Assembly: GCA_043805735.1 (NCBI GenBank)
Contig: JAZDHS010000004.1
Coordinates: 583 to 64,582, forward strand
Source of the DNA: Candidatus Omnitrophota bacterium
Lineage (GTDB): Bacteria > Omnitrophota > Gorgyraeia > JAFGHF01
Reading direction: 5' to 3'
Length of the DNA: 64,000 bases
Part shown: piece by piece, positions 1 through 64,000 of the stretch
Numbering within the stretch: the first letter of the stretch is position 1
Layout: each line of letters opens with the position of its first letter
Translations under genes and position numbers: made by a program
The notes under the pieces: model-generated
Databases searched by the model: none
Told to the model about the DNA's origin: nothing
What the model saw: the letters and a program-made list of their open reading frames with translations, nothing else

Positions 1-20
1 GATTAGCTACCCCTTTTTTA

Positions 21-49
21 TTGACTAAGCTTAGCTAAAGTGTTAAACT
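21..49 (+). promoter_or_regulatory. Sigma70-like promoter (TTGACT-17-TAAACT) upstream of tRNA-Pro
   Basis: -35 TTGACT at about 21-26, 17-nt spacer, -10 TAAACT at about 44-49, read directly from the sequence. Confidence 0.4.
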
Positions 50-106
50 ATTTTAATGCTTATCCGTCAGAAAACACACCAGTTAGGTAATAATTATATT
101 CTGGTT

Positions 107-184
107 CGGGGTGTGGCTCAGTTTGGCTAGAGCGCTTGGTTCGGGACCAAGAGGTCCCCGGTTCAAATCCGGGCACCCCGACCA
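107..184 (+). tRNA. tRNA-Pro (anticodon CGG), CCA encoded
   Basis: Cloverleaf drawn by hand. Acceptor stem CGGGGTG pairs with CACCCCG. D-arm AGTTTGGCTAGAGC. Anticodon stem CTTGG/CCAAG with loop TTCGGGA, so anticodon CGG. T-arm GGTTCAAATCC. Discriminator A followed by CCA. Confidence 0.85.
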
Positions 185-204
185 TCTTTTTATCCACAAT
201 AAAA

Positions 205-954
205 ATGGCCGAGAATACGTTGCAAAAGCAAAAGGCGATAGTTATCGGGGCCAGTTCAGGGATTGGACGGGCCCTGGCCAAGGTGTTTGGAGAACACGGC
301 TACGCCGTAGGCCTGGCCGCCCGGCGCCTGGAACTTTTGCACCAGCTGCAAAAAGAGATTCCCGCCCAAACCTTTATTAAGCGTATCGATATCAGTAAGC
401 CCGAAGAAGCAATGCCGGCCTTGCGTGAACTAATCGAAGAAATGCGCGGGGCAGATGTAATTGTGATTAACTCCGGGATTAATGCGCACAATGTCAGTCT
501 GGAATGGCCGGGAGAAAACGATACGATTAAAGTTAACGTTGCCGGATTTTGCGCCATGGCCAATATTGCCCTGAAGTATTTTGAAGGCAAAGGCGCTGGC
601 CAGCTCGTCGGGATTTCTTCGATCGCGGGTTTAAGAGGCAGCGCCACCAGCCCGGCATATAGCGCTTCTAAGGCCTTTGTCTCCAATTATCTGGAGGGGT
701 TGCGCCATCGGGTCAGCGCAAAGAATATCTATATCAGCGATATCCGCCCGGGCCTGGTGGATACCGAGATGATTAAAGGTTTCTCCCGGTTATTTTGGGT
801 TGCTTCTGCCGACCAGGCCGCGCGGCAAATACTTAGGGCAATACAGCAAAAGAAAAGTATTGCTTACATTACCCGGCGTTGGCTTTTAATTGCCTGGTTG
901 CTCAAAATAATGCCTGATTGGGTGTACCGATTACGCTACAAAAATGAATTTTAG
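205..954 (+). CDS. Short-chain dehydrogenase/reductase (SDR) family oxidoreductase
   Basis: The internal Met of ORF 136..954 (MAENTLQKQKAIVIGASSGIGRALA) gives an N-terminal GxxxGxG Rossmann motif and a YxxxK catalytic region (YSASKAF). The listed ORF start at 136 overlaps the tRNA and is rejected. Confidence 0.85.
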   Translation: MAENTLQKQKAIVIGASSGIGRALAKVFGEHGYAVGLAARRLELLHQLQKEIPAQTFIKRIDISKPEEAMPALRELIEEMRGADVIVINSGINAHNVSLEWPGENDTIKVNVAGFCAMANIALKYFEGKGAGQLVGISSIAGLRGSATSPAYSASKAFVSNYLEGLRHRVSAKNIYISDIRPGLVDTEMIKGFSRLFWVASADQAARQILRAIQQKKSIAYITRRWLLIAWLLKIMPDWVYRLRYKNEF

Positions 955-963
955 CCTACGGCA

Positions 964-1245
964 ATGGAAAAAGAAAAGAAACGGATCCATGTGCATTACG
1001 ACGGAAGAGTGCAAGGCGTAGGCTTTCGATTTACGGCCGAACATCTGGCGAGAGGATTGAACCTGACCGGATGGGTTAGAAATTTGCCGGATGGAAGGGT
1101 GGAGTTGGTCGGTGAAGGCCAAGAGGTCGATTTATCCCAGGCCTTAGCTAAAATTGACCAAACCTTTGGCCGGTATATCCGGCAAAAGGATGTACAGTGG
1201 CAGTCCTACCGGGGTGAATTTTCCCATTTTGAGATCAGATCATAA
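964..1245 (+). CDS. acyP: Acylphosphatase
   Basis: 93 aa with VxGxVQGVGFR and GWVRNxxDGxVE signature motifs. Confidence 0.85.
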
Positions 1246-4494
<3,249 letters not shown>

Positions 4495-4498
<4 letters not shown>

Positions 4499-5100
4499 TT
4501 CTCGAAAAAATTGTTGTCGGGCCGATGCAAGTCAATTGCTATATTGTCGGATGCGCGCGCACGCAAGAGGCGCTGGTCATCGATCCGGGAGATGAGCCCG
4601 AAAAAATAAAGCGGGCGCTTAAAAAACACGCCTTAAAAGCGATTCAAGTGCTCAATACCCATGGGCACATTGACCATATTGGGCAGGACACGGCTTTTGG
4701 CGTTGGTATAGCCATTCATCGCCTCGATGCCGATTTTTTAAATAACCCGCAACTCAATTTATCTACTTTGGTTGGTATTAATTTTACTCCACTTAAGCCT
4801 GCGGTTCTATTCGAAGATGGACAGAAAGTGGCGGTCGGAGATATTACCTTGGAAGTGGTCCATACCCCTGGGCATACCCCGGGTAGTATCTGTCTTTATA
4901 TGGAGGGGATTTGTTTTACCGGCGATACGCTGTTTGCGCAAGGGGTCGGCCGGACCGATTTTTCTTATAGCAGCGAAAAAGCGCTTTTGCTTTCAATTCG
5001 CAAGAGGCTGATGACTTTGCCGGATGAAACGGTTATTTATCCCGGGCACGGTTCTGCTTCAACCATTGGCATAGAAAAGAAAAGTAATCCTTTTCTCTAA
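4495..5100 (+). CDS. MBL-fold metallo-hydrolase (glyoxalase II-like)
   Basis: HxHxDH motif (THGHIDHIG), TPGHTPGS, and a downstream D/H metal ligand. Confidence 0.85.
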
Positions 5101-5103
5101 GAG

Positions 5104-5997
5104 ATGACGATGGAAAAATCCGTTGAAGAATTTTTGCAATACTTAAGCGTAGAAAGAGGCTTGGCCGAGAATACCATTTCGGCTTATCGCCGTGATTTAC
5201 GCTCGTACATCACTTACCTTGATCAGCATAAAATAGCCTCATTTGCGGCGGTAAACCGCAACCACATTACTAATTTTATGCTGGCCTTGAAAGATAAAGG
5301 CCTCAACAGCAATTCCATTGCCCGGGGCTTGGTGGCAATCAAGGTGCTGCACCGCTTTTTAGTTAATGAGCGCTATATTCAGGATGATGTAACCAGTGTA
5401 ATTGCGCTGCCTAAGCTGTGGAAAAAGCTTCCCGAGGTGCTTAGCGTTGATGAGGTGGAAAAACTCTTACGCGGTCCGCGGCTTAAAAACAACGAAGAGA
5501 TACGGGATAAGGCATTATTGGAATTGATGTACGCTACGGGAATGCGCGTATCGGAAGCAGCTAACCTGCAATTACAAAATGTTAATTTGGAAATGGGGTT
5601 TGTTAAATGCTTGGGAAAAGGCCAAAAAGAACGCATTATTCCGCTTGGCGCTTACGCCCAAGAAGCCGTTGCGCGCTATATTAACAAGGTTCGCCCGCAG
5701 CTGTTAAAAGGTAAAAACGACCCCAATCTTTTTATCAGTCGCCTGGGCCGAAAAATTTCCCGACAAACCTTTTGGAAAACTATTAAGTCGTATGCTAGCA
5801 AAGCCCACATTAAAAGAAAAATTACCCCGCATACGCTGCGCCATTCTTTCGCCACGCACCTTTTAGAGCGAGGAGCGGATTTGCGGACCGTGCAGGAAAT
5901 GCTTGGCCATAGCGATATTTCTACTACCCAGATTTATACCCACGTAAACAAAGAGCGGCTCAAACAGATTCATCGCAGCTTTCATCCTCGGCCTTGA
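5104..5997 (+). CDS. xerD: Tyrosine site-specific recombinase XerD/XerC
   Basis: 297 aa with the SAM-like N-domain and a catalytic domain carrying R...HxxR...Y (TPHTLRHSFATHLL, TTQIYTHV). Confidence 0.9.
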   Translation: MTMEKSVEEFLQYLSVERGLAENTISAYRRDLRSYITYLDQHKIASFAAVNRNHITNFMLALKDKGLNSNSIARGLVAIKVLHRFLVNERYIQDDVTSVIALPKLWKKLPEVLSVDEVEKLLRGPRLKNNEEIRDKALLELMYATGMRVSEAANLQLQNVNLEMGFVKCLGKGQKERIIPLGAYAQEAVARYINKVRPQLLKGKNDPNLFISRLGRKISRQTFWKTIKSYASKAHIKRKITPHTLRHSFATHLLERGADLRTVQEMLGHSDISTTQIYTHVNKERLKQIHRSFHPRP

Positions 5998-7307
5998 AGA
6001 TGATACGTACTACGCCAACCCACTTAGCTTCACTTTTACGCCGGTGCTTGCCCAAGGGCGTGTATAACGCCGTGTGCCTTATCGCTTCAGTCGCTCAAGG
6101 TAAAGGCGCCAGCGCTTATCTTGTGGGCGGTTTTGTCCGTGATTTAATTATGGGCAAAAAAAATCTCGATGTGGACATTATGATCGAAGGAAATGCCCTG
6201 GAATTGATTAGCGAGCTAAAGCGCCGGCTGCAGGCCTCCAGCCGCATCTACCAGCGTTTTGGGACAGCAACTATTACTCTGCCCGAAGGTTTTAAAATTG
6301 ATCTTGCCAGTGCCCGCAAAGAATATTATGCTCACCCCGCGGCTTTGCCGCAAATATTTTTAAGCACGATTGAAGATGACCTGGGGCGTCGTGACTTTAC
6401 GATCAATACCATGGCAATCAAGTTGCAAAAAGAACATTTTGGAACATTACTCGATGCCTTTGGCGGTTTAGCCGACTTAGTAAACGGAAAAATAAGGGTG
6501 CTGCATCAAAACAGTTTTATTGACGATCCCACGCGGATCTTGCGGGCGATTCGTTTTGCCGTGCGTTTTAATTTCTCCTTAGATAAAAATACCGAACGCC
6601 TGCTTAAAGAAGCAATTAAGAAAAAGATGTTGCAGCGACTGAGCGCATTTAGGCTCGGCGGTGAATTAATATGGCTGCTCAAGGAAGATCAACCTCTAAA
6701 ATATCTTCTGGAGCTTTCCCGATTCAGGGGCTTAAGCTGCATTCACCGGCAACTGCGTTTAATACCGGCATCGCACCACTTTTTTACCACAGCGGGTGAG
6801 GTCTTGAGTTGGTTTAAAAAAGTTCGGCCGCAACTTTATTTTGAACAATGGCTGGTCTATTTTATGCTCCTTACCCAGGCGCTTTCTTTAGCGCAGTTAA
6901 AAACTCTATGCCAGAGTTTTTCATTCACTAAAGGGCAGACAGAAAAGATTATCTCGTTTAAAGCCAATGCCAGCAATATATTTTCAATTTTAGCCAAAAA
7001 AAGCCAGCTTTCCCGTAGCACTATATATAGCATCCTGCGCCATTTTTCTTACGAGGAACTGATTACTTTTCTGGCTCTTTGCAAGGATAAGGTTAGAGCC
7101 AGGAGAATTCGTCTATATATTACGACCTTATCCATGGTACAGCTTTGCGTGTCGGGGAAATATTTACAGAAACTAAGCCTGGTTCCCGGTCCGGAATACG
7201 CCCGGATTCTAGAAAAGACGCTTCTGGCGAAGATCGACTGCAAAATTCGTACCAAAGCCCAGGAGCTGGTTTTTGTAAAGCAGTGTATTCAACAGCCCAA
7301 GCAGTGA
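5994..7307 (+). CDS. cca: tRNA nucleotidyltransferase (CCA-adding) / poly(A) polymerase family protein
   Basis: Pol-beta-like head motif GGxVRDxxxG...DxD (GGFVRDLIMGKKNLDVDIMIEG) and RRDFTINTMA. Possible starts are TTG 5994 or ATG 6000. Confidence 0.85.
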   Translation: MKMIRTTPTHLASLLRRCLPKGVYNAVCLIASVAQGKGASAYLVGGFVRDLIMGKKNLDVDIMIEGNALELISELKRRLQASSRIYQRFGTATITLPEGFKIDLASARKEYYAHPAALPQIFLSTIEDDLGRRDFTINTMAIKLQKEHFGTLLDAFGGLADLVNGKIRVLHQNSFIDDPTRILRAIRFAVRFNFSLDKNTERLLKEAIKKKMLQRLSAFRLGGELIWLLKEDQPLKYLLELSRFRGLSCIHRQLRLIPASHHFFTTAGEVLSWFKKVRPQLYFEQWLVYFMLLTQALSLAQLKTLCQSFSFTKGQTEKIISFKANASNIFSILAKKSQLSRSTIYSILRHFSYEELITFLALCKDKVRARRIRLYITTLSMVQLCVSGKYLQKLSLVPGPEYARILEKTLLAKIDCKIRTKAQELVFVKQCIQQPKQ

Positions 7308-7588
7308 TTGCGTTGGGAGTAGTGCAGCTTGATCTTCTTGTGCCGGGTGCGCATTCTTTAAAAGCCAAGCGGCAAATTCTCAAAGGCCTAAAGGATAAGA
7401 TACGCCGCAATTATAATGTCAGCGTGGCCGAAATCGATTATCTGGATAAATGGCAGCGCACAACAATCGCTGTAGCCTGCGTTAACAGCGATCGACAATT
7501 TGTTAATTCGGTTCTTTCACAGGTAGTCAATTTTACAGAGCGTGAGCATTGTGTAGAGTTAGTTAGGTATGAGTTAGAATTGTTTTAA
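7304..7588 (+). CDS. DUF503 (YlxP-like) protein
   Basis: Only the C-terminal ~95 aa of ORF 7145..7588 resemble DUF503 proteins, which sit upstream of rbfA. A GTG at 7304 overlaps the cca stop. The upstream part of the listed ORF lies inside cca in another frame. Confidence 0.55.
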   Translation: MIALGVVQLDLLVPGAHSLKAKRQILKGLKDKIRRNYNVSVAEIDYLDKWQRTTIAVACVNSDRQFVNSVLSQVVNFTEREHCVELVRYELELF

Positions 7589-7653
7589 GTTTAGCCCTAA
7601 AGGGCAGACCCCCGCATTCCTTCAAAAGGGGGTCTAGAAAAGGAGTAATACTA

Positions 7654-8025
7654 ATGACCCGCCCGCATGTCGAACGCTTGACCAAAGAAATAAAACGAGA
7701 AATTGGAAGAATTATTCATGATGAAGTCTCTGATCCGCGCGTCGGATTTATCACGGTGACAAAAGTGGAATTAAGTAAAGATTTGCGCGTGGTGAAAGTG
7801 CATTTCAGCCTCTTGGGAAATGAAAAACAATTGCGCGATACACAAGTTGGTCTAAAACGTTCTACCGGCTTTATTCGCACCCTGCTTGGGCAGAGGGTTA
7901 CAATGCGATATACTCCGGAAATAATCTTTAAGGTTGACGTTGGCGTGCAATATAGCATTCGCGTTGCTGAAGTGCTAAAACAGATAGAGGACGAAAAAGA
8001 AAATGAGCATCGAACAAGTAAGTAA
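7654..8025 (+). CDS. rbfA: Ribosome-binding factor A
   Basis: 123 aa with the typical RbfA core (RVGxxIxxELSxIL, DPRxxxVTVTxVxLSxDLxxAxVY). Confidence 0.9.
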   Translation: MTRPHVERLTKEIKREIGRIIHDEVSDPRVGFITVTKVELSKDLRVVKVHFSLLGNEKQLRDTQVGLKRSTGFIRTLLGQRVTMRYTPEIIFKVDVGVQYSIRVAEVLKQIEDEKENEHRTSK

Positions 8026-8956
8026 GGCCCTCAAAAAATATTCCCATTTTTTAATTACTTCGCACTTCAATGCCGAGGGCGATGCCTTGGGAAGTACTTT
8101 GGCCCTGGCGTCTCTTTTAAGAAAAATGGGTAAGAGAGTAGAGATGGTCAATAGCGACAGCATTTCTTTCAACTATGCATTCTTACCGGGTGTCCATTCC
8201 ATTGCCAAGAGGCCGCGCTCTTCATCATTTGAGGCCGTTTGTGTCGTTGACTGCCCGATACTTAAACGCATTGGCGCTATTGCCGAATTTATTAAAGATA
8301 AGCCTTTGATTGTGATCGACCACCATATCGATAACAAAAAGTTCGGGCAAGTGAATTGGGTCGATCCCCGGGCCTCTAGTGTGGGTGAGATGGTTTACTC
8401 CCTATTTAAGCGCCTCAAGGTTTCACTCGACAAAAAAGATGCTTTAAATATTTACATCGCCATGCTTACCGATACCGGTTCATTTCGCCACGCCAATACT
8501 ACTAGTAATGTTTTACATACTGCCGCGGAACTGTTAAAATTTGGTCTTGAACCCTCAGTGGTATACTCCAGGATATATGAACAGAATTCGTTAGAAGAAA
8601 TGCGTAATGTCGCGCGTGTGATCTTAGGATTTTCTTTTGAGCAAGAAGATAAAATTGCCTGGGTGGAACTTTCTAAAGCAATGTGCCGGGCGGTGGAGTG
8701 GAGGAATGAATTACTGGAGAAGGTGTTTGATTTTGCCCGCTCCATATCTCCGGTAAAGGTAGCGATAGTATTCTCTCATCTTGGCGCCGATACTCTTAAA
8801 GTAAGCTTTCGTTCCAAGCCTAGCGTGAATGTGCAGAAAATAGCCGGGTGCTTTGGCGGAGGAGGGCATAAGTGTGCCAGCGGTTGCCGTATCCAGGGCG
8901 ATTTACGCGAAATGCAACAAAAGGTTCTGGCTGAGGTAAAGAAAGCAGTGCGTTAG
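8003..8956 (+). CDS. nrnA: DHH/DHHA1 phosphoesterase (NrnA-like oligoribonuclease / pAp phosphatase)
   Basis: DHH motif (IDHHIDN), a DHHA1 C-domain with a GGGH motif, and D-rich metal-site residues. Confidence 0.85.
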   Translation: MSIEQVSKALKKYSHFLITSHFNAEGDALGSTLALASLLRKMGKRVEMVNSDSISFNYAFLPGVHSIAKRPRSSSFEAVCVVDCPILKRIGAIAEFIKDKPLIVIDHHIDNKKFGQVNWVDPRASSVGEMVYSLFKRLKVSLDKKDALNIYIAMLTDTGSFRHANTTSNVLHTAAELLKFGLEPSVVYSRIYEQNSLEEMRNVARVILGFSFEQEDKIAWVELSKAMCRAVEWRNELLEKVFDFARSISPVKVAIVFSHLGADTLKVSFRSKPSVNVQKIAGCFGGGGHKCASGCRIQGDLREMQQKVLAEVKKAVR

Positions 8957-8964
8957 AAAATACT

Positions 8965-9903
8965 ATGCGGATTATTAAGAATATCCAAAATTTGCGGGGA
9001 AAACTTAAGTGTGCGGTGGTGACATTAGGCGTATTCGACGGTGTACACCTGGCACATCAATATATCATTCGCCGTGTAGTCAACCAGGCCAAAAATAGTC
9101 AGGGCACCAGCGTTGTGCTCACCTTTGATCCTCACCCCGTAAAAGTACTGGGCAAAAATACCCGCGTGCCCCTGATTACCTCGTTAAACCACCGTGTGCA
9201 ACTAATCCGCGACCTCGGGGTGGATGCCTGCGTGATTGTGCCTTTTGTAAAAAAGTTTTCATATCTGTCGGCCGAGCAGTTCGTGGCACAAATTCTTGTC
9301 CGAAAAATTGGGGTTAAACGTTTGGTCTTGGGCCAGGATTTTCGCTTCGGCCGCAACAAAAAAGGTTCATTAGCGCTTTTAGAAAAATTATCCCAAAGGT
9401 ATAGTTTTACCGTCGAAAAAATAAAGCCGCTGACACTGGAAGGTGAGGTAATCCGTAGTTCGCGGATAAGAACATTGCTGGAAAAAGGTCAGATCCGCCA
9501 AGCGAACATGTTGCTCGGCCGGCCGTTTTCTATTTTAGGCAAAGTTACTCAAGGGAAAAGCCGCGGGCGATTACTGGGGTATCGCACCGCCAATATCATC
9601 CCGGAACAGGAAGTAATTCCTCGTCGAGGAGTGTATGCCGTGCGGGTGAAAATTAACGGCGAGGTGCTTCCCGGTATGGTTAATATCGGCTTGCGGCCGA
9701 CCTTTGACCAGAAAAACGACGTAGTGATTGAGGCGCACATTTTTGGTTTTTCTAAGAATATCTATCGTAAAAAATTAGAAGTGTTCTTTGTCGAACGTAT
9801 CCGCTCGGAAAAACATTTTCACTCATCCCGCGCCCTGCAGGCCCAAATCAGGCGCGATGAGCATCAGGCCAAGGTTATCCTGCACTTAAGTCTCCTCCAC
9901 TAA
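8965..9903 (+). CDS. ribF: Bifunctional riboflavin kinase / FMN adenylyltransferase
   Basis: N-terminal FAD-synthetase nucleotidyltransferase (GVFDGVHLAHQ) and a C-terminal riboflavin kinase domain. Confidence 0.9.
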   Translation: MRIIKNIQNLRGKLKCAVVTLGVFDGVHLAHQYIIRRVVNQAKNSQGTSVVLTFDPHPVKVLGKNTRVPLITSLNHRVQLIRDLGVDACVIVPFVKKFSYLSAEQFVAQILVRKIGVKRLVLGQDFRFGRNKKGSLALLEKLSQRYSFTVEKIKPLTLEGEVIRSSRIRTLLEKGQIRQANMLLGRPFSILGKVTQGKSRGRLLGYRTANIIPEQEVIPRRGVYAVRVKINGEVLPGMVNIGLRPTFDQKNDVVIEAHIFGFSKNIYRKKLEVFFVERIRSEKHFHSSRALQAQIRRDEHQAKVILHLSLLH

Positions 9904-9992
9904 TCTAGCTGCTTAAAACCACAAAATATAGTTTCCCGCTACATAACCACCACAATTTATTGTGCTTGGCGCAAAAATCCTGTAATTTCCCC

Positions 9993-10021
9993 TTGACAAA
10001 CTATCTCTAGTGGGGTATACT
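9993..10021 (+). promoter_or_regulatory. Consensus sigma70-type promoter of the dcw cluster (TTGACA-17-TATACT)
   Basis: Perfect -35 TTGACA at about 9993-9998, 17-nt spacer, -10 TATACT at about 10016-10021. Confidence 0.6.
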
Positions 10022-10058
10022 TGTCCTAAAGTGGAGCAAAGTGGAGGAAAGTGGGATG
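10010..10058 (+). promoter_or_regulatory. Putative MraZ operator: direct GTGGR repeats with 10-bp phasing
   Basis: GTGGGG at about 10010. Then AAAGTGGAG, AAAGTGGAG and AAAGTGGGA at about 10028, 10038 and 10048, exactly 10 nt apart, the last overlapping the mraZ ATG. E. coli MraZ binds phased GTGGG direct repeats in its own promoter. Confidence 0.55.
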
Positions 10059-10490
10059 TTCTACGGTGAGTACGAACATTCGTTAGATCGTAAAGGGCGC
10101 TTAATTTTACCTTCGCGCTTTCGTCAAACCTTAAGGGAAAATTATATTGAGCGCCTTTATGTAACCCGCGGATTGGATAAATGCCTCTTCGTTTTTACCG
10201 AAGAAGAGTGGAAAATACAGGAACAAAAATTTAAGGCTCTTTCTTTTACCAAGGCCGAGGCCCGTAAGTTTAACCGTCTTTATTTTTCCGGCGCCTCGGA
10301 GTTAATTCCCGATCGGCAGGGGCGGATACTCCTTCCGCGCTACTTAAAAGAATATGCCGGAATCGAGAAGCAGACCGTAATCGTTGGACTGGCCAATCGA
10401 ATCGAAATTTGGAGTCAGAAACTCTGGAAGGATTTTTACGAAAAGACGCAGGGATCTTTTGAGGATATTGCCGAGAAGTTGATTGAGTAA
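10056..10490 (+). CDS. mraZ: Transcriptional regulator MraZ
   Basis: Two SpoVT/AbrB-like halves (MFYGEYEHSLDRKGRLILPSRFR, then DRQGRILLP). The listed ORF start at 10041 is a GTG inside the operator repeats. ATG 10056 is preferred. Confidence 0.9.
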   Translation: MFYGEYEHSLDRKGRLILPSRFRQTLRENYIERLYVTRGLDKCLFVFTEEEWKIQEQKFKALSFTKAEARKFNRLYFSGASELIPDRQGRILLPRYLKEYAGIEKQTVIVGLANRIEIWSQKLWKDFYEKTQGSFEDIAEKLIE

Positions 10491-10519
10491 ATCATCCTCA
10501 AGAAAAGAAGGGGGGGAAG

Positions 10520-10705
10520 ATGTACCTCAATGTGCTTTCTCGCCGCACGCAGAAAAAGTTCTTTGTCTGTTTGGAAAAAAGCATTGTTGTAGAGCGGTTA
10601 AAACGACAAAGAATCCTCTCGCACGAGTTGCTTGACTGGTTTAGTCCCAAGCACAATCCATCAATTTTTCTCGACCAAAAATTAAGAGATCGACTTTTTA
10701 GGTAA
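10520..10705 (+). CDS. Hypothetical small basic protein (61 aa) between mraZ and rsmH
   Basis: A strong SD (AAGGGGGGGAAG) sits just upstream and the stop overlaps the rsmH ATG (TAATG). There is no recognisable domain and it may be spurious. Confidence 0.3.
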   Translation: MYLNVLSRRTQKKFFVCLEKSIVVERLKRQRILSHELLDWFSPKHNPSIFLDQKLRDRLFR

Positions 10706-11595
10706 TGCCTGAAAATTTACAACACATTCCAGTTATGCGCGAAGAGGTGCTTAAATTTTTAAATCTGTCTCCGGGCTGCACTGTCGTTGACGGAACGGTA
10801 GGCTTAGGGGGGCATGCCCAGGTCATTCTTGACGCGATTGGCCCCCAGGGCCGGTTCGTGGGACTGGATTTTGACCACGATGCCTTAGCTATGGCCCAAG
10901 ATCGGCTTAAAAATTATACTAACTGCACCTTAGTCCACGCCAATTTCAGAAATCTTGATACGGCACTTGCGCAATTACATCTACACGGCGTTGACGGCAT
11001 ACTCTTAGATTTGGGGATTTCCTCGCTGCAACTAGAAAAGCCCTCACGGGGCTTCAGCATAAAATATGACTCACCCCTGGACATGCGGATGAATCAAAAC
11101 GAGCAACTTTCTGCCTTTGATTTAGTTAATTTTTTGCCTCAAGAGAACCTTTCCGATATTTTACGCAAATACGGCCAGGAGCGCTGGCATAACCGTATTG
11201 CCCGCGCCATTGTCCGGGAAAGGTCCAAATCGACTATTACCAGTACCGGCCAACTGGCGCAATTAGTCATGCGCGTAGTTCCATACCGGTATTCAAAAAT
11301 CCACCCGGCAACAAGAACCTTCCAGGCGTTGCGTATTGCGGTCAATGATGAATTGGAGGCATTACGGGAAGCACTCAAGAAATGCCTTGAGCTGATCAAG
11401 CCCGGCGGTAGAATCTGTATTATTGCTTTTCATTCTCTCGAGGACGGATTGGTCAAACACCAGTTTCGCTCGTTTGCCAGTGAAGGCAGGATAAAAATTA
11501 TTACCAAAAAACCCATCACCCCAACAGAAGAAGAGGTTAGGTTAAATCCTCGCGCGCGCAGCGCAAAGTTGAGGGCGGCAGAAAGGATTGCTTAA
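10705..11595 (+). CDS. rsmH: 16S rRNA (cytosine1402-N4)-methyltransferase
   Basis: MraW family with SAM-binding motifs (DGTVGLGGHA, DLGISS). Confidence 0.95.
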   Translation: MPENLQHIPVMREEVLKFLNLSPGCTVVDGTVGLGGHAQVILDAIGPQGRFVGLDFDHDALAMAQDRLKNYTNCTLVHANFRNLDTALAQLHLHGVDGILLDLGISSLQLEKPSRGFSIKYDSPLDMRMNQNEQLSAFDLVNFLPQENLSDILRKYGQERWHNRIARAIVRERSKSTITSTGQLAQLVMRVVPYRYSKIHPATRTFQALRIAVNDELEALREALKKCLELIKPGGRICIIAFHSLEDGLVKHQFRSFASEGRIKIITKKPITPTEEEVRLNPRARSAKLRAAERIA

Positions 11596-11598
11596 GAA

Positions 11599-11874
11599 AT
11601 GAGTTTGCCGAAATTCTTGGTAGTTGCTTCGTTGATGACATTAGTGGCCTTAGCTTATGTCCATCAGCAAGTCGAACTTTTACGTATTAATTATGCGATT
11701 AACTGCAATCAGGATAACTTATCCCTTCTGCTTGACCAGAATAGCGCCTTACGGTATAATGTAGACAGTTTGCAATCTTCGTTTTACCTGGAGCGCGCAT
11801 TTGTAGAGAAAGAGGCCAATCTGGAAGTTCCTTCCCGGTGGTATACCATCGGTTTGGCTGAGGCCTCACGATAA
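11599..11874 (+). CDS. ftsL: Cell division protein FtsL-like
   Basis: 91 aa bitopic protein with one TM segment followed by a coiled-coil, in the canonical position between rsmH and ftsI. Confidence 0.7.
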   Translation: MSLPKFLVVASLMTLVALAYVHQQVELLRINYAINCNQDNLSLLLDQNSALRYNVDSLQSSFYLERAFVEKEANLEVPSRWYTIGLAEASR

Positions 11875-11914
11875 TATTCTTAGTAACTAGAACCTTTAAA
11901 ATAGATCCTTACTT

Positions 11915-13666
11915 GTGTCCAGAGAAAGCGTTAACCGCCGCCTTAATTTTGTATTTCTTTGCTTTATAGTACTTTTTTCTCTTCTTACCCTGCGCCTTCT
12001 ATATGTCCAGGTGTTTCAATCCACGCACTTAAGGAAGCTCGCCAGCCAACAACACAATATCTTCACCGAAATCCCTCCAGAGAGAGGCGTCATTTTTGAC
12101 CGCAAACTCACCCCTTTAGCAGTTAATAGTATTGCTTATTCTGCCTTTGCCACTCAAGAGGCAACGTATGAAGGGCTAGTTGCGCGCAAGCTCGATACGC
12201 TGTTGGGATTGAGCCGGGCTCTACTTAAGGAAAAATTAAAACTGGGGAAAAATTTTATTTGGCTCAAGAGGAAAATTCCCCCAGAAACATCTTTAAAAAT
12301 CAAGGAGTTACGTATTCCCGGGATTGACCTGATCAAGGAGAATAGAAGGTTTTATCCCGAAGGCCACTTAGCCTGCCATCTTTTAGGTTTTACCGATATT
12401 GATAATAAGGGATTGGAGGGTTTGGAGCTCTATTGCGATGCCTATCTTGCCGGGATCAAAGGCTGGCGTATGGCCCAGCGCGATGCCAAAAGAAGAGAAA
12501 TGGTCTGTTGGGGATATAAGACTATTTTGCCTACTGATGGCTACAATATTATTTTAACCATCGATAGCGTTATTCAAAGCATTACCGAGCGTCATTTGCG
12601 CAAGGCCGCCGAAAAATATAAAGTGGACTCGGCTACCGCCATCGTCATTGAGCCTAAAAGCGGAGAGATTTTAGCGTTATATAATTATCCTGATTACGAT
12701 ATCAATAACGCCGGTGAATACGATGCGTCGGTACGCCGAAATGTGGCCATTACGGATATGTTTGAGCCGGGTTCTTCATTTAAATTTGTCACCGCGGCCG
12801 CGGCATTAGAAGAGAAAAAAGTTGCTCCGACAGATGTATTTGATTGCGAAAATGGCGAATATGCCTTTGGCAGACGCGTCCTTCACGATTACCATCCCTA
12901 CGGTAACCTTACCTTTAAACAAGTAATTGAGAACTCCAGCAATATCGGAGTAGCTAAGATTGCGCTAATTTTAGGTAAGGACATGCTCTATAAATATATC
13001 CGCGCTTTTGGATTCGGCAGCCCTACGGGAATTGATTTATCCGGAGAAGTAGCGGGATATATCCGGCCGGTGGCCCAGTGGTCGAAGATATCAATTACTT
13101 CTCTGCCGATGGGGCAGGAGGTGAACGTAACGGCATTACAGTTAGTTTGCGCCATGGCGGCAGTGGCCAATGACGGCGTACTGATGAAACCGAAAATTAT
13201 TCGTTTTGTGCAAGATAAAGATGGCGAGGTGATTAAGTCCTTTCCGGCAGAGCAGGCGCGCCGGATAGTTTCCACTGAAACTGCCGACACGCTTACCGAA
13301 ATGCTCATCGGCGTGGTCGAGACCGGCACCGGTAAAAAGGCTCAAGTTGCCGGATATAAAACAGCAGGCAAGACCGGTACCGCCCAAAAAGCCAGGCCCG
13401 AAGGCGGATATTATGAACGTAAATACGTCTCAACCTTTGTCGGGTTTGTCCCGGCCGACGAGCCGATGATAGCCATTTTAGTAACCCTAAATGACCCCCA
13501 TCCGCAATATTTTGGCGGTACGGTTTGCGCGCCGGTGTTTGAAAAAATTGCCACCGAAACTATTCGTTATCTCAACATCGCCAAAAATATTGAGCAATTG
13601 CAGGCTGAACAAACACCGCTAGGAGAAGAAGAGGAAGAGGGCAATGAGACTCAAGGATTTAATTAA
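11915..13666 (+). CDS. ftsI: Peptidoglycan D,D-transpeptidase FtsI (PBP3)
   Basis: N-terminal TM segment, PBP dimerisation domain, and transpeptidase motifs SxxK (GSSFK), SxN (SSN) and KTG (KTGTA). Confidence 0.95.
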   Translation: MSRESVNRRLNFVFLCFIVLFSLLTLRLLYVQVFQSTHLRKLASQQHNIFTEIPPERGVIFDRKLTPLAVNSIAYSAFATQEATYEGLVARKLDTLLGLSRALLKEKLKLGKNFIWLKRKIPPETSLKIKELRIPGIDLIKENRRFYPEGHLACHLLGFTDIDNKGLEGLELYCDAYLAGIKGWRMAQRDAKRREMVCWGYKTILPTDGYNIILTIDSVIQSITERHLRKAAEKYKVDSATAIVIEPKSGEILALYNYPDYDINNAGEYDASVRRNVAITDMFEPGSSFKFVTAAAALEEKKVAPTDVFDCENGEYAFGRRVLHDYHPYGNLTFKQVIENSSNIGVAKIALILGKDMLYKYIRAFGFGSPTGIDLSGEVAGYIRPVAQWSKISITSLPMGQEVNVTALQLVCAMAAVANDGVLMKPKIIRFVQDKDGEVIKSFPAEQARRIVSTETADTLTEMLIGVVETGTGKKAQVAGYKTAGKTGTAQKARPEGGYYERKYVSTFVGFVPADEPMIAILVTLNDPHPQYFGGTVCAPVFEKIATETIRYLNIAKNIEQLQAEQTPLGEEEEEGNETQGFN

Positions 13667-15113
13667 AGACTTATCTTATAAAAAAGCCGAAAATTTGCAA
13701 GACGCAGAAATTACCGGCGTGGGTGTAAATTCCCATACCGTTTCACCCGGATATCTTTTCGTGGCCGTAAAAGGCGAACGGCTTGATGGCCACAATTTTG
13801 TGCCGGAGGCAATTGCTAAAGGCGCACGTGCCGTGGTTATAGAAAAAGATTTGCCGCTTTCCGCCTCCGTGGCAAAAATAGTGGTCGCGGATACACGCGC
13901 GGCGCTGATAAAACTCTGCGCCGCTTTTTTTGAACATCCGGCAGAAAAACTAAACAATGTGGGCATCACCGGGACTAACGGTAAAACTACGGTGTCATAT
14001 CTTATTGAGACGATGCTTGGTTACGCTGGATACAAAAGCGGCGTAATTGGGACGATCAACTACCGGGTAGCCGGAAAAAATTACCCTGCCACTAATACCA
14101 CGCCCGGGGCCGATATCCTGCATCGCTTTTTGCGAGAAATTGTCTCGGCGCAAGCTAAATATGCTATAATAGAAGTGTCCAGCCACGCCTTGGAGCAGAA
14201 AAGGACGAGCGGCATCCGTTTTCAAAGTGCGATCTTCACCAATTTGTCGGCCGAGCACCTCGACTATCATAAAACAATGGCCAATTATTTTACGGCTAAG
14301 GCACGGCTGTTCAGAGCGTTGGATAAAAAAGCCTGGGCGATTGTTAATACTGATGATGCCTATGGCCGAAAACTGGTTAAAATAACCAAGGCCCAAGTTT
14401 TGACGTACGGGCTGGCGCACGTGGCGGACATTCAGGCCCAGGGCCTGACCTTAGACGTGCGCGGGAGTCGTTTCACGGTTCGCACCCCGCAGGGAAGTTT
14501 TTTGGTTAACACGCCGCTGATCGGCGAACACAATATCTATAACATACTGGCCGCAATCGGATTTGCCTGTGCTGAACATCTCGACATGACGCCGGTCTTG
14601 GTGGCGTTAAAAAGCTTTAACGGTACTCCGGGCCGCCTGGAACGCGTTGAATGCGGTCAGGACTTTGCGGTTTTTATTGACTATGCCCATACTGATGCGG
14701 CGTTAAAAATAGTGTTGGACACGGTGCGGCGCTTGAGCCCGGGCCGGGTAATTGTAGTTTTTGGCTGTGGAGGGGATAGAGATAAACAAAAACGGCCGCG
14801 AATGGGAAAAGTGGCTACCGAGCGCGCCGACTCTGTCATTATTACTTGCGATAATCCGCGCAGCGAAAAACCCGAACAGATTGTTAACGATATCTTAAAA
14901 GGCATTAGCGCAAAAAAACACAATTATACGGTAGTGCTGGACAGGTATGCCGCAATTCGCGAGGCGTTAACGCAGGCCGAGGTTAATGATGTGGTTGTCA
15001 TCGCGGGAAAGGGCCATGAAAACGTGCAGATTTTCGCCGAGCGTACCGTTGCTTTTAGCGATCGCAGTTGCACAGAAGAAATTCTTAAATGTTTACCATT
15101 AGCGAAATCTTAA
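13644..15113 (+). CDS. murE: UDP-N-acetylmuramoyl-L-alanyl-D-glutamate--2,6-diaminopimelate ligase
   Basis: Mur ligase P-loop GTNGKTT and the DNPR motif (CDNPRSE) typical of MurE, in dcw order. Confidence 0.95.
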   Translation: MRLKDLIKDLSYKKAENLQDAEITGVGVNSHTVSPGYLFVAVKGERLDGHNFVPEAIAKGARAVVIEKDLPLSASVAKIVVADTRAALIKLCAAFFEHPAEKLNNVGITGTNGKTTVSYLIETMLGYAGYKSGVIGTINYRVAGKNYPATNTTPGADILHRFLREIVSAQAKYAIIEVSSHALEQKRTSGIRFQSAIFTNLSAEHLDYHKTMANYFTAKARLFRALDKKAWAIVNTDDAYGRKLVKITKAQVLTYGLAHVADIQAQGLTLDVRGSRFTVRTPQGSFLVNTPLIGEHNIYNILAAIGFACAEHLDMTPVLVALKSFNGTPGRLERVECGQDFAVFIDYAHTDAALKIVLDTVRRLSPGRVIVVFGCGGDRDKQKRPRMGKVATERADSVIITCDNPRSEKPEQIVNDILKGISAKKHNYTVVLDRYAAIREALTQAEVNDVVVIAGKGHENVQIFAERTVAFSDRSCTEEILKCLPLAKS

Positions 15114-16477
15114 ACGCCACCGGCGGAAAATTAGTAAATGGAGAGAAAGAAAAAAGCGTGGTCGGGGTATCGCTGGACTCGCGCACGGTAAAACCGGATG
15201 AGCTTTTTATTGCCCTGTCCGGTGAGCGTTACGATGGCCATGACTTTATTCAAGAGGCGCTGCGTAAAGGGGCGGGGGCAATTCTTTTTTCTCAACCCGA
15301 CCAAGATGTGCTCAAGGTCTCAGCGCGCGAGCTAAAAAAAGTACCGATGATCAGAGTAAAAAATACTATTTTTAGCCTAGGTGATTTAGCGCATTGGCAC
15401 AGGATGAAATTCCGTATCCCGGTTATCGGCATTACCGGCAGTAACGGCAAGACCACAACAAAAGAAATGCTCGCCGCCTTGTTGAGCACGCGTTATCGTT
15501 TGTTGTTTAATCCGGGCACGCAAAATAACCATATTGGCGTGCCTTTGACTTTGTTGCGCTTACGCAAAGAACATGCCATGTGCATTTTAGAAATGGGCAC
15601 CAACCATTTTGGTGAAATTGACCGACTCGCCCGTATCGCCCAGCCGACGATGGCCGTGATTACCAATATTGGCCCATCCCACCTTGAGTTTCTTAAAACC
15701 TTAGCTGGAGTTCGTAAAGCCAAGCTGGAACTCTTGCCTTATTTACCTAAAGGCGCAAAGGTGATTATTAATCGCGATGACCGGATTTTGTTTCCTTTGA
15801 AAAAGGCTTCGGCCAATGCTATTACCTTTGGTTTTAATCCAGATGCGCAGTATCGAGCGGAAGTAATCAAGCAGTCCGCAAAAGGCATCAATTTCCGTTT
15901 AAATCATAAGCAGAAATTTTTCTTGCCGCTGTTCGGCCGCCATAATATTTATAATGCCTTAGCCAGCATTACCGCTGCCCGCTGTTTTGGACTATCCTAT
16001 CAGGCGATGCAAGAGGCGTTGGCAGTTTTTAAGCCGCTACCGATGCGGATGCAAACAGTCTCGCACGATGGCGTGACGCTGTTTGTCGATTGCTATAATT
16101 CTAACCCGGCATCGATGGCTTACGCGCTTGATTTTTTGAAAGATTACGCTACCCAGGGTAGAAGGATCGCGATTTTTGGCGATATGCTGGAGTTAGGCGC
16201 GCGCGCAGCTGAAATCCACGCCCAGATTGGCCGAAAAATAGTTAAGAGTAACATTGATATTTTGATTTCTGTTGGCAAGTTGGCAAAACATATCGTTCGC
16301 GGCGCTCACGGTGCGGGAATGCCGCGTAAAACAGCACGTACTTGTCGCACCGCGGAAGAGGCGGCCGCGCTTTTAGGCAGCCTCGTCGGCCCTGGCGATA
16401 TCGTCTTAGTCAAAGGTTCGCGGGCAATGAAAATGGAGAACACACTTAAATGTTTTACTGGCTTTTCTATCCATTAA
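15089..16477 (+). CDS. murF: UDP-N-acetylmuramoyl-tripeptide--D-alanyl-D-alanine ligase
   Basis: Mur ligase P-loop GSNGKTTT and Mur ligase C domain, in dcw order. Confidence 0.95.
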   Translation: MFTISEILNATGGKLVNGEKEKSVVGVSLDSRTVKPDELFIALSGERYDGHDFIQEALRKGAGAILFSQPDQDVLKVSARELKKVPMIRVKNTIFSLGDLAHWHRMKFRIPVIGITGSNGKTTTKEMLAALLSTRYRLLFNPGTQNNHIGVPLTLLRLRKEHAMCILEMGTNHFGEIDRLARIAQPTMAVITNIGPSHLEFLKTLAGVRKAKLELLPYLPKGAKVIINRDDRILFPLKKASANAITFGFNPDAQYRAEVIKQSAKGINFRLNHKQKFFLPLFGRHNIYNALASITAARCFGLSYQAMQEALAVFKPLPMRMQTVSHDGVTLFVDCYNSNPASMAYALDFLKDYATQGRRIAIFGDMLELGARAAEIHAQIGRKIVKSNIDILISVGKLAKHIVRGAHGAGMPRKTARTCRTAEEAAALLGSLVGPGDIVLVKGSRAMKMENTLKCFTGFSIH

Positions 16478-17541
16478 GAGAGATATTTTTTGGCTTTAAT
16501 GTCTTCCGCTACATCACCTTTCGGGCGGCAATGGCCAGCGTCACGGCCTTTATTTTGTGCATGTGCATGGGGCCCTGGCTGATTAAAAAACTGACCAAAC
16601 TCAAAATCGGTGAAAATATTATTGATGAGAAAACCTCTCCGTATCTGCATCAGCTGCACAGTGGGAAAAAGGGCGTACCGACGATGGGCGGGCTCTTAAT
16701 TTTATTTGCCGCGTTGACCTCCACGGTTCTTTGGGCGAGGCTGGATAACCGTTATGTCGGGGTCGTGCTTTTCTCGACGTTCTGGCTGGGTATCGTCGGT
16801 TTCTTGGATGATTACATCAAGTTAGTGAACAAACGTTCCAAGGGGCTGACTGCGGGAATGAAATTAGTCGGGCAGGGCATTTTAGCCTTAAGCGTGGGCC
16901 TGTTTGCCTTTTACGACCCCAATCTTGGCAGCAACGTTACTGTGCCGTTTTTAAAAGATGTTGTTATTCCGTTGGGTGTTTTGTACATTTTCTTTGTTGC
17001 CTTCGTGATTATCGGTTCTTCTAACGCGGTTAATCTCACCGACGGTTTAGATGGCCTGGCCATCGGTTGCGTGATGATGGTGGCGCTTACTTACAGTATC
17101 TTCAGCTATGTCACCGGCCACGCCAAATTCAGCGAATATTTACAGATTGCCTATGTGCCGGGAACCGGAGAACTGGCCATTTTTTGCGCGGCCGTAATGG
17201 GGGCGTCGATTGGATTCTTGTGGTTTAATGCCCATCCGGCCGAGGTGTTTATGGGTGATACCGGGTCGTTGGCTTTGGGTGGGGCGATTGGAACTGTAGC
17301 GGTATTAATCAAGAAAGAGCTGCTCCTGGTTTTAGCCGGTGGAATTTTCGCGGCCGAGGCCTTGTCGGTAATTTTACAAGTCGTCTCGTTTAAATTGCGC
17401 GGTAAGAGAATTTTTCGCGTGGCGCCGCTACACCACCATTTTCAGTTTATGGGGATGCCGGAGTCGAAAGTAACGATTCGCTTTTGGATTGTTTCGGTAA
17501 TGTTAGCGCTTTTGTCTTTGGCGACGCTCAAGTTACGCTAG
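16450..17541 (+). CDS. mraY: Phospho-N-acetylmuramoyl-pentapeptide transferase
   Basis: Polytopic membrane protein with the MraY motifs VPTMGG, NLTDGLDGLA and FMGDTGS. Confidence 0.95.
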   Translation: MFYWLFYPLREIFFGFNVFRYITFRAAMASVTAFILCMCMGPWLIKKLTKLKIGENIIDEKTSPYLHQLHSGKKGVPTMGGLLILFAALTSTVLWARLDNRYVGVVLFSTFWLGIVGFLDDYIKLVNKRSKGLTAGMKLVGQGILALSVGLFAFYDPNLGSNVTVPFLKDVVIPLGVLYIFFVAFVIIGSSNAVNLTDGLDGLAIGCVMMVALTYSIFSYVTGHAKFSEYLQIAYVPGTGELAIFCAAVMGASIGFLWFNAHPAEVFMGDTGSLALGGAIGTVAVLIKKELLLVLAGGIFAAEALSVILQVVSFKLRGKRIFRVAPLHHHFQFMGMPESKVTIRFWIVSVMLALLSLATLKLR

Positions 17542-17563
17542 AGAAAGTATTGCCGAAGGAGAA

Positions 17564-18841
17564 ATGATGGAGCTTAAGGGAAAAAAAGTAACTGTAGTCG
17601 GTTTAGGCAAAAGTGGAGTAGCCGCCTGTAATCTTCTGGTGAAAAAAGGGGCCCAGGTGTGCCTTACCGAGGCGCAGGATAACCCCAAGATTAGAGAAAC
17701 CCTTAAAGGCTTGGATCCGAGAGTGCAGGATATTGAAATAGGGGGGCACAGCGAACGATTTATCCAAGATCAGGATTTGGTGGTGACCTCACCCGGCGTG
17801 GCGCTTAAATCTTTACCGCTAAAGTGGGCTCAAGAAAAAGCAATCCCGGTTATCGCTGAGGTGGAATTAGCCTTTCGTTTTTGTCCGGCGCCGGTAGTGG
17901 CGATTAGCGGCACCAACGGTAAAACCACGGTCACTACTCTTACCGGAAGAGTCATCGAGGCGGCGGGGCGCAGGGCAATAGTCTGCGGCAATATCGGCAA
18001 TCCTTTTAGCGGCGAAGTGCAGCGGATTGGCCCTGAGGATTTAGTGGTGCTGGAAATCAGCTCCTTTCAGCTTGAAACTATTGCGAGTTTCCGGCCTAAA
18101 GTAGCGGCGATTTTAAATGTCACCGCCGACCATCTGGACCGGCACGCTGATTTTAATGAGTATGTTCAAGCGAAATGCCGCATTTTTATGAATCAGACCG
18201 CCGATGATTGGGCGGTATTTAGAGAAGACAATGATGCGCGGTTTTCCTTTTCACGTAAGACGAAAGCAAAAGTGCGTTATTATACGCGCACTATTTCCCA
18301 CGACGAAAGAGTAAAGGGCTTCAATGACAATTTTCTGGCCGTAATGGCGATTACCGCGGCGTTGGGTATTGACGAGCGGGTGGCGGTAGAGACCTGCGCC
18401 AATTTTAAAGGGATTGAGCACCGCTTGGAAGAAGTGGAGCAGATCCACGGGGTCACCTTTATTAACGATTCCAAAGGTACCAATGTCGATTCGACCCTCT
18501 GGGCGCTTGATGTAGTCAAACAACCGATAATTTTGATTGCCGGGGGAAGGGATAAGGATAGTGATTTTACTTTGATTCGAGACGTAATGCAAAAACGTGT
18601 TGTGGCGATGGTCTTGCTGGGCGAGGCTAAGGATAAGATGTTGCGGGCCTTCTCCGATATCGTGCCGACGCACACTGCGGCGACGTTAGCCGAGGCGGTC
18701 GAGTGCGCCTTTCGTATCGCCCAACCCGGATATTCGGTCTTATTTTCTCCGATGTGCGCAAGTTTTGATATGTTTGCCAATTACATTGAACGAGGAAACA
18801 TCTTTAAAGGGCTAGTGCGCCAGTTATCCCAACGGTCATAA
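17564..18841 (+). CDS. murD: UDP-N-acetylmuramoylalanine--D-glutamate ligase
   Basis: N-terminal Rossmann fold (VVGLGKSG) and Mur ligase P-loop GTNGKTT. Confidence 0.95.
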   Translation: MMELKGKKVTVVGLGKSGVAACNLLVKKGAQVCLTEAQDNPKIRETLKGLDPRVQDIEIGGHSERFIQDQDLVVTSPGVALKSLPLKWAQEKAIPVIAEVELAFRFCPAPVVAISGTNGKTTVTTLTGRVIEAAGRRAIVCGNIGNPFSGEVQRIGPEDLVVLEISSFQLETIASFRPKVAAILNVTADHLDRHADFNEYVQAKCRIFMNQTADDWAVFREDNDARFSFSRKTKAKVRYYTRTISHDERVKGFNDNFLAVMAITAALGIDERVAVETCANFKGIEHRLEEVEQIHGVTFINDSKGTNVDSTLWALDVVKQPIILIAGGRDKDSDFTLIRDVMQKRVVAMVLLGEAKDKMLRAFSDIVPTHTAATLAEAVECAFRIAQPGYSVLFSPMCASFDMFANYIERGNIFKGLVRQLSQRS

Positions 18842-18857
18842 CCTCTCTCGATAATTT

Positions 18858-19961
18858 ATGCGCCGAATAAGAATTTCTATTTTTATGATTGTGGTTACGC
18901 TCTTATGTATCGGAGTGGTGATGGTCTACAGTTCCAGCGCCATGTTTTCCTATGACCGCTACCGTTCGACCACTTTTTTTCTCAGCCATCATCTGTTGCA
19001 TCTGCTCATTGGTATGGTGCTTGCCGCTTTCGTCATGAGTATTGATTTGCTGCTTTTGCGGCGTTGGATTAAACCGCTGTTTATCTTTTCGGTGTTTTTA
19101 CTGTTTATTGTCTTTATTCCTGCCGTTGGCAAGACGGTAGGCGGCGCGCGGCGTTGGATAAAAATCGGCAGTTTTGCTTTTCAGCCGAGCGAATTGGTCC
19201 GCTGGACCACCGTTTTATTTCTTGCCGATGCCTTAGCCCAAAAAGTAAAAGAAAATATGCATCAGCTACGCGATTTTTTTGGGCTTTTGGCCATCAGTGG
19301 TGGCGTGTCGGCGCTGATACTAATCCAACCGGATTTGGGTGGGGCGCTTTCGGTAGCGGTGGTCAGTATGGTGTTGTTTTTTGTGGTCGGGATGAACATG
19401 CGGCATATCCTGGCGATGTTGTTGGCGTGTTTGCCAGTGCTTTATTTCGCAATTTTTCTTGTCCCCTACCGTAGGAAAAGGATTTTTGCTTTTCTTAATC
19501 CCTGGGCCGATGCGCGCGGGATCGGTTTTCAAATGGTCCAATCCTATCTGGCCTTAGGCCTGGGTGGAATTTTTGGCGTGGGTTTAGGGCAGAGCAAGCA
19601 GAAGCTGTTTTATCTTCCGGCCGCGCATACCGATTTTATTTTCTCCATTATCGGTGAAGAACTAGGCCTGATCGGCACTATCGCGATTATTGTGCTATTC
19701 ATGCTTTTTTTCTGGCAGGGTATCCGCATTGCCTTGCGTTGCGCGGATAGTTTTATTCAACTGCTCAGTTTTGGAATAGTGGCCACTATTGTCTTCTCAA
19801 CGTTAGTGCATATTGCGGTCGTCTGCGGGGCCGTGCCCACCAAGGGTTTGCCTCTACCCTTTATTAGCTACGGCGGGTCAGCCTTGGTTTTTAATATGGC
19901 GGCAGTGGGGTTATTGTTAAATATTTCCCGGGACCGTTATTGCGGGGGAGAGGTAAAATGA
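18858..19961 (+). CDS. ftsW: Peptidoglycan glycosyltransferase FtsW (SEDS)
   Basis: 10-TM SEDS protein with conserved FQPSE and DFIFS motifs, between murD and murG. Confidence 0.9.
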   Translation: MRRIRISIFMIVVTLLCIGVVMVYSSSAMFSYDRYRSTTFFLSHHLLHLLIGMVLAAFVMSIDLLLLRRWIKPLFIFSVFLLFIVFIPAVGKTVGGARRWIKIGSFAFQPSELVRWTTVLFLADALAQKVKENMHQLRDFFGLLAISGGVSALILIQPDLGGALSVAVVSMVLFFVVGMNMRHILAMLLACLPVLYFAIFLVPYRRKRIFAFLNPWADARGIGFQMVQSYLALGLGGIFGVGLGQSKQKLFYLPAAHTDFIFSIIGEELGLIGTIAIIVLFMLFFWQGIRIALRCADSFIQLLSFGIVATIVFSTLVHIAVVCGAVPTKGLPLPFISYGGSALVFNMAAVGLLLNISRDRYCGGEVK

Positions 19962-21079
19962 GGGTTTTGATTGCCTGCGGGGGTACCGCCGGGCATATAT
20001 TTCCCGGAGCGGCTTTGGCCGAGGAGCTAAAAAAATATAATGAGCATTCGCATATCGTGCTTGTTGTTTCCGGGCGCGCTCGCGATAAAGAATATCTCGA
20101 GGCGGCAAAATTTTTTTTAAAAGGTGTTGCGCTTGAACATATTATTTCCGCGCCTTTACCCTATACCTTTTCCTGGAAATTAATCCCTTTTGGCTTTAAA
20201 TTACTGGCGGCGCTTACTCAGTCGTTAGTCATTGTGCTGCGCCATCGGCCTTATGTTGTTGTTGGATTTGGCGGCTATATTTCGTTTGCGCCGGTGTGTA
20301 TTGCCCGGATCTTAAGAATTCCGACGCTGATTCATGAGCAAAATCTTATTCCCGGAAGGGCGAATCATTACTTAACCCGCTGGGTGAAAAAAATAGCTAC
20401 CTCTTTCGAGGAGACTAAGCGTTATTTCTCCGCAGCGCAGCTGGAGAATAAAATTGTCCACACCGGGCTGCCACTGCGCCGTGATTTTGTGTTAACCATG
20501 GATAGCGCCGGGCTGCGCCATAGCCCGCAAGATAAGGAAAAATGTACTATTCTTGTGGTCGGAGGCAGCCAGGGCGCTCAGGCCATTAATGCCCTGGTGC
20601 TGGAGAGCATCAGTAAAATGAGCCGGGAGCAATTAGCGAAGATCCGGGTAATTCATCTTACCGGAAAGTCCGACTATCGCCTGGTTAAAAACCAGTATGA
20701 TAAATTGGCGCTGGAGCATTTGGTTTATGATTTTTTTGAAGATATGCCCAGCGTCTACCGCATTGCCGATTTAATTATCGGCCGTTCCGGCGCTAGCACT
20801 ATTTTTGAGGCCGCCTGTTTTGGGCTACCCTGTATTTTAATTCCCTATCCGCACGGGACACTCCATCAGAAGGAGAATGCCCTGTTTTTACAGCGCCGCG
20901 GCGCGGCCTTAATGCTTGATGAAGGCACCGCCCGGGCGCAGGACTTACAAAAAATGATCTTGGAACTTATTGAAAACCCGGATGCGCGTCATGCGCTCTC
21001 CAAAAGTATCAGTTCGTTAAGGGTGCCCAACGCGCGCAAGAATCTTATCGACCTGGTGTATTCTTTACGTAAGGAATAG
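19958..21079 (+). CDS. murG: UDP-GlcNAc--lipid I N-acetylglucosaminyltransferase
   Basis: GGTAGH motif near the N-terminus. RBS GGAGAGG precedes ATG 19958. The listed ATG at 19940 lies inside ftsW. Confidence 0.9.
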   Translation: MRVLIACGGTAGHIFPGAALAEELKKYNEHSHIVLVVSGRARDKEYLEAAKFFLKGVALEHIISAPLPYTFSWKLIPFGFKLLAALTQSLVIVLRHRPYVVVGFGGYISFAPVCIARILRIPTLIHEQNLIPGRANHYLTRWVKKIATSFEETKRYFSAAQLENKIVHTGLPLRRDFVLTMDSAGLRHSPQDKEKCTILVVGGSQGAQAINALVLESISKMSREQLAKIRVIHLTGKSDYRLVKNQYDKLALEHLVYDFFEDMPSVYRIADLIIGRSGASTIFEAACFGLPCILIPYPHGTLHQKENALFLQRRGAALMLDEGTARAQDLQKMILELIENPDARHALSKSISSLRVPNARKNLIDLVYSLRKE

Positions 21080-21082
21080 ACG

Positions 21083-22462
21083 GTGTTTAGCAATCAAAAA
21101 AAAGTACATTTAATGGGAATTGGCGGAATTGGGATGAGCGGAATCGCGCAAATTCTTTTAGCCCAAGGTTGCCGGGTGAGCGGCTGTGATGTCAAGGCCT
21201 CCAGCTTAACGGAAAAGCTGCAACAGCTGGGAGCGAATATTGTTATCGGCCATGCGCCGGACCATCTTGATGATGTCGAAGTGCTGGTTTATAGTTCGGC
21301 CATCGCCAAAGACAATCCGGAGCTCGTTGGGGCGTATGCGCGTAACCTCGTGGTGTTATGGCGAGCCCAGGCGCTGGCGCTTTTAGCCAATCAAAAAAAG
21401 ACCATTTCCGTTACCGGGGCTCACGGCAAAACTACCACCTCTTCGATGATTGCCCATATCTTGGCTAAGTGCAATCTTAAACCGACGATTTGCGTCGGGG
21501 GTGAGCTCTTCAGCTTAAACGGTAATGCCTTCCGCGGCGAAAGCAATTATTTTGTCTTGGAGGCCGATGAAAGCGACGGTTCTTTTCTGCATCTAGCCCC
21601 CTTATATTCAGTGGTGACGAATATTGACCGCGAACATTTGGATTATTACCGGGATTTAGAGCACATTTGCGCTACCTTTCGCGCCTTTTTGAGTAATACC
21701 AGAAAAGAAGGCGCAATTTTCTTTTGCCAGGATGATCCGATGTTGTCAAAAGTAGTGAGTTCTCTTGGTATTACTGCGCTGGGCTATGGATTTTCTGCGG
21801 ATGCCGCCGTTACCGCCCGCGATATCGTGGTCGAAAGTGGGCGAAGCCGCTTTACCTTTTTTGAACGCGAAAAAGCTCTTGGTGAAGTAACTTTAGAAAT
21901 TCCCGGCCGGCATAATATCTCCAACGCCCTGGCGGCAATCGCGGTAGGTTTGAAAATTGGTTTGGATTTTTCGGCTATTTGCCAAGCACTTACTTCTTTT
22001 AAAGGCGTAAGACGGCGCATGGAATTGAAGCTTCGCGAAAAAGGTATTTTGGTGTTTGAAGATTACGCCCATCACCCCACGGAAATCAAAGTGACCTTGG
22101 AGGCCTTAAAGACTTTTGGGCCGAAAAGGATACTGGCTGTATTTCAGCCACACCGCTACAGCCGGACCAAATTTTTGTTGCCTGAATTTGGCCGCTGCTT
22201 TGCCGGTGTCGACCAGCTCATTGTCACCGATATTTATGCCGCCAGCGAAACGCCTATTGCGGGAATAAGCGGCCGCTGCGTTTGCCAGGAAGCGGAAAAA
22301 GCGAAGGTACGGGAAGTCTTTTTTCTGCCGAAGCAAGAAATCGTTGCCCACCTTTTAGGACAACTGCGCCCGGGAGATCTCGTAGCCATTATGGGGGCAG
22401 GGGACATAGGAAACCTTTCCAATGTATTGGCTGAAGCGGTTAAAAAGTCGGATCAACTTTAA
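21083..22462 (+). CDS. murC: UDP-N-acetylmuramate--L-alanine ligase
   Basis: MGIGGIGMSG Rossmann N-terminus and Mur ligase P-loop GAHGKTTT. Confidence 0.95.
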   Translation: MFSNQKKVHLMGIGGIGMSGIAQILLAQGCRVSGCDVKASSLTEKLQQLGANIVIGHAPDHLDDVEVLVYSSAIAKDNPELVGAYARNLVVLWRAQALALLANQKKTISVTGAHGKTTTSSMIAHILAKCNLKPTICVGGELFSLNGNAFRGESNYFVLEADESDGSFLHLAPLYSVVTNIDREHLDYYRDLEHICATFRAFLSNTRKEGAIFFCQDDPMLSKVVSSLGITALGYGFSADAAVTARDIVVESGRSRFTFFEREKALGEVTLEIPGRHNISNALAAIAVGLKIGLDFSAICQALTSFKGVRRRMELKLREKGILVFEDYAHHPTEIKVTLEALKTFGPKRILAVFQPHRYSRTKFLLPEFGRCFAGVDQLIVTDIYAASETPIAGISGRCVCQEAEKAKVREVFFLPKQEIVAHLLGQLRPGDLVAIMGAGDIGNLSNVLAEAVKKSDQL

Positions 22463-23342
22463 AGAACCTCTAAGCCGCCACACTACCTTAGGCGTGGGTG
22501 GCCGGGTGAAAGTCTGGATTGAGCCGAAGAATATCGCAGAATTAAAAGTGGTGATTTGCCACTGTGCCCGCGGGCAGATTCCTTTTATGGTCATCGGAAA
22601 AGGCTCTAACCTGCTTTTCCACGACCAGGGGTTTAAGGGCGTAGCGATTGCGCTGCGCGCGCCGGAGTTTACCGAGCTCAAGATTAAAGGCAGCCGAGCC
22701 TATTGCGGGGCCGGGGTAGCGGTGGCCGCGCTAATGCGTCAGGCCCAAAAACAGGGACTGGGCGGATTAGAATTTTTAGCCGGTATTCCGGCAACAGTTG
22801 CCGGGGCAATAGTGATGAATGCCGGCACGCCGCTAAAAGGCATTGGCGATCTGGTAGAGAGCGTGCAGGTTATGGATAAAAAAGGCCGCCTAAAAATACT
22901 GCTCAAAAATAAGTTGCATTTTCGCTATCGTTACTCTAACCTGGAGCGCTATATCATTGTCGGTGTAGTTCTGCGGTTGCTTAAAAAAGATCCCGGGGTG
23001 ATCCAAGAAGAAATCAGCGCATTTTTGAAAAAGAAAAGACATGCCCAGGATCTTCAGACCAAAAGCGCGGGCTGTATTTTCAAAAATCCCCACCATACGC
23101 TCTCGGCCGGGGCGATGATTGAATCCTGTGGTTTGAAAGGGATGCGTAAAGGCGGGGCGGAAATATCTTCTATCCATGCTAATTATATTATTAACCGTGA
23201 CCAAGCTCAGGCCGAAGATATTCTATCATTAATAAGAATGGCCCAAAGAGAAGTGCGGAAAAAATTTAAGGTTAGTCTGGAGCCGGAAATCAAGATAATC
23301 GGGCGCCGCGGCGTCCAAACAGGAAAAGGCGACAAAAAGTGA
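22422..23342 (+). CDS. murB: UDP-N-acetylenolpyruvoylglucosamine reductase
   Basis: FAD-binding PCMH domain (HTTLGVGG, GKGSNLL) plus MurB C-domain. The start overlaps murC by ~40 nt and could be later. Confidence 0.85.
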   Translation: MYWLKRLKSRINFKEPLSRHTTLGVGGRVKVWIEPKNIAELKVVICHCARGQIPFMVIGKGSNLLFHDQGFKGVAIALRAPEFTELKIKGSRAYCGAGVAVAALMRQAQKQGLGGLEFLAGIPATVAGAIVMNAGTPLKGIGDLVESVQVMDKKGRLKILLKNKLHFRYRYSNLERYIIVGVVLRLLKKDPGVIQEEISAFLKKKRHAQDLQTKSAGCIFKNPHHTLSAGAMIESCGLKGMRKGGAEISSIHANYIINRDQAQAEDILSLIRMAQREVRKKFKVSLEPEIKIIGRRGVQTGKGDKK

Positions 23343-24250
23343 ACAAGAAACTCAGGCGTGTAGGCGTGCTGATGGGTGGCCCCTCAAGCGAACGTGACAT
23401 TTCGCTCAAATCCGGCTGGGCCGTATATCGCGCGCTCAAAGAGAAAGGCGTGGCGGTAGTAGCGATTGATGTTCGTGCCAACGCTAAAGCGCAAGTAAGA
23501 AAGGCCGATATCTCTTGCGCCTTTGTTGCCCTGCACGGTAAATTTGGCGAAGACGGCACGATCCAAAAGATGCTGGAGTCACTCGAAATACCCTACACGG
23601 GTTCAGGGGTGATTGCCAGCTACCTTTGCTTAGATAAGGTGGCCTCGCGGCGCATTTTTCAGCATTACTATATCCCAGTTCCTGAATTTGAGGTGTTGCA
23701 TCGCCGCGCAAAAAAATCCCGGCAAAATATATCCTTGGCCTTTCCAGTAGTGTTAAAACCATCAAACCAGGGCTCGAGCATTGGCGTAACCTGTGTAAGC
23801 AAACGGGCGCAGTTCAGAAAAGCGTTAGATTTGGCTTTTGAATATGACGATACGGTTATTGTAGAAAAATATCTTCCCGGGCGGGAAATTACTGTCGGTG
23901 TCTTAGACGATACGCCGCTACCGGTGGTGGAAATAATTCCCAAAGAGAAGTTTTTTAATTTCCAAGCGAAATACGAAAAAGGTAAAACCAAATATGTTGT
24001 ACCGGCTAAGCTGTCTACGGGGCAATTTAAAGAAGCGCAGCGGCTTGGTCTTTTAGCGCACCAGGTTCTGGGTTGCCGCGGTTTTTCCCGTGCGGATATA
24101 ATTTTAAGTAGAGGCACGCCCTTCGTGTTAGAAGTAAACAGTATCCCGGGACTCACCGAAACCTCTCTTTTGCCAATGGCCGCTGGTGCCATCGGAATTT
24201 CTTTTCCCAATCTCTGTTTAAAAATTTTGCATTCCGCAGACAAAAGTTAA
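23339..24250 (+). CDS. ddl: D-alanine--D-alanine ligase
   Basis: ATP-grasp fold with Ddl motifs (HGKFGEDG, EVNSIPG). Confidence 0.9.
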   Translation: MNKKLRRVGVLMGGPSSERDISLKSGWAVYRALKEKGVAVVAIDVRANAKAQVRKADISCAFVALHGKFGEDGTIQKMLESLEIPYTGSGVIASYLCLDKVASRRIFQHYYIPVPEFEVLHRRAKKSRQNISLAFPVVLKPSNQGSSIGVTCVSKRAQFRKALDLAFEYDDTVIVEKYLPGREITVGVLDDTPLPVVEIIPKEKFFNFQAKYEKGKTKYVVPAKLSTGQFKEAQRLGLLAHQVLGCRGFSRADIILSRGTPFVLEVNSIPGLTETSLLPMAAGAIGISFPNLCLKILHSADKS

Positions 24251-24261
24251 AAGGAAGGACA

Positions 24262-25092
24262 ATGCCGGATTACAAAAAGTTAATAAAAATGAGGATGAGG
24301 AGAAGAGCGCCTGGCCGTAGAGTCCGGCCAGGTTCAGCGCTTAATCCACGCACGAAAATAATCTTTGCCGGGGTGATGACCTTGGCCTTGTGTATAGCCG
24401 TGGCAGTATATGTCGCGCTGGGTGTGCGCTCTTTTTTATTGGATTCGCCCGTCTTTACCATCGATACACTTTATGTCATGAGTGCCGATGAACAGCCGAT
24501 CGTAAATGCCGAAGAGATCATCAACGTCGAGCGCTTAGGTGAAAACAGACATTTGTTGCGCTATGATGTCAAGAAGCTGATGCGCGATATCCAGGCTAGG
24601 CACCCCGAATTGGCAACGGTAGTGGTGCGTAAACAGTTTCCCAGTGCCTTAATTATCACCATAAGAAAACGTATTCCCGTGGTCATTGTCGGTAATAATC
24701 TCTGCGTGGTCGATAAAGAAGGTTTTGCCCTGCCGTTCAATCAGGAATACGCGCTGTTGCCTAAAATTAGCGGAATTCATTCCGCGCAGGTTCCGCTGGC
24801 CGCCAAGAGTGGTTCGTTACGCCTAGAAAAGGCGCTGGCGCTTCTTATCGCCTTGGAGGAAGCGGGGATTTATCCTGCACGCAAGGTATCGCGGATTGAT
24901 GTGGGTGACTTTTCCCAGGTGTTGTTTTATTTCGACGATAACACCGAAGTAAAAATGGGGGGAGATGAATTCGCGCAAAAAGCGAAAGTCTTGAAAGGTA
25001 TTTTACAGCGGCTAAAAAAAGAAAAAGATTTGACGCCCAAATATATTGACATGCGTTTTGGTAATCCCGCTGTGCTACCGCAGGAAAAATAA
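24262..25092 (+). CDS. ftsQ: Cell division protein FtsQ/DivIB
   Basis: Single TM segment followed by POTRA and FtsQ beta-domain-like sequence, between ddl and ftsA. Confidence 0.8.
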   Translation: MPDYKKLIKMRMRRRAPGRRVRPGSALNPRTKIIFAGVMTLALCIAVAVYVALGVRSFLLDSPVFTIDTLYVMSADEQPIVNAEEIINVERLGENRHLLRYDVKKLMRDIQARHPELATVVVRKQFPSALIITIRKRIPVVIVGNNLCVVDKEGFALPFNQEYALLPKISGIHSAQVPLAAKSGSLRLEKALALLIALEEAGIYPARKVSRIDVGDFSQVLFYFDDNTEVKMGGDEFAQKAKVLKGILQRLKKEKDLTPKYIDMRFGNPAVLPQEK

Positions 25093-25096
25093 ACCG

Positions 25097-26308
25097 ATGA
25101 TTAAAAACCGCCGGATCTGCGCCTTGGATGTGGGCACGCATAAGATTGCCGCGCTCTGCGCGAAAATCGACCGCTGGGGCATAGTTCAGGTTGAAGGTTT
25201 CCAGAAAATTTCCACCCAAGGGATTAATGCCGGACAAATTACCGATGCCGGAAAGCTCAGTGCCGCTATCGATGAGGTAATGCGGCAGTTGTGTAAGATG
25301 TCCGGCATCAGGGTGCGCCGGGTGCTGGTCAATTTTGACTGCCCGGACTTAAAGATGCATTTACAGCAAGGAGTCCTGGATTCCCGCCAAGACTGGCGAG
25401 CGAAAAAATTTTACCTGCGCCGGATGCTTAATACATATGTTTGTTCAACTTTGCCTAAACAGCGCAAACTGGTGCGCGTGGATTTTAAACAACGCGCCAT
25501 CATCGATGCCCAAACAGAGGAACCGGTAGTTGATATTGTGATGCTTAGTTCCGCCGCTAGTTCATTTCATGCCTTTGTGCGTTGTTTGGCGCGCGCCCAC
25601 CTGGCTATAGAGGCAGTAGTACCATCAGGGTATGCGCAGATAGTCAGTCTTTTAAAAAGGCACAGGTCGGCCTCGGCCAAGAAGAATATCCTCATTGATT
25701 TTGGCGCGGGGCTAACCAAAATTATTGCTTATGAAAATGGATTAGTGAAAAATATTGTCTATATTTCCACCGGCGCGCAAAATATTACCGCTGGGATCAA
25801 AGATGCCTTAGGGGTTTCTCTCGATGTTGCGGAAAGGCTCAAGCTGGCCTACGGCCGGCTCAATGTCATGCGTAATATTAATATCCAAAGAATCGTGGTC
25901 AACGACCAGGCGCATTATAAAACGGTAGAAACTCAGGCGCTCTACGCCGCTATTGCCGCAAAAATTGAGGAGCTTTTGGAGCCTACCCGCAGGGCGCTTC
26001 AACAGAGCCTCACCGACGGAGTTAATCCGGTAGAAGAAATTATTGTCACCGGAGGCGGTGCCCTGATGGAAGGATTCCTGGAACGCGCGGAAGCGGTCTT
26101 GGGTTTACCGGTAAAGATGGGTTTCTTGTATGGCGTCAACGAAAGCCGCCTGCAATCCCAAAGCGCCCTTTATGCGACGCTGGTAGGTTTGGTCCGCTAT
26201 GGGGCCTTATTAAGAGACCGCAAAGATAAACTATTGGTCCGGGCCGGGGTCGGGGTAGTCGACGATATGATCAGCCGGGCCAGCAAGCTCTACTACGAGT
26301 ATTTCTAA
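25097..26308 (+). CDS. ftsA: Cell division protein FtsA
   Basis: Actin-like ATPase motifs (ALDVGT, IDFGAG, VTGGGA). ATG 25097 follows the ftsQ stop. The listed ORF start at 25046 lies inside ftsQ. Confidence 0.9.
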   Translation: MIKNRRICALDVGTHKIAALCAKIDRWGIVQVEGFQKISTQGINAGQITDAGKLSAAIDEVMRQLCKMSGIRVRRVLVNFDCPDLKMHLQQGVLDSRQDWRAKKFYLRRMLNTYVCSTLPKQRKLVRVDFKQRAIIDAQTEEPVVDIVMLSSAASSFHAFVRCLARAHLAIEAVVPSGYAQIVSLLKRHRSASAKKNILIDFGAGLTKIIAYENGLVKNIVYISTGAQNITAGIKDALGVSLDVAERLKLAYGRLNVMRNINIQRIVVNDQAHYKTVETQALYAAIAAKIEELLEPTRRALQQSLTDGVNPVEEIIVTGGGALMEGFLERAEAVLGLPVKMGFLYGVNESRLQSQSALYATLVGLVRYGALLRDRKDKLLVRAGVGVVDDMISRASKLYYEYF

Positions 26309-26419
26309 CTCCTTCAACCGTAGCCATAAGGGACTGTCCCCTCCCAATTCTACACCCAATCAGGGGGACTGTCCCATTACACAGATAAGCGTTGCCTTGG
26401 TAGTTAAGCCAAAGCGTCG

Positions 26420-26448
26420 TTGACAGAGAAATGCTTTTGTGCTACATT
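26420..26448 (+). promoter_or_regulatory. Sigma70-like promoter (TTGACA-17-TACATT) for proC
   Basis: -35 TTGACA at about 26420-26425, 17-nt spacer, -10 TACATT. Confidence 0.45.
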
Positions 26449-26478
26449 ATACTGATGTTTTTACGAGAAAGTCAGGTG

Positions 26479-27285
26479 ATGGCAGTGAAAATTGGTATTA
26501 TTGGCTGTGGTAATATGGGCAGCGCGCTGTTACGCGGAATTTTAGCCAAACGCTTGGCCCCTAACCAAGCCATTTTCTGTTTTGATAAAGACCGCAATAA
26601 GCTTAAAGGCGTGCGCGCCCAATTTTCGATCACCGTCTGTGCTTCTATTAGCGAGCTGGTGCGTAAAAGTGAGGTAATTATAGTTGCGGTCAAGCCTGGT
26701 GATGTTGCGCTGGTACTTGCGGATTTCACCGGTTCGCTGGAGGGTAAACTGATTGTTTCCGTCTGCGCCGGAATACCGACGCGGATGTATGAACGTGTCT
26801 TGGGTAAAGTAGCGGTAGCCCGGGTAATGCCGAATCTGCCGGCGCAAATTGGCCAAGGCATTTCCGCGTTATCAATGGGTAGATTCACCGGGGCCAGGCA
26901 AAAGAAGACGGCGCTTTTACTTTTATCCGCCGTTGGCGAGGTAGTGGAAGTAAAGGAACATTTAATTAATGCCGTAACCGCGATTAGCGGTTCCGGTCCG
27001 GCCTTTTTCTTTTATTTAGCTGAACTAATGATTGCGACGGCGCGGCAATTAGGCCTTGATGAAACTACGGCGAAAAGGTTAGTGCTTAAGACAGCGCTCG
27101 GAAGCGCATTGCTGCTTGAACAAACAACTCAAAGACCGCAGGTATTACGCCAACTCGTTACTTCCAAAGAAGGCACGACTGAGGCGGCTTTCAAGGTGCT
27201 CACGAAAAAAAAGATTCAGAGTATTTTCACCCTGGCAATTAAGGCTGCGGCTAAAAGAGCTAAAGGCCTGGAAAAAACCAGGTGA
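26479..27285 (+). CDS. proC: Pyrroline-5-carboxylate reductase
   Basis: N-terminal NADP Rossmann fold (IGIIGCGNMG) and P5CR C-terminal dimerisation domain. The listed ORF start at 26431 runs through the promoter. ATG 26479 is preferred. Confidence 0.9.
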   Translation: MAVKIGIIGCGNMGSALLRGILAKRLAPNQAIFCFDKDRNKLKGVRAQFSITVCASISELVRKSEVIIVAVKPGDVALVLADFTGSLEGKLIVSVCAGIPTRMYERVLGKVAVARVMPNLPAQIGQGISALSMGRFTGARQKKTALLLLSAVGEVVEVKEHLINAVTAISGSGPAFFFYLAELMIATARQLGLDETTAKRLVLKTALGSALLLEQTTQRPQVLRQLVTSKEGTTEAAFKVLTKKKIQSIFTLAIKAAAKRAKGLEKTR

Positions 27286-27506
27286 TGAGATATTCTATCC
27301 GCTTGCATCCCGGGGCATCTCAAAATAAACTACTCAAAGATCCTGTAAGGCAGTCTATCGATGTCTATGTTACCAAAAAGCCATATCATGGCCAGGCGAA
27401 CCAGGCGCTGAAAGAATTATTAGCTGAAGAATTTGATGTAGCGCCTTCGAGAATAAAAATTGTGCAGGGTGAAAAATCGCGGTTTAAAATAGTCGAGATA
27501 GAATAG
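27282..27506 (+). CDS. DUF167 (YggU/UPF0235) family protein
   Basis: 74 aa with the pattern typical of YggU-like proteins (HPGASQNKL...IDVYVTKKPYHGQANQAL). Confidence 0.75.
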   Translation: MMRYSIRLHPGASQNKLLKDPVRQSIDVYVTKKPYHGQANQALKELLAEEFDVAPSRIKIVQGEKSRFKIVEIE

Positions 27507-27517
27507 GGGTAAGCAAA

Positions 27518-28375
27518 ATGGCGCGTATCGGTATCATTGGCGGCAGCGGCTTGTATGACCTTGAGGGCATGGTGGTGAAAGAAAGATTAGCCTTGGATAC
27601 TCCTTTTGGCCGGCCTTCGGCTGAATTTACTATCGGGACCTTGGAAGGAAAAGAAATCGTGTTTTTACCGCGGCACGGAAAGAGCCACACGATTTCTCCG
27701 AGTGAAATTAATTTTCCGGCCAATATTTATGGTCTGAAAAAACTGGGTGTGGAACGGATTATTTCCGTCTGCGCGGTGGGCAGCTTAAAAAAGGAAATTA
27801 AACCGTGTGATTTCTTAATTCCCGACCAATTTGTCGACTGGACTAATCAGGCCCGCAAGACGACCTTTTTTGAAAAAGGGATTGTTGCACATGTTGCTTT
27901 CGCCGATCCGGTCTGCCCAACCGTTAGCCAGGCTTTGCTCAAGGCCGCCAAGGCGCTGAAGGTTAGGGCCCACGCTAAAGGAACATATTTAAATATGGAA
28001 GGGCCGGCATTTTCCACACGCGCCGAGTCGCACCTTTACCGCAGTTGGGGTATGGATATCATCGGTATGACCAATATGGCCGAAGCCAGGCTCACCCGCG
28101 AGGCTGAAATATGCTATGCCGCTTTGGCGATGATTACCGATTACGACTGCTGGTATGCCAGCGAAGAGAAGGTGAGCGTAGATTTAATTTTGGCAAATTT
28201 TAAAAAAAGCGTGGAAAACGCCAAAAAATTACTCAGAAAAGCGATTGTCGCCATGCCCACCAAAAGAGACTGTCTCTGCTGCGGGGCCTTGCAGGGCGCA
28301 ATTGTCACCGCGCCTGAGGCTATTTCTCCGGAAATAAAAAAGAAGCTGGATATTATCATTGGTAAATATGTATGA
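27518..28375 (+). CDS. mtnP: S-methyl-5'-thioadenosine phosphorylase / purine nucleoside phosphorylase
   Basis: PNP/MTAP family with GIIGGSGL at the N-terminus and the phosphate and ribose site motifs. Confidence 0.9.
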   Translation: MARIGIIGGSGLYDLEGMVVKERLALDTPFGRPSAEFTIGTLEGKEIVFLPRHGKSHTISPSEINFPANIYGLKKLGVERIISVCAVGSLKKEIKPCDFLIPDQFVDWTNQARKTTFFEKGIVAHVAFADPVCPTVSQALLKAAKALKVRAHAKGTYLNMEGPAFSTRAESHLYRSWGMDIIGMTNMAEARLTREAEICYAALAMITDYDCWYASEEKVSVDLILANFKKSVENAKKLLRKAIVAMPTKRDCLCCGALQGAIVTAPEAISPEIKKKLDIIIGKYV

Positions 28376-28499
28376 ACCCCGCCCTTCCTAAACAAGTAAT
28401 GCATAACAAGTAAAAGCACAGCAAAAAGGTTTAAGTAATGCAGATAAAATTAAGCAGAAGTAATAGTTATATTGGCAATGCCGGGAAAGGAAGGGCGGG

Positions 28500-31334
28500 G
28501 TGAATTATAAAGAAACGCTCAGCCTTCCCAAGACCACTTTCCCGATGCAGGCCAAGCTCAAAGAGCTGGAACCGCGAATGCTCTCTTTCTGGCAGGCCGA
28601 GGATATCTACGCGGCGATGCGCCAACAAGCAAAAGGCCGGCCGAAATATATCTTGCACGACGGGCCGCCCTATGCCAACGGCGATATTCATATCGGCCAT
28701 GCCCTGAATAAAATTCTTAAAGATTTTGTCGTAAAATATAAGGCCTTGCGTGGTTTTGATGTGCCGTTTGTGCCGGGTTGGGATTGCCACGGCCTTCCGG
28801 TGGAACATCAGCTGTTTAAGGAATTAGGGATTACCAAACATCAGATTGACCGGGTCCAATTTAGAAAAAAGGCGAGAGACTTCGCGCTGCGATTCGTAAA
28901 TATTCAGCGTGAGCAGTTCAAAAGGTTAGGACTGTTTGCTGAGTGGGAACACCCTTATTTAACCTTGGACCCGGCCTATGAAGCGGAGATTCTACGCGCC
29001 TTCGCCCGACTGGTTAAGGACGGCTATATTTATCATGGCCTCAAGCCGATTAATTGGTGTATGGGCTGTGAGACGGCATTGGCGGAGGCAGAGGTGGAAT
29101 ATGAGGATCGCCGCTCGCCTTCCATTTTTGTCAAGTTTAAACTCCTCGGTGCGGAAAAAATTAGTATTTTGCGTCTTCCTCAGGAGCAGGAGACCTACTT
29201 TTTAATCTGGACAACTACGCCCTGGACGCTGTTGGCCAATGTGGCCATTGCCGTTCATCCCGAGTTTGAGTATAGCCTGGTAAGAGTGCGTACTAAAACC
29301 GGTGAGAGCGAGGCCTATCTTCTGGCCAGCGCGCGGGTAGCGGCAGTAATGCGCGAAACCGGTATCAGCGAATATGAGACGCTAGCTAGCATTAAGGGGG
29401 CAAAACTGGAAGGAATTCTCACTGGCCATCCTTTCGTTGAACGCCAGGCCCAAGTAGTGCTCGCCGACTATGTCTCCAGCGAGGAAGGTACCGGATGTGT
29501 CCATACGGCGCCGGGACACGGTGAAGAAGATTATCTGACCGGATTAAAATATAAGCTTCCGGTGATTATGCCGGTCGATGAAAAAGGAAAATTTGACCGC
29601 ACGGTGGGTGAGTTTTCCGGAATGGATGTCTTAAAGGCCAATGATGCGATTATTCAAAAAATGAAAACCAACGGCATGCTGCTTTACGCCGGCGATATTC
29701 TCCATTCTTATCCGCACTGTTGGAGATGCAAATCTCCGTTGATTACCCGCAGTACTCGGCAGTGGTTTATTAATGTGGAGCACAAGGGGTTAAGAAAAAG
29801 AGCCCTGGAAGTGATTGACCAGGTGCAATGGATTCCCGAATCCGCTAAAAGCCGGATTTCCGGAATGGTCCGGTCGCGTCCGGATTGGTGCCTTTCCCGG
29901 CAAAGATTTTGGGGTGTGCCGATCCCCGTATTTTACTGTAAGAACTGCGGTAAAGAAATTGTCGAGGCCCAGCTGATCGAAAAGGCCGCCGCGATTGTGG
30001 CCAAGGAAGGAGCGGATGCCTGGTTTATCCGCTCAGCCGAAGAATTAGCCGGAGAAAAGCTGCGTTGTCCGGAGTGTAAAAATGAACAGTGGATTAAGGA
30101 ACAGGATATTATCGATGTCTGGTTTGACTCCGGAGTCAGCCATCAGGCCGTGCTCTTGACCAATAAAGATTTGGGTTTTCCCGCTTCGCTTTACTTGGAA
30201 GGCAGCGACCAGCATCGCGGCTGGTTTCAAACCGCGCTCTTAACCGCGATTCCTTTAACCAATCAAGCGCCTTATCAGACGGTGCTGACACATGGCTTTA
30301 CGGTGGATGGGGAAGGCAAGAAAATGTCCAAGTCCCGTGGGAATGTCATTTCTCCGCAGGAAACCATTGAGCAATACGGGGCGGAAATTTTACGCTTGTG
30401 GGTCGCCTCCTGCGACTATAGCGATGATGTGCGGATTTCTCCGCAAATTCTGGCCAGCATCGCCGATGCCTACCGCAAGATTCGCAATACGATCCGTTTT
30501 CTTTTGGGTAACCTCACTGACTTTACGCCCGATAAAAAGGTGGTTTACGAGGAGCTTTGGGAAATTGACCAGTGGGCCCTATCCTCGTTAGCCTCATTAT
30601 TAAAAGAAATTACCGCTGACTACGAAAATTTTCTCTATTACAAAATGTTTCGCCGGCTCTATAATTTTTGCACCTGTGAAATGTCTTCCTTTTATCTTGA
30701 TATTTTAAAGGACCGCCTCTATACTATGGGCAGGACTTCGCCAGCCCGGCGTTCAGCGCAGACGGCAATGGCGGAGATACTGCTGGCCCTGACCAAGATT
30801 ATGGCCCCGGTGCTTACCTTTACGGCCGAGGAGGTCTGGGCGAATATGGGCGCGATTGCCGGGGAAAAACAACCGCGGTCAATTCTATTAGGCAGTTGGC
30901 CTGATGCTGAAGCCCGCTGGTCTAATCCGGGACTGGAAAGTAAATTTGAACGTCTGGAGAAAATTCGCGCCGCAGTACTTAAGGTTATTGAGACCGAGCG
31001 GGAAAAGGGAATTATCGGCAGCTCTCTGGAGGCACGGGTATCTTTATATGTGCAGGATGATGCGCTTTATCAATTTTTAAAAGAAAACTTAAGGCTGTGG
31101 GAATCTATTTTTATTGTTTCGGCGGTTTCTTTGGAAAAAGTAACTGCCTTTTCTGAAGGCGTCACTGTGAATAACGTTGAGGCTCCTAATTTAGGGGTTA
31201 AGGTGGCGAAAATTGAATACGCTAAGTGCGAACGCTGCTGGAATTACCGCGATTCCGTAGGTAAAATTTCGGGATATCCGCAATTGTGCGAACGATGCGT
31301 TAAAGCGATCGATGAGGAGGAAAAAACAAAATGA
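28500..31334 (+). CDS. ileS: Isoleucine--tRNA ligase
   Basis: 944 aa class I aaRS with HIGH (HIGHAL) and KMSKS (KMSKSRGN), editing domain, and a C-terminal Zn-binding CxxC...CxxC. GTG start. Confidence 0.95.
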   Translation: MNYKETLSLPKTTFPMQAKLKELEPRMLSFWQAEDIYAAMRQQAKGRPKYILHDGPPYANGDIHIGHALNKILKDFVVKYKALRGFDVPFVPGWDCHGLPVEHQLFKELGITKHQIDRVQFRKKARDFALRFVNIQREQFKRLGLFAEWEHPYLTLDPAYEAEILRAFARLVKDGYIYHGLKPINWCMGCETALAEAEVEYEDRRSPSIFVKFKLLGAEKISILRLPQEQETYFLIWTTTPWTLLANVAIAVHPEFEYSLVRVRTKTGESEAYLLASARVAAVMRETGISEYETLASIKGAKLEGILTGHPFVERQAQVVLADYVSSEEGTGCVHTAPGHGEEDYLTGLKYKLPVIMPVDEKGKFDRTVGEFSGMDVLKANDAIIQKMKTNGMLLYAGDILHSYPHCWRCKSPLITRSTRQWFINVEHKGLRKRALEVIDQVQWIPESAKSRISGMVRSRPDWCLSRQRFWGVPIPVFYCKNCGKEIVEAQLIEKAAAIVAKEGADAWFIRSAEELAGEKLRCPECKNEQWIKEQDIIDVWFDSGVSHQAVLLTNKDLGFPASLYLEGSDQHRGWFQTALLTAIPLTNQAPYQTVLTHGFTVDGEGKKMSKSRGNVISPQETIEQYGAEILRLWVASCDYSDDVRISPQILASIADAYRKIRNTIRFLLGNLTDFTPDKKVVYEELWEIDQWALSSLASLLKEITADYENFLYYKMFRRLYNFCTCEMSSFYLDILKDRLYTMGRTSPARRSAQTAMAEILLALTKIMAPVLTFTAEEVWANMGAIAGEKQPRSILLGSWPDAEARWSNPGLESKFERLEKIRAAVLKVIETEREKGIIGSSLEARVSLYVQDDALYQFLKENLRLWESIFIVSAVSLEKVTAFSEGVTVNNVEAPNLGVKVAKIEYAKCERCWNYRDSVGKISGYPQLCERCVKAIDEEEKTK

Positions 31335-31720
31335 ACAAAAAGGCCCTGGAGAAGTACAAGAAACTACTGTTAAAAATGCGTGAAGAGATTGTCGAAGAAA
31401 TGGATTCGATTACCAAAGATACGCTCAACAAATCACAAAGAGAGGCTTCCGGAGACCTCTCGGGGTACGCCTTTCATATGGCCGATGCCGCTACCGATAA
31501 TTACGATCGCGAATTCTCGCTCAACCTGGCCTCGGATAACCAGAAGATTGTCTATGCTATTGACGAGGCGCTGGCAAGAATTAAAGAGAAGACTTATGGC
31601 CTTTGCCTGGAATGCGGCGCCGAAATTACCCGCAAACGCCTGCAGGCCGTACCGCATACGACACTCTGCATCGCTTGTCAGCGCAGTGAAGAGGTCAAGA
31701 AAAAACAGAAGGCCGAATAA
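31331..31720 (+). CDS. DksA/TraR-family C4 zinc-finger protein
   Basis: 129 aa ending in the DksA/TraR zinc finger CLECGAEI...CIACQ. Occupies the ribF-like slot in the ileS-lspA operon. Confidence 0.8.
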   Translation: MNKKALEKYKKLLLKMREEIVEEMDSITKDTLNKSQREASGDLSGYAFHMADAATDNYDREFSLNLASDNQKIVYAIDEALARIKEKTYGLCLECGAEITRKRLQAVPHTTLCIACQRSEEVKKKQKAE

Positions 31721-31735
31721 ACTCACCAGGCGCGT

Positions 31736-32194
31736 ATGGTTGTTTTTGTTATTGCCGGCGTTATAGTTGCTCTGGATCAGCTGACCAAGTATATGGTTTG
31801 GCATATACTGGCTCCGGGTGAGTCCTTACCGATAGTAAATCACGTCTTTCATCTTAGCCTCGTTTTGAATCGCGGTTTTGCCTTTGGCTTATTTGCTAAA
31901 GCGCACCCGATCTTTATTTGGGCTCTCTATGGCGCGGTGATTATTCTGGCCGCGGCTGTTTTGTGCCGTCAGGGCGGCCTTTTCCCGAAGAAGTCGACGC
32001 GTATTTTTTTAACCCTGATCGCGGCGGGAGCGCTCGGTAATTTGATTGACCGGATACGCTTTAGCGCGGTAATTGATTTTTTGGATTTTCGGATTTGGCC
32101 AGTCTTTAATCTTGCTGATTCGGCAATTACTGTGGGAGTGAGCCTTTTATTATGGCAATTGTTTATCCACCAGCAAACCCAACCTAAACAATGA
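31736..32194 (+). CDS. lspA: Lipoprotein signal peptidase II
   Basis: Four-TM protein with conserved LspA motifs (NxGxAFG-like NRGFAFGL, FNLAD). Confidence 0.9.
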   Translation: MVVFVIAGVIVALDQLTKYMVWHILAPGESLPIVNHVFHLSLVLNRGFAFGLFAKAHPIFIWALYGAVIILAAAVLCRQGGLFPKKSTRIFLTLIAAGALGNLIDRIRFSAVIDFLDFRIWPVFNLADSAITVGVSLLLWQLFIHQQTQPKQ

Positions 32195-32958
32195 AGCCGA
32201 TACTGTTACAATTGGGGCCGATTAGCGTCTTTGCATATGGGTTAATGGTTTCCTGCGCTTTTCTCATTGGGACATATCTGGCTCAGCGCGAAGCCACGCG
32301 CCAAAACCTACCGGCGCAAAAGATTATTGATCTTTCTTTGTGCATCGTGATTAGCGGTGTAGTTGGCGCGCGACTGTTATACGTTTTGCAGAATATCCAG
32401 TTTTATCGTGTCTATCCACTGCGTATCGTAATGTTACATGAAGGGGGCTTAAGTTTCTTTGGCGGTTTTTTTGTCGCGCTCGCCGCTACCCTGATTTTCC
32501 TGCGGATCCAGCGCTTGCCCGCCTGGACAGTGTTGGATATCTTTGTGCCTTATTTGGCGTTAGGCCAGGCCATCGGCCGCATCGGTTGCCTGCTCAATGG
32601 CTGTTGCTTCGGAAAAGTCACGACTGCTTTTGGGGCGATTTGTTTCCCGGGCGAAACGATTTGCCGTTATCCGATACAGGTTTATAATTCTTTGCTTTTG
32701 TTGGCGCTTTATATAGTGCTTAGGTACCGCCAAAAGCGCGGCCAAACCTTTCCTGGGCAGCTCTTCCTTTTATATTGTATTCTTTATAGCACAATCCGTT
32801 TTATCAGCGAATTTTTCCGCGGTGACCATACTGCGGTAATTGGCTGGCTTACGCTGCACCAAATATTTAGCCTTATGGTCTTTACGATGGCGGGAGTATG
32901 GTTATGGAAAAAACAGAACAATTTTGTTTTACGGTTACCGATGAAGACCAAGGCCTAA
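32191..32958 (+). CDS. lgt: Prolipoprotein diacylglyceryl transferase
   Basis: Polytopic membrane protein with the Lgt signature (GARLLYVL, HEGGLSFFGG). Confidence 0.9.
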   Translation: MKPILLQLGPISVFAYGLMVSCAFLIGTYLAQREATRQNLPAQKIIDLSLCIVISGVVGARLLYVLQNIQFYRVYPLRIVMLHEGGLSFFGGFFVALAATLIFLRIQRLPAWTVLDIFVPYLALGQAIGRIGCLLNGCCFGKVTTAFGAICFPGETICRYPIQVYNSLLLLALYIVLRYRQKRGQTFPGQLFLLYCILYSTIRFISEFFRGDHTAVIGWLTLHQIFSLMVFTMAGVWLWKKQNNFVLRLPMKTKA

Positions 32959-33815
32959 GACTCGATTGCTATCTGCAGAAAAAAATTACGCTTGAGCTTT
33001 CACGCTCCCGCCTGCAGTCGCTGATTAAAGCGGCTAAGGTAACGCTCAACTCCCAAGCGGTCAAGCCCGGTCATAAAGTCAGAAGCGGCGATATTATCAA
33101 TGTCGACATCCCGCCGGACGCACCGGTCCAGGCCCAAGCGGAAAATATTCCCATCGATCTGGTGTTTGAGGATGAGGATATCCTGGTGGTAAATAAGCCG
33201 GCCGGAATGGTCACGCATCCGGGGGTGGGAAATAATACGCACACCCTGGTCAACGCCTTGCTTCATTATGGTTGTACGCTTTCAAGCGTAAATGGGCCAC
33301 TGCGGCCGGGGATTGTCCACCGTTTAGATAAAGATACAAGCGGCCTGATGGTAATCGCTAAAAACGACCGCGCGCATCATCGCCTCAGCCGGCAGTTTCA
33401 AAAGCACAACGTAGAGAGGCGATATATTGCGATCGTAAAAGGCAAGGTTGAACACGACGAAGGAGTTATTGACGCTCCTTTAGCCCGGGATCCGTTACAC
33501 CGCAAGCAATTCGTGGTCGGTTTACACAACAGTAGGGATGCGCTGACCCGTTTCAAAGTAGTCAAAAGGTACAGCCAACTTAGCCTGGTAGAATTAACAC
33601 CCTATACCGGCAGAACACACCAACTGCGGGTACACCTGAAGTTCTTGGGCCATCCCATTCTCGGTGATGAGCGCTATGGTAAGAGGGGAGAATTCAGCCG
33701 GATGGCCCTTCATGCTACGGGGTTGGGATTTCGCCACCCCCTAACCAAGGAAATGGTTCGCTTTAGCTCGGAAATTCCCGCCGATTTTACCCGCTATCTC
33801 GATTCTCTGAAGTAA
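32898..33815 (+). CDS. rluD: 23S rRNA pseudouridine synthase, RluA/RluD family
   Basis: S4 domain followed by the RluA-family catalytic motif HRLDKDTSGLMV. Start could be 32898 or 32904. Confidence 0.9.
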   Translation: MVMEKTEQFCFTVTDEDQGLRLDCYLQKKITLELSRSRLQSLIKAAKVTLNSQAVKPGHKVRSGDIINVDIPPDAPVQAQAENIPIDLVFEDEDILVVNKPAGMVTHPGVGNNTHTLVNALLHYGCTLSSVNGPLRPGIVHRLDKDTSGLMVIAKNDRAHHRLSRQFQKHNVERRYIAIVKGKVEHDEGVIDAPLARDPLHRKQFVVGLHNSRDALTRFKVVKRYSQLSLVELTPYTGRTHQLRVHLKFLGHPILGDERYGKRGEFSRMALHATGLGFRHPLTKEMVRFSSEIPADFTRYLDSLK

Positions 33816-33827
33816 CCCTAATACTTC

Positions 33828-33855
33828 TTGCTTTTTTATCCGATTGTGCTATACT
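33828..33855 (+). promoter_or_regulatory. Sigma70-like promoter (TTGCTT-16-TATACT) immediately upstream of aroA
   Basis: The -10 ends about 7 nt before the aroA ATG (33863) and there is no SD, so the transcript may be leaderless. Confidence 0.4.
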
Positions 33856-33862
33856 GCAAACT

Positions 33863-35164
33863 ATGTCAACTGTTACTATAGAGCCGAAAAGACTGCAGGG
33901 CGAAGTAACCCCACCAGCTGACAAATCCATCTCCCATCGCGCGATTATCCTTGGTGCTTTGGCCCAGGGAAAAACCGTAATCAAAAACCTCTCACTGTGC
34001 GATGATTGTACCCGTACTTTAGAAGCCTTTAAGCAAATGGGCATCGCGATTGTCCAGGAAAAAGGCTATTTTTACATTGCGGGTGAGGGTTTGGCCGGCC
34101 TGCGAAAACCTCCACTAGGATTGTACTTAGGAAATTCCGGGACCTCGATGCGCCTGATCCTTGGTGTGTTAGCGGGCCAGGATTTTCGCTGCGAACTTTC
34201 CGGAGATGAATCGCTTTCCCGCCGGCCGATGAAGCGCGTCACCGAACCCTTAACGCAGATGGGGGCAAAAATTAGCGGTAAAGACGAGGCCAACTTTGCG
34301 CCTCTAACCATTGAAGGCGGTAAGCTAAAACCGATTACTTATGAAACCCCGATGGCCAGTGCCCAGGTAAAATCGGCTATTCTTTTAGCCGGGCTTTATG
34401 CTGAAGGCCAAACCAAGGTTGCGTTTCAGCAGCATTCAAGAGACCATAGCGAAAGAATGCTCAAAAAATTTGGCGCCCACCTCCAAACTAAAGGACATTC
34501 AGTAACTATAGAGGGAAGGGCTATCTTGGCCGCTCAAGAGATCGAAGTTCCTGGGGATATTTCCTCAGCCAGTTTCTTTCTGGCCGGGGCCAGTATTAAT
34601 CCTGGTTCACAAGTGCGTGTTCGTGCGGTCGGGCTTAACCCGACACGCACCGCCTTTTTAGAAACTTTAGGCAAAATGGGCGCTCAGGTAAAAGTGACTT
34701 ACCTAAATACCCAGATGAGTAAGAGCAATTATGCTGATGAAGCGGTTGGTGAAGTGGTGGCGGCAGCGAGTGCGCTCAAGGGCATTCGTATTGAACCCCA
34801 AGAGGTGCCTTTACTGATCGATGAATTACCGATTTTTATGGTCGTCGCCACACAGGCTGATGGTGAGACGGTGATTCGCGGGGCCGGTGAATTAAGGGTT
34901 AAGGAAACCGATCGTATTCAGTCTATGGTGGTCAACCTCTCCCGATTAGGGGCGCAGATTGTTAATGAGGGCAATGATATTATTATTCGCGGCCCGACCA
35001 AACTTAAAGGAGCAGAGGTAGAAAGCTTCCTGGATCACCGCACGGCAATGAGCATGGCGATTGCCGGCTTAGTGGCTCAAGGGCCAACCACGATCAAGGA
35101 TGTTGAATGTGTCGATATTTCTTTCCCCGGCTTCTTTAACCTCCTGGCCCAGCTTTCATGTTAA
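33863..35164 (+). CDS. aroA: 3-phosphoshikimate 1-carboxyvinyltransferase (EPSP synthase)
   Basis: 433 aa with conserved LGNSGTSMR and KxSHR (DKSISHRA) motifs. Confidence 0.95.
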   Translation: MSTVTIEPKRLQGEVTPPADKSISHRAIILGALAQGKTVIKNLSLCDDCTRTLEAFKQMGIAIVQEKGYFYIAGEGLAGLRKPPLGLYLGNSGTSMRLILGVLAGQDFRCELSGDESLSRRPMKRVTEPLTQMGAKISGKDEANFAPLTIEGGKLKPITYETPMASAQVKSAILLAGLYAEGQTKVAFQQHSRDHSERMLKKFGAHLQTKGHSVTIEGRAILAAQEIEVPGDISSASFFLAGASINPGSQVRVRAVGLNPTRTAFLETLGKMGAQVKVTYLNTQMSKSNYADEAVGEVVAAASALKGIRIEPQEVPLLIDELPIFMVVATQADGETVIRGAGELRVKETDRIQSMVVNLSRLGAQIVNEGNDIIIRGPTKLKGAEVESFLDHRTAMSMAIAGLVAQGPTTIKDVECVDISFPGFFNLLAQLSC

Positions 35165-35168
35165 GTTC

Positions 35169-35197
35169 TTGACAAGGTATTACTGGTCTGATAGAAT
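35169..35197 (+). promoter_or_regulatory. Sigma70-like promoter (TTGACA-17-TAGAAT) for the mre operon
   Basis: Perfect -35 with 17-nt spacer and TAGAAT -10, read directly from the sequence. Confidence 0.5.
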
Positions 35198-35228
35198 TGT
35201 CCAATAAGAAAGAGCAAAAGAGGTGCCC

Positions 35229-36305
35229 ATGAATGTCCTACAGAAAATCTGGAAACAATTAGCAAGGGCTTTCAACTACGTGATGGGGTTGTTTTCCAAC
35301 GACATGGGAATCGACCTTGGTACGGCCACCACCCTGGTATTTGTCAAAGGTGCCGGCGTGGTGCTCTGCGAGCCTTCCGTAGTAGCCATTCAGAAGGGAA
35401 CCAACCGGGTCTTGGCGGTAGGTGAGGAAGCCAAACGGATGTTAGGGCGCACTCCCGGCAATATCGTGGCAATCCGTCCGATGAAAGACGGGGTTATTGC
35501 CGACTTTGAAATTACGGAAAGCATGTTACGCTATTTTATCAAGAAAGTGCATAATCGCCGCGTCTTGGTCCGTCCCCGGATGATTATTGCCATTCCTTCC
35601 GGCATTACCGAAGTAGAGAAAAGGGCAGTTAAAGAATCAGCGGAGCATGCCGGGGCGCGCGAGGTCTTTTTAGTCGAAGAGCCAATTGCCGCGGCCGTCG
35701 GGGTGGGGCTGCCGATCCAAGAACCGGCCGGCAATATGATTATCGATATCGGCGGCGGCACTACGGAGATGGCGGTGATTTCTCTGGCTGGTATTGTCTT
35801 TGCCAAAAGTATCCGCATTGGCGGAGATGAAATGGACGAGGCGATTATTGAACACCTAAAGAAGACCTATAACCTGATGATTGGCGAAAGAACCGCCGAA
35901 GATATTAAGATAAAAATTGGTTCGGCCTATCCTCTCGATGAAGAATTGACGCTGGAAGTAAAGGGCCGGGACTTGGTTGCCGGTTTGCCGAAAGTGATTA
36001 CTATTTCTTCCGAAGAAATCCGTGAAGCCCTATCGGGTCCGATTAATGCGATCGTGGAAGCGACAATGATTACCTTAGAGCGTACACCTCCTGAGCTTTC
36101 GGCCGATTTAATTGAGCGTGGCATAGTGATGGCCGGCGGCGGTTCGCTTTTACGGGGAATCGATAAATTAATTTCTGAAGAAACCGGCCTGCCCGTGCAT
36201 GTCGCTGATGATCCGATTACCTCCGTGGCCTTGGGCACAGGCAAGGTTCTTGAAGAGATACGTTACCTGAAGAAGCTGCTCGTTCCTTCTCGGGTGGAAT
36301 TATAA
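35229..36305 (+). CDS. mreB: Rod shape-determining protein MreB
   Basis: Actin-like motifs ([18 protein letters not shown]) and an N-terminal amphipathic helix. ATG 35229 has a suitably spaced RBS AGAGG. Confidence 0.95.
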
Positions 36306-36344
36306 GCTAAGCCTTTAATATAGGCTTGATTTGAAGGTACAGCT

Positions 36345-37145
36345 GTGAGGCTTAGGTGGCTGAAGAATTTAAACCCCGCCGTCAAAAGCATTATTGTTTT
36401 TACGCTTGTCGTTATACTCTTCGTTTTTTATATCCCGCTTGCTGAATTTATTGGTCCGCCGCTTTTATCTTTCTTTGCCCCGTTTTTCCAACTTGCCGCT
36501 GATGTGTCGGTCTCGGCCCGCACGATGCTGCAATTTCACAACCTCACCGCAGGTAACCAACAGTTAACCAACGAAATAGCTAACCTCAACGCGCAATTGG
36601 TCCATATGCAGGAGATATTGCGCGAGAATGATCGGTTACGCTCGCTCTGGTCATTGCCGGATCGCAGCGACTTCTCTTTACAGGTCGCTTTAGTCATCGC
36701 GGCCGACTCGTCCAATTGGACCGATACGATCACAATTGATAAGGGGACAAACAACGCGATCAAAAAAGGCGCGGCCTGTATTCTGGAGAACGCGTTGGTA
36801 GGAATGATCATCGAAGCACACTCATCCTCCAGTAAAGTGGCGCTACTCACCGATATTAACGCTAAAGTCCCGGCGATGATTCAGCGCACCAGGGAAGAAG
36901 GGCTGGTCTCGGGTGGAGTGGAAGGCCGACGTGGTATCTGTAAAATGAAATACCTACGGGATGTAGAGGTCGGAGACAAGGTTATTTCTTCGAGCCTGGG
37001 AGGAATGTACCCCAAAGGGCTCTTAATCGGTGAGGTTACCGCGGTGGTCGATGAAAAAAGTGATACCCAGTTTAAAACAGTCGAAGTCCGGCCGACCGTG
37101 GAATTGCATGCCCTGGAGGAAGTAATGGTGATTATCGGGCCATGA
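36345..37145 (+). CDS. mreC: Rod shape-determining protein MreC
   Basis: TM anchor, coiled coil, then the MreC beta-domain, immediately after mreB. Confidence 0.85.
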   Translation: MRLRWLKNLNPAVKSIIVFTLVVILFVFYIPLAEFIGPPLLSFFAPFFQLAADVSVSARTMLQFHNLTAGNQQLTNEIANLNAQLVHMQEILRENDRLRSLWSLPDRSDFSLQVALVIAADSSNWTDTITIDKGTNNAIKKGAACILENALVGMIIEAHSSSSKVALLTDINAKVPAMIQRTREEGLVSGGVEGRRGICKMKYLRDVEVGDKVISSSLGGMYPKGLLIGEVTAVVDEKSDTQFKTVEVRPTVELHALEEVMVIIGP

Positions 37146-37645
37146 AAGTACGGCTGTTTGTGCTTTTTATCCTGGCGCTGGGATTTGTGCTGGCGCAAAG
37201 TACGCTGGTGCGGGTGGTAACTCTTTTTGGGGTCAAGCCCGATATCGTCGTGATTCTGGTAATGTTTATCAGTCTCTGGTATGGCCGAATAAATGCCGCA
37301 CTCATTGGCCTATTCTGCGGATTTTTTGTCGAGATAACCTCGGGGTTGCCTGCCGGAGCGGCCCTGGGCCCTTATGTATTAGGCGGTTTAATCCTCGCCC
37401 ATCTTGCCAGTGTAGTTTGGTATACGCAATGGTATACTCAAAGAGTCGGCGGGCAAATGCTGATTGCTTTTTTGTTTACATTTACGATATATCTGTTCCA
37501 GTTCTTTCTGCTGCGCCCGGCGGCGATAGAGCTTTCCTTGCTTAGCGCCCTGGTCGGGATTATCCTGCCCGTCTCTTTGTATACGGCAGGAGTTTCGCCG
37601 TTATTATTTTATTTGTTAAACACAATAGCCGCCCCTTTACGGTGA
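37142..37645 (+). CDS. mreD: Rod shape-determining protein MreD
   Basis: Small polytopic membrane protein overlapping the mreC stop, in canonical position. Confidence 0.75.
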   Translation: MKVRLFVLFILALGFVLAQSTLVRVVTLFGVKPDIVVILVMFISLWYGRINAALIGLFCGFFVEITSGLPAGAALGPYVLGGLILAHLASVVWYTQWYTQRVGGQMLIAFLFTFTIYLFQFFLLRPAAIELSLLSALVGIILPVSLYTAGVSPLLFYLLNTIAAPLR

Positions 37646-37655
37646 GCCCGCTCCT

Positions 37656-39386
37656 ATGCGCATCGGTCTTTTAAAACGGATTACGATTGCCCTTTTTCTC
37701 TTTCTGATCGCCAGCCTCGCCTATAACCAGGTGATCCGCGGCCCCTACTACTTTCAGTTAAGCCAGAACAACCGCATTAAATTGATTAAAATGGATGCCC
37801 CGCGCGGTTTTATTTATGACCGGCAAGGCCGGGTAGTAGCGGGACTGCGCCTGGTCTTCAACGTTGCGGTGTTGCCCCAAGAGGTAGAGGATATCAAAAA
37901 AACGATTGCCGCGATCAGTCCTTTAGCCGGCGTTTCCGAATCGGCATTAATGCAATATTATAAGAATAACTTTTTTGCCCCTTTTCTTCCGGTCGTGATT
38001 CTCCACGATGTACCTAAAGAAAAAGCTATCCTTTTGGAGTGCCAGGAGTTTCGTATCCCGGGCCTGTTGATTCAAACTCAACCGCTGAGGAATTACCCAT
38101 ACGGCAAAAGTATCAGCCATCTCCTCGGGTATTTGGGTAAAATTACCAAGGAAGAACTGCGGCAGTTGAAGGAATATGGTGTTTGGGACCGCGATATCTT
38201 GGGTCGAACCGGAGTGGAAGGGCAGCTTGACCCGTTCTTAAGAGGTCAAACCGGCGGTAGACAAATAGAAGTGAACAATCGCGGCCGTCAGGTCCGGGAA
38301 TTGGGGGTAAAACAGCCGTTGCCGGGTGAGGATTTATATTTAACTATTGATGCTGAGCTACAGGCGTTGATCGGTCGTTTAATGGAAGGGCATAGCGGTG
38401 CCTGCGTAGTGCTTGATCCGCGCAACGGTGAAATTTTAGCCATGGTTAGTGAGCCCAGTTTTGACCCTCAGATTTTTGTGATGGCGCTGAACAATAAGAC
38501 CGAAGCGGCGCGAACAGTTTCACGCTACCTTAGTTCCGGCGAAGGCGTGTTGGTTAATCGGGCTATCTCGGGCGCATATCCCGCAGGTTCCATTTTTAAA
38601 ATCGTGGTCGCCGTCGCCGGCTTAGAAACTAATGCGATTACGCCCAATTCCACAACGCAATGCACCGGCAGCATCAGGGTGGGGAATCGTTCCTTTAATT
38701 GCTGGAAACTGGATGGCCACGGTACAGAGAATATCTATACTGCCTTGGCCCATTCCTGTAACGTATTTTTTTATCGCTTGGGCCTTGCGCTTGGGCCGGA
38801 TAAGATTGCCCTTTTTGCCCGTAGCTTTGGTTTGGGTGAGCGTTCCGGCATCGATCTATCCGCGGAAGCGGCCGGCAATGTTCCTTCAAAAATATGGAAA
38901 CTAAAGACTAAAAAAGAAAAATGGTACGATGGAGAAACCGCTAATCTGGCCATCGGGCAAGGATATCTTTTGGTCACGCCGCTGCAGATGGCACGGCTGA
39001 TTGCCGCCATTGCCAACGGCGGATATCGCGTTAGGCCGCATCTGGTCAAAAAGTTTGAGGATAAAGAAACAGCGGTAGTGCGGGAAAAGTTGGCGCTTAA
39101 ACCCTCCACTTTAGAAGTGATTAGAGAAGGGATGCGCATGGTTGTGCAAAATGATGACGGGACCGGCCACCGGGCGTATATTAGTGGAGTGCAGTGGGCG
39201 GCTAAGACCGGTACTGCCCAGGCTGGAACGGGAACGGCGCATGGGTGGTTTGGCGGATTCTATCCCTTTCATGATCCCCGCTTGGCCATAGTTGTTTTTT
39301 TGGAACACGGCGGAAGCGGAGGAGATGTACCGGCGCTCATCGCGCGAGAAATTGTCGAATATTTCCGGACCAATAAAGTGAACTAA
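37656..39386 (+). CDS. mrdA: Peptidoglycan D,D-transpeptidase MrdA (PBP2)
   Basis: PBP dimer domain and transpeptidase motifs SxxK (GSIFK), SxN (SCN) and KTG (KTGTAQ). Confidence 0.95.
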   Translation: MRIGLLKRITIALFLFLIASLAYNQVIRGPYYFQLSQNNRIKLIKMDAPRGFIYDRQGRVVAGLRLVFNVAVLPQEVEDIKKTIAAISPLAGVSESALMQYYKNNFFAPFLPVVILHDVPKEKAILLECQEFRIPGLLIQTQPLRNYPYGKSISHLLGYLGKITKEELRQLKEYGVWDRDILGRTGVEGQLDPFLRGQTGGRQIEVNNRGRQVRELGVKQPLPGEDLYLTIDAELQALIGRLMEGHSGACVVLDPRNGEILAMVSEPSFDPQIFVMALNNKTEAARTVSRYLSSGEGVLVNRAISGAYPAGSIFKIVVAVAGLETNAITPNSTTQCTGSIRVGNRSFNCWKLDGHGTENIYTALAHSCNVFFYRLGLALGPDKIALFARSFGLGERSGIDLSAEAAGNVPSKIWKLKTKKEKWYDGETANLAIGQGYLLVTPLQMARLIAAIANGGYRVRPHLVKKFEDKETAVVREKLALKPSTLEVIREGMRMVVQNDDGTGHRAYISGVQWAAKTGTAQAGTGTAHGWFGGFYPFHDPRLAIVVFLEHGGSGGDVPALIAREIVEYFRTNKVN

Positions 39387-39390
39387 CCCT

Positions 39391-40527
39391 ATGTTTGATC
39401 ATTATCGCCGCGATTTTGATGTGGTCTTATTTGTCAGCCTGTTGCTTATTTTTGCGATTGGCCTGGCCTTTTTACATAGCGCCAGTTATAAACGCTATTC
39501 GACACGGGAAGAGTATCTTCAGGAAAGCCTGGTAGTAAAGCAGATGTTGCGTTTTGTCCTTGCTCTCATTGCGGGGATTCTCGTAATCAGGATCGGCCAT
39601 CAGAAATTACTTGAATTTGCCTATGTTCTATATGGTCTGAATATTTTGTTATTAGTTTTGGTCTTACTTTTGGGCGAGACCAGGTTAGGGGCGCAGCGCT
39701 GGATTAAACTGGGGATGATTGGTTTTCAGCCTTCGGAGTTCAGTAAGCTCATCATCGTGTTTACCTTGGCCCGTTATCTTGGACAGAAAGAAAGCGCTTT
39801 AGGAAGAGATTTGTTTTGGCAGGGCGGTTGGCGCAATAGCGGGGTCTTGGCCAGCGCCTTTTTGCTGGTTGGCATTCCTTTTATATTAATTATGAAACAG
39901 CCGGATTTAGGCACCGCTCTTACCCTCGTTCCCATTCTTTTGACGCTATTGTATGTCTGGGGCGTCTCTTTTAAAACCCTAGCCCTGCTTTCGTTGCCCG
40001 CGGTTTTGGCTTCGCCTTTTTTATGGCAGATGCTTAAGCCCTACCAAAAAAGAAGAATTCTGGTGTTTATTAATCCTAATGCCGATCCCTTGGGAGCGGG
40101 CTATACGATTATTCAATCGAAGATTGCGATTGGCTCAGGGGGGTTATTCGGTAAAGGGTGGCTGGCCGGAACACAAAACCAATTGAATTTTTTGCCCGAA
40201 CGCCACACCGATTTTATCTTTTCAATAGTCGGGGAAGAGTGGGGGTTTATCGGGGCGGCATTACTTTTAGTTTTATACATTGTCTTAATCTCCCGGGCTT
40301 TTTTGATTGCCCAGCGTACTCTTTATTCATCATCTCGCCTTTTAGCCTGCGGCATAATTGTCGTGTTGGTATTCCAGGTAGTGGTCAATATCGCGATGAC
40401 GATGGGCCTGGTTCCGGTGGTTGGCCTACCTTTGCCGCTGATTAGTTATGGCGGCTCATCCCTGTTTATGACTGTTGTTTCGCTGTCCTTACTCTTAAGT
40501 ATCGGGATGAGAAGGTCAGTATTCTAA
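39391..40527 (+). CDS. rodA: Peptidoglycan glycosyltransferase RodA (SEDS)
   Basis: SEDS family (FQPSEF, DFIFS) following mrdA. Confidence 0.9.
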   Translation: MFDHYRRDFDVVLFVSLLLIFAIGLAFLHSASYKRYSTREEYLQESLVVKQMLRFVLALIAGILVIRIGHQKLLEFAYVLYGLNILLLVLVLLLGETRLGAQRWIKLGMIGFQPSEFSKLIIVFTLARYLGQKESALGRDLFWQGGWRNSGVLASAFLLVGIPFILIMKQPDLGTALTLVPILLTLLYVWGVSFKTLALLSLPAVLASPFLWQMLKPYQKRRILVFINPNADPLGAGYTIIQSKIAIGSGGLFGKGWLAGTQNQLNFLPERHTDFIFSIVGEEWGFIGAALLLVLYIVLISRAFLIAQRTLYSSSRLLACGIIVVLVFQVVVNIAMTMGLVPVVGLPLPLISYGGSSLFMTVVSLSLLLSIGMRRSVF

Positions 40528-40606
40528 CATGTTTATTATTAATAGGTTATGTAAAAGATATCAACCCTAGCTATTGGTACAATGTGACAATTGGTCAGTT
40601 GTGCAC

Positions 40607-40635
40607 TTGACACTTGGTGCATTTTGTGCTATACT
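40607..40635 (+). promoter_or_regulatory. Consensus sigma70 promoter (TTGACA-17-TATACT) in the rodA-downstream intergenic region
   Basis: Perfect -35 and near-perfect -10 with 17-nt spacing, read directly from the sequence. Confidence 0.55.
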
Positions 40636-40641
40636 TCCAGT

Positions 40642-40800
40642 GTCATTGACAAAAAGTAACGTTTGAAAAAGGCAAACCATTTGTAAGAATGGGGCGCAAA
40701 GCCACAGGTCCCGTAACGTAACAGGGATAGCTGGGTTGCCAAGCGTAGACAAAGAATATCAACATCCGGCCTTTGGCTTTGCCAAAGGCCTTTTTAATTG
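40642..40800 (+). ncRNA. Candidate ~160-nt small RNA or structured 5' leader ending in an intrinsic terminator
   Basis: Predicted TSS about 7 nt after the -10. The transcript ends with hairpin GGCCTTTGGC-TTT-GCCAAAGGCC followed by TTTTT at about 40769-40800. The listed ORF start at 40736 would have to read through this terminator. Confidence 0.4.
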
Positions 40801-40816
40801 CGCAAAAGAGAAGACG

Positions 40817-41158
40817 ATGATTAAAAGACCAAACAATCCTAACGGTAATGCCCATCGCGTGATTACTTTCTTGACCCGCGATGAAATTGACTTTCTGGAT
40901 AAGATTGGCAAAGACGCCCTTTTTAGCTCCGGGATCAAACTTTCACGCAGTAAAATTATTTCCGCGATGGTTAATGTAATTCGTAAGCTCAATATTCAAG
41001 CCGATGGCCTGCATTCGAAAAAAGAGCTGGAGCATCGCATTATCGAAACGATAAAAAACCTGAATCTGACGCTGGCCGATAAATCCAAAAGGCAGCAGGA
41101 AAACAAAACGCCGCCAGCGAACGAGCATGAGGCTAAGGAACATGAACAAGCTTTTTAA
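40817..41158 (+). CDS. Hypothetical ribbon-helix-helix-like small protein
   Basis: A beta-strand-like RVITFLT followed by two helices (RDEIDFLDKIGKD, SRSKIISAMVNVIRKL) suggests a CopG/Arc-type RHH, with a charged low-complexity C-terminus. The start was moved to the Met after the terminator hairpin. Confidence 0.5.
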   Translation: MIKRPNNPNGNAHRVITFLTRDEIDFLDKIGKDALFSSGIKLSRSKIISAMVNVIRKLNIQADGLHSKKELEHRIIETIKNLNLTLADKSKRQQENKTPPANEHEAKEHEQAF

Positions 41159-42032
41159 TGCGCTTACTATGACTAATCGCGGGATACGCTATAAAATGGC
41201 CATGGCCTTCACGCTGATGTCGGTTATTCCAATGCTGGTATTTGGGTATTTATTCCTGCACTACCTTTTTCCTCGGCTATCGTCTTTTTTGCACATTTCC
41301 TTAGTATTTATTTTTACGATACTTCTAATGATCGCCGGATACTATTTTGCCAAAAAGATTGTCTATCCGGTAATTAAACTCAGCGCTCATGCCCGCGGTA
41401 TTGCCGATGGCAACTTCGATAAAAGATTAGATATGCCGCGTGATGACGAGATCGGCGAATTGGGCAGCACCTTGAATCACCTTTCCTTAAAACTAAAAGA
41501 GAATATTCGGGAAAATACTTTACTGCAGCATAAGACCAGAGAGCTTACCGTGCGCGATGAACTTACCGGTCTCTATAACGAACGCTATATCCGTGAGCGC
41601 TTAGACGAAGAGATTAAGCGGGCGGTGTCCTATCAACGTCCCTGCTGTTTTATGATGATGGAAATAAACCACTTCGTCAGTTTACGCGCAACCAGGGACG
41701 AGAAAGAAGCTGATCAGCTGCTGAAGAAGATCGCGCAAATCTTGCTGGCCGCGACTACGCCAATTGATAAAGTAGCGCGCTTAAACGAGACGCGGTTTAG
41801 CGTTATTTTTCCGGAAAAAAATAAAAAACAATGTCTGGAGGTTACCCAAAATTGCCGAAAAGATATTGCACGCTTGGTCCAAAGCACTTCCGGGTGGGCC
41901 GGATTAAGCATTAGCGCAGGCATTAGTTCGACACCTCTTGACGGAACTACTGTGGCCGAGCTCATCGACCAGGCGCTCTCTTTTATGGAAAGGGCCGGCA
42001 ATGATGGCGAAAATAGCATTATTATTTCCTAA
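41127..42032 (+). CDS. Membrane-anchored HAMP-domain protein with a degenerate GGDEF domain
   Basis: N-terminal TM segments, HAMP (VIKLSAHARGIADGNFDKRLD), then a GGDEF fold (DELTGLYNERYI...SISAGIS...ERAGNDGEN). The catalytic GG(D/E)EF is replaced by NETRF and the DxD metal site is absent. Start may be ATG 41142 or 41169. Confidence 0.75.
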   Translation: MRLRNMNKLFNALTMTNRGIRYKMAMAFTLMSVIPMLVFGYLFLHYLFPRLSSFLHISLVFIFTILLMIAGYYFAKKIVYPVIKLSAHARGIADGNFDKRLDMPRDDEIGELGSTLNHLSLKLKENIRENTLLQHKTRELTVRDELTGLYNERYIRERLDEEIKRAVSYQRPCCFMMMEINHFVSLRATRDEKEADQLLKKIAQILLAATTPIDKVARLNETRFSVIFPEKNKKQCLEVTQNCRKDIARLVQSTSGWAGLSISAGISSTPLDGTTVAELIDQALSFMERAGNDGENSIIIS

Positions 42033-42099
42033 CCGTTAGACCCCAGCTTAAAGGAGTGCTGGGTCTATCCTTTAGGATTAGGAAAAAAGGAGTATCCAT

Positions 42100-43158
42100 A
42101 TGTATGAGATGCAGAAATTACTCAGGATGGTGGTGGAGAAAACGGCGTCCGATTTACATATTACGGCTGGGGCTCCGCCGCAGTTGCGTATCGATGAAGT
42201 GCTGGTTAATGCCGGCGAACAGATCTTGATGCCCGACGATACCAAGAAACTGACCTATAGCCTTTTGGCCCAGGAAGAAATTAAGGAATTCGAGGAGAAT
42301 CTGGAATTGGATTCGTCGTTCGGAATCGAGGGCCTGAGTCGTTTTCGTCTCAATGTCTACCAGCAAAGAGAAGCGGTGGGCTGTGCGATCAGAAGAATTC
42401 CCTTTGAGATTATGACGTTGGAGCAATGCGGCTTACCGGTAAAAATAGTGACGCAGATGTGCCAAAGGACAAAAGGCCTGGTACTGGTAACCGGGGCGAC
42501 GGGAAGCGGAAAATCCACTTCGTTGGCGGGGATGATTAATAAAATTAATCAGGAAAGGCGCTGTCATATTATTACCGTAGAAGATCCGATCGAATATACC
42601 TTTAAGAATTTAAAGTCCTTAATCGAACAGCGCGAAGTCGGCAAAGATACCCATTCCTTTGGCGATTCGTTAAAACATATACTTAGACAGGATCCCGATG
42701 TCATTTTAGTAGGGGAAATGCGCGACTTAGAGACTATCCAGTCGGCGCTGAATATCGCCGAGACCGGCCACCTGGTCTTTGCGACCTTGCATACCTCCGA
42801 TGCGGTTCAGACGGTGAATAGAATCATTGATGTCTTCCCCGCCCATCAGCAGCAACAGGTGCGCACACAGCTATCGTTTGTGCTGTTGGGAATTATGGCC
42901 CAGCAGTTAATACCCCGTCCCGGCGGGGGAAGAATATTGGCAACTGAAATACTAGTGGCCAATCACGCTATTCGCAGCCTGATCCGCGAGGCCAAAACGC
43001 ACCAGGTCTATTCAGTTATTCAAACCGGTCTCAAAGAAGGAATGAGTACGATGAACCAGGCGTTATATGAACTGGTGTTACGTAATATTATTTCACAGGA
43101 CGAGGCGATGCTGCGCACTACCGAACCCAAAGACCTAGAGCGATTGTTTAAAAGCTAA
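42100..43158 (+). CDS. pilT: Type IV pilus retraction ATPase PilT
   Basis: 352 aa secretion ATPase without an N-terminal MshEN domain. Walker A GATGSGKST, Asp/His boxes, and a PilT-type C-terminus (AIRSLIREAK). Confidence 0.9.
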   Translation: MYEMQKLLRMVVEKTASDLHITAGAPPQLRIDEVLVNAGEQILMPDDTKKLTYSLLAQEEIKEFEENLELDSSFGIEGLSRFRLNVYQQREAVGCAIRRIPFEIMTLEQCGLPVKIVTQMCQRTKGLVLVTGATGSGKSTSLAGMINKINQERRCHIITVEDPIEYTFKNLKSLIEQREVGKDTHSFGDSLKHILRQDPDVILVGEMRDLETIQSALNIAETGHLVFATLHTSDAVQTVNRIIDVFPAHQQQQVRTQLSFVLLGIMAQQLIPRPGGGRILATEILVANHAIRSLIREAKTHQVYSVIQTGLKEGMSTMNQALYELVLRNIISQDEAMLRTTEPKDLERLFKS

Positions 43159-43173
43159 AGGAATAAAAAGCGT

Positions 43174-43635
43174 ATGGAAGCACGTAAAGACCCACATGCA
43201 TTTCGCGAGCAGCTCGGCGAGCTGCTCTTACAAAGAGGCGTGATTAATTCCGAGCAGCTCAAGCATGCCCTGGAGCTGCAGAGTGAGGGTAATATGCTCT
43301 TAGGGGAGATATTGTCTGAGCTTGGCTATGCCTCCGAGGAAGATATTGTCCAGGCGCTAGCGTTACAACATGATTTCCCGTATTTGCCATTGGCCAATTA
43401 TGAGGTTGAGGCGGAAATTATCAAGTTAATTCCGGAGGAATTAGCGCGTCGCTACCATATTCTACCCGTAGATAAAATGGGCGATATCTTAACCGTGGTT
43501 ACCGATAATCCGCTGGAGCGCTCATTTTTCAAAGAGATCGAAGCGCTGACAAAATGTAAAATTGAAATATTTGTCTCAACGTCTAGAGAAATCAAAGAGG
43601 CGATTGAGCGCTATTATAGCGAAAAGAAAAAGTAA
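43174..43635 (+). CDS. Standalone MshEN / T2SSE_N-domain protein (candidate c-di-GMP receptor)
   Basis: 153 aa made only of the GspE/PilB N-terminal fold. It carries a tandem 24-aa motif, QLGELLLQRGVINSEQLKHALELQ, a 5-aa spacer, then LLGEILSELGYASEEDIVQALALQ. This closely matches the published MshEN c-di-GMP-binding consensus RLGxx(L/V/I)(L/V/I)xxG(L/V/I)(L/V/I)xxxxLxxxLxxQ. Confidence 0.75.
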   Translation: MEARKDPHAFREQLGELLLQRGVINSEQLKHALELQSEGNMLLGEILSELGYASEEDIVQALALQHDFPYLPLANYEVEAEIIKLIPEELARRYHILPVDKMGDILTVVTDNPLERSFFKEIEALTKCKIEIFVSTSREIKEAIERYYSEKKK

Positions 43636-43652
43636 AAAAGGTTAAACGTACG

Positions 43653-45365
43653 ATGCCTAGATCATTAAAAGAACAATTAGTGGCTATCCTTACCGAGAAC
43701 AAACTGCTTTCCCAAACGCAGCTGGAGCAGGCGCTGAAGCTGCAAAAGGAAAAAGGGGGACGCCTGAGCAACATTCTAATATCTTTAAAATTTATTCAGG
43801 AAAAAGATTTAATGCTGGCCTTAAGCAAAAGCTTGAATATTCCTCCGATTAATTTGCAAAAGATTGAGATTAAGCCCGAGGTGATTAAAGTTATTTCTGA
43901 AAAAGTAGCCCGGCATTATCAGCTCATCCCGATTGCGAAGATGTCCAATAGCCTAACCGTAGCGGTGAGCGACCCCTTGAATATTTTCGCGCTTGACGAT
44001 ATCCGGGCGCTGACAAACTTCAAAATTAAATCGGTGCTCAGCACCGAAGAAGACATTAAACATGCGATTAATAAATATTATTCCAAGGATGCGCTAGATA
44101 TTGTCAAGGATGTAATCAAAGATAAAGAGGCAAAGATAGAGACCATTACCCAACAAGAAGCAACGGTGGATACCAAGGCGCTTCTGGAGATGATTAATGA
44201 GGCGCCGATCGTCAAGATTACCAACATGATTTTGCAGGAAGGGATTAAGAGGAAATCCAGCGATATCTTAGTTGAGCCCTTGGAAAAGACGATGCAGATA
44301 CGCTATCGTGTCGATGGTATTTTGGAGCTTGGCGAGGCTCCGCCACGGAGCATGCATGATGCCATTGTGACCAGGATTAAAGTTATGTCGCGTCTGGATG
44401 TGGCCGAACACCGCCTGCCGCAAGATGGAAGATTCAAAGTCCAGCTGCCCGGAAAAGAAGTCGATTTTCGCGTCTCCGTGCTTCCTTCGAGTTTTGGCGA
44501 AAAACTGGCCCTGCGTATTTTGGATAAGAGCACGCTGATGTTAGACGTCGATAAGTTGGGGCTGGAAGAACAACCGCTCTCAGTGCTGAAAAAATGCGCC
44601 CAGCGTCCACATGGGATGATTTTAGTTTGCGGCCCGACCGGCTGTGGCAAAACCACGACCCTTTATTCTGTGCTTAAATACATTGATTCTATTGAGGATA
44701 ACTTAGTAACCGTAGAAGATCCGATCGAATATCTTTTGGATGGAATCAACCAGGTAACGGCCGCTCCGGAAATCGGGCTGACCTTTGCCGCGGCGCTGCG
44801 TTCTATTTTACGCCAGGACCCGGATATTATCATGGTCGGAGAAATCCGAGATTTTGAAACTGTCGATATCGCGATTAAGGCCGCGCTGACCGGCCATTTG
44901 GTCTTAAGCACCTTGCATACTACCGATGCGCCGGGATCGCTGGTGCGCCTGGCGAATATGGGTGTGGAACCGTTTTTGATTACCGCGTCCTGTCTGATGG
45001 TGGGCGCGCAGCGGTTAGTCCGCGTGCTTTGTCCGGAATGCAAGGAAACATATCTGGCAGTGCCGGAGCTAAAGAAAAAGTTGGGAATAAAAAACGACAA
45101 AGAAATTACTTTCACCCGGCCCAAAGGCTGTGCTAAATGCGGCAACAGCGGTTACAAGGGCCGCATTGCCATCATGGAGTCATTGGAGATTACCGCTCAG
45201 ATTAAGGAGTTGATTTTACAGAAAGCTCCCGAGGCACATATCAAGAATGCTGCCCGCAAGGAAGGTATGCGCACGCTGCGGGAGAATGGTTTGGCGATAG
45301 CAATGAAAGGAATTACATCAGTCGAAGAAGTGCTCAGGGTTACCGCTACGGACGAAGAGATATAA
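43653..45365 (+). CDS. pilB: Type IV pilus assembly ATPase PilB/GspE family (paralogue 1)
   Basis: 570 aa with an N-terminal T2SSE_N-like domain, Walker A GPTGCGKTTT, tetracysteine CPEC...CAKC, and Asp/His boxes. Confidence 0.9.
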   Translation: MPRSLKEQLVAILTENKLLSQTQLEQALKLQKEKGGRLSNILISLKFIQEKDLMLALSKSLNIPPINLQKIEIKPEVIKVISEKVARHYQLIPIAKMSNSLTVAVSDPLNIFALDDIRALTNFKIKSVLSTEEDIKHAINKYYSKDALDIVKDVIKDKEAKIETITQQEATVDTKALLEMINEAPIVKITNMILQEGIKRKSSDILVEPLEKTMQIRYRVDGILELGEAPPRSMHDAIVTRIKVMSRLDVAEHRLPQDGRFKVQLPGKEVDFRVSVLPSSFGEKLALRILDKSTLMLDVDKLGLEEQPLSVLKKCAQRPHGMILVCGPTGCGKTTTLYSVLKYIDSIEDNLVTVEDPIEYLLDGINQVTAAPEIGLTFAAALRSILRQDPDIIMVGEIRDFETVDIAIKAALTGHLVLSTLHTTDAPGSLVRLANMGVEPFLITASCLMVGAQRLVRVLCPECKETYLAVPELKKKLGIKNDKEITFTRPKGCAKCGNSGYKGRIAIMESLEITAQIKELILQKAPEAHIKNAARKEGMRTLRENGLAIAMKGITSVEEVLRVTATDEEI

Positions 45366-45379
45366 TAATCGGGTTTTGC

Positions 45380-47110
45380 GTGGAGGTTGAAACTAAAGTG
45401 CCCAGGCTTTTGACGTTAAAAAAGAAGCTCAATGAGATCCTGCTGGAAAATAAATTAATCAGCGCCAAGGACCTTGAAAAAGCCCTAAGTATCCAGAAGG
45501 AAAAAGGGGGGCAGTTGAGCAAGATTCTTGTTGAGCAGAAAATGATTTCCCAACAGGATTTGATGGTTTGCCTGGGTACACAGCTGGGAGTGCCGCCAAT
45601 CAATCTGGCCAGGTATAAAATCGATCCCGAAGTAGTTAAATTCATCCCCGAACGTATTGCCCGCCATTATATGGTCATACCAATATCCAAAATTAAGAAT
45701 GTGATTAGCGTGGCCATGGCCGATCCGTTGAATATTTACGCCTTAGACGATATCAAGGTCTTAACTAAATTAGAGGTCCAGACGGTCATTACTACGCCCG
45801 ACGATATTATGCAGGCAATTGACAAATATTATAAGGGTAAAATACAAGATATGGCCGATATTATCCAAAAGGCGCAGGAAACGGTGGAACTGCAGACTGT
45901 GGAAGAAGGGCCAATGCCGGGCGATATTGAAGAGCTGACTAAGGCCAGTGGAGAGGCGCCGTTGATTCAATTAGTCAATGTCGTGATTCACGAGGCCATC
46001 AAAAGTCGGGCCAGCGATATTCATATTGAACCGTTTCAGGAGCGCGTGCGTATCCGCTACCGTATTGACGGAATCTTGCATGATTCCTTTAACTTCCCCA
46101 CGAAAATCAAAAATGCCTTACTTACACGGATAAAAATTATGTCTAATTTAGACATCACCCAAAGACGTATTCCCCAGGACGGCCGGTTTAAAGTGAAGGT
46201 CGAAAATAAAGAAGTCGATTTCCGCGTCTCGGTGCTGCCTACCGCTTTCGGCGGAAAAATTGTGCTTCGGGCTCTAGATAAAGCCAACCTATCTATCGGT
46301 CTGGACCAATTAGGATTTTCAGCGCACACTTTAGTTAAATTTAAGGAAGCAATTGCTAAACCCTACGGCATGATGCTACTCACTGGGCCTACCGGTTGCG
46401 GTAAGTCCACTACCCTTTATTCCATTCTCAACCAGCTTAATTCCAACGATCGCAATATCGTTACTATTGAAGACCCAATAGAATATCAGGTGGAGCGGAT
46501 TACCCAAATTGCGGTCAAGCCCGAGATCGGCTTAACCTTTGCCAGCGGATTGCGCTCAATATTGCGCCAGAGTCCGGATGTAATCATGGTCGGTGAGATC
46601 CGCGACGGTGAAACCGCCGATATCGCCATTAAGGCGTCGCTGACCGGAGAACTAGTGTTGAGCACGCTGCATACCAACGATGCGGCTTCGGCAATTACCC
46701 GGCTGATCGATATGGGCGTGGAACCGTTTTTAATTGCCTCGTCCGTAATTATGGTGGCCGCGCAGCGGCTTTGCCGGCGGGTTTGCCCGCATTGTAAAGA
46801 GCCTTACGAGGTCGCCAAGTCCGTTCTGGATAGCCTGGAAATTTCCGCCCAAAAAAATACACTGTTTTATCATGGTAAAGGCTGCCCCCATTGCAATCAT
46901 ACCGGCTACTATGGACGGATGGGGACATTGGAGATTTTAACTGTTGACGACGCGATCAGAGAAATGATTATTAAGGGGGCCTCAAGCACACATATTAAAG
47001 ACTATGCCCGTAAGCACGGCATGAGGACGCTGCGTGAAAACGGTCTGGAAAAATTTATACAAGGCGAAACAACGCTGGAAGAAGTCTTGCGGATGACCGC
47101 TGAGGAATAA
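45380..47110 (+). CDS. pilB: Type IV pilus assembly ATPase PilB/GspE family (paralogue 2)
   Basis: 576 aa with the same architecture (GPTGCGKSTT; CPHC...CPHC). Its N-domain resembles that of paralogue 1. The start is GTG 45380 or GTG 45398 after GGAGG. Confidence 0.9.
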   Translation: MEVETKVPRLLTLKKKLNEILLENKLISAKDLEKALSIQKEKGGQLSKILVEQKMISQQDLMVCLGTQLGVPPINLARYKIDPEVVKFIPERIARHYMVIPISKIKNVISVAMADPLNIYALDDIKVLTKLEVQTVITTPDDIMQAIDKYYKGKIQDMADIIQKAQETVELQTVEEGPMPGDIEELTKASGEAPLIQLVNVVIHEAIKSRASDIHIEPFQERVRIRYRIDGILHDSFNFPTKIKNALLTRIKIMSNLDITQRRIPQDGRFKVKVENKEVDFRVSVLPTAFGGKIVLRALDKANLSIGLDQLGFSAHTLVKFKEAIAKPYGMMLLTGPTGCGKSTTLYSILNQLNSNDRNIVTIEDPIEYQVERITQIAVKPEIGLTFASGLRSILRQSPDVIMVGEIRDGETADIAIKASLTGELVLSTLHTNDAASAITRLIDMGVEPFLIASSVIMVAAQRLCRRVCPHCKEPYEVAKSVLDSLEISAQKNTLFYHGKGCPHCNHTGYYGRMGTLEILTVDDAIREMIIKGASSTHIKDYARKHGMRTLRENGLEKFIQGETTLEEVLRMTAEE

Positions 47111-47127
47111 TAAAAGGAGAGGCCGTT

Positions 47128-48330
47128 ATGCCTTACTTTAAATATATCGCCAAGGATCAGGAAGGTAAAACCATTAACGCCACCCTGGAGTCCAAAGACA
47201 AAAACGGGGTCGTGGAATTGTTGCGCAAGAGAGACATGGTTATCCTCTCTATAGATGAAACGAAAGATAAACCCTTTAAGGTAAAAACCAGTGGCAGCGT
47301 CCAGATCGATGACTTGGTAATCTTTTCCCGCCAATTGGCCACGATGGTCGACAGCGGAATTCCCTTGGTTCAGGCCCTGGATGTATTGCAGGAACAAATC
47401 CAGAAGTCTTACTTTAAGGGCGTTATCGGCAGTTTACGCGATGGTATCGAGACGGGCAGCAGCCTTTCCGATGCGATGGCCCAGCACCAGCGGGTTTTTT
47501 CCGACCTGTTCGTGAATATGGTGCGTGCCGGTGAATCCAGCGGTATGCTTGATGATATTATGGAGCGCGTTGCCGATTATATCGAGAAAACCGCGGCCCT
47601 GCAGCGTAAAGTAAAATCCAGTTTAATTTATCCGGCGGTAGTCGTGTCTATGGCGATTGGAATTACGGTGATTCTACTGATCAAGGTAGTACCGACATTT
47701 AAAGGGATTTTTGATAGCCTGGGGGGAGAGTTGCCGATGTTAACCCAGATTCTAATTAATGTTAGTGATTTTTTACAGCATTACTTCATGTTTATTGTCG
47801 TCAGCCTGTTTGTATTGGGAGTGACAGTGGAGCGGCTTTCCCGCACCGCTAAAGGCCGGCTTTTTATTGACCGGCTGTTATTACGTTTGCCGGTTTTTGG
47901 TTTACTCTTGCGCAAAGTGGCGATTGCCCGCTTTTCGCGGACTTTGTCTACTTTAGTCAAAAGTGGTGTGCCCATTTTGAATTCCTTAGAGATTGTTTCC
48001 GCCACCGCTGGCAATAAAGTAATCCAAATGGCCGTGGAGCAGGTGCGCAATAGTATCCGCGAGGGTGAAAACATTTCCGAACCCCTATCGCGTAGTGGTA
48101 TTTTTCCTCCGATGGTCACCAGGATGATCGGAGTTGGGGAGCAAACTGGTGAATTGGAAAAAATGCTTTCTAAAATTGCCGATTTCTACGAAGAACAGGT
48201 CGATGTGGCAGTCAGCAGCATGACCTCACTTATCGAACCCCTTATCATTGTTGTACTTGGGGTGGTTGTCGGTGGCATTGTCGCCGCGATGTTCTTACCC
48301 ATCTTTAAGATTACCGAGCTGATCAAATAG
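47128..48330 (+). CDS. pilC: Type IV pilus inner-membrane platform protein PilC (GspF family)
   Basis: 400 aa with two GspF repeats and three TM segments, directly after the pilB genes. Confidence 0.9.
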   Translation: MPYFKYIAKDQEGKTINATLESKDKNGVVELLRKRDMVILSIDETKDKPFKVKTSGSVQIDDLVIFSRQLATMVDSGIPLVQALDVLQEQIQKSYFKGVIGSLRDGIETGSSLSDAMAQHQRVFSDLFVNMVRAGESSGMLDDIMERVADYIEKTAALQRKVKSSLIYPAVVVSMAIGITVILLIKVVPTFKGIFDSLGGELPMLTQILINVSDFLQHYFMFIVVSLFVLGVTVERLSRTAKGRLFIDRLLLRLPVFGLLLRKVAIARFSRTLSTLVKSGVPILNSLEIVSATAGNKVIQMAVEQVRNSIREGENISEPLSRSGIFPPMVTRMIGVGEQTGELEKMLSKIADFYEEQVDVAVSSMTSLIEPLIIVVLGVVVGGIVAAMFLPIFKITELIK

Positions 48331-48518
48331 CCAAAAACCCCTTGACAAGAGCGGGGTTGAGTGATAAGCTTTATAGTAGGCGCTTGATGAGCGCTAAAGC
48401 TGAGTTTGGCTTTTTAGGGTTTACGGCGGTGAATCATCTTGATCTATTTTTCGCGCCAATGCCCGTTAAAGCTGAAACAGTTTAACCCATATGAGGAAGA
48501 AGGGAGGTTAGAACAAAC

Positions 48519-49040
48519 ATGTTAAGGTACAATCGCAAAGGCTTTACATTAGTTGAAATCATGATTGTAGTTGCTATCATAGCTCTCTTAGCCGCGATTG
48601 CCATACCGAACTTGCTGCGCGCGCGTTTGAATGCGAATGAAAATGCGACCGTAAATAGTTTAAAGACTCTTTGCGCCGCAATGAATTCATTTGCCGGCAC
48701 TAACATCCAATCTGGTGTACCGACCTATCCGGCCGGGCTGGATAACCTGACTCCCAACGTGATTCTCTCTCCTGAGCCACCCTATCTAGATGTGGCCTGG
48801 AGTGACGCCGCTGGCCCTGTGCAGCGGTCCGGTTACTCCTACACCTATGCCGGGTCAGATGTAGATGGAAATGGGACCACCGAGAGGTTCTGGATTGACG
48901 CTATTCCGCTGTCATATCAAACCTCAGGTGTACGCAGTTTCTACATTGATGAAGGCGGTGTGGTGTATGGCGGTGATAACGCTGGTGCTGCTACCGGTGT
49001 TTATGGCACCCCCGGAGCGCCATATGTAGCTACGGAATAA
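48519..49040 (+). CDS. pilA: Type IVa pilin (prepilin with N-terminal methylation motif)
   Basis: Leader MLRYNRKG followed by FTLVEIMIVVAIIALLAAIAIP, with Glu5. 173 aa, one Cys, no C-terminal disulfide loop. Confidence 0.85.
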   Translation: MLRYNRKGFTLVEIMIVVAIIALLAAIAIPNLLRARLNANENATVNSLKTLCAAMNSFAGTNIQSGVPTYPAGLDNLTPNVILSPEPPYLDVAWSDAAGPVQRSGYSYTYAGSDVDGNGTTERFWIDAIPLSYQTSGVRSFYIDEGGVVYGGDNAGAATGVYGTPGAPYVATE

Positions 49041-49063
49041 TTAAGAGCAAGACAATCAGATGT

Positions 49064-49100
49064 AAAAAGGCGGTGGATGTTTCCACCGCCTTTTTATTTT
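49064..49100 (+). terminator. Rho-independent terminator after pilA1
   Basis: GGCGGTGGA-TGTT-TCCACCGCC hairpin followed by TTTTTATTTT. Confidence 0.8.
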
Positions 49101-49112
49101 TACAATTAATGC

Positions 49113-49142
49113 TTGATTTTTTACGGGATTCAGGTATTATAA
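49113..49142 (+). promoter_or_regulatory. Sigma70-like promoter (TTGATT-17/18-TATTAT/TATAAT) for the second pilin
   Basis: Read directly from the sequence between the terminator and pilA2. Confidence 0.45.
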
Positions 49143-49160
49143 TACTAACAATAACATAAT

Positions 49161-49694
49161 ATGGCCTATTATATTAAGATTAATAAAGAAAAAGGGTTTA
49201 GTTTAATAGAAATATTGATTGTTTCGGCAATTTTGGTCATTATGTCCACGATTGCTATACCGGCTTTACTGCGCCAAAGGCTTAATGCTAACGAGAGGGC
49301 AACGATAAAAAGTTTAAAAACACTCTACCTTTCTTTGAATTCTTTTGCGGCCAGAAATATCCAGGGTGGTATTGCGATCTTTCCCGCCAACCTTGATGCG
49401 CTGACTGCCAACCAGATTGCCTCTCCTGAGCCACCATATCTGGATGTAGCCTGGAGTGATGCCGCTGGCCAAATATTCAGATCCGGTTATCAATATAGCT
49501 ATCGTCCCTTTGATTCCGCTGACCCCGATGGTACCGCCGATCGGTTCTGGATCGACGCCATTCCTGCTGGCTATCAAAGCTCAGGTGTGCGTAGTTTCTA
49601 TGTTGACGAGGGCGGGGTAGTCTATGGTTTTGATAATGCCGGTATAGCCACGGGCGCTTATGGTATTCCGGCAGGTTGGGTTGCTGCGGAGTAA
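49161..49694 (+). CDS. pilA: Type IVa pilin paralogue (longer 12-aa leader)
   Basis: Leader MAYYIKINKEKG followed by FSLIEILIVSAILVIMSTIAIP. The C-terminal half is highly similar to pilA1 (SPEPPYLDVAWSDAAG, SGVRSFYxDEGGVVYG). Confidence 0.85.
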   Translation: MAYYIKINKEKGFSLIEILIVSAILVIMSTIAIPALLRQRLNANERATIKSLKTLYLSLNSFAARNIQGGIAIFPANLDALTANQIASPEPPYLDVAWSDAAGQIFRSGYQYSYRPFDSADPDGTADRFWIDAIPAGYQSSGVRSFYVDEGGVVYGFDNAGIATGAYGIPAGWVAAE

Positions 49695-49703
49695 ATAAAC
49701 CTG

Positions 49704-50669
49704 ATGAGTAAAGAAAAAATTATAATCGGTCTGGATATTGAGAAACATTCCCTTAACCTGGTGAAGTTGGCCAAAGGGGCTAGCGGTGAAATCAAACTGC
49801 TGGATTTCGCTAGCGTATCCTTAAGCCCGGAATTGGCCCCAGCGGAAAAGGCGCGCCAGCTGGAAAACTTTGTGCGCGCCAAGGGGATTAACGCCCTGGC
49901 CGTGAACGTCGGCATCTCCGGGGAAACGGTAGTAGTCAGGTATATTGATTTACCGAAGATGAAAAAAAACGAAATCTCCCAGGCCCTGGCCTATGAAGCC
50001 CAGCAGTATATTCCGTTTAAAATGGAAGAAGTAATTTTTGATTTTCATCCGCTCAACGTTGCCCCCACGGGCAATAACCGGATGAAGGTGCTTTTGGTCG
50101 CCGCCAAAAAACAAGCGATTCTCAATTTCATCAAGTCAATTCAGCAAGCCGGCCTTAGGCCTAATCTCATTGACGTCAATTCGTTTGCGCTGATTAACTG
50201 TTTCACCGTCAACGGGCCAAAAGTAAAAGAAAGCGATATCTACGCTGTCTTGAATCTCGAGTTTGACGTGGTCAATATTAATATTCTTCAGGGTGGGTTG
50301 CCTTTTTTTACCCGTGATATTTCTTTGGAAGAGGCCAATGCGATCTCGGCCGCAAAAGGCGAAGCAAAGGCGGAACTGTTTGCGCCGGCCATGCCGCTCT
50401 TAGCCAGTTTAATCCGTGAGGTCAAAATTTCAATTGATTATTTTGAGAGCGAATTTGAAAAACAGGTGCCAATATTATATTTAAGCGGAGCAGGCGCGAA
50501 GTTTCCGGAGCTGGTGCAGGCTTTTTCCAGCCAACTCGGCCGGGAAGTTTTGCTTTGGGATCCCTTGCGTACCTTTGCGGTTGATGCCGCGCTGGGTGAC
50601 AGGCAGTTACTAAAAGATACTTCTATACAATTAGCCTTGGCCAGTGGCTTGGCGTTACGGGGAATATGA
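49704..50669 (+). CDS. pilM: Type IV pilus assembly protein PilM
   Basis: Actin-like ATPase fold of about 320 aa, the typical PilM size. Confidence 0.8.
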   Translation: MSKEKIIIGLDIEKHSLNLVKLAKGASGEIKLLDFASVSLSPELAPAEKARQLENFVRAKGINALAVNVGISGETVVVRYIDLPKMKKNEISQALAYEAQQYIPFKMEEVIFDFHPLNVAPTGNNRMKVLLVAAKKQAILNFIKSIQQAGLRPNLIDVNSFALINCFTVNGPKVKESDIYAVLNLEFDVVNINILQGGLPFFTRDISLEEANAISAAKGEAKAELFAPAMPLLASLIREVKISIDYFESEFEKQVPILYLSGAGAKFPELVQAFSSQLGREVLLWDPLRTFAVDAALGDRQLLKDTSIQLALASGLALRGI

Positions 50670-51154
50670 GCGTGGAGAGAAGCGGTTTCACCTTAATTGA
50701 ATTGATGATTGCTGCCGCGGTTTCATCGGTGGCGCTATTGGGCATTTTGGGTGTATTTAGCGGTTGTTTCGGTGTTGACGAATCGGCGGGACAGCTAACT
50801 ATTGCCGTCAACGGCGCACGTTATAAGATTGAAGAAATGCGTACCGAACGCGATATGGGCAACCCCCGTGCCGCCGGGCATTATAACGAAACCATCCCCA
50901 ATTGTTCCTTAGCGCACAGCGTGGCGATTGATATTATTGACGACGGATCGGACCCGGATGGCGTTAGCGAAGCGACGTTATACTGGATAAGCGTTTCGGT
51001 CACCTGGATGACGCGTGGCGGAAGAATCATCGGCGAAGATGACGGTACCGGAGGCGGCGCTGCGCTTGACGGCATCCTTAATGGCGGCGAAGATAGCAAT
51101 AATAATAATTTACTTGATTCGCCGGCGCAGATAGTTACTTTAATGAGGCTCTAG
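50666..51154 (+). CDS. Minor pilin / pseudopilin with prepilin-type N-terminus
   Basis: SGFTLIELMIAAAV class III signal at the N-terminus, GspH/PilV-like size. Confidence 0.75.
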   Translation: MSVERSGFTLIELMIAAAVSSVALLGILGVFSGCFGVDESAGQLTIAVNGARYKIEEMRTERDMGNPRAAGHYNETIPNCSLAHSVAIDIIDDGSDPDGVSEATLYWISVSVTWMTRGGRIIGEDDGTGGGAALDGILNGGEDSNNNNLLDSPAQIVTLMRL

Positions 51155-51156
51155 AG

Positions 51157-51693
51157 ATGCGCGAACGCGGTTTTACTTTAATCGAACTGATGATTGTATT
51201 AACGGTATTTGGTTTAATTCTTGGTGCGATCTTTGCCGTAATGTATGTAGGCAAGCAGTCCTGGTCGCAAGGCGGGACAAAGGTGGAAATACAACAAGAA
51301 GCGCGCCGGGCAATGGAAGAGATAGTGCGCGAACTGCGCGAAAGTGCCCAGGATGTTGTGACTGGCGTGCTTGCTGACGGAACTGCTTATAATGCGATTA
51401 CCTTTCGTATGCCCGATGATATCGATGGCGACGGAGATGTATTGGACGCTAACGGCGTTATTGAGTGGGGAACTCCGATTTCCTTTTCTGTAGGCGGTAT
51501 AAACAATGAGCAGCTTTTACGCACCAGCGCGGGCAATACCACGGTTCTTGGCAATCATGTGGTCAGCCTGCAGTTTACTCGCAATGCAGCTACTCCCAAT
51601 GTTATCGAAATCGACATCCAAACCCAACGGACTTCCCAGGAACAAAGGGTTTTTCAGGCGGCGTTAAGCTCAAAGGTGACACTGAGGAACTAA
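51157..51693 (+). CDS. Minor pilin (PilW/GspJ-like) with prepilin-type N-terminus
   Basis: RGFTLIELMIVLTVFGL class III signal at the N-terminus. Confidence 0.75.
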   Translation: MRERGFTLIELMIVLTVFGLILGAIFAVMYVGKQSWSQGGTKVEIQQEARRAMEEIVRELRESAQDVVTGVLADGTAYNAITFRMPDDIDGDGDVLDANGVIEWGTPISFSVGGINNEQLLRTSAGNTTVLGNHVVSLQFTRNAATPNVIEIDIQTQRTSQEQRVFQAALSSKVTLRN

Positions 51694-52739
51694 TGCGCCA
51701 AGAAAAAAAGCTAAAGCGTTTTCTGTTTGTGAAAAACAAAAAAGGTATTGTGCTGGTTGCCTGTTATTTTGTTATTGCTACGCTGGCGGTATTGGGTAGT
51801 GCATTTCTGGCCCGGAGCGTAAGCGAACAAAGGTTTGCCGAAAGGCAGCGCTCTTCGACACAGGCATTTTATTACGCCGAAGCCGGCCTGGAGAGGGCGG
51901 CGTGGTACCTCACCGATGTGGCGCCCGATGGCTCAAATGATGGTAACTGGCGTACTAGCAATTATCCGGCGCAGCCAGGAACAGGCGTAAATGACCCGCG
52001 GCAGGAAACATGCTCGGATGGTAGTTATATTATTTGGGTAGAGAACGAAGACAGTGATGTGCGTATCTATGCCCGTGGCACATCCGGAGGTATTACTCGA
52101 GAGCTTACTCAGCGGATTTCGGTGGATTCCATTCCTGCGCCTTTTGAATATGCCGTCTATGTCGGCGGAGCAATTAACGATTCCGGGGCGACTAATCTCA
52201 CGGTCAATGGCGATACACAAGAAGATGGTCCGGAATTGCCAACTGTAGATATGGCTTATTTCAGCGGTTTAGCTATCCCGAGCCAAAGGATTACCGGAAA
52301 CTATACTTTTGTCGCCGGTACCTATAACGGTGTTTGGTACATTGACGGCAATGTGAATATCGAAAGCAATGTGACGATTAACGGTTCGATTATTTCCACG
52401 GGTCATATTTCCACGGCCGGTTTTAACACGATTACGGTCAATGCTACCTTGCCGCAGCCGGCTTTGATCGCCCAGGGTAACTTTGATTTTAAAGACAGCT
52501 CGGTGATTACGGTCAACGGCATTATTTATGTCGGCGCAGATATGACTGGAAACTTTCTCTTGCAGCAGGCGGAAAACATTACCTTTAACGGCACGCTGAT
52601 TGTCGCCGGAAATCTCAATATCCAAAATAGCAATATGGTGGCCATTACTTATGATGAAGAGGCCATGGAAGATCCGCCGGTAGGTTTTTCCGGTTCGGGT
52701 GAAGTGCGACTTGTGGAACATGATTGGCAGGAATTTTAA
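51693..52739 (+). CDS. PilX-like pilus assembly/tip protein
   Basis: N-terminal TM segment plus the PilX_N-like motif (SSTQAFYYAEAGLERAAWYL). The C-terminal ~200 aa is N/T/G-rich repeats suggesting a beta-helix. Confidence 0.65.
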   Translation: MRQEKKLKRFLFVKNKKGIVLVACYFVIATLAVLGSAFLARSVSEQRFAERQRSSTQAFYYAEAGLERAAWYLTDVAPDGSNDGNWRTSNYPAQPGTGVNDPRQETCSDGSYIIWVENEDSDVRIYARGTSGGITRELTQRISVDSIPAPFEYAVYVGGAINDSGATNLTVNGDTQEDGPELPTVDMAYFSGLAIPSQRITGNYTFVAGTYNGVWYIDGNVNIESNVTINGSIISTGHISTAGFNTITVNATLPQPALIAQGNFDFKDSSVITVNGIIYVGADMTGNFLLQQAENITFNGTLIVAGNLNIQNSNMVAITYDEEAMEDPPVGFSGSGEVRLVEHDWQEF

Positions 52740-52756
52740 CCAGAGATGCGCTTAAG

Positions 52757-53377
52757 ATGATTGAAATTAATCTTTTACCCACGGAATTACGCGAAAAGAA
52801 GACCTTGGCCGTGCCGCAGATATTTCAGGCTAAGCTTGTGGGGATAGTTGTGCTTTGCATTTTAGCTACGCATCTTTTGCTGATTGTGGTGGCTGCAATG
52901 AGCGCAAAGCGGTTGGCTCACTTTAAGGTGAAACTGCAGACGCTTACTCCTAAGGGCAAAGAGGTCGCGCAACTCCAGGTAGAACTTAACGAAGCCAATA
53001 AAAAGATTCCGATGATTGAGCAGTTGATGCAAAATCGCATACTTTGGTCAAAAAAGCTCAGCCGGGTAAATGACCTAATGGTGCCTCGCGTGTGGTTGAG
53101 TGAGTTTTCTCTCAGAGAAGAGAAAGAAGAATTAGAGAACAAGGGTACGGGAAAACTGCTTATTATCCGCGGTAGTGCCGCTTCGCGTACCAAAGATGAG
53201 CCGGCTCTGGTCGGTATGTTTATGCAGAACTTGAAAGACGACCCAGTTTTTTCGGAAGATTTTTCGGATATAGAATTAGGCCCGATCCGCAAAAGGTTGA
53301 TTGGGGACACCGAGGTCATGGATTTTAATTTATATTGCCGGATTAAACCGGAACGCATAAAGGCCTTATCACGATGA
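52757..53377 (+). CDS. pilN: Type IV pilus assembly protein PilN
   Basis: Starts with the PilM-binding motif MIEINLLP, then a single TM segment. Met 52757 preferred over the listed 52724. Confidence 0.8.
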   Translation: MIEINLLPTELREKKTLAVPQIFQAKLVGIVVLCILATHLLLIVVAAMSAKRLAHFKVKLQTLTPKGKEVAQLQVELNEANKKIPMIEQLMQNRILWSKKLSRVNDLMVPRVWLSEFSLREEKEELENKGTGKLLIIRGSAASRTKDEPALVGMFMQNLKDDPVFSEDFSDIELGPIRKRLIGDTEVMDFNLYCRIKPERIKALSR

Positions 53378-53970
53378 ACCCAGGCGCATCTTCTGCAGAA
53401 CTAGGTAGCCAAAAAATTAAGGAAATACTTTCCGATAAAAATACGCAGAACGCCATTCTTATCGTTTTTTTGGTATTGAGTTATATGCTTGTCCTTTTCT
53501 TGCCCAAGGCCAAGGCGATAGTGCGTAATGCTTCACAGGCAGCAAAGGTAAAGGTCGAAATTGTAAAATTGGAGAAGGATTGGGCCGGTAGTAGCGCCAT
53601 TGAACAAAGGATCAACCAACTCAACGAAAAAATTGATTTTTACGAAAAAGAACTGCCCGGAGAAAAAGAAGTCCCAGCGGTATTGCGCTACCTTTCGGAA
53701 TCGGCGCGCAAGCTCAATGTGAAAATTACCGAAATTAAGCCGGCTGATCAGAATGAAATTCCGGGAGAAGAAAGCTCAGCAATTTATTTTAGCGTGCCGA
53801 TTTTGCTGAAAGCGGAATGTGGTTATCATCAGTTGGGCCGCTTTATTAGCGATTTGGAGAGCGCCGACCGGTTTATGAAAATTAGTGATATTAAAATCAT
53901 GCAAAATTCAACTGACCCCGTAAGCCACTATGTGCGTCTGACGGTGGTTACCTATGTGCTAAGACAATGA
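53374..53970 (+). CDS. pilO: Type IV pilus assembly protein PilO
   Basis: Bitopic protein with TM segment, coiled coil and periplasmic domain, in canonical position. Confidence 0.7.
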   Translation: MNPGASSAELGSQKIKEILSDKNTQNAILIVFLVLSYMLVLFLPKAKAIVRNASQAAKVKVEIVKLEKDWAGSSAIEQRINQLNEKIDFYEKELPGEKEVPAVLRYLSESARKLNVKITEIKPADQNEIPGEESSAIYFSVPILLKAECGYHQLGRFISDLESADRFMKISDIKIMQNSTDPVSHYVRLTVVTYVLRQ

Positions 53971-54347
53971 TCCGCCAACGCGTTTTTATTTTTTTAGGAA
54001 TTTTTTTAATGCCTTGCCTGGCCTTTAGGTTTTGCGTGGCAGAAGAAGATCTGTTTGCCTATAAGGACAGTGGAAAGCGCGATCCTTTTATAGCTTTAGT
54101 TAGCGAACAGGGCCGCTACATCGCCGAAAGCGGAGAAATGTACTCATCAAATGAGTTGCGGGTGAGCGGTATTTTGTGGGATCCCGAAGGTAAAAGTTCG
54201 GCGTTAATTAATGACCAGATGGTGGCCGAAGGCGAAACATTTTACGGTTTCCTGATTAAAGAAATTCGTCAAGACCATGTTACTGTTTCCCGTGATGGCC
54301 AAGACTATACCATCTGGGTTATCGGAGAAAAGGAGGATCATCAATGA
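53967..54347 (+). CDS. pilP: Type IV pilus assembly lipoprotein PilP-like
   Basis: Small secreted or lipoprotein with a beta-rich C-terminus, between pilO and pilQ. Confidence 0.6.
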   Translation: MIRQRVFIFLGIFLMPCLAFRFCVAEEDLFAYKDSGKRDPFIALVSEQGRYIAESGEMYSSNELRVSGILWDPEGKSSALINDQMVAEGETFYGFLIKEIRQDHVTVSRDGQDYTIWVIGEKEDHQ

Positions 54348-55855
54348 AAACGAAATGGGTAAAAATGCGGGCGGTATTTTTACTCTTAGGCGTAGGGATA
54401 TTCCTGGCGGTTTACGGGCAGACATTTCAGCCGGTGTTGCAGGCGCAACAGGAACAGGCGGTAACGGAATCAGAGGAGCCCATAGCGCTTTTGCCGCCAG
54501 CGGCAGAGCAGGCGCAAGAACCGCTATCAGCGGAGTCGGCGCAGGCGCTGGAAGAAGCTAGCACAACTAAGCCGGAGAATATCACGGTTGATTTTAAGGA
54601 TGCCGATATCCACGATGTGCTCAAGATTATCGCTTATAAAAGCGGGATAAATATTGTTGCCGGTAAAGATGTGATTGGCACGGTGACTATTCGCCTGGTC
54701 GATGTGCCTTGGGAGCGGGCCTTAGAAGTGATTCTGAAAAATGCCGGATTTGTCTATGAACGCGATCAGGATATCATTCGGGTAACCACGATTGACAACT
54801 TAAGCAAGGAAGAACTATCTACTGAAATCTTCATTCTTAATTATGCCGATGCCGAGCAAATTTCCGAATCGATTAAATCGATGCTTACCTCCCGGGGCAG
54901 TATTAAATTTGACGAGCGGACTAATCAGGTCGTGGTTACCGATGTACCGACCAATTTGTATAAAATCGGTAAGGTCGTGGAGAAGCTCGATCAGCGGACT
55001 CATCAGGTAGTCATTGAGGCGAAGGTAATTGAAACGACCTTAGCTGATGACGAAAATTTAGGGATTAATTGGACCGCGCAGGTCTCGGCAAACGGCGCTA
55101 CCCGGCCGCTAATGTTTCCTTGGGCTTACTATAAATCGTATGGCAAGACTGGATTAGAATATTTCCCGCAAGTAGATACTACCGCGGATGAGTTTGCGGC
55201 CAGCCAGTCCAACGGTTTTCCCTATGCGCCTTACGCCAATCAAACCGAAGGCGGAGATTTTCGCTTTGGGACTTTGAGCTTTGAGAATTTACAAATGATC
55301 CTCAATCTATTAAGGACGCGCAGCGATACCAAAACTCTTTCTAATCCCAGTATAGTTACATTAAATAATAAAGAGGCGGTCATTCATGTCGGTGAAGATT
55401 TCGGTGTGCCTACCTACGAACGCAATACTTCTACGGGAACGATGGAGATTACCGGCTATACCACCAGAAAGGTCGGCGTAAAGCTAACCGTTACGCCCCA
55501 TGTGAACGCCGAAAAAGAAATTGTGATTGATATGCATCCTGAAGTGAGCGCTTTTGTGCGCAATCAAATTTTTGGCGATATTGAGGTTCCCGTTTTTTCG
55601 GTGCGCGAAGCCACTACGCAGATTATGGTCAAGGATGGGGACACGATTGTTATCGGTGAGCTGATCTCCGATACTAACATTGATGCGGTACGTAAAATAC
55701 CGATCCTGGGTGATATCCCTTTAATCGGGCATATCTTCCGCAGTACCACCAAAGGCGTGGATAAAACTGATTTAATCATTTTTATTACTGTGCGCCTAAT
55801 TGATACCGAAGGCAAAAAAATTGCCCAACAACAGACGAAAGCCGAAGAAAAATGA
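54344..55855 (+). CDS. pilQ: Type IV pilus secretin PilQ
   Basis: Signal peptide, N-terminal secretin_N-like region, and C-terminal secretin domain (VIETTLADDENLGINW...IPILGDIPLIGHIFR). Confidence 0.9.
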   Translation: MKTKWVKMRAVFLLLGVGIFLAVYGQTFQPVLQAQQEQAVTESEEPIALLPPAAEQAQEPLSAESAQALEEASTTKPENITVDFKDADIHDVLKIIAYKSGINIVAGKDVIGTVTIRLVDVPWERALEVILKNAGFVYERDQDIIRVTTIDNLSKEELSTEIFILNYADAEQISESIKSMLTSRGSIKFDERTNQVVVTDVPTNLYKIGKVVEKLDQRTHQVVIEAKVIETTLADDENLGINWTAQVSANGATRPLMFPWAYYKSYGKTGLEYFPQVDTTADEFAASQSNGFPYAPYANQTEGGDFRFGTLSFENLQMILNLLRTRSDTKTLSNPSIVTLNNKEAVIHVGEDFGVPTYERNTSTGTMEITGYTTRKVGVKLTVTPHVNAEKEIVIDMHPEVSAFVRNQIFGDIEVPVFSVREATTQIMVKDGDTIVIGELISDTNIDAVRKIPILGDIPLIGHIFRSTTKGVDKTDLIIFITVRLIDTEGKKIAQQQTKAEEK

Positions 55856-57366
55856 ACCAAGAAATACTGATTAATGTTGAGCTGCAGGAAAAGCGGGTGG
55901 CCATTATCGAAGGCCGGACGCTGGAGGAGTTTTACGTTGAACGCCAGGGGGCGCAACGGCTGGTCGGCAACATTTATAAAGGCGTGGTTGATTCGATCGT
56001 CCCGGCCATTGGCGCGCTATTTGTAAACATCGGTTTGGAGAAGAATGGGTTTCTCTATGCCCAGGATTTGACCCTTCCCGACTATGAAAAGATGGCTGAG
56101 CTGATTGACCGGCCTTCTACCGAAGGGGTAGGGCCTAACGGTAGAACTAAATCGCAACATATCGATATTAAAGAAATGTTCAAGGTTGGGCAGGAGCTAA
56201 TGGTCCAATTGGTTAAAGAACCGTTGAGTACCAAGGGCGCCCGTCTGACGCCGCATGTTTCCTTACCAGGGAGGTTTCTTGTGCTGATGCCCGGGGCACA
56301 TCATGTGGGCATCTCGCGGCGCATCCAGGACAATAAAGAAAGAGCCCGCCTGAAAGAATTGCTCAAGAGTATCAAGCTTCCCGCGCAGGGAGGTTTGATT
56401 GTGCGTACCGCCGGTTTTGGCGCCACCAGGCGGGAGTTTTTGCAAGATTTACATTACCTGACTAATCTCTGGCGCAGGATTAAGCTGGCCTACCAGAAAA
56501 AGTCCACCCCGGGTTTAATCCATGAGGAATACGATTTGGTGCTGCGTACGGTAAGAGACAGTGTTACGGTACAGACCGCCCGCCTGTTAGTTGACTCCAA
56601 AACAGAATATAAAAATATTATCTATTTCCTGAGCGCTGTGGCTCCGCATTTACGCAACCGCATTCATTACTACGGCGCCGATGTGCCGCTGTTTGAAAGA
56701 AGAGGGGTAGAGGACGAAATTACCAAAATCTTTGAACGCAAGGCCGCCTTGCCTTCCGGTGGGCATATTATGATTGAACCGACCGAGGCCTTGGTGGCTA
56801 TCGATGTGAACAGTGGAAAATTTACCCGCAAAAAAGACCCCGAAGAAACCGCTTATCAGGTTAATCTCGAGGCCGCCCGGGAAATTGCCCGCCAGGTTCG
56901 CTTGCGTGATATGGGGGGTATTATTATTATTGATTTTATTGATATGAAGTTTGCCTCCCATCGCCAGAGTGTGTTAGCTGCGCTTAGTGAAGCGCTAAAA
57001 CGCGACCATCATGCCAAGACGGATATCTCCACAATATCAGAACTGGGATTAGTCCAAATGACCAGGCAGAGAGTGCGAAAAAGCCTGGAGAGCGTGGCTT
57101 ATCAGACCTGTCCTTACTGTCAGGGCAAGGGATTAGTAAAATCGCCGGCAACTTTGGCCATTATCGCCCTGCGCCGGATTAAAAAGATCTTCCAAAGAAG
57201 CAAAAAACGCACTATTCTGGTACAGGCCCACCCCGATGTAGCCTCATATCTGGTAAATGAAAATCGGCAGACCATCGCCACCCTGGAAGGGACATTCAAG
57301 GCCAAAATTTTAATTAAGCAAGACGTGTCGATTCATATGGAAGATGTTACCATAGAGACTGTCTAA
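55852..57366 (+). CDS. rng: Ribonuclease G/E family endoribonuclease
   Basis: S1 domain followed by the RNase E/G catalytic core (DVNSGKF, IIIDFIDM). Its start overlaps the pilQ stop. Confidence 0.9.
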   Translation: MNQEILINVELQEKRVAIIEGRTLEEFYVERQGAQRLVGNIYKGVVDSIVPAIGALFVNIGLEKNGFLYAQDLTLPDYEKMAELIDRPSTEGVGPNGRTKSQHIDIKEMFKVGQELMVQLVKEPLSTKGARLTPHVSLPGRFLVLMPGAHHVGISRRIQDNKERARLKELLKSIKLPAQGGLIVRTAGFGATRREFLQDLHYLTNLWRRIKLAYQKKSTPGLIHEEYDLVLRTVRDSVTVQTARLLVDSKTEYKNIIYFLSAVAPHLRNRIHYYGADVPLFERRGVEDEITKIFERKAALPSGGHIMIEPTEALVAIDVNSGKFTRKKDPEETAYQVNLEAAREIARQVRLRDMGGIIIIDFIDMKFASHRQSVLAALSEALKRDHHAKTDISTISELGLVQMTRQRVRKSLESVAYQTCPYCQGKGLVKSPATLAIIALRRIKKIFQRSKKRTILVQAHPDVASYLVNENRQTIATLEGTFKAKILIKQDVSIHMEDVTIETV

Positions 57367-57370
57367 ACAC

Positions 57371-57399
57371 TTGACAGCGGCGAAGTTATGTGGTAGCAT
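57371..57399 (+). promoter_or_regulatory. Sigma70-like promoter (TTGACA-17-TAGCAT) for rplU-rpmA
   Basis: Read directly from the sequence upstream of rplU. Confidence 0.45.
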
Positions 57400-57437
57400 A
57401 TTTCTTCCATTTTGAGTTGAACAAGGAGACCAAGCCA

Positions 57438-57752
57438 ATGTATGCAATAGTCGCAGTAGGGAATAAACAATATAAGATTACCGAAAATGACCAAATTGTG
57501 ATCGAGAGGACAACTGCCCCGCGCACACACAAGTTGTCTTTAGATAAGGTGCTGGTGATGGTAAAGGATAAGAAAATAACTGTCGGTACTCCTTATATCA
57601 AGGACGCTAAAGTAGAGTGTGAAGTTTTGGCCCAGGTCAAGGGCGAGAAAAAGATTGCCTACCGGTATCGCCGGCGGAAAAGTTCACAGTCAAAAAAAGG
57701 GCATCGCCAAAAATGCCTCTTACTGAAAGTAAAAAACATAAAAGTAGGATAG
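57438..57752 (+). CDS. rplU: 50S ribosomal protein L21
   Basis: MYAIVAVGNKQYKI... with AAGGAG SD 8 nt upstream. The listed ORF start at 57390 is an upstream extension. Confidence 0.95.
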   Translation: MYAIVAVGNKQYKITENDQIVIERTTAPRTHKLSLDKVLVMVKDKKITVGTPYIKDAKVECEVLAQVKGEKKIAYRYRRRKSSQSKKGHRQKCLLLKVKNIKVG

Positions 57753-57767
57753 AAATGAGGATCAGAA

Positions 57768-58031
57768 ATGGCACATAAAAAAGGATTAGGCAGCTCGCGC
57801 AACGGTCGCGATAGCCACTCGCAACGATTAGGCGTAAAACGCTTTGGCGGAGAATTAGTAAGCGCCGGCAGCATCATTATTAGGCAAAGAGGGACGCGGT
57901 ATTTCCCCGGCTCTAACGTAGGCATGGGAAGGGACCACACGCTTTTTGCTAAAGTGGATGGATTGGTTGAATTCCTCAAGCCGCGTGTCGTGAGCGTAAA
58001 GGCTCAAGCGCGTATCTTAAATGACCGATAA
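57768..58031 (+). CDS. rpmA: 50S ribosomal protein L27
   Basis: [16 protein letters not shown]... canonical L27 N-terminus, 87 aa. Confidence 0.95.
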
Positions 58032-58986
58032 GGTTAAAATTTTTGTCAAGGCAGGAAACGGGGGTAACGGCTGCAACAGTTTTCGGGGCTTAAAGTTTAC
58101 CCGTTCCCGTAGGGCCGACGGTGGCCATGGTGGAAATGGCGCCGATATAATTTTTAAGGTTGATCGTAACCTGCTCTCACTTGATGAATTTAAGTTTCGG
58201 CAGCATTGTTATGCCGAACACGGCAAGGCCGGCGAATCAAATAAAAAAAAGGGGGCGGATGCGCGCCCCTGTATTATTAGAGTCCCCCCGGGCACGATTG
58301 TGCGCGACCTAAAATACGATATCGTCTTGCGCGACCTGGTGAATCCCGAGGAAGAGTTACTGGCAGCAAAAGGAGGCCGGGGCGGCAGGGGAAATGTCGT
58401 GACCAACGAAGCGATGGACGGTACGCTCGGGGAAGAAAAACAGTTGCTTTTGGAATTAAAACTTATCGCCGATGTCGCTGTAATCGGGTATCCTAACGCC
58501 GGCAAGTCCACCTTATTAAGTAAACTCACCCAAGCCCGCCCGAAAATTGCCAACTATCCCTTTACGACCACAACCCCTTTTTTAGGGGTATTAGTTTTTT
58601 CCGATTTCAAAGAGCCGCACTCACTCACGTTGATCGAGTTGCCGGCATTGGTGGATGGTGCGCATCAGGGTAAGGGCCTGGGCGCGGAGTTTTTACGCCA
58701 CGGCGAAAGGGCAAAAGCAGTATTGTATGTCCTGGATATGTCCGGCCAAGAAGGCCGCGACCCGATCGATGACTATCGCCATTTGGCGCAAGAGTTACTG
58801 CACTATAATCCCGGCTTGGCCCAAAAAAATAAAATCATTGCCGCCAATAAAATGGATCTTCCCGGAGCAGAAGAAAGATACAAACGCTTTTTGGCGAAAA
58901 CTAAAGAAAAGGTCTTAGCGATTAGCGCCCTGCAAAACACTGGAATAGAAGCGCTCGCTAAGCAATTAAGAAGTATTTTGAAATAG
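58021..58986 (+). CDS. obg: GTPase Obg (short form without C-terminal extension)
   Basis: Gly-rich Obg fold (GNGGNGC, GGHGGNG) plus G domain (GYPNAGKST, DxPG, NKMD). Confidence 0.9.
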
Positions 58987-58994
58987 GATAAACG

Positions 58995-60143
58995 ATGGAG
59001 AAACACAGATTACCTTTTAAGGTGCAAAGAGTAGTGGTAAAAGTAGGTACGCGGATTCTGACCACCAAAGACTACCATCTGGACAAGACTTGGATTAAAA
59101 AGCTGGTTGCGCAAATTACCCAGTTGATGGAAAAACATATTGAGGTAATTTTAGTTACTTCCGGAGCTATTGGGGCGGGAATGGGCATGCTCGGATTAAG
59201 CTCAAGGCCGAAATTACTTCCCCAGCAGCAAGCGGCGGCCGCAATCGGCCAGAGCCAACTGATGCGGGTCTATGATACTTTTTTTCGGCGGCATAAACTG
59301 TTAACCGCTCAAGTCCTCTTAACGCGTGAGGACTTGGTCAGCCGCAAAAGGTATCTCAATGCCAAGAATACCCTATTGACTTTATTGAGCCACAAAAACG
59401 TCATCCCGATTGTTAATGAAAACGATACCGTGTCAGTTGATGAGATAAAATTTGGCGACAATGACTATCTCTCCGCCCAGGTGGCGAGCCTAATTGGCGC
59501 CGAGCTTTTAATTATATTATCCGATGTCGATGGGCTTTATGCTACCCGGCCGACGAAGGATGCGGTTGCAAACAAACTCAGCCAAACTGTTATTGCTACA
59601 GTCGAAAAGATCGATGGTGAAATTGAAAAAGTGGCCACAAAAAGCGCAAGCGTAGTGGGCACTGGGGGCATGATTAGTAAATTAGCGGCAGCGAAAATCT
59701 GCGCTGCTTCCGGTACGGCTTGTATCGTGGCCAACGGCACAACCGAAAATGTGCTGCTGAAGATTATCGAAGGCGAAAATATCGGAACGCTTTTTTCCCC
59801 TAATCCTGCACAATTGGAAGCGAAGAAGCGTTGGATCGGTTTTAGCGCCCGTCTTAAAGGACAGATTTTTGTTGATGGCGGGGCGGCAATAGCGCTGATT
59901 GAGAAAAAGAGGAGCTTATTGCCCAAGGGTATCGTCAAGATCCGCGGTAATTTTGCCATTGGCGATACAGTGAGCGTTCTTGATCAGCACAATCATGAAT
60001 TTGCCCGCGGTTTAGTAAATTACTCGGCGCAGGAGCTGATCAAGATTAAGGGGCATAAGAGCGATCAAATTCAGTCAATCCTGGGATATAAATATTATGA
60101 TGAAGCTATTCAACGTGATAATTTGGTGATTGTCAAGGATTAA
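58995..60143 (+). CDS. proB: Glutamate 5-kinase (with PUA domain)
   Basis: Amino-acid kinase fold (VVKVGT, GNGGAIG-like) and a C-terminal PUA domain. Confidence 0.9.
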   Translation: MEKHRLPFKVQRVVVKVGTRILTTKDYHLDKTWIKKLVAQITQLMEKHIEVILVTSGAIGAGMGMLGLSSRPKLLPQQQAAAAIGQSQLMRVYDTFFRRHKLLTAQVLLTREDLVSRKRYLNAKNTLLTLLSHKNVIPIVNENDTVSVDEIKFGDNDYLSAQVASLIGAELLIILSDVDGLYATRPTKDAVANKLSQTVIATVEKIDGEIEKVATKSASVVGTGGMISKLAAAKICAASGTACIVANGTTENVLLKIIEGENIGTLFSPNPAQLEAKKRWIGFSARLKGQIFVDGGAAIALIEKKRSLLPKGIVKIRGNFAIGDTVSVLDQHNHEFARGLVNYSAQELIKIKGHKSDQIQSILGYKYYDEAIQRDNLVIVKD

Positions 60144-60146
60144 GCG

Positions 60147-61403
60147 ATGAATACAGCTCAAGCAGTGGTAAAAATGGCCAAAGCGGCCAAGGCGGCGGCG
60201 CAAGAGTTATCCGGTATGCCCAGCGCTGCAAGAAATAAAGCTTTGCTGGCGATGGCGCAAAGCCTGCGCAAAAACTCTAGCTATATCTTGAGGGCCAACC
60301 AAAAAGATCTTGCGCAAGCCCAAAAACAGCGTTTAGCTGCCGCGTTGGTAGAGAGATTGGCGCTGAATGAAAAACGTATTGGCCAAATGAGCGCCTCGCT
60401 GGAAGTGATCGCCGCTTTAGCCGATCCCTTAGGCCGGATACTGCGAACTATTGAACGGCCTAATGGGTTGCACATCGAAAAAGTCAGTGTCCCTATCGGT
60501 GTCATCGCGATCATTTATGAGTCCCGGCCGAATGTGACCGCCGACTGTATTGGATTATGCCTGAAGGCGGGCAATGCCGTGATTCTGCGCGGAGGGCGCG
60601 AGGCGATTAATTCCAATATTGCTATTTATACCTTGTTGCAAAAAGAATTGGTAAATTTTAGCTTGCCTGAACATGCCGTAGGCCTGGTTAAAAGCACTGA
60701 GCGCCAAGCCGTGGATATTCTCCTTGGCTTATCCCAGTACATTGATCTGGTAATTCCCCGTGGGGGAGAGAGTTTAATTACCCACGTTAGCGAAAAGTCC
60801 AAAATTCCGGTGATTAGACACTATAAGGGAGTATGCCATACCTATGTGGATAGCGATGCGGATTTAGCGATGGCCCGTAAGGTCGCACTCAATGCCAAAG
60901 TGCAGCGGCCAGGTGTGTGCAATGCCATGGAGACATTGCTGGTAGACAAAAAGATTGCCGCCCGCTTTTTACCGGACATGTTAGCGGATTTACAAAGGCG
61001 AGGAGTGGAAATTAGAGGTGATCCCGCGACCCGCAAATTCGGCCGGGGAATTAAGTTAGCAAAGGAAAGCGACTGGTTTACGGAGTATCTGGACTTAATT
61101 CTTTCGGTCAAGATAGTTTCAGGGCTAGAAGAGGCGATTATCCACGTTAACCACTATGGCTCAAGCCATTCTGATGCCATCATTACCGAGAACCGCAATA
61201 AAGCCAAAGAATTTCTCTCTCGAGTGGACAGCGCTTGCGTCTATGTCAATGCATCAACCCGTTTTACCGACGGCTTTGAATTTGGTATGGGAGCCGAAAT
61301 GGGCATTAGTACCGATAAACTGCATGCCCGTGGCCCGATGGCGCTGGAAGAACTCACGACTTATAAGTACCAGATTACCGGTAATGGTCAGGTTAGGACA
61401 TAA
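60147..61403 (+). CDS. proA: Gamma-glutamyl phosphate reductase
   Basis: Aldehyde dehydrogenase superfamily with the catalytic Cys region (GQVCNA-like GVCNAMET). Confidence 0.9.
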   Translation: MNTAQAVVKMAKAAKAAAQELSGMPSAARNKALLAMAQSLRKNSSYILRANQKDLAQAQKQRLAAALVERLALNEKRIGQMSASLEVIAALADPLGRILRTIERPNGLHIEKVSVPIGVIAIIYESRPNVTADCIGLCLKAGNAVILRGGREAINSNIAIYTLLQKELVNFSLPEHAVGLVKSTERQAVDILLGLSQYIDLVIPRGGESLITHVSEKSKIPVIRHYKGVCHTYVDSDADLAMARKVALNAKVQRPGVCNAMETLLVDKKIAARFLPDMLADLQRRGVEIRGDPATRKFGRGIKLAKESDWFTEYLDLILSVKIVSGLEEAIIHVNHYGSSHSDAIITENRNKAKEFLSRVDSACVYVNASTRFTDGFEFGMGAEMGISTDKLHARGPMALEELTTYKYQITGNGQVRT

Positions 61404-61405
61404 CA

Positions 61406-61987
61406 ATGCAATGCTCGGGACGAATCGGAATACTCGGCGGCACATTTAATCCCATTCATGCCGGACATTTAGTCTTAGCTGAGCAGGCCTGGCAGCAACT
61501 GCGTTTGGAGCAGGTATTGTTTGTCCCTTCAGCCGCACCGCCGCATAAGGCCCAGTACAGTGTAGCTCCGGCCCAGGCAAGATACCGCATGGTGGAGTTG
61601 GCCATTTCCTTTAATCCGCACTTTGCCTTGTCCGATATAGAACTAAGAAGAAAAGGCCCGTCTTATTCGATTATAACGGTGAAACAACTACGCAAGCTAT
61701 ATCCGAAAAAGAAATTGTTTTTTCTGGTCGGCTCGGATTTCCTACGCGAATTCCCCTTTTGGAAAAAAATCAGGCAGTTGCGCAAGCTTTGCACCTTTGT
61801 GGTTGCCCGCCGGCCGGGATATAAAATTAAGCATTTGCCTAAAGACATGTGCACGCTGCAAGTGAATGCGCTCGATATATCTTCAACTGATATCCGCCGG
61901 CGTTTACGCGGCAAGGAATCGATCCGTTATCTTGTGCCGGAACAAGTGCGCAGCTACATTTTGCGTAAAAAACTTTACGCTTCTTAA
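61406..61987 (+). CDS. nadD: Nicotinate-nucleotide adenylyltransferase
   Basis: GGTFNPIHxGH nucleotidyltransferase motif and SSTxIR at the C-terminus. Confidence 0.9.
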   Translation: MQCSGRIGILGGTFNPIHAGHLVLAEQAWQQLRLEQVLFVPSAAPPHKAQYSVAPAQARYRMVELAISFNPHFALSDIELRRKGPSYSIITVKQLRKLYPKKKLFFLVGSDFLREFPFWKKIRQLRKLCTFVVARRPGYKIKHLPKDMCTLQVNALDISSTDIRRRLRGKESIRYLVPEQVRSYILRKKLYAS

Positions 61988-61992
61988 AATTA

Positions 61993-62021
61993 TTGCATCT
62001 GGATTAAAATTGTGCTAAAAT
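61993..62021 (+). promoter_or_regulatory. Sigma70-like promoter (TTGCAT-17-TAAAAT) for the small zinc-ribbon gene
   Basis: Read directly from the sequence. It is followed by AAGGAGG and then the ATG. Confidence 0.45.
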
Positions 62022-62050
62022 AAAACGGTTTAACATCTTAAAGGAGGTGG

Positions 62051-62191
62051 ATGATGGACGCGTATTGTGTAAAATGCAAGGCCAAGAAAGAGATGACCGA
62101 TGGAAAAAAGGTGACCATGAAAAATGGGCGCAATGCCATGAAAGGCAAATGCCCTGATTGCGGCACTACTCTTTTTAGAATTATGAAGTAG
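62051..62191 (+). CDS. Small zinc-ribbon protein (46 aa; CxxC...CxxC), absent from the ORF track
   Basis: AAGGAGG SD then MMDAYCVKCKAKKEMTDGKKVTMKNGRNAMKGKCPDCGTTLFRIMK. Two CxxC pairs and a basic composition. Confidence 0.6.
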   Translation: MMDAYCVKCKAKKEMTDGKKVTMKNGRNAMKGKCPDCGTTLFRIMK

Positions 62192-62276
62192 GGAGGGACA
62201 CGCTATAAATTCTCGATCCAAGGCGTTAGCCATTGCTTGTGCCGCTGAAGACAAAAAAGCGCTCGATACCGTTATC

Positions 62277-62570
62277 TTGGATATGCGTAAGATTTCCGAT
62301 ATCGCCGATTTTTTTGTTATTACGAGCGGCAGTTCTACCCGCCAAGTAAAAGCAATCAGCGATCACATTATGGAGAAGCTTGGGGCGAAAGCCAAGCGGC
62401 TCCGGCAGATTGAAGGGTATCACCATGGGCTCTGGGTTTTGCTGGACGTCAGCGATGTGATCGTGCATATTTTCCATCAGCAAACGAGGGAATTTTATAA
62501 CCTGGAAAGGTTATGGGGTGATGCGCCGATTGTTCCTTTGAAAAGCCCAAAAAAGCAGGCAAGATCATGA
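62277..62570 (+). CDS. rsfS: Ribosome silencing factor RsfS (Iojap)
   Basis: DFFVITSGSSTRQVKAISDHI...LLDVSDVIVHIFHQQTREFYNLERLW. RsfS-like sequence continues in frame upstream of the TTG at 62277 without a canonical start, so the true start is uncertain. Confidence 0.85.
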   Translation: MDMRKISDIADFFVITSGSSTRQVKAISDHIMEKLGAKAKRLRQIEGYHHGLWVLLDVSDVIVHIFHQQTREFYNLERLWGDAPIVPLKSPKKQARS

Positions 62571-62600
62571 AGACGCAAGGAGTATCCTTGCGTCTTCTTT
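62569..62600 (+). terminator. Rho-independent terminator after rsfS
   Basis: GAAGACGCAAGGA-GTA-TCCTTGCGTCTTC hairpin followed by TTT. Confidence 0.75.
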
Positions 62601-62616
62601 ATCAGAAATTGCGTAA

Positions 62617-64000
62617 ATGGGTACATTCAGCAGACGACTAATTTCATCAATTCTTTTACTGGTTGTTTTTACCAGCCTGTCCTATTTCTTTTTCCTATTT
62701 CGGATTTCCAATGAAATCTTTAAGGTTGAGAGTATTGAGAGCCTGCGCCATATCATTTTTGTCTCAGGCCTGGCGATTACGACGCTGGCGGCAATCGGCG
62801 CCTTTTCACTATCCTTTTTGCTGACGAAAAGGCTCAGGCGCCCGGTACAAGAGCTGGTGAAAGCGACTAAGGCCCTCTCGCGAGGCGACTTTGATCAACA
62901 TATCAAGGCGCGCTCTTTTACGGAAATTGAAGAGTTGATTTTTAATTTCAACTACATGGTCCAACAGCTTAAACACCTGGATCAGGAATCGAAAAAATAC
63001 AGCAAAAATTTAGAGAAAATTGCGCGCGACCGGGCAAAAGACTTAAGCTATATTTATAAGATTAGCCGCGAGGTTTCCTCATCCCTAGAATTAGATGAAG
63101 TGTTGGATGCCGTGATTAAAAGGACAATGGAGGCGCTGAGCTTACGGGTCTGCACAATACTGTTAGTGGAAGAGGTTAGTGAAAGCGGTTTGAAGGTTGC
63201 CCGTTCGCAAGGTATGAATATAAAACGGGTAGAGAGCCAGGCAATCAAAAAAGGTGAAGGCATATCCGGCTGGGTGTGGGAAAAAAGAGAGCCGCTGTTA
63301 ATTAAGGATATCGATCAGGATAACCGTTTTATCGGCCGGGAAAAAGAAAAGTATTATTCGGGCAGCATCATTGCCGTGGCCTTGGAGGCCAAGACAAAAA
63401 TTATCGGCGTAATCGTCGGTAATAATAAAACTGGCACCGAGACATTCGAAAAGAATGATTTACTGCTTTTGCAGGAGATCGCCTGCGAGTCGGCGATTGC
63501 CATCGAAAATGCGCTTTTATACAAAAGCCTAAAACAAATCTACGTACACACTATTTCGGCGCTGGCCGGGGCCCTGGATGCCAAGGATCACTATACCCGC
63601 AGCCATTCGGAGAACGTGACCAGATATGCCGTGGCTATTGCTAAAGAGATGGGGCTTTCCGAGGTTCAGACTGAGCTGATTCGCCAGGCCTGCCAGCTGC
63701 ATGACCTAGGCAAAATCGGAATTCACGACTATATCCTCAGCAAGAAAGGAAAGCTTTCCCCGGAAGAGTGGGAAGAGATACGTGCGCACGCCCTGCGCGG
63801 CGCACAGATTTTAAAACCGATTGAATTTTTAAGCGAGGTTGCCGAACTCATTCAGCAACATCATGAACGTTACGACGGTTCGGGCTACCCGATGAAATTG
63901 AGCGGCCAGGATATTCAACTGGGAGCGCGGATTATGTCTGTAGCCGACTCGTTTGACGCGATGGTCTCAGCGCGGCCGTACCGCCGGGCATTCAGCTTGT
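62617..64000 (+). CDS. Membrane-anchored HAMP-GAF-HD-GYP phosphodiesterase (3' end beyond the window)
   Basis: Two TM helices, HAMP, a GAF-like region, and then an HD domain with HDLGKIG and HHERYDGSGYP (the HD-GYP signature). There is no stop codon before position 64000, so the ORF track does not list it. Confidence 0.8.
   Translation, partial: MGTFSRRLISSILLLVVFTSLSYFFFLFRISNEIFKVESIESLRHIIFVSGLAITTLAAIGAFSLSFLLTKRLRRPVQELVKATKALSRGDFDQHIKARSFTEIEELIFNFNYMVQQLKHLDQESKKYSKNLEKIARDRAKDLSYIYKISREVSSSLELDEVLDAVIKRTMEALSLRVCTILLVEEVSESGLKVARSQGMNIKRVESQAIKKGEGISGWVWEKREPLLIKDIDQDNRFIGREKEKYYSGSIIAVALEAKTKIIGVIVGNNKTGTETFEKNDLLLLQEIACESAIAIENALLYKSLKQIYVHTISALAGALDAKDHYTRSHSENVTRYAVAIAKEMGLSEVQTELIRQACQLHDLGKIGIHDYILSKKGKLSPEEWEEIRAHALRGAQILKPIEFLSEVAELIQQHHERYDGSGYPMKLSGQDIQLGARIMSVADSFDAMVSARPYRRAFSL

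Follow-up and report, generated by a model that had tools for sequence, protein, structure and literature searches.

FtsZ is near-universal in walled bacteria, and how constriction proceeds in the exceptions is a long-standing question. To our knowledge, work on FtsZ-less constriction has so far been confined to Chlamydiae and Planctomycetes, both of which are also without FtsA. Chlamydiota resemble the lineage described here in that they are PVC-related, lack FtsZ, synthesize peptidoglycan and have kept FtsW/FtsI-type synthases and MreB, with division relying on a peptidoglycan ring organised by MreB, RodZ and FtsK. They differ in that FtsA has been lost as well and the dcw cluster is fragmented, whereas the dcw cluster characterized here is contiguous and FtsA has been kept. 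Planctomycetota, for example Planctopirus limnophila, likewise represent a PVC lineage without FtsZ. In their case, ftsA and ftsB have been lost, most mur genes are missing in several orders and the remaining dcw genes are non-essential, whereas Omnitrophota keep the full set.

The absence of ftsZ from Omnitrophota has already been published, and the DNA analysed here shows no new phenomenon in this respect; the novelty implied by the original prediction, made from the sequence alone, was thus too high. Pende 2021 (PMC8178401) described FtsZ as absent in Planctomycetes, Omnitrophica and Chlamydiae and FtsA as absent only in the other two phyla. According to the supplementary table of that study, four out of five Omnitrophica genomes lack FtsZ, three of these four carry FtsA, and OLB16 is the one Omnitrophica exception to FtsZ absence. 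Seymour 2023 (PMC10066038), covering 421 genomes, reported in its supplementary text no ftsZ homologue in Omnitrophota except for one case which is 89% identical to an archaeal protein and points to contamination or recent transfer. The same supplementary text lists ftsY (SRP receptor) and ribosomal protein L30 as absent lineage-wide in Omnitrophota, with the ftsY absence stated to be unique among PVC. Three PVC reviews (Rivas-Marin 2016, 2017 and 2025) count Omnitrophica as FtsZ-containing or dcw-conserving. These statements are based largely on 'Omnitrophica bacterium OLB16', and the 2016 review itself gives OLB16 as the only Omnitrophica member with FtsZ detected. Genome-wide absence of ftsZ is based on the two surveys, which cover mostly draft MAGs, and we hold with high confidence that the Omnitrophota lineage is FtsZ-less.

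Division genes and the search for FtsZ

The window, by which we mean the whole 64-kb stretch of Candidatus Omnitrophota DNA analysed here (positions 1-64000), carries a complete, uninterrupted and co-directional dcw cluster from mraZ to ftsA at 10041-26308, as determined by Pfam and NCBIfam scans and ORF listing. Gene order is canonical and in one orientation (mraZ-rsmH-ftsL-ftsI-murE-murF-mraY-murD-ftsW-murG-murC-murB-ddl-ftsQ-ftsA), with ftsL assigned by position only. The cluster opens with mraZ (10041-10490; TIGR00242, 140.6 bits, above cut-off) and rsmH, also called mraW (10705-11595; TIGR00006, 327.9 bits). Between rsmH and the following ftsI, a position on which its assignment is based, lies a small ORF (11599-11874) for a putative FtsL-like bitopic protein of 91 aa. 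It has an N-terminal hydrophobic TM helix followed by a coiled-coil-like stretch and gave no HMM match in the Pfam and NCBIfam scans. The ftsI-type class B PBP gene (11915-13666; SpoVD/FtsI/PBP2 family models, E 1e-150 to 1e-87) is followed by murE, murF, mraY and murD (13644-18841; NCBIfam equivalogs above cut-off), by ftsW, murG, murC, murB and ddl (18858-24250; Pfam domains) and by ftsQ (24262-25092; POTRA_1 and FtsQ_DivIB_C domains). Adjoining ftsQ, the cluster closes on its 3' side with a divergent Omnitrophota-type ftsA (25097-26308), which encodes 403 aa ending in ...LYYEYF and was assigned via PF14450, TIGR01174, PDB profiles and an AF2 model. All of these genes lie on the plus strand. 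From mraZ to ftsA, the genes and their order are the same as in the E. coli and B. subtilis dcw clusters; the differences from these systems are that ftsZ is absent, that the R-x-x-E motif of FtsA is not conserved in the clade and that FtsA falls below the equivalog cut-off.

Downstream, beginning 7.5 kb after ftsA, an elongasome cluster comprises murA, mreB (35223-36305), mreC, a probable mreD assigned by position only, pbp2 (mrdA) and rodA (33863-40527, plus strand; Pfam). The window organism has therefore kept the full lipid II pathway, FtsQ, an FtsL-like protein, FtsW, FtsI and FtsA together with an adjacent MreBCD-PBP2-RodA set. The joint loss of FtsA that is typical of Chlamydiota and Planctomycetota is not seen, FtsA being present and conserved.

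Several further features of the window were recorded. All genes identified across it lie on the plus strand and GC skew is uniformly positive, with the dcw, mre/pbp2/rodA, murA and pilus genes forming one long co-directional block. Directly after rodA, at 40662-40744 on the plus strand, Rfam detected a c-di-GMP-I-GGC riboswitch (RF03167) with 69.5 bits, which exceeds the gathering threshold. On its 3' side lie a 140-aa ORF without Pfam match, a HAMP-GGDEF gene at 41127-42032 and a large cluster of type IV pilus genes (42100-55855) comprising a pilT-like gene, a gene for an MshEN-only protein, two pilB paralogues, pilC, pilins, pilM, pilO and a secretin gene. At the other end of the window, tRNA-Pro(CGG) at 107-184 overlaps the listed TTG start of a short-chain dehydrogenase ORF (136-954), and the real start of the latter therefore lies further downstream.

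Queried with the FtsZ proteins of E. coli and B. subtilis, tblastn found no FtsZ in the 64-kb window (best E 0.7), and Pfam detected no tubulin/FtsZ domain in the plus-strand ORFs scanned, which were all but two of those listed with 100 aa or more. The search was extended to 10 kb on either side of ftsA in relatives. Across all 14 loci with an FtsA ending in [ED]YF, namely the window and 13 fetched loci, one of them from the complete chromosome CP070837.1, tblastn returned zero FtsZ matches in a total of about 216 kb. Neither in the window nor at any of the 13 related loci does ftsZ lie directly 3' of ftsA. The expectation of a textbook-complete cluster from mraZ to ftsA that lacks ftsZ was thereby borne out, and the 14 loci together with the two surveys support one of the two alternatives offered by the original prediction, an FtsZ-less lineage which still keeps FtsA.

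The other reading offered there was that ftsZ has moved elsewhere, where it would be expressed from its own promoter and division would be canonical. This would be compatible with a search that covered 64 kb of one genome plus the surroundings of ftsA in relatives, and with the listing of Omnitrophica among FtsZ-containing phyla in some PVC reviews. Both genome surveys argue against it, since neither found an FtsZ homologue in Omnitrophota genomes that do contain FtsA, leaving aside the archaeal-like contaminant and OLB16. Further, the refuting case named in the original prediction, an ftsZ at some other site shared by the lineage, did not turn up in the sequence searched and runs counter to the surveys. 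We consider relocation very unlikely, and the properties of FtsA described below point in the same direction.

Other bacteria have divergent FtsZ-like proteins, such as the FtsZl families and kustd1438 of anammox bacteria. By analogy, a divergent protein of the tubulin/FtsZ superfamily, encoded elsewhere in the genome and scoring below standard HMM detection, might have replaced FtsZ, and the window does contain ORFs without Pfam match (for example 3995-4498, 40736-41158 and 51693-53377). [quoted passage not shown] True loss of ftsZ is the reading followed from here on.

The ftsA-proC junction and its relatives

The spacer between ftsA and proC (26309-26478) is, as had been predicted, about 170 nt long and contains palindromes and a promoter-like site. 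Two GGGACTGTCCC palindromes at 26330 and 26365 pair to yield a 12-bp G+C-rich stem (26330-26375, plus strand), a second hairpin is also present and the RNA fold of the spacer has a z of -2.25. Rfam gave no RNA family match in the spacer. The GGGACTGTCCC hairpin probably marks where the dcw transcription unit ends, as its 3' end or as a terminator. The same 11-nt palindrome pair also occurs right after ftsA in the relative L018 (1363-1390), whose FtsA is 23% identical. There, the pair is flanked by T-runs and resembles a bidirectional terminator, and a third copy is found elsewhere in the 4.7-kb contig (3388-3398). None of the other 19 loci contains the palindrome, which might represent a REP-like element or a terminator typical of the lineage.

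Downstream of the hairpins, a sigma-70-like candidate promoter for proC (TTGACA-17-TACATT, TG-extended; 26420-26448, plus strand) was assigned as a consensus match only. The proC gene encodes pyrroline-5-carboxylate reductase (26479-27285, plus strand; TIGR00112, 245.6 bits; P5CR_dimer and F420_oxidored domains) and likely starts at the ATG at 26479, since an ORF extended back to 26431 would run into the promoter-like site. It is followed on the same strand by yggU (DUF167; 27285-27503; PF02594, E 3.6e-19) and by genes for an mtnP-like (MTAP-type) phosphorylase, ileS, a dksA/traR-type zinc finger, lspA, lgt and rluD (27518-33815; Pfam). The order of this mtnP-ileS-dksA-lspA-lgt-rluD block is identical in eight relatives.

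An independent Logan assembly (L001, SRR27925880, 1.6 kb) matches window positions 24958-26619 at 99.8% identity. As it reproduces the ftsA-proC junction, the junction is not a mis-assembly. That the junction might be an assembly or binning artefact is one form of a more general objection, the other being that ftsA is a decaying relic; the artefact is countered by this second assembly and by the 13 other loci that reproduce the junction, and the relic is taken up with FtsA below.

Nine close relative loci (L002, L003, L005, L006, L010-L013 and L015) were obtained via context look-ups and an FtsA-profile search of genome contigs. Their FtsAs are 33-41% identical to the window protein, whose closest relatives, in this same identity range, come from MAGs labelled Omnitrophota or Omnitrophica. 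The closed chromosome CP070837.1 (1,553,238 bp), of which we found no mention in our literature search, is among the nine. All nine show ddl-ftsQ-ftsA followed by a minus-strand HAMP-GAF-HD gene. In seven of the nine, where the contig extends past this gene, proC comes next, followed by (yggU)-mtnP-ileS-dksA-lspA-lgt-rluD-murA. The sole difference between the window and these relatives is that the window has no HAMP-GAF-HD gene after ftsA. Remnants of that gene were not found in the window spacer 26309-26478, and the only similar sequence in the window is a 33%-identical paralogue at 62632-63996. The HAMP-GAF-HD (HD-GYP-like) protein has 473 aa and is 71-76% identical among the nine relatives, exceeding the conservation of FtsA. 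One MAG, SRP256446_co1_219, holds two different ftsQ-ftsA-HAMP-GAF-HD loci (L011, CAZPSS010000132.1, and L012, CAZPSS010000114.1), which would come either from two related populations that were binned together or from a duplication. Among these binchicken MAGs, several carry the record label 'uncultured Planctomycetia' yet have Omnitrophota-like synteny.

Many more distant FtsAs with the [ED]YF ending were recovered by the HMMER scan described below, and four of their loci extend the comparison. In L019 and L020, ftsA is followed by yggS (PLP-binding, Ala_racemase_N)-proC-(yggT)-mtnP...ileS-dksA-lspA-lgt-rluD...murA. L017 has the start of a yggS-like gene directly after ftsA, and L018 has a minus-strand PilZ gene at this position. 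At all three loci with a canonical FtsA (L007, L016 and the Firmicute L021), ftsZ lies immediately downstream of ftsA. Two candidates for an FtsZ-bearing sister lineage, taken from the best non-[ED]YF FtsA matches, were rejected: P0017 has ftsA-ftsZ, yet its lineage is not close, and P0080, also with ftsA-ftsZ, is a sporulating Firmicute.

The downstream neighbours yggS/proC/yggT-yggU ... ileS-dksA-lspA-rluD are kept at the ftsZ-less loci, and the block in the window recalls the Gram-positive region after ftsZ. In B. subtilis, we take the order after ftsZ to be ylmD-ylmE-sepF-ylmG...divIVA-ileS-ylyA-lspA-rluD, with yggS corresponding to ylmE and yggT to ylmG. Since ileS-ylyA-lspA-rluD and the yggS and yggT counterparts lie downstream of ftsZ in Gram-positives, excision of ftsZ in place is the simplest history of the locus. 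The order ileS-dksA/traR-lspA-(lgt)-rluD is kept across Omnitrophota (window 28500-33815; L003, L005, L013, L015 and L019), and its likeness to B. subtilis suggests a very old synteny 3' of the dcw cluster.

The Omnitrophota-type FtsA

The FtsA of the window has an identical NCBI entry, MFH1045433.1 ('MAG: cell division FtsA domain-containing protein'), which is encoded on a 101-kb contig of a Candidatus Omnitrophota bacterium. The window protein matched Pfam PF14450 with 67 bits, above the cut-off of 31.8, and PDB profiles of FtsA with E 1e-40. The match to TIGR01174 was full-length (7-368 / 2-371) and reached 156.5 bits, below the equivalog cut-off of 175.85. The claim that FtsA is intact holds insofar as the ORF is intact and conserved, with the qualification that the TIGR01174 score stays below cut-off and the NCBI name goes only as far as 'FtsA domain-containing protein'. 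An AF2 model (pLDDT 76) had FtsA structures as its best PDB matches (TM 0.72-0.75), followed by PilM at about 0.6 and MreB at about 0.5. In E. coli numbering, the nucleotide-binding residues D14/G16, D210/G212/T216 and G336/G337 are retained, and these motifs are conserved across the family. Subdomain 1C is more divergent, with no match to PF02491 (SHS2 1C) in the window protein and five out of seven conserved 1C positions changed. The model nevertheless has a beta-alpha-beta-beta insert at 86-153, and PF02491 is matched by the relatives P0009, P0013 and L017-L020.

At the C-terminus, a helix is predicted with low confidence at 378-402. The terminal L-Y-x-E-Y-F is invariant in the family and resembles the K-x-W-[FL]-x-x-[ED]-F-F ends of other FtsAs. 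We read it as a lineage-specific form of the aromatic-rich membrane-targeting helix. The idea that the [ED]YF tail represents a new interaction motif was rejected as the main reading, since the tail lines up with the aromatic-rich terminus typical of this helix in FtsA. A HMMER scan of 1.84 billion representatives was carried out with an FtsA profile and the top 181 representatives were compared, 79 of which end in [ED]YF. Judged by sequence, the Omnitrophota-type FtsA is a large clade characterized by this ending.

FtsA and FtsQ have diverged more rapidly than the proteins encoded around them. Among close relatives, the two proteins show 33-47% identity compared with 50-75% for the products of surrounding genes, and their dN/dS values are 0.37-0.39. 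For ftsA, dN/dS between two close relatives is 0.37 versus 0.15-0.29 for most neighbours, which indicates purifying selection that is looser than on most neighbouring genes. Fast evolution and the score below the NCBIfam cut-off would fit a pseudogene in the making that no longer has a role. However, all members have an intact ORF with invariant ATP and C-terminal helix motifs, dN/dS stays well under 1 and ftsA has held its place in the operon throughout a clade with FtsA identities of only 23-41%. Whether framed as a relic or as the artefact considered above, this objection is hardly credible and we regard it as the least probable of the alternatives. The intact ORF is better explained by a functional FtsA.

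Residues R300 and E303 of the FtsA subdomain 2B helix in E. coli, which we take to be part of the docking site for the FtsZ C-terminal peptide, reportedly contact this peptide. The corresponding R-x-x-E motif is present in 92 of 102 other FtsAs and in only 13 of 79 FtsAs of the [ED]YF type. By column, the arginine is found in 98/101 and the glutamate in 94/101 of the non-[ED]YF proteins, compared with 16/79 and 21/79, respectively, in the [ED]YF type. The window protein reads K-I-E-E at this position, i.e. K-x-x-E is kept. A salt bridge between TmFtsZ R344 and FtsA subdomain 2B has been described (PMC5256927). In these alignments, R-x-x-E is mostly lost at clade level and nearly invariant in the FtsAs of other bacteria. 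The loss is not specific to this site: out of 40 positions that canonical FtsAs conserve, 19 have changed in the window's tight family, with subdomain 1C being affected worst. Lacking a conserved FtsZ-tail-binding motif, this FtsA therefore most likely acts without FtsZ. The loss also speaks against relocation of ftsZ, the motif being nearly invariant elsewhere.

A possible role of FtsA in FtsZ-less constriction

We consider the following explanation, taken as a whole, highly probable. The phylum Candidatus Omnitrophota would have lost ftsZ, in line with the published surveys. As suggested by the gene order and the lineage-wide junction observed here, ftsZ would have been excised in place from an ancestral arrangement ...ddl-ftsQ-ftsA-[ftsZ]-yggS-proC-yggT/yggU-...-ileS-dksA-lspA-rluD. 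The dcw operon would have remained otherwise intact, now ending at ftsA with a hairpin, and proC would have come to be transcribed from a separate promoter. In agreement with the features observed in the protein, FtsA would have been retained as a functional membrane-binding actin-like ATPase without the conserved FtsZ-tail-binding motif. For the division mechanism itself, we infer that FtsA, possibly as MreB-like filaments, and/or MreB would organise the septal peptidoglycan synthase FtsQ/L-FtsW-FtsI and bring about its activation. In this model, which has the best support, constriction of these very small cells would then be achieved by FtsZ-independent septal peptidoglycan synthesis.

FtsA would here serve as a membrane scaffold or activator by analogy with the MreB double filaments guiding RodA-PBP2, and MreB may contribute as in Chlamydiae. 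Double filaments formed by FtsA have been compared with MreB 'rudders' guiding FtsWI (PMC7613929, Nierhaus et al. 2022), and the MreB-RodA-PBP2 elongasome, where a membrane-bound actin-like filament guides a SEDS-bPBP synthase, provides the model for FtsA-FtsW-FtsI without FtsZ. The analogy has its bounds as elongasome MreB belongs to a different actin subfamily, with subdomain 1B in MreB versus 1C in FtsA, and polymerisation and curvature sensing are hypothetical for Omnitrophota FtsA. A more specific version, which we put forward only tentatively, is an 'FtsA-only' divisome of Omnitrophota where the ATPase and the membrane helix have been kept, the FtsZ-docking motif has been lost and FtsA may be the primary cytoplasmic scaffold or activator for FtsQ/L-FtsW-FtsI.

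[quoted passage not shown] Together, these three features make the role of FtsA without FtsZ a concrete question. If it proves true, an FtsA-only divisome would turn the phylum into a natural experiment that separates the FtsZ-independent functions of FtsA from tethering.

Follow-up and report, generated by a model that had tools for sequence, protein, structure and literature searches.

We have found that the DNA analysed here, a stretch of 64,000 nucleotides from a Candidatus Omnitrophota bacterium that we refer to as the window, contains what is very probably an operon leader with a canonical c-di-GMP-I riboswitch, for which we propose the role of a termination OFF switch. For annotation, an apparently orphan non-coding unit would thereby be resolved as a c-di-GMP riboswitch. 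In the mechanism that we propose, in which the start of transcription, ligand binding and the direction of switching are predicted, transcription would begin at about position 40642, at a strong and conserved sigma-70-type promoter, and the nascent RNA would fold into an aptamer (40659-40746) with its ligand pocket at G40671, A40698 and C40739. If no ligand is bound, an antiterminator would form while RNA polymerase is on the U-tract, and read-through would reach a gene for a 113-aa protein, a gene for a degenerate GGDEF protein and type IV pilus genes; if c-di-GMP is bound, the core would be locked in the aptamer, the terminator hairpin would form and an RNA of about 155 nt would be released. 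High c-di-GMP would most likely stop transcription of the small conserved gene and of the type IV pilus operon, and our findings indicate that uncultured Omnitrophota use c-di-GMP to gate the transcription of such an operon.

Class and fold of the leader RNA

The class of this RNA, its fold, the identity of its pocket, its promoter, its terminator and their conservation were all observed. Scanning the whole window against Rfam yielded two matches above the gathering score, one to the leader aptamer and the other to a tRNA-Pro. The leader matches RF03167 (c-di-GMP-I-GGC) at 40662-40744 on the + strand with 69.5 bits (E 2e-14; gathering score 59), over the full length of the model (positions 1-80 of 80), and the match was repeated in a permissive local scan. 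The Rfam scan reports only the best model per clan, the 69.5 bits being the score on RF03167, and as judged by this match the leader RNA is a member of the GEMM-I/c-di-GMP-I clan, CL00126. The tRNA-Pro (CGG), at 107-184 of the window, is the only other match in the window with either Rfam or ARAGORN.

An earlier note on this DNA had proposed that the unit is either an independent sRNA or an attenuator or riboswitch, and had suggested an Rfam scan and covariation analysis as checks. The first of these gave the full-length clan match above the gathering score and the second, described below, supports the aptamer fold, so that the riboswitch half of the proposal is upheld by both, whereas linkage in cis to one gene family counts against the independent sRNA.

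A genome scan with an alignment of the family of 113-aa proteins encoded downstream of the leader returned 80 loci, nearly all of them in Omnitrophota MAGs, with some records labelled Planctomycetia. Of the first 20 loci, 16 have a CL00126 aptamer 5' of the gene according to Rfam, and 11 sequences from those loci were used to build a covariance model of our own, on which the Rfam structure was imposed because the default RNAalifold consensus mis-paired the GGC of columns 15-17 with the GCC of columns 93-95 instead of forming P1a. The window scores 87.3 bits with this model.

Including P1, the aptamer spans 40659-40746 (+), as placed by Rfam, by our covariance model and by the minimum-free-energy fold, in which it is present. 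P1 pairs 40659-40665 with 40740-40746 (7 bp). The first hairpin (P1a/P1b; 40672-40697, +), placed by the Rfam structure line and by covariation, is closed by G40672-C40697 and C40673-G40696, continues in a stem that pairs 40677-40682 with 40687-40692, and is capped at 40683-40686 by a GUAA tetraloop; this loop is of the GNRA type, which in c-di-GMP-I riboswitches docks into the second hairpin; a GNRA loop is found in 63 of 86 aligned rows, and all six P1b pairs show double changes. The second hairpin (P2, called P3 in some papers; 40700-40737, +), placed by the Rfam alignment and by covariation, has a bulged A40704 and an internal A40729-G40730 and shows double changes in 10 of its 12 pairs. 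The bulged C40695 is the equivalent of C44 in the Vc2 riboswitch, and G40730 is the equivalent of its interhelical partner, G83. Both residues are invariant in the 11-sequence alignment, and the interhelical Watson-Crick pair between C44 and G83 of Vc2 is universally conserved (PMC4744006).

Across 84 distinct sequences, 97.1% of the cells are paired and 19 of the 22 pairs show double (compensatory) changes, in an alignment that was fitted to the covariance model and leans towards the imposed structure. When the partners are moved by 1-3 columns, only 29-46% of the cells are paired, and none of 500 shuffles reaches the observed value. An independent run of MAFFT and RNAalifold recovered both hairpins, with 13 covarying pairs.

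We note that P1b carries insertions of about 20 to 100 nt in six close relatives (L001, L002, L004, L006, L007 and L008; columns ~205-300 of alignment A5, and in L007 also ~318-377), while the window has the minimal, GUAA-capped form. In L006 and L007 these insertions split the covariance-model matches into two pieces that mimic tandem aptamers.

Terminator, antiterminator and direction of switching

The earlier note had described a 10-bp GC-rich hairpin followed by T5, and this is found as an intrinsic terminator at 40768-40795 (+; sequence scan). Its stem, GGCCTTTGGC/GCCAAAGGCC, pairs 40768-40777 with 40781-40790 (10 bp, 7 of them G-C pairs; hairpin -17.3 kcal/mol) around a UUU loop (TTT in the DNA), and the U-tract, TTTTT, follows at 40791-40795. 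The terminator begins 21 nt past P1 and has no nucleotides in common with the aptamer; the two are not mutually exclusive, since both are present in the minimum-free-energy structure of the full-length RNA. A terminator, taken as a hairpin with a U-run, is present between the aptamer and the start codon in 72 of 78 leaders (77 loci and the window), so that the family is, as a rule, controlled by transcription termination.

The competing structure involves a switching sequence inside the aptamer (40696-40710, +), made up of the 3' strand of P1a, the residues equivalent to A47 and A48 of Vc2 and the 5' strand of P2, which forms the 5' strand of a predicted antiterminator. In this helix 40696-40704 pairs with 40774-40782 (9 bp) and 40706-40710 with 40768-40772 (5 bp), and its 3' strand, 40768-40782, consists of the terminator 5' half, the loop and the first 2 nt of the 3' half. 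In the Boltzmann ensemble the antiterminator prevails (probability about 0.8, with P1 at 0.00) only for transcripts ending at 40782-40786, ends that likely correspond to the RNA outside the polymerase while the polymerase is on the U-tract; from 40788 onward the ensemble flips, and the terminator reaches 0.96-1.00. Shuffled versions of 40768-40782 disrupt P2 as much in only 10 of 200 cases. Another candidate, the first that we considered for the antiterminator, paired GCCAAG (40738-40743) with CUUUGGC; it was weak and was replaced by the pairing of 40696-40710 with 40768-40782.

Because the ligand would lock 40696-40710 in the aptamer and thus free the terminator 5' half for hairpin formation, this is the architecture of an OFF switch, and we think it reasonably likely, from these modelled folds, that the element is a kinetic OFF switch, with termination brought about by c-di-GMP. 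At equilibrium without ligand, the full-length RNA favours aptamer plus terminator (-48.3 versus -43.4 kcal/mol), so that an OFF switch would work only within a narrow kinetic window.

Relatives carry traces of the same competition. In 24 of 63 loci, against an expectation of about 3, complementarity to the aptamer is greater for the terminator 5' half than for shuffles of it (p<=0.05), and in 43 of 63 loci it exceeds that of the 3' half. Appending the terminator 5' half lowers the aptamer pair probability to 0.49, compared with 0.55 for shuffles (Wilcoxon p=0.006). The antiterminator partners also covary: the window has AGCCA/UGGCU where L003 has AACCA/UGGUU, and distant loci have the pairs GCUGGGGCG/GCCCUGGC, GCCGGGGC/CCCCGGCG and GGGUAGGGC/CCCUAUUC. 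This family-wide signal is modest and uneven, and it is missing from one clade, of which L041, L054 and L056 are examples, whose terminator directly adjoins the aptamer. Terminators lie 3-10 nt past the aptamer in L012, L041, L043, L054, L056, L064, L075 and L078; the terminators of the clade that abuts P1 are of the CGCCUGGAGG type, and adding their 5' half does not lower aptamer pairing relative to shuffles. The logic of the expression platform in this clade may differ from that in the window.

It is in this light that the opposite direction has to be weighed, in which the same c-di-GMP-I riboswitch is an ON switch, c-di-GMP prevents termination and the pilus operon is induced by the ligand. 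We consider this unlikely. The separation of the terminator hairpin (40768-40790) from the aptamer by 21 nt, with nothing shared, and the coexistence of both in the minimum-free-energy structure speak against it, as does the fact that the only strong alternative helix joins the terminator 5' half to the aptamer core, which is an OFF architecture. An ON switch would nevertheless agree with the common promotion of type IV pilus function by c-di-GMP in other bacteria and with the MshEN-domain ATPases encoded in the operon, and the abutting terminators of some relatives, with no antiterminator signal, suggest that platform logic may vary.

Ligand pocket and specificity

Three residues of Vc2, G20, A47 and C92, contact c-di-GMP (PMC4744006; PMC11218506). 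Their equivalents in the window are G40671, A40698 and C40739 (all +), the first of which stands at the position that contacts one guanine of the ligand, and the pocket, as aligned to Vc2, is the canonical c-di-GMP signature. The same signature, G-A-C, is found in 74 of 86 aptamer matches, and the equivalent of A47 is A in every row that has a base there and G in 0 of 86.

Read from three Rfam consensus lines (RF01051, ...aGGC...CGC-AA-AgCc...U-gC-Cgaa; RF03167, CGC-GA-A; RF03168, aaU-gC ... GU-GU-C), the names of the variants stand for the bases at the equivalents of Vc2 positions 20, 47 and 92. The GGC variant (RF03167), whose consensus has G at the A47 equivalent, was rejected, as the window reads CGC-AA-A with A40698; the UAU variant (RF03168) requires U at both 20 and 92, where the window has G40671 and C40739; and the c-AMP-GMP type (GEMM-Ib) requires A at position 20, again occupied by G40671. 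At the level of sequence, then, the element has every testable feature of a c-di-GMP-I riboswitch and lacks the defining feature of each named variant.

From a comparison of two consensus lines, we attribute the higher score of RF03167 over RF01051 to the second hairpin of the window, which is short and lacks the receptor extension (CUAAgg...cuAuG), and to the GUAA tetraloop at the end of the first hairpin. The choice between the two models is not diagnostic, since in the relative L015 they give 64.0 and 58.1 bits. Relatives matched to RF01051 score 35-64 bits, the gathering score being 35. As the pocket is canonical, the automatic Rfam label of 'GGC variant' is misleading.

That the aptamer is nonetheless a specificity variant, whether GGC-type, cGAMP-type or other, and binds a ligand other than c-di-GMP, appears very improbable. 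The best Rfam model is indeed the one named for the GGC variant, and among the relatives two, L019:3785-3874 and L060:3858-3932, and only these, have A at the position-20 equivalent (signature A-A-C), as cGAMP riboswitches do; A at position 20 is the change that turns GEMM-I to c-AMP-GMP specificity in Geobacter. The window itself, however, has A rather than G at 47, G rather than A or U at 20, and C at 92, and the preference for RF03167 is put down to the short P2 and the GUAA loop.

Conservation of the leader and its promoter

With our covariance model, we find the aptamer upstream of, and co-oriented with, a homologue of the 113-aa gene in 77 of 80 loci, and one of the three loci without an aptamer is cut by a contig end. 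A homologue search with the protein itself returned 88 homologues, and all those with a source name are from Candidatus Omnitrophota. The family is essentially confined to this phylum and almost always preceded by the riboswitch. Riboswitch and 113-aa gene are paired in 77 of 80 species-level genomes; the pairing has two or more unrelated genomic settings and in some genomes occurs more than once. Further matches to the GEMM-I aptamer lie 3' of the small gene in two loci (L071:4242-4336 and L040:5506-5652; 64 and 36 bits), from which we suggest that the regulon includes additional riboswitch-controlled units nearby.

This distribution bears on whether the element might instead be an independent, trans-acting sRNA of about 155 nt, ligand-sensing or otherwise. 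The unit does have its own strong promoter and strong terminator, and in a few bacteria terminated riboswitch leaders act in trans. We regard this as very improbable: the element lies directly 5' of a single gene family in those 77 loci, what the locus alignment shows to be conserved is the aptamer and the switching platform, with no extra conserved single-stranded seed, and the Rfam scan returned no sRNA family match.

The sigma-70-type promoter lies at 40607-40635 (+; consensus scan, 11 of 12 positions matching), with a -35 element, TTGACA, at 40607-40612, a spacer of 17 nt and a -10 element, TATACT, at 40630-40635 (sequence scan), the latter extended by TG at 40627-40628 (TGc-TATACT). Counting both strands, the 64 kb of the window contain 4 promoter-like sites of >=11/12, compared with 0.7 +/- 0.9 in the first-order Markov simulations of the window that served as background. 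The TTGACA-17-TATACT promoter that the earlier note had described is present, rare by the measure of these simulations and conserved. All eight syntenic loci from other Omnitrophota genomes keep the promoter, including TGTGCTATACT (alignment A5), and these loci, which share the synteny of the window, retain it near base-for-base as CTTGACA...TTTTGTGCTATACTT, while their neighbouring proteins are just 54-84% identical to those of the window. The near-identity of the promoter where neighbouring proteins have diverged argues for a functional promoter and for a leader that begins about 20 nt 5' of the aptamer. Placed from the position of the -10 element, transcription is predicted to start near 40642, which would give a terminated RNA of about 155 nt, close to the length of about 160 nt that the earlier note had estimated.

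We note two further features of this region. In L001-L007 a palindrome, TGTCAA-C-TTGACA, lies about 10 nt upstream of, and overlaps, the -35 hexamer (columns ~118-135 of alignment A5); the window reads GTGCAC-TTGACA at this site and is without a perfect palindrome. In the relatives the palindrome may serve as an operator, through which the small protein perhaps regulates its own gene. In addition, rodA ends at 40527, and from there to the leader promoter (40528-40606) the scan picked up nothing resembling a terminator, so that transcription of the mrdA-rodA operon may continue into the leader, where its transcripts may come under the control of this terminator too.

An ORF scan found no credible ORF between promoter and terminator, in agreement with the earlier note, and the sole ORF that crosses the hairpin, which that note had also seen, arises by extending the downstream gene in the 5' direction to a TTG start (40736-41158). 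The real start of this gene is the ATG at 40817, where 23 of 24 aligned homologues begin, and coding through the hairpin was rejected on the strength of this Met. A conserved coding frame across the region in homologues, which would have told against the non-coding reading, was looked for in the homologue and locus alignments, and no homologue begins 5' of the hairpin in a conserved frame. Chance promoter-like and terminator-like motifs, which consensus scans do find near background rates in the region, or an unrecognised small coding region, are an explanation of negligible probability, refuted by the Rfam match (E 2e-14), the covariation, the linkage in 77 of 80 loci, the promoter kept in eight loci, and a locus alignment with large indels in the hairpin loops and no conserved upstream frame.

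Relation to known riboswitches

The prototype of the class, Vc2 of Vibrio cholerae (c-di-GMP-I, RF01051, CL00126), has the same three-helix architecture as the window RNA, the same interhelical C-G pair, a GNRA-capped first hairpin and the same ligand-contact nucleotides (G20/A47/C92, corresponding to G40671/A40698/C40739), and riboswitches of this type are likewise associated with genes for c-di-GMP signalling, motility or pili. The window differs from Vc2 in its short second hairpin, which is without the 11-nt GAAA-receptor extension, in its GUAA tetraloop, in its expression platform, which is an intrinsic terminator, and in its host, an uncultured Omnitrophota bacterium. The RF03167 GGC variant, as the top Rfam model, shares with the window the short second hairpin and the overall sequence, but its defining G at the A47 equivalent is absent, and the element should not be filed under that name.

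Cd1, a c-di-GMP-I riboswitch upstream of the flagellar flgB operon of Clostridioides difficile, combines a class I aptamer with a separate intrinsic terminator, and c-di-GMP promotes premature termination (OFF) of this surface-appendage operon. The window shares the class I aptamer and the separate terminator, and its OFF direction is predicted. It differs in that its operon encodes type IV pili and a small protein, not flagella, and in that its antiterminator would use the aptamer core (A47/A48 and the P2 5' strand) and not only the 3' strand of P1. The c-AMP-GMP (GEMM-Ib) riboswitches of Geobacter have the same fold, belong to the same clan and in some cases are linked to pilus genes, and the examples described are ON switches; they have A at position 20, in contrast to G40671. 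The c-di-GMP-II leader of pilA1 in C. difficile also senses c-di-GMP, controls type IV pilus genes and has a terminator, but it is an ON switch whose class II aptamer fold is unrelated to that of the window.

The window RNA thus represents a known class in a poorly studied phylum, recognisable by standard tools, and leaves knowledge of the c-di-GMP riboswitch mechanism unchanged. A literature search on Omnitrophota, c-di-GMP and riboswitches turned up only papers on ComFB. Three points deserve to be retained: that the variant label misleads, that the kinetic antiterminator is well defined, and that the riboswitch is coupled, across the phylum, to a small protein. Only the last of these, the link to a so far uncharacterised protein, is fresh.

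The 113-aa protein and the downstream operon

The first gene predicted to be regulated, at 40817-41158 (+), was placed by homologue search and start alignment and encodes the 113-aa protein. The earlier note had labelled this product RHH. The protein has no Pfam match at E<=0.01, 25 members of its family gave no RHH family match at E<=10, a profile search found no PDB match, and Foldseek found no match against PDB at E<=0.001. An AF2 monomer (pLDDT 70) has helices at residues 21-35, 44-57 and 68-95, and a modelled strand-helix-helix at residues 14-57 is compatible with an RHH fold; beyond this compatible pattern the label found no backing.

The co-oriented genes further downstream (41127-47110, +), presumed from Pfam matches and synteny to form one operon, encode a protein with HAMP and degenerate GGDEF domains (41127-42032), PilT (42100-43158), an MshEN-only protein of 153 aa (43174-43635) and two adjacent, paralogous PilB-like ATPases, each with MshEN and T2SSE domains (43653-45365 and 45380-47110; 570 and 576 aa), all on the + strand and identified with Pfam; PilC, two pilins and PilM come after the ATPases. 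The GGDEF gene named in the earlier note is therefore present, as a HAMP-GGDEF protein found by Pfam, but its signature is degenerate: NETRF stands where GG(D/E)EF is expected, EIN where a DxD-type metal site would be, and TPID where the RxxD I-site would be. The orthologous GGDEF domains of syntenic loci are degenerate as well (SDHQF, SESQF, AGNEI and GGNAF), and the protein is probably not a cyclase and likely to be non-catalytic. The operon encodes GGDEF and MshEN domains, as found by Pfam, a context that speaks for a c-di-GMP riboswitch. It is a point against the OFF direction that c-di-GMP often activates type IV pili and MshEN ATPases, since repression of their operon by c-di-GMP at the RNA level would then be an incoherent arrangement.

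The order PBP2-RodA-riboswitch-113aa-GGDEF-PilT-MshEN-PilB is kept in about 17 loci. In the other loci, about 60, the riboswitch and the small gene stand in different contexts, and it is therefore the small protein, not the pilus genes, that is the consistent target of the riboswitch. We suggest, tentatively, that the riboswitch and the 113-aa gene form a phylum-wide Omnitrophota module in which the small, unannotated protein is a hitherto unrecognised regulator or an effector of the c-di-GMP pathway. If so, the dosage of the small protein would be set directly by c-di-GMP at the RNA level, and a relay from riboswitch to regulator would control pili and other surface functions in ultra-small, possibly host-dependent bacteria. 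As the most consistent target, and one restricted to the phylum, the protein is a reasonable candidate for follow-up.

In a frequent second context the riboswitch and the small gene are flanked by a protein of about 1,080 aa on one side and, on the other, by a convergent one of about 960 aa with a pilus-N domain. The former, which is without a Pfam match, is encoded upstream of the riboswitch in L014, L016, L019, L021, L036, L038 and L060 (ORFs at about 300-3600 of these loci, + strand); an ORF of about 100 aa, also without a Pfam match, follows the small gene; and the convergent protein has TPR, T2SS-T3SS_pil_N and SdrD_B domains. Lastly, in the operon of the window, the N-terminus of the MshEN-only protein reads QLGELLLQRGVINSEQLKHALELQ, then SEGNM, then LLGEILSELGYASEEDIVQALALQ, an arrangement that we take to resemble the tandem 24-residue c-di-GMP-binding motif of MshEN domains, with its 5-residue spacer.

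Follow-up and report, generated by a model that had tools for sequence, protein, structure and literature searches.

A type IVa pilus gene cluster typical of Omnitrophota, with a c-di-GMP-I-class riboswitch leader and a predicted standalone MshEN receptor

Organization of the pilus gene cluster

We analyzed a 64,000-nucleotide stretch of DNA (the window) from a Candidatus Omnitrophota MAG, in which a type IVa pilus (T4aP) gene cluster is flanked by mreBCD-pbp2-rodA on one side and rng-rplU-rpmA-obg on the other. Gene identities were assigned by Pfam, NCBIfam and hhalign. Every gene listed in a preliminary description of this DNA was found in its place, co-directional and tightly packed, and the cluster comprises the following features:

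40607–40635, + strand: sigma-70-like promoter TTGACA-17-TATACT (11/12, with TG; consensus match only), 5' of the riboswitch
40662–40744, + strand: c-di-GMP-I-class (GEMM-I) riboswitch aptamer (Rfam RF03167)
40768–40795, + strand: intrinsic terminator, 10-bp stem GGCCTTTGGC/GCCAAAGGCC with loop TTT, followed by TTTTT
40817–41158, + strand: conserved 113-aa protein with no assigned function, first gene of the riboswitch-led operon
41127–42032, + strand: membrane protein with HAMP and degenerate GGDEF domains
42100–43158, + strand: PilT retraction ATPase (TIGR01420, 465 bits, cutoff 319)
43174–43635, + strand: standalone MshEN-domain protein of 153 aa (PF05157), predicted c-di-GMP receptor
43653–45365, + strand: PilB1 extension ATPase with canonical catalytic motifs; MshEN domain without both motif glycines (V, S)
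45380–47110, + strand: PilB2, paralogue of PilB1 with ancient divergence; N and S in place of the motif glycines, His box without its first His (TGEL)
47128–48330, + strand: PilC platform protein (PF00482)
48519–49040, + strand: pilA1, monocistronic gene of the probable major pilin; strong ribosome-binding site GGGAGG
49065–49102, + strand: intrinsic terminator after pilA1, GGCGGTGGA-TGTT-TCCACCGCC, then TTTTTATTTTT
49161–49694, + strand: pilA2, pilin paralogue (65% identity to pilA1) that opens the downstream operon
49704–50669, + strand: PilM (TIGR01175, 157 bits, cutoff 133)
50666–52739, + strand: three minor-pilin-like genes (N_methyl, N_methyl, PilX_N)
52757–53377, + strand: PilN-like protein (hhalign 96% against bona fide PF05137 PilN)
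53374–53970, + strand: PilO (PF04350)
53967–54347, + strand: PilP-like protein (hhalign 91% against PF04351 PilP; common Y..GKRDPF motif)
54344–55855, + strand: PilQ secretin (PF00263) with STN/N0, one Secretin_N and the secretin domain; no AMIN

The pilus genes are separated by gaps of −32 to +67 nt, except for 188 nt in front of pilA1 and 120 nt in front of pilA2, and the cluster reads as three transcription units. The first would run from the promoter, riboswitch and terminator through the small ORF, the degenerate GGDEF sensor, PilT, the standalone MshEN protein, PilB1 and PilB2 to PilC. The second would be pilA1 alone with its own terminator, and the third would comprise pilA2, pilM, the three minor-pilin genes and pilNOPQ, running on into rng; the PilQ stop codon overlaps the start of RNase G. 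The terminator that had been proposed after pilA1 is a textbook one (fold z = −5.85). At the promoter proposed before pilA2 a −35/−10-like pair is present, but it is weak.

The locus is a standard, lineage-typical T4aP gene cluster of the candidate phylum Omnitrophota, and its description as a single-locus system, with ATPases, platform, pilins and pilMNOPQ together on the plus strand, holds. It encodes a PilB-type extension ATPase, a PilC platform and a PilT retraction ATPase (PF00437, PF00482, TIGR01420), as well as a PilM-PilN-PilO-PilP alignment complex and a PilQ secretin, with PilN and PilP recognized by hhalign only. Major and minor pilins carry class III signal peptides (G/F..E5; KG/FTLVE, KG/FSLIE, SG/FTLIE and RG/FTLIE), with N_methyl matches in four proteins; two of the minor-pilin-like proteins (162 and 178 aa) have prepilin N termini, and the third (348 aa) has PilX_N only and lacks Glu5. 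Some scores are borderline: TIGR02538 (PilB) gives 643 and 650 bits for the two PilB proteins, just below its cutoff of 675.65, yet is the best model for both, and PilQ scores 275.6 bits against TIGR02515, just below the cutoff of 284. The PilN-like protein has no Pfam match and matches Amuc_1101 weakly. As stated earlier, PilD was not found in the window, either by tblastn with one PilD query or by Pfam on 20 further upstream ORFs (149–944 aa), and the cluster contains no PilZ or FimX gene.

The 113-aa protein encoded by the opening ORF has 88 homologue clusters, all annotated as hypothetical in Omnitrophota. It gave no Pfam or NCBIfam match, and its AF2 model (pLDDT 78) gave no significant fold match in the PDB.

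Conservation of gene order in Omnitrophota

The order RodA–GGDEF–(PilT)–MshEN–PilB–PilB–PilC is shared by the genomes of about 80 Omnitrophota species, Velamenicoccus archaeovorus among them, and the order from RodA to Obg is identical in two relatives, one of them the complete genome CP070837.1. Among further Omnitrophota loci, MshEN-PilB-PilB was present in 56 of the 60 with enough sequence, and a GGDEF gene lay just upstream in 59/71. The preliminary description had presented the gene order as an oddity, a view that finds no support: conservation across relatives refutes its uniqueness. The order is widespread in the lineage but not well described: the Omnitrophota literature, as far as accessible, gives T4aP presence only.

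The interruption of pilMNOPQ noted earlier is real, with the minor pilins between pilM and pilN. The exact order of the window, including this insertion, occurs in at least four related genomes, and the inserted block is a subclade trait (the window, L001, L002 and L011; L numbers denote loci of relatives). The phylum has at least three layouts, of which this is one; in other clades pilM and pilN are adjacent, or pilins are followed by minor pilins, or the motor module is followed by an rRNA operon. The window order persists between species with PilM identity as low as 52%, and its motor half is phylum-wide. Vertical inheritance within Omnitrophota is the best explanation for the cluster.

A riboswitch in the leader of the motor operon

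On the coding strand, the promoter-like site, the aptamer and the terminator precede, in this order, the start codon at 40817. The aptamer matches RF03167 over its full length (69.5 bits, gathering score 59, E = 2e-14), and the terminator at 40768–40795 is presumed to be the expression platform. The best Rfam model, RF03167, is a 'GGC' variant whose c-di-GMP ligand is only presumed. Read by eye from the cmscan alignment, the window aptamer has AAGGCAAACC, CGC-A-AAGCC and UUGCC, with A where the RF03167 consensus has G. We take the ligand-contacting nucleotides to be G20, A47 and C92 (Vc2 structure numbering), in which case the window bases would fit the canonical signature. The promoter-like site, riboswitch, terminator and 113-aa ORF all lie just upstream of the point at which the preliminary description began, and were missed there.

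Canonical RF01051 aptamers occupy the same position in L006, L007 and L011 (50–60 bits against a threshold of 35), and the same aptamer class lies upstream of pilA in L064, L069 and L072. A core-sequence regex placed the riboswitch also in L008, L044, L063, L077 and L081; it is absent from many Omnitrophota clusters, V. archaeovorus among them. The TTGACA...TATACT pair likewise precedes the riboswitches of L007, L011, L064, L069 and L072. In each of the seven riboswitch-bearing sequences that were inspected, one of them the window, a hairpin and T-run lie 3' of the aptamer and a promoter-like site 5' of it. The proposed anti-terminator pairing was no better in the window than in shuffled controls (63/200) and was significant only in L011 and L006. 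Judging from the arrangement of the leader, the riboswitch would set the transcription level of the motor module, and we lean toward a switch in which c-di-GMP terminates transcription.

A standalone MshEN protein beside two PilB paralogues

The protein encoded between pilT and pilB1 consists of the PF05157 fold (E = 7e-18), with an N-terminal four-helix subdomain and an N1 subdomain. Its AF2 model (pLDDT 87) has MshEN with bound c-di-GMP, 5HTL, as top Foldseek match (E = 7e-11, TM 0.74/0.80), and in this fold it resembles Vibrio cholerae MshE and the GSPII-B domain of Thermus thermophilus PilF (PMC5013675, PMC11731258). As in those domains, there are two 24-residue motifs with a 5-residue spacer, which in the window read QLGELLLQRGVINSEQLKHALELQ-SEGNM-LLGEILSELGYASEEDIVQALALQ; the criteria used were Gly at position 3, Leu at 2, 17 and 21, and Gln at 24, and the Gly, Leu and Gln contacts are kept. 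The motif is conserved in 84–88 of 89 standalone homologues, with Gly at position 3 of the two motifs in 84/89 and 85/89, Gln at position 24 in 85/89 and 87/89, and a spacer of exactly five residues. Arg at position 1 is replaced by Q (73/89) and L (82/89), comparable to the K and L of PilF GSPII-B. This arginine is not strictly required, because GSPII-B with K and L binds c-di-GMP at 6 nM (PMC11731258).

The adjacent PilB proteins present the opposite picture. The motif glycines are retained in 0/74 and 2/74 PilB1 and in 0/59 and 2/59 PilB2 sequences; in V. cholerae MshEN, binding of c-di-GMP is lost with G11L and 72-fold weaker with G40I (Wang 2016, Suppl. Table 1). PilB1 commonly has Ser at position 3 of motif II, a small residue that could be tolerated there. 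The c-di-GMP motif model NF053729 (cutoff 38) is passed not only by the standalone protein (58 bits) but also by PilB1 and PilB2 (45 and 46 bits); therefore the profile method does not class the PilBs as degenerate. Unlike in MshE and PilF, where the domain is fused to the regulated ATPase, MshEN here is a free protein, and the neighboring ATPases carry degenerate copies. Sequence comparison suggests that the standalone MshEN protein seems to have taken over c-di-GMP sensing from the two paired PilB motor ATPases.

PilB identity is 61% within and 45% between the two groups, and the nearest neighbor belongs to the same group in 114/116 cases. This pattern points to two ancient orthologous groups, descended from an old within-lineage duplication. 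PilB1 and PilB2 would probably share the work of pilus extension.

GGDEF and HD-GYP proteins

The HAMP-GGDEF protein lacks the GAF domain carried by its relatives. It was correctly described as degenerate: NETRF stands at the GG(D/E)EF site and TPID at the RxxD inhibitory site, no I-site is present, and the window shows no active diguanylate cyclase. In close relatives the site reads SESQF and SDHQF, and the phylum-wide form is G-D-[DN]-E-F with [ST]E[IV]D; the domain was catalytically degenerate in all the relatives examined. The GGDEF protein would be a signaling or scaffold protein rather than a cyclase.

A HAMP-GAF-HD-GYP gene, which the preliminary description had wired to the pilus, does start at 62617 and runs off the window end, with HDLGK and HHERYDGSGYP motifs and an HD_5 domain. 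The gene is probably unlinked to the cluster, because eight housekeeping genes (rng, rplU, rpmA, obg, proB, proA, nadD and rsfS) separate the two. In the relative L004, a CNNM/CBS gene follows nadD in place of the HD-GYP gene.

Alternative interpretations

We consider it reasonably likely, on the genomic evidence, that this is a vertically inherited Omnitrophota T4aP cluster of three units with c-di-GMP input through the riboswitch and the standalone MshEN protein. The protein-level part of this reading has a competitor, in which the standalone protein acts as an adaptor or decoy resembling PilB N1 and competes for PilM/PilC against the PilB N-domains, leaving c-di-GMP to act via the riboswitch only. 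MshEN is homologous both to the GspL-docking N1 domain of GspE and to the PilZ-binding N-domain of PilB (fold matches 2BH1, 4PHT and 7LKM); the position-1 Arg is gone from both motifs; and a PYLPL.NY segment, invariant in the standalone homologues and lying outside the nucleotide motif, suggests a conserved protein interface. Yet GSPII-B shows that the Arg is dispensable, and the near-invariance of Gly3, Gln24 and the Leu cluster in the standalone protein only, and not in the PilBs next to it, is difficult to account for unless a ligand is bound. We regard an adaptor or decoy as rather unlikely.

It is still less probable that the genes specify not a T4aP for motility or adhesion but a T2SS-like pseudopilus or a pilus for DNA uptake, with the two ATPases split between, for example, secretion and extension. 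PilB2 scores just above the GspE equivalog cutoff (633 against 630) and PilC at that of GspF (423.6 against 424); the succession of ATPase, platform, pilin, minor pilins and L/M-like genes resembles gspE-F-G-H-I-J-K-L-M; the 348-aa PilX_N protein without Glu5 is like GspK; and the secretin is short, without AMIN domains. Nevertheless, the operon holds a PilT retraction ATPase, PilM passes the T4aP PilM model, the top models for PilB and PilQ are those of T4aP, and TXSScan-based work classes Omnitrophota clusters as T4aP, expressed in V. archaeovorus (PMC10066038). The original proposal of an unusual, possibly recent rearrangement wiring the pilus to nearby GGDEF and HD-GYP enzymes could draw on the presence of both gene families in the window and on the interrupted pilMNOPQ. 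It appears very improbable in view of the depth at which the order is conserved, the degenerate GGDEF site throughout the relatives, and the stretch from rng to rsfS before an HD-GYP gene that a relative replaces.

Comparison with known systems

Myxococcus xanthus, Geobacter and Thermus have single-locus T4aP systems with pilB, pilT, pilC, pilA and pilMNOPQ together. The Omnitrophota cluster is likewise one co-directional locus of ATPases, platform, pilin and PilMNOPQ with secretin, and in some relatives (L003) PilS-PilR genes occupy the same place. It differs in its two tandem PilB paralogues, separate MshEN gene, lack of a detected PilD, minor pilins between pilM and pilN (in the subclade) and location between rodA and rng.

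In Clostridium difficile, a class II c-di-GMP riboswitch lies upstream of the type IV pilin gene pilA1. Here, too, pilus genes have an aptamer and terminator in their leader, and several Omnitrophota also have the aptamer upstream of pilA, but the window aptamer is of class I and leads the motor and receptor operon rather than a pilin. Two distinct PilB-family ATPases serving one T4aP machine are known from Acinetobacter baylyi, with PilB and TfpB (PMC11656802); the Omnitrophota paralogues, unlike these, are adjacent, products of an old within-lineage duplication, and neither is TfpB (equivalog NF053534, 470 and 486 bits, cutoff 850).

Pseudomonas aeruginosa also has a small c-di-GMP-binding protein of the MshEN type that lacks an ATPase domain: PA3740, linked to surface motility, which combines MshEN with a divergent T2SSE_N1 (Wang 2016, Suppl. 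Table 4); the likeness considered here is that of the shared domain. In Xanthomonas citri FimX-PilZ-PilB, PilB is under the control of a separate c-di-GMP receptor, its own N-domain not binding the nucleotide (PMC8389850; PDB 7LKM). The logic proposed for the window, a separate receptor beside non-binding PilB N-domains, is similar, but the receptor family is MshEN here and degenerate EAL/GGDEF plus PilZ there.

The link to c-di-GMP claimed in the preliminary description is real, but the GGDEF and HD-GYP proteins cited for it are weak evidence; the strong evidence lies in the riboswitch and in the motif contrast between the standalone MshEN protein and the PilBs, both overlooked earlier. c-di-GMP would enter at two levels: transcription, through the riboswitch recognized in the leader, and protein, where the standalone MshEN protein would bind it and pass the signal in trans to the motor. 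The likely target would be PilB1/PilB2, whose own receptor domains no longer carry the motif glycines on which c-di-GMP binding would depend, or their docking site on PilM/PilC.

Gene Content and Transcription Units of the Pilus Region

Every gene named in the preliminary description (a GGDEF sensor, pilT, MshEN, two pilB, pilC, two pilA, pilM, minor pilins, and pilNOPQ) was found at the locus. The genes of the window form one long plus-strand housekeeping run, and the pilus region lies inside it:

5′ of the pilus region, +: mraZ/mraW and cell-division/murein genes, mreB-mreC, PBP2, RodA (mreB-mreC-PBP2-RodA at 37656-40527)
40817-41158, +: conserved 113-aa ORF, first of the motor operon
41127-42032, +: HAMP-GGDEF protein
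42100-43158, +: PilT
43174-43635, +: standalone MshEN protein
43653-45365, +: PilB1 (full length)
45380-47110, +: PilB2 (full length)
47128-48330, +: PilC, last of the motor operon
48519-49040, +: pilA1
49161-49694, +: pilA2
49704-50669, +: PilM, followed by three prepilin-like proteins (a minor pilin at 51157-51693)
52757-53377, +: PilN-like protein, followed by PilO and the PilP-like protein
54344-55855, +: secretin (PilQ)
55852-62570, +: RNase G, L21, L27, Obg, ProB, ProA, NadD, RsfS, 3′ of the pilus region

The PilN-like and PilP-like proteins have no Pfam match; they occupy the PilN and PilP slots, and profile comparison with bona fide PilN and PilP of another contig gave probabilities of 96% and 91%, respectively. 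A GKRDPF motif is common to the PilP-like protein and bona fide PilP. As had been stated, the window yielded no PilD in tblastn with one PilD query or in Pfam analysis of 20 further upstream ORFs (149–944 aa). Except for PilD, the type IVa pilus (T4aP) gene set is complete at the sequence level. Close homologues of PilM are from Omnitrophota throughout. PilM, the PilN-like protein, and the secretin gave sub-threshold matches to the Akkermansia Amuc_1101/Amuc_1098 pilus families, and the minor pilin at 51157-51693 a sub-threshold match to Verrucomicrobia "Verru_Chthon cassette" proteins; these matches hint at a shared PVC-type pilus lineage.

The nearly gap-free packing reported earlier was confirmed: intergenic gaps are tiny, the exceptions being 188 nt before pilA1 and 120 nt before pilA2. 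The terminator after pilA1 is indeed a strong intrinsic one (9-bp GC stem plus T-run, fold z = −5.85). A −35/−10-like pair is present where a promoter had been proposed before pilA2, but it is weak; no sigma-54 promoter was found before either pilin. The two pilins are 65% identical; pilA1 most likely encodes the major pilin and forms a transcription unit by itself, equipped with a strong ribosome-binding site and the terminator. The operon that follows extends from pilA2 through pilQ, whose stop codon overlaps the start of the RNase G gene (rng) by 4 nt. Far upstream, the window also carries a tRNA gene (107-181) and a XerC/D-type tyrosine recombinase gene (5104-5997).

The Motor Half of the Cluster Is Constant across Omnitrophota

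The gene order had been described as non-canonical, a view that comparison of synteny with relatives did not bear out: the window cluster is an ordinary Omnitrophota arrangement. One genome per species was scanned with a standalone-MshEN alignment as query, and 337 genomes proved to have relatives. The best 80 of the 337 are practically all from Omnitrophota, Velamenicoccus archaeovorus LiM among them, the Planctomycetia label on some of the loci coming from automatic submissions. The ORFs of the relatives' loci (designated L001, L002, and so on; L050 is V. archaeovorus) were labelled by BLAST against the window proteins. Two relatives, a MAG (PilM identity 61%) and the complete 1.55-Mb genome CP070837.1 (52%), match the window in order and flanks: RodA, small ORF, HAMP-GAF-GGDEF (in the relatives), PilT, MshEN, PilB, PilB, PilC, pilin(s), PilM, minor pilins, PilN, PilO, PilP-like protein, secretin, RNase G, L21, L27, Obg. 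The same flanking genes recur throughout the phylum, which makes the pilus cluster a piece of the conserved chromosomal backbone rather than an island.

The motor half of the cluster is a phylum-wide constant. MshEN-PilB-PilB was present in 56 of the 60 loci with enough downstream sequence, and a GGDEF gene lay at most two genes upstream in 59 of the 71 with enough upstream sequence, its usual place being right after PBP2-RodA. PilT stands between GGDEF and MshEN in nine loci only. The second half is variable. In the window, L001, L002, and L011, pilM and pilN are separated by minor pilins; in L063, L064, L072, L081, and L084, the minor pilins come directly after the pilin; and in L003, L004, L018, L029, L050, L068, and L069, pilN directly follows pilM. 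The "insertion" of minor pilins between pilM and pilN, singled out earlier as an oddity, is therefore a subclade trait within a variable region. In a further group of Omnitrophota, seen in the five loci L015, L017, L022, L025, and L026, a 16S rRNA gene follows the GGDEF-MshEN-PilB-PilB-PilC module (at ~16.6–16.8 kb in locus coordinates), with tRNAs and a 23S gene also visible in the longer-reaching L017 and L022; in these five the pilin and pilMNOPQ must therefore be elsewhere in the genome.

A c-di-GMP-I-Class Aptamer Lies in the Motor-Operon Leader

An Rfam scan of the whole window returned one regulatory RNA, a full-length c-di-GMP-I-class aptamer, and no riboswitch before pilA1. The leader is organized as follows:

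40607-40635, +: promoter-like site TTGACA-17-TATACT; the aptamer starts 27 nt after it
40662-40744, +: c-di-GMP-I-class aptamer (RF03167, 69.5 bits, threshold 59, E 2e-14)
40768-40795, +: 10-bp GC-rich hairpin plus T-run (terminator), 23 nt after the aptamer
40817, +: start codon of the 113-aa ORF, next after the terminator

A mechanical ORF list starts the 113-aa ORF at a TTG within the aptamer; its homologues all start at the MIK(K/R)P methionine. A strand-helix-helix pattern had suggested a ribbon-helix-helix regulator, an assignment dropped because the AF2 model is all helices; a Foldseek search of PDB with this model matched nothing below E 0.7.

The best model for the aptamer is the "GGC" variant, which was reportedly defined by Weinberg in PNAS in 2017. 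At the position that separates variant from canonical (CGC-G-AA versus CGC-A-AA), the window has A, and we therefore read its aptamer, with nucleotides numbered as in the Vc2 structure, as a probable canonical c-di-GMP sensor.

Because MAFFT alignments of the aptamers were structurally poor, recurrence was assessed with Rfam and a core-sequence regex rather than with a dedicated covariance model. L006, L007, and L011 have the aptamer at the corresponding site (RF01051, the canonical model, 50–60 bits), as does L008 (regex). In L064, L069, and L072 (Rfam) and in L044, L063, L077, and L081 (regex), the same class is found upstream of the pilin gene instead. Many of the Omnitrophota clusters searched, that of V. 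archaeovorus among them, have none. The upstream TTGACA...TATACT and the downstream terminator hairpin with T-run accompany all seven aptamers inspected, the window's included. As a potential anti-terminator, the conserved aptamer core (AAAGGC and GCAAAGCC) can base-pair with the terminator's 5′ half at −6 to −11 kcal/mol. Shuffled controls equal this pairing in the window (63/200) and in L007 (54/200); it is significant against them only in L011 and L006. The stretch directly upstream of the L006 riboswitch (L006:6680-6740) resembles the 5′ half of another aptamer (TTTGAAAAAGGCAAACC...GGGGAGCCAC) and may be a decayed tandem copy.

The Free MshEN Protein Keeps Predicted Ligand Contacts That Both PilBs Lack

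The standalone MshEN protein has 153 aa and nothing beyond the MshEN domain. Its family is tight (at least 69 clusters, mostly 57%–71% identical, all ~150 aa). The protein carries both 24-residue c-di-GMP motifs and the 5-residue spacer exactly as in Vibrio cholerae MshE. In the V. cholerae domain, binding is abolished by G11L and weakened 72-fold by G40I (Wang 2016, Suppl. Table 1). The corresponding motif glycines are nearly always kept in the free protein and almost never in the PilBs.

Retention of motif residues in the standalone MshEN and in the N-domains of the paired PilBs
Protein; n; Gly3 kept, motif I; Gly3 kept, motif II; further detail
Standalone MshEN; 89; 84; 85; Gln24 kept in 85 (I) and 87 (II)
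PilB1; 74; 0; 2; Gly3 replaced by T/I/Q/K/V (I), mostly S (II)
PilB2; 59; 0; 2; Gly3 replaced by I/N/V/L/M (I), R/S/K/E (II)

Position 1 of the motifs lacks Arg in the free protein and has Q and L instead; the GSPII-B domain of Thermus thermophilus PilF, with K and L at this position, has an affinity of 6 nM (PMC11731258). With 27 homologues as input, AlphaFold gave a model (pLDDT 87) whose best PDB match is 5HTL, the c-di-GMP-bound MshEN (TM 0.74/0.80), followed by PilF GSPII domains and the Xanthomonas citri PilB N-domain. At the level of sequence, the predicted ligand-contact residues are intact in the free MshEN and missing in both adjacent PilBs. Against this contrast, the NCBI c-di-GMP-motif profile scores above its cutoff of 38 in all three proteins (MshEN 58, PilB1 45, PilB2 46 bits). 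A profile of the standalone MshEN scores the cluster's own PilB N-domains (130–133 bits) and that of Geobacter PilB (123 bits) about equally.

PilB1 and PilB2 diverged long ago, as judged from their sequences. The PilBs of 58 genomes fall into two groups, with 61% identity within and 45% between them, and for 114 of the 116 proteins the nearest neighbour is in the own group. Both groups keep Walker A, Walker B, the Asp-box region, and the zinc-binding Cys pairs. In the PilB2 group, the first His of the His box is Q or E (TGHL to TGQL/TGEL) and the conserved GEK segment contains Q or G; PilB1 keeps both GEK and the His box. Neither group qualifies as TfpB. The paralogues of L003 (L003:1540-4926) are 66% identical (elsewhere ~45%), with N-domains almost the same, a sign of possible gene conversion within the tandem pair.

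The GGDEF Protein Is Degenerate and the HD-GYP Gene Is Probably Only a Neighbour

The GGDEF domain is degenerate, as had been noted: the window reads NETRF, with TPID at the RxxD site. Across the phylum the protein is conserved in position and its active site is never canonical: most genomes have G-D-[DN]-E-F, and the subclade of the window has NETRF, SESQF, or SDHQF. The RxxD site reads [ST]E[IV]D instead, or REID in a few genomes, including V. archaeovorus. In L049, L050, and L054, the GGDEF site is fully degenerate (EDGVF/EEGVF) and the RxxD-like REID intact; these proteins may be c-di-GMP binders with an I-site only. The window protein has 301 aa versus ~475 aa in relatives (L001:344-1768, L002:804-2225), an in-frame stretch of ~170 residues comprising their coiled coil and GAF domain being missing. 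It is best regarded as a putative sensor or scaffold rather than a cyclase.

The HAMP-GAF-HD-GYP gene, which had been counted among the c-di-GMP modules of the system, does lie downstream (start 62617), and with its HD and GYP motifs intact the protein looks functional. Its membership in the pilus system looks doubtful: eight housekeeping genes lie between, and one relative has a CNNM/CBS gene after nadD in its place. We treat it as a probable neighbour outside the pilus system. Elsewhere in the window, a DHH/DHHA1 phosphoesterase (8003-8956) belongs to the same family as the NrnA-type nanoRNases, which are able to degrade pGpG.

Proposed Control and Its Meaning

What deserves attention here is the proposed c-di-GMP control scheme, a variation on known kinds of control that combines a motor-operon riboswitch, a predicted receptor domain as a gene of its own, and a conserved PilB pair. 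Through the riboswitch, c-di-GMP would tune motor-module transcription, and the free MshEN would bind c-di-GMP and act in trans on PilB1/PilB2 or their docking site. The FimX-PilZ-PilB system of Xanthomonas has a similar control logic but a different receptor family; Pseudomonas aeruginosa PA3740, an MshEN protein without an ATPase like the free MshEN of the window, is a precedent. A tentative proposal, which we ourselves consider rather unlikely to be right in full, is that Omnitrophota have split c-di-GMP sensing from the extension motor, the free MshEN picking which of the two ancient PilB paralogues, or PilT, engages the platform and the riboswitch dosing the motor/receptor module in some clades and the pilin in others.

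Omnitrophota are uncultured, mostly ultra-small, and thought to be predators or parasites; T4aP genes are among their few near-universal traits and are expressed in V. archaeovorus (PMC10066038). The accessible Omnitrophota literature on T4aP makes no mention of c-di-GMP, MshEN, or paired PilBs. The locus offers three testable handles on pilus control in the phylum: a riboswitch with a measurable ligand response, a purifiable 153-aa predicted receptor, and a conserved PilB pair, which is relevant to why certain pili rely on a second extension motor. The locus is a natural experiment as well, the MshEN domain occurring three times side by side with the predicted ligand-binding residues apparently retained only in the free copy. 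Pili are thought central to the life of these ultra-small, probably host-dependent cells, and the tentative split-sensing scheme, if true, would be a two-layer, trans-acting control of type IV pili undescribed so far.

Follow-up and report, generated by a model that had tools for sequence, protein, structure and literature searches.

A gene in the type IVa pilus cluster of a Candidatus Omnitrophota bacterium encodes an MshEN domain on its own, directly ahead of two genes for PilB extension ATPases, and it is probable (about 60% in our estimate) that this gene provides the type IVa pilus machine of Omnitrophota with a free-standing receptor dedicated to c-di-GMP. The solo protein keeps the binding pocket that the N-terminal domains of both PilBs have lost, which suggests that a detachable subunit does the sensing. 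Moreover, a c-di-GMP-I riboswitch in the leader of the operon independently ties the locus to c-di-GMP. Below, the window means the whole stretch of 64,000 nucleotides that was analysed, and all features given lie on its forward strand.

Identity and fold of the stand-alone MshEN protein

The gene (43174..43635) runs from the ATG at 43174 to the TAA at 43635, and its 153-aa, 17-kDa product is the MshEN domain alone, with no other domain attached according to profile searches and an AlphaFold2 (AF2) model. The first-pass annotation had described it in the same way, and searches of Pfam, NCBIfam and PDB sequences all support the placement in MshEN. The Pfam MshEN match (PF05157, E=7e-18) is restricted to aa 67-151, the C subdomain; together with the AF2 secondary structure it delimits an MshEN_C (T2SSE_N1-like) alpha/beta subdomain at 43372..43626. 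The NCBIfam model NF053729 'c-di-GMP_motif', whose cutoff is 38 bits, gives 58.0 bits (E=5.8e-16) over aa 13-65, spanning model positions 1-53 of 53. In the PDB sequence search the N domains of PilF, PilB and MshE were matched over the full length of the protein (5htl, E=9e-17).

The AF2 model (pLDDT 87.9) has helices at residues 7-20, 26-38, 43-50 and 55-66, followed by the alpha/beta unit, and thus presents the MshEN (T2SSE_N / GSPII) fold, an N-terminal four-helix bundle plus a T2SSE_N1-like alpha/beta subdomain. Its closest match in Foldseek is MshE with bound c-di-GMP (5HTL, 'MshE with cdg', TM 0.74/0.81), followed by the PilF GSPII-B structures with bound c-di-GMP; the C subdomain also gives weak matches to the EpsE-N1/EpsL and GspE/GspL complexes.

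The protein is not a PilB. With TIGR02538, whose cutoff is 675 bits, it reaches 77 and covers model positions 2-140 only, and no T2SSE ATPase domain was found with Pfam, so on sequence grounds the label 'PilB' given to members of the family by JGI is an over-annotation. Neither an EAL nor a PilZ domain was found in it with Pfam or NCBIfam; it therefore does not belong to the FimX or PilZ-type regulators, and it may nevertheless work like them.

Two c-di-GMP motifs with glycines that the solo protein keeps and both PilBs lack

The solo protein carries two 24-residue motifs: Motif I (aa 13-36; 43210..43281), QLGELLLQRGVINSEQLKHALELQ, read from the sequence, the NF053729 match and the family census, and Motif II (aa 42-65; 43297..43368), LLGEILSELGYASEEDIVQALALQ, read from the sequence and the family census. 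They stand exactly five residues apart, as first described, with the spacer SEGNM at 43282-43296. When compared with the strict consensus RLGxx[LVI][LVI]xxG[LVI][LVI]xxxxLxxxLxxQ, Motif I departs only by a Q in place of R at position 1, in agreement with the first-pass annotation. For Motif II that annotation had listed S7, Y11 and A12, which is correct, and had overlooked L1 (not R) and I17 (not L), so that the departures in the window protein are five and not three. The relaxed pattern of Wang fails only at position 1 of both motifs and at S7. An extended consensus, (R/K/L)LG, admits L at position 1 (PMC11731258), and Motif II agrees with it at L1, L2, G3, L6, G10, L21 and Q24; the solo protein was found to have the tandem 24-residue motifs of this kind, (R/K/L)LGxx[LVI][LVI]xxG[LVI][LVI]xxxxLxxxLxxQ, with the 5-residue spacer. 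Neither motif begins with Arg, and the Gln that opens Motif I is without tested precedent in any MshEN.

The claim that the N domains of both downstream PilBs have lost the conserved glycines holds in the window and in the family census. PilB-a (43653..45365) has V10 and K17 in motif I and S39, K46 and S60 in motif II, and PilB-b (45380..47110) has N18 and K25 in motif I and S47 and K54 in motif II; the respective motif regions, at 43674-43832 and 45425-45583, are devoid of the glycines. Since in the census Gly3 is present in both motifs of 80/80 distinct solo proteins as opposed to 0/80 of the first PilBs (PilB-a) and 0/69 of the second (PilB-b), this pattern is not peculiar to the source genome. 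Q24, L/I17 and L21 are likewise retained in the solo family, all 80 of whose distinct members also begin Motif II with L, and the hydrophobic positions 2, 6, 17 and 21 are conserved in the PilB N domains as well. NF053729 was rejected as a means of separating binders from non-binders, because both PilBs pass it too (45.3 and 46.1 bits against the cutoff of 38); position-specific counts were used instead.

In MshE, the substitution G11L abolishes binding and G40I makes it 72-fold weaker, and the non-binder XpsE has G11V and G40L. Going by these point mutants of another protein, the PilB N domains appear to be ligand-blind. In PilF, a hydrophobic first residue raises the affinity of GSPII-B (KD 6 nM), and the affinity of GSPII-C, with PLGEILVELGLA, is about 460 nM. 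From its residues, the solo protein is predicted to be a c-di-GMP binder.

The operon and its riboswitch leader

The operon opens with a promoter-like site at 40607..40635 (TTGACA-17 nt-TATACT with an upstream TG, 11 of 12 matches), and an identical element lies 5' of the aptamer in the related loci L005, L007 and L008. The aptamer of the leader (40662..40744) is of the c-di-GMP-I type (GEMM-I; clan CL00126), and it scores 69.5 bits (E=2e-14) with RF03167, above the gathering score of 59. It is followed after 23 nt by an intrinsic terminator (40768..40800), the expression platform, made of a 10-bp GC-rich hairpin and then TTTTTAATT; L005 and L007 have equivalent hairpins 3' of their aptamers. 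Aptamer and terminator do not overlap, which suggests an OFF switch. The invariant blocks GGCAAACC, CGCAAAGC and GCTGGGTTGCC of the aptamer alignment are common to its relatives, and the window aptamer has the canonical CGCAAAGCC core of the relatives assigned to RF01051, the 'GGC' variant RF03167 being nonetheless its best model. Canonical RF01051 aptamers are found at the equivalent position in L001, L005, L007, L008, L009 and L012 (39.7-59.7 bits, against 35), which makes seven distinct related loci with the window included, and one more lies upstream of a pilin gene. The riboswitch was found only in the clade of the window and at one other locus (1/11 in an Rfam scan of 11 other loci).

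After the terminator comes a small conserved ORF with no assigned family (40817..41158), of 113 aa if counted from its ATG; with the TTG at 40736 that is listed as its start, it would reach into the aptamer. It has no Pfam or PDB match, and genes of 108 and 85 aa occupy its position in L001 and L005. The following gene (41127..42032) encodes a membrane protein recognized by Pfam as HAMP plus GGDEF. By its active-site motif this protein does not qualify as an active diguanylate cyclase, GG[DE]EF being replaced by NETRF (41784-41798), and the I-site reads TPID instead of RxxD. With this GGDEF domain degenerate, no intact diguanylate cyclase was found within the window; GGDEF and PilZ proteins have been reported in the phylum.

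Next is the retraction ATPase PilT (42100..43158; 465 bits with TIGR01420, where 319 is the cutoff), immediately followed by the solo gene and the two extension ATPases. PilB-a, of 570 aa, has Walker A, Walker B, His box and the four cysteines all intact; its paralog PilB-b, of 576 aa, is 51% identical to it and has TGE/TGQ in the His box, not TGH. The platform protein PilC (47128..48330; Pfam T2SSF and NCBIfam PilC models) and the rest of the type IVa pilus cluster, comprising two pilins, PilM, minor pilins, PilO and the secretin PilQ (48519..55855), complete the set. Intergenic gaps in the window are of 14-17 nt.

Distribution and gene order across the phylum

The solo gene is typical of Candidatus Omnitrophota: relatives were found in 391 species genomes, and the family counts more than 4000 database proteins, unnamed or mislabelled 'PilB'. 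Ca. Velamenicoccus archaeovorus LiM is represented among the loci as L058. The order solo MshEN, PilB, PilB, PilC is present in every locus of sufficient length, so that the neighbourhood proves to be conserved across the phylum. Measured to the first start codon of the called PilB ORF, the distance from the solo gene to the first PilB ranges from an overlap to about 200 nt, with a median of about 18 nt, which suggests coupled expression. The first-pass annotation had located the gene between pilT and the pilB genes. This is true for the window and does not extend to the phylum, as only some 12 loci have pilT ahead of the solo gene, a clade-specific feature. The usual upstream gene encodes instead a degenerate HAMP-GAF-GGDEF protein, which in most loci abuts the solo gene (gaps of -9 to about 70 nt); in a motif survey of 75 relatives, nearly all of those beside the solo gene have GDNEF, GDDEF or SDHQF. 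The loci L003 and L004 have neither this gene nor pilT and still keep solo, PilB, PilB and PilC; the linkage to PilB is therefore the only invariant one. Expanded variants of the solo protein contain two or three binding bundles in an unchanged operon position, with Gly3 present in every extra motif.

Two long ORFs in L043 and L076 (1171-1174 aa), which look like fusions of PilB-a and PilB-b, are artefacts of masked N runs. A neighbour-joining tree of MshEN domains grouped the solo proteins in 38/60 bootstraps; it is poorly resolved, and some of its distances are saturated.

A proposed mechanism

According to the reading that we favour, the solo bundle would bind c-di-GMP in the manner of MshE and PilF. 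The backbone amides of Gly3 and of the next residue would form hydrogen bonds with guanine O6 and N7, and the Leu/Ile triads would stack on the bases, with the Arg of position 1 replaced by Gln or Leu. Binding may reorient the two subdomains, as in PilF GSPII-B, and the liganded protein would dock on the pilus motor and gate or tune extension. Candidate targets are PilB-a and/or PilB-b, at their putatively ligand-blind N domains, or the docking partner PilM. A precedent is that MshEN/GSPII domains couple the ATPase to PilMN. The second messenger would thus act twice on the locus, on transcription via the riboswitch and on the assembled machine via the solo protein.

A bolder version of this mechanism, which we think unlikely, would make the solo MshEN a dissociable subunit that chooses PilB-a or PilB-b for the PilM/PilC platform, or a mixed ring of both. 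The two motors differ in their His boxes, canonical in PilB-a and with the first histidine changed to Gln or Glu in PilB-b. If so, predatory or parasitic nanobacteria would exchange the motors of their attachment pili under second-messenger control, on top of regulating this operon by a riboswitch, and could tune the exchange by adding bundles to the sensor.

Alternative explanations

The solo protein could also be a c-di-GMP receptor whose output is not PilB, its partner being the HAMP-GAF-GGDEF protein, in soluble signalling or localisation, or else PilT, PilM or PilC, in which case it would lie next to pilB simply because both are pilus genes. We hold this to be possible, if on the unlikely side. 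The degenerate GGDEF gene is linked to the solo gene about as tightly as PilB is, pilT is directly upstream in the clade of the window, and the C subdomain is similar to N1, the domain by which proteins of the GspL/PilM type are bound. However, the two loci devoid of both the GGDEF gene and pilT retain the solo gene with its PilBs and PilC, and the complementarity between an intact pocket and lost ones is specific to the PilB N domains. Another view, quite improbable in our judgement, is that of a ligand-independent structural subunit or decoy, i.e. a free PilB docking domain that helps ring assembly or competes at PilM, with the motifs kept for the sake of the bundle. The conservation of positions 2, 6, 17 and 21 in PilB N domains that seem to be ligand-blind does indicate a structural role for these residues, and it is GSPII domains that mediate functional coupling to PilMN. 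Nevertheless, the PilB N domains keep the fold without the glycines, and yet all of the 80 solo proteins, in both motifs, and all added bundles have Gly3, which points to selection on ligand contact; besides, duplication of the binding bundle alone would make little sense for a pure docking module.

That the ligand is a different cyclic dinucleotide, such as 3',3'-cGAMP, is very improbable. This molecule is also bound by MshEN according to Wang et al. (PMC5013675), and the window aptamer scores best with the variant model RF03167; against this, its CGCAAAGCC core is canonical and common to the RF01051 relatives, and the recognition of guanine O6 and N7 by backbone amides in both motifs favours two guanines. 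There is practically no chance that the gene is spurious, be it a 5' piece of a split or frameshifted pilB, the remnant of a pseudogene or an N-terminal extension through read-through, even though the solo protein is 38% identical, ungapped, to the PilB-a N domain and several family members are annotated 'PilB' by JGI. The downstream PilB has a complete MshEN domain of its own, and across 391 species genomes and over 4000 proteins in databases the solo gene is conserved with a start and a stop of its own. Its frame relative to PilB-a is mixed (37/25/22), and solo proteins are on average 35% identical to their own PilBs, compared with 37% to Geobacter PilB. Recent fission from the adjacent pilB and read-through are ruled out by the mixed frames, the complete PilB N domain and the identity to Geobacter PilB.

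Significance

The role of MshEN/N1 in PilB is still poorly understood (review PMC11656802), and the Omnitrophota locus offers a natural split system in which c-di-GMP sensing could be studied separately from motor docking. If our main reading is right, it adds a third c-di-GMP route to the pilus motor, beside MshEN in cis and FimX/PilZ, and would exemplify a riboswitch and a protein receptor acting on one operon. The Omnitrophota are uncultured, ultra-small and probably predatory or parasitic, and their type IVa pili, on which the finding bears, are thought to mediate host attachment (PMC10066038). It also concerns the annotation of the more than 4000 proteins of the family that are now unnamed or misnamed.

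Comparison with known systems

The leader resembles other c-di-GMP-I riboswitches (RF01051 / RF03167) in passing the gathering score and in its terminator-type platform, and differs in that the 'GGC' variant model scores best despite the canonical CGCAAAGCC core. MshE of Vibrio cholerae (5HTL, PMC5013675) is like the solo protein in its two-subdomain fold, its tandem 24-residue motifs and 5-residue spacer, and both keep Gly3, Gly10, the hydrophobic triads and Gln24. In MshE, however, sensor and motor are one polypeptide and position 1 is Arg, whereas the solo protein is not fused to a T2SSE ATPase and has Gln or Leu. With PilF it shares the L1 of Motif II, as in GSPII-B, and 'G-L/Y-A' at positions 10-12, as in GSPII-C; all PilF copies are in cis on one chain, while in Omnitrophota the binding copy is separate and the cis copies on the two PilBs look ligand-blind.

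ATPase-free MshEN receptors of c-di-GMP and duplications of the bundle have precedents in PA3740 of P. aeruginosa (MshEN plus a divergent N1) and cce_1044 of Cyanothece ((MshEN_N)2), which are small and have no enzymatic domain (Wang 2016 Suppl. Table 4). For neither of them is a place before PilB in a pilus operon, or a pairing with ligand-blind PilBs, described; PA3740 has been linked to swarming and not to pili, which speaks against our main reading. The plain combination of MshEN_N and canonical MshEN_C alone is absent from that table. A search of the literature for stand-alone MshEN in pilus operons, or for Omnitrophota pili together with c-di-GMP, found no description.

The closest functional parallels are PilB-PilZ-FimX of Xanthomonas citri and FimX-PilB of Pseudomonas aeruginosa (PMC8389850), where the PilB N domains are motif-less, as here, the c-di-GMP input comes in trans and is docked on the PilB N domain, and a degenerate GGDEF is included, as beside the solo gene. 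Their sensor is a degenerate EAL with a PilZ-fold adaptor, whereas in Omnitrophota the candidate trans sensor and the PilB N domain are themselves paralogs, and the degenerate GGDEF belongs to a membrane protein of HAMP-GAF type that has no EAL. The first-pass annotation regarded the arrangement as one not usually described; this is too broad for c-di-GMP input to PilB in trans, which the FimX/PilZ systems (PMC8389850) already provide, and it applies to the identity of the trans factor. In principle, outsourced c-di-GMP sensing for PilB thus has precedents, and the novelty lies in a candidate trans factor that is itself an MshEN domain.

The stand-alone MshEN gene and its predicted fold

It is virtually certain that the pilus operon carries a genuine stand-alone MshEN gene. 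The ORF of this solo MshEN protein (153 aa) runs on the plus strand from the ATG at 43174 to the TAA at 43635, with both coordinates as in the first-pass annotation. The pilT gene (42100..43158, plus strand) ends 15 nt ahead of it, and the gene for PilB-a, one of two extension ATPase paralogs, follows after 17 nt. Pfam gives MshEN (PF05157, E=7e-18) as the sole domain, in agreement with the proposal that the protein has this fold only; the match spans aa 67-151, that is, the C-terminal subdomain alone, with the nucleotide-binding helices outside the model. The NCBIfam profile NF053729 'c-di-GMP_motif' (53 positions, cutoff 38) matches end-to-end over aa 13-65 with 58.0 bits, and both profiles place the protein in the MshEN family. 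In a PDB sequence search, the full-length matches were the N domains of Thermus PilF, Geobacter PilB, Myxococcus PilB and V. cholerae MshE (5htl, E=9e-17).

The AlphaFold2 model, made from 24 family members (mean pLDDT 87.9), shows helices at residues 7-20, 26-38, 43-50 and 55-66, followed by an alpha/beta unit. Its top Foldseek match in the PDB, 5HTL ('MshE with cdg'), bears out the assigned fold (TM 0.74 normalized to the query and 0.81 normalized to the target). It is followed by Thermus PilF GSPII-A, which does not bind c-di-GMP, the Xanthomonas PilB N domain in its PilZ complex, and structures of PilF GSPII-B with c-di-GMP bound. The C subdomain alone gave weak Foldseek matches to the EpsE-N1/EpsL and GspE/GspL complexes.

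c-di-GMP motifs and pocket residues

The published MshEN consensus is RLGxx[LVI][LVI]xxG[LVI][LVI]xxxxLxxxLxxQ (Wang et al., PMC5013675). Motif I (QLGELLLQRGVINSEQLKHALELQ) departs from it solely by a Q at position 1, and the spacer SEGNM between the motifs has 5 residues, both as originally reported. The departures S7, Y11 and A12 described for motif II (LLGEILSELGYASEEDIVQALALQ) are present, but they are not the only three, since L at position 1 and I at position 17 also deviate.

The PilB N domains differ from the solo protein at the glycines. Both window PilBs have lost them, as had been claimed: PilB-a has V10/K17 and S39/K46, and PilB-b N18/K25 and S47/K54; in PilB-a, S60 also replaces the final Gln of motif II. 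When distinct sequences are counted, Gly3 is present in both motifs of 80/80 solo proteins, 0/80 PilB-a and 0/69 PilB-b. In motif I this glycine gives way to T, I, Q, K or V in PilB-a and to I, N or V in PilB-b, and in motif II to S in PilB-a and to R, S or E in PilB-b. Among the solo proteins, 67/80 retain Gly10 of motif I and 74/80 that of motif II, and the PilBs mostly have Lys there; all 80 solo proteins retain Gln24 of motif II, where PilB-a has G, S or E. Positions 2, 6, 17 and 21 are hydrophobic in solo, PilB-a and PilB-b proteins alike and must therefore be partly structural, so that the glycines are what sets the solo protein apart. The split is relevant to binding, since the base-specific hydrogen bonds in MshE come only from the amides of Gly and its next residue (Wang et al., PMC5013675). 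Moreover, the MshE substitution G11L abolishes binding, G40I weakens it 72-fold, and XpsE, with G11V and G40L, is a natural non-binder. By analogy with these mutants and with XpsE, the N domains of PilB-a and PilB-b are predicted to be ligand-blind, and the solo MshEN is likely to bind c-di-GMP. The PilB N domains also exceed the NF053729 cutoff of 38 (45.3 and 46.1 bits), and thus automated annotation would label both as c-di-GMP binders.

Judging from characterized domains, the missing Arg at position 1 does not appear to be a strong objection to binding. An earlier study, discussed by Wang et al. (PMC5013675), indicated that changes at charged residues including Arg9 seemed to shift affinity fivefold at most. 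PilF GSPII-B, with K and L at position 1, binds at 6 nM and loses affinity when Arg is restored, and the PilF authors widened the consensus to (R/K/L) (PMC11731258). Within the solo family, position 1 is an invariant Leu in motif II and Gln in 69/80 proteins in motif I. Motif II of PilF GSPII-C (PLGEILVELGLA...), a domain that binds at about 460 nM (PMC11731258), closely resembles LLGEILSELGYA of the window protein.

A subgroup of solo-family proteins (P0059, P0070, P0088, P0092) has two or three tandem four-helix bundles followed by a single C subdomain. They contain four to six motifs, with Gly3 in every added one, and such genes occupy the same operon position (locus L087, 7001-7612; locus L088, 197-844). 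It is difficult to see why the ligand-binding module alone should be duplicated if selection did not act on ligand binding.

Family, gene order and origin

The window belongs to a Candidatus Omnitrophota MAG, and a protein identical to the solo MshEN is in the database as V1727_00620. An initial search gave 69 relatives with lengths of 86-215 aa, nearly all of them stand-alone and of 143-167 aa. A profile search raised the family to at least 4289 proteins, the best 120 of which are all 147-278 aa long. With each GTDB species represented by a single genome, relatives are encoded in 391 genomes; the 80 best loci, which include that of the complete Ca. Velamenicoccus archaeovorus LiM genome, are all from Omnitrophota or from Planctomycetia-labelled MAGs of the same assemblies. 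Solo-family proteins score far under the PilB equivalog cutoff (77 bits against 675 for the window protein). Several of about 150 aa (P0006, P0022, P0028, P0040, P0054 and others) are labelled 'type IV pilus assembly protein PilB' by JGI, which labels P0097 a methyltransferase, and NCBI calls solo-family entries hypothetical.

ORFs called in 87 sequences (the window plus 86 loci) were screened with the family HMM. In every locus on a long enough contig the order was solo MshEN, PilB-a, PilB-b, PilC, pilins and PilM, so that the neighbourhood is conserved in related genomes. Read-through or frameshifting does not account for the solo protein: the stop-codon frames relative to PilB-a are mixed (37/25/22), and the gaps to PilB-a, with each ORF begun at its earliest start codon, extend from overlap to about 200 nt, with a median near 18 nt. 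The solo MshEN is therefore encoded by a separate gene, probably co-expressed with PilB-a. Nor is it a recent fragment of the adjacent pilB, as its mean identity to the PilB-a and PilB-b N domains (35%) is no higher than to that of Geobacter PilB (37%). The solo MshEN is thus an old lineage, the origin of which was not settled by a neighbour-joining tree.

Walker A, Walker B and the four-cysteine motif are intact in both PilB-a (43653..45365) and PilB-b (45380..47110, plus strand). The His box is canonical in PilB-a (TGHLV...LHT), and its first histidine is replaced in PilB-b, across the phylum, by TGQLV or TGELV (57 loci), which suggests that the two are conserved, non-equivalent extension motors. 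PilB-PilB fusion ORFs of 1171-1174 aa, like strings of X in a GGDEF motif, were discarded as artefacts of masked N runs in the genome collection (L043 9036..9135; L076; L031).

Riboswitch leader and upstream genes

The operon is preceded by a near-consensus promoter-like site, TTGACA-17-TATACT with TG (40607..40635), a c-di-GMP-I-type aptamer 27 nt further 3' (40662..40744; Rfam RF03167, 69.5 bits, E=2e-14) and, after 23 nt, an intrinsic terminator with a 10-bp GC-rich hairpin and T tract (40768..40800), all on the plus strand. Behind this leader lie a small ORF, GGDEF* (a membrane protein with a degenerate GGDEF active site), pilT, mshEN, two pilB genes and pilC, which from 40817 to 48330 overlap or lie 14-67 nt apart, with no convincing internal terminator in that interval. 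Orthologous aptamers of the canonical type (RF01051) occupy the same place in L001, L005, L007, L008, L009 and L012, with identical promoter-like hexamers in L005, L007 and L008 and terminators 3' of the aptamer in L005 and L007. In L088, a c-di-GMP-I-GGC aptamer (5977..6060, plus strand) lies between pilC and a pilin gene (59.2 bits; gathering score 59). The window aptamer scores best with the 'GGC' variant model and carries CGCAAAGCC, as canonical relatives do, rather than the CGCGAA of the variant consensus. We take this to be the position that defines the variant, and for this reason treat the window RNA, with reservation, as c-di-GMP-responsive. Aptamer and terminator do not overlap, and pairing is possible between the 5' arm of the terminator (CUUUGGC) and the P1 3' strand (GCCAAG), so that an OFF switch would be the more likely design. 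The riboswitch shows that organisms with this locus use c-di-GMP and that the pilus operon is in its regulon; GGDEF and PilZ proteins have been reported in the phylum.

The first gene 3' of the riboswitch is a small conserved ORF (40817..41158, plus strand; 113 aa from ATG), with counterparts of 108 aa in L001 and 85 aa in L005 and no match in Pfam or the PDB; its listed TTG start at 40736, overlapping the aptamer, is probably wrong. The operon lies directly 3' of mreB-mreC-mreD-mrdA-rodA (35223..40527), as in L003 and L005. The large ORFs of the window are all on the plus strand (including about 8000..35000), and a tRNA lies at 107..181.

In most loci the solo MshEN gene is abutted on its 5' side, at -9 to about 70 nt, by the gene for a HAMP-GAF-GGDEF membrane protein about 475 aa long. 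GGDEF* orthologues occur in about 70 loci; the window protein (41127..42032, plus strand; 301 aa) is shorter and without the GAF domain. The active site is degenerate almost everywhere (GDNEF, GDDEF, SDHQF; NETRF in the window) and the I-site Arg mostly absent, and GGDEF* may be a pseudo-enzyme partner of the solo MshEN system. The placement between pilT and pilB holds in the window but not as a general feature: no more than about 12 loci, including the window, have pilT between GGDEF* and the solo gene, and this position of pilT is thus a clade feature. L003 and L004 have neither GGDEF* nor pilT, and rodA is directly followed by solo MshEN, PilB, PilB and PilC. An approximately 1370-aa GGDEF-AAA_16-HEAT protein with an AGDEF motif lies between pilT and the solo gene in L001 (3862-7983), L013 (4852-8985) and L039 (4712-8989); near the last is a 298-aa cyclase with canonical GGEEF and an RxxD I-site (3794-4690).

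A proposed trans-acting sensor and known systems

In the model that we favor, with a probability of roughly 0.6 as a whole, the solo MshEN bundle would bind c-di-GMP as in MshE and PilF, and binding would reorient the two subdomains, as in PilF GSPII-B (PMC11731258). Once liganded, the protein could dock either on PilM or on the PilB N domains, predicted to be ligand-blind, and so modulate pilus extension. The model is built on established features: the identity and fold of the domain, the conservation of its gene as an independent unit, the invariant two-PilB linkage, complementary pocket conservation and the riboswitch. Precedents exist for its steps. The GSPII domain beside the ATPase core of PilF is needed for stimulation by PilMN, N1-type domains bind GspL/PilM-like proteins, and motif-less PilB N domains of Xanthomonas accept a trans-acting c-di-GMP module (PMC8389850). 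The main rival retains c-di-GMP binding by the solo MshEN and differs in the partner, which would be PilM, the adjacent GGDEF* protein or PilT.

MshEN is an established, widespread receptor domain, present in one to four copies and fused to ATPases, glycosyltransferases, REC domains and others, and small MshEN proteins are already known, such as PA3740 (MshEN with a divergent N1) and cce_1044 ((MshEN_N)2) (PMC5013675). A plain stand-alone MshEN in a pilus operon is absent from the architecture catalogue of Wang et al. (PMC5013675), from a 2024 review of PilB cofactors (PMC11656802) and from the Omnitrophota genome papers searched. The arrangement had been called one not usually described, which is correct for the stand-alone MshEN in a pilus operon but not for c-di-GMP input in trans, since FimX and PilZ already supply it to PilB. 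What is new is that the trans factor would be a paralog of the PilB N domain, paired with two PilB paralogs predicted to be ligand-blind, together with the phylum-wide conservation of the solo MshEN, its bundle expansions and the riboswitch layer.
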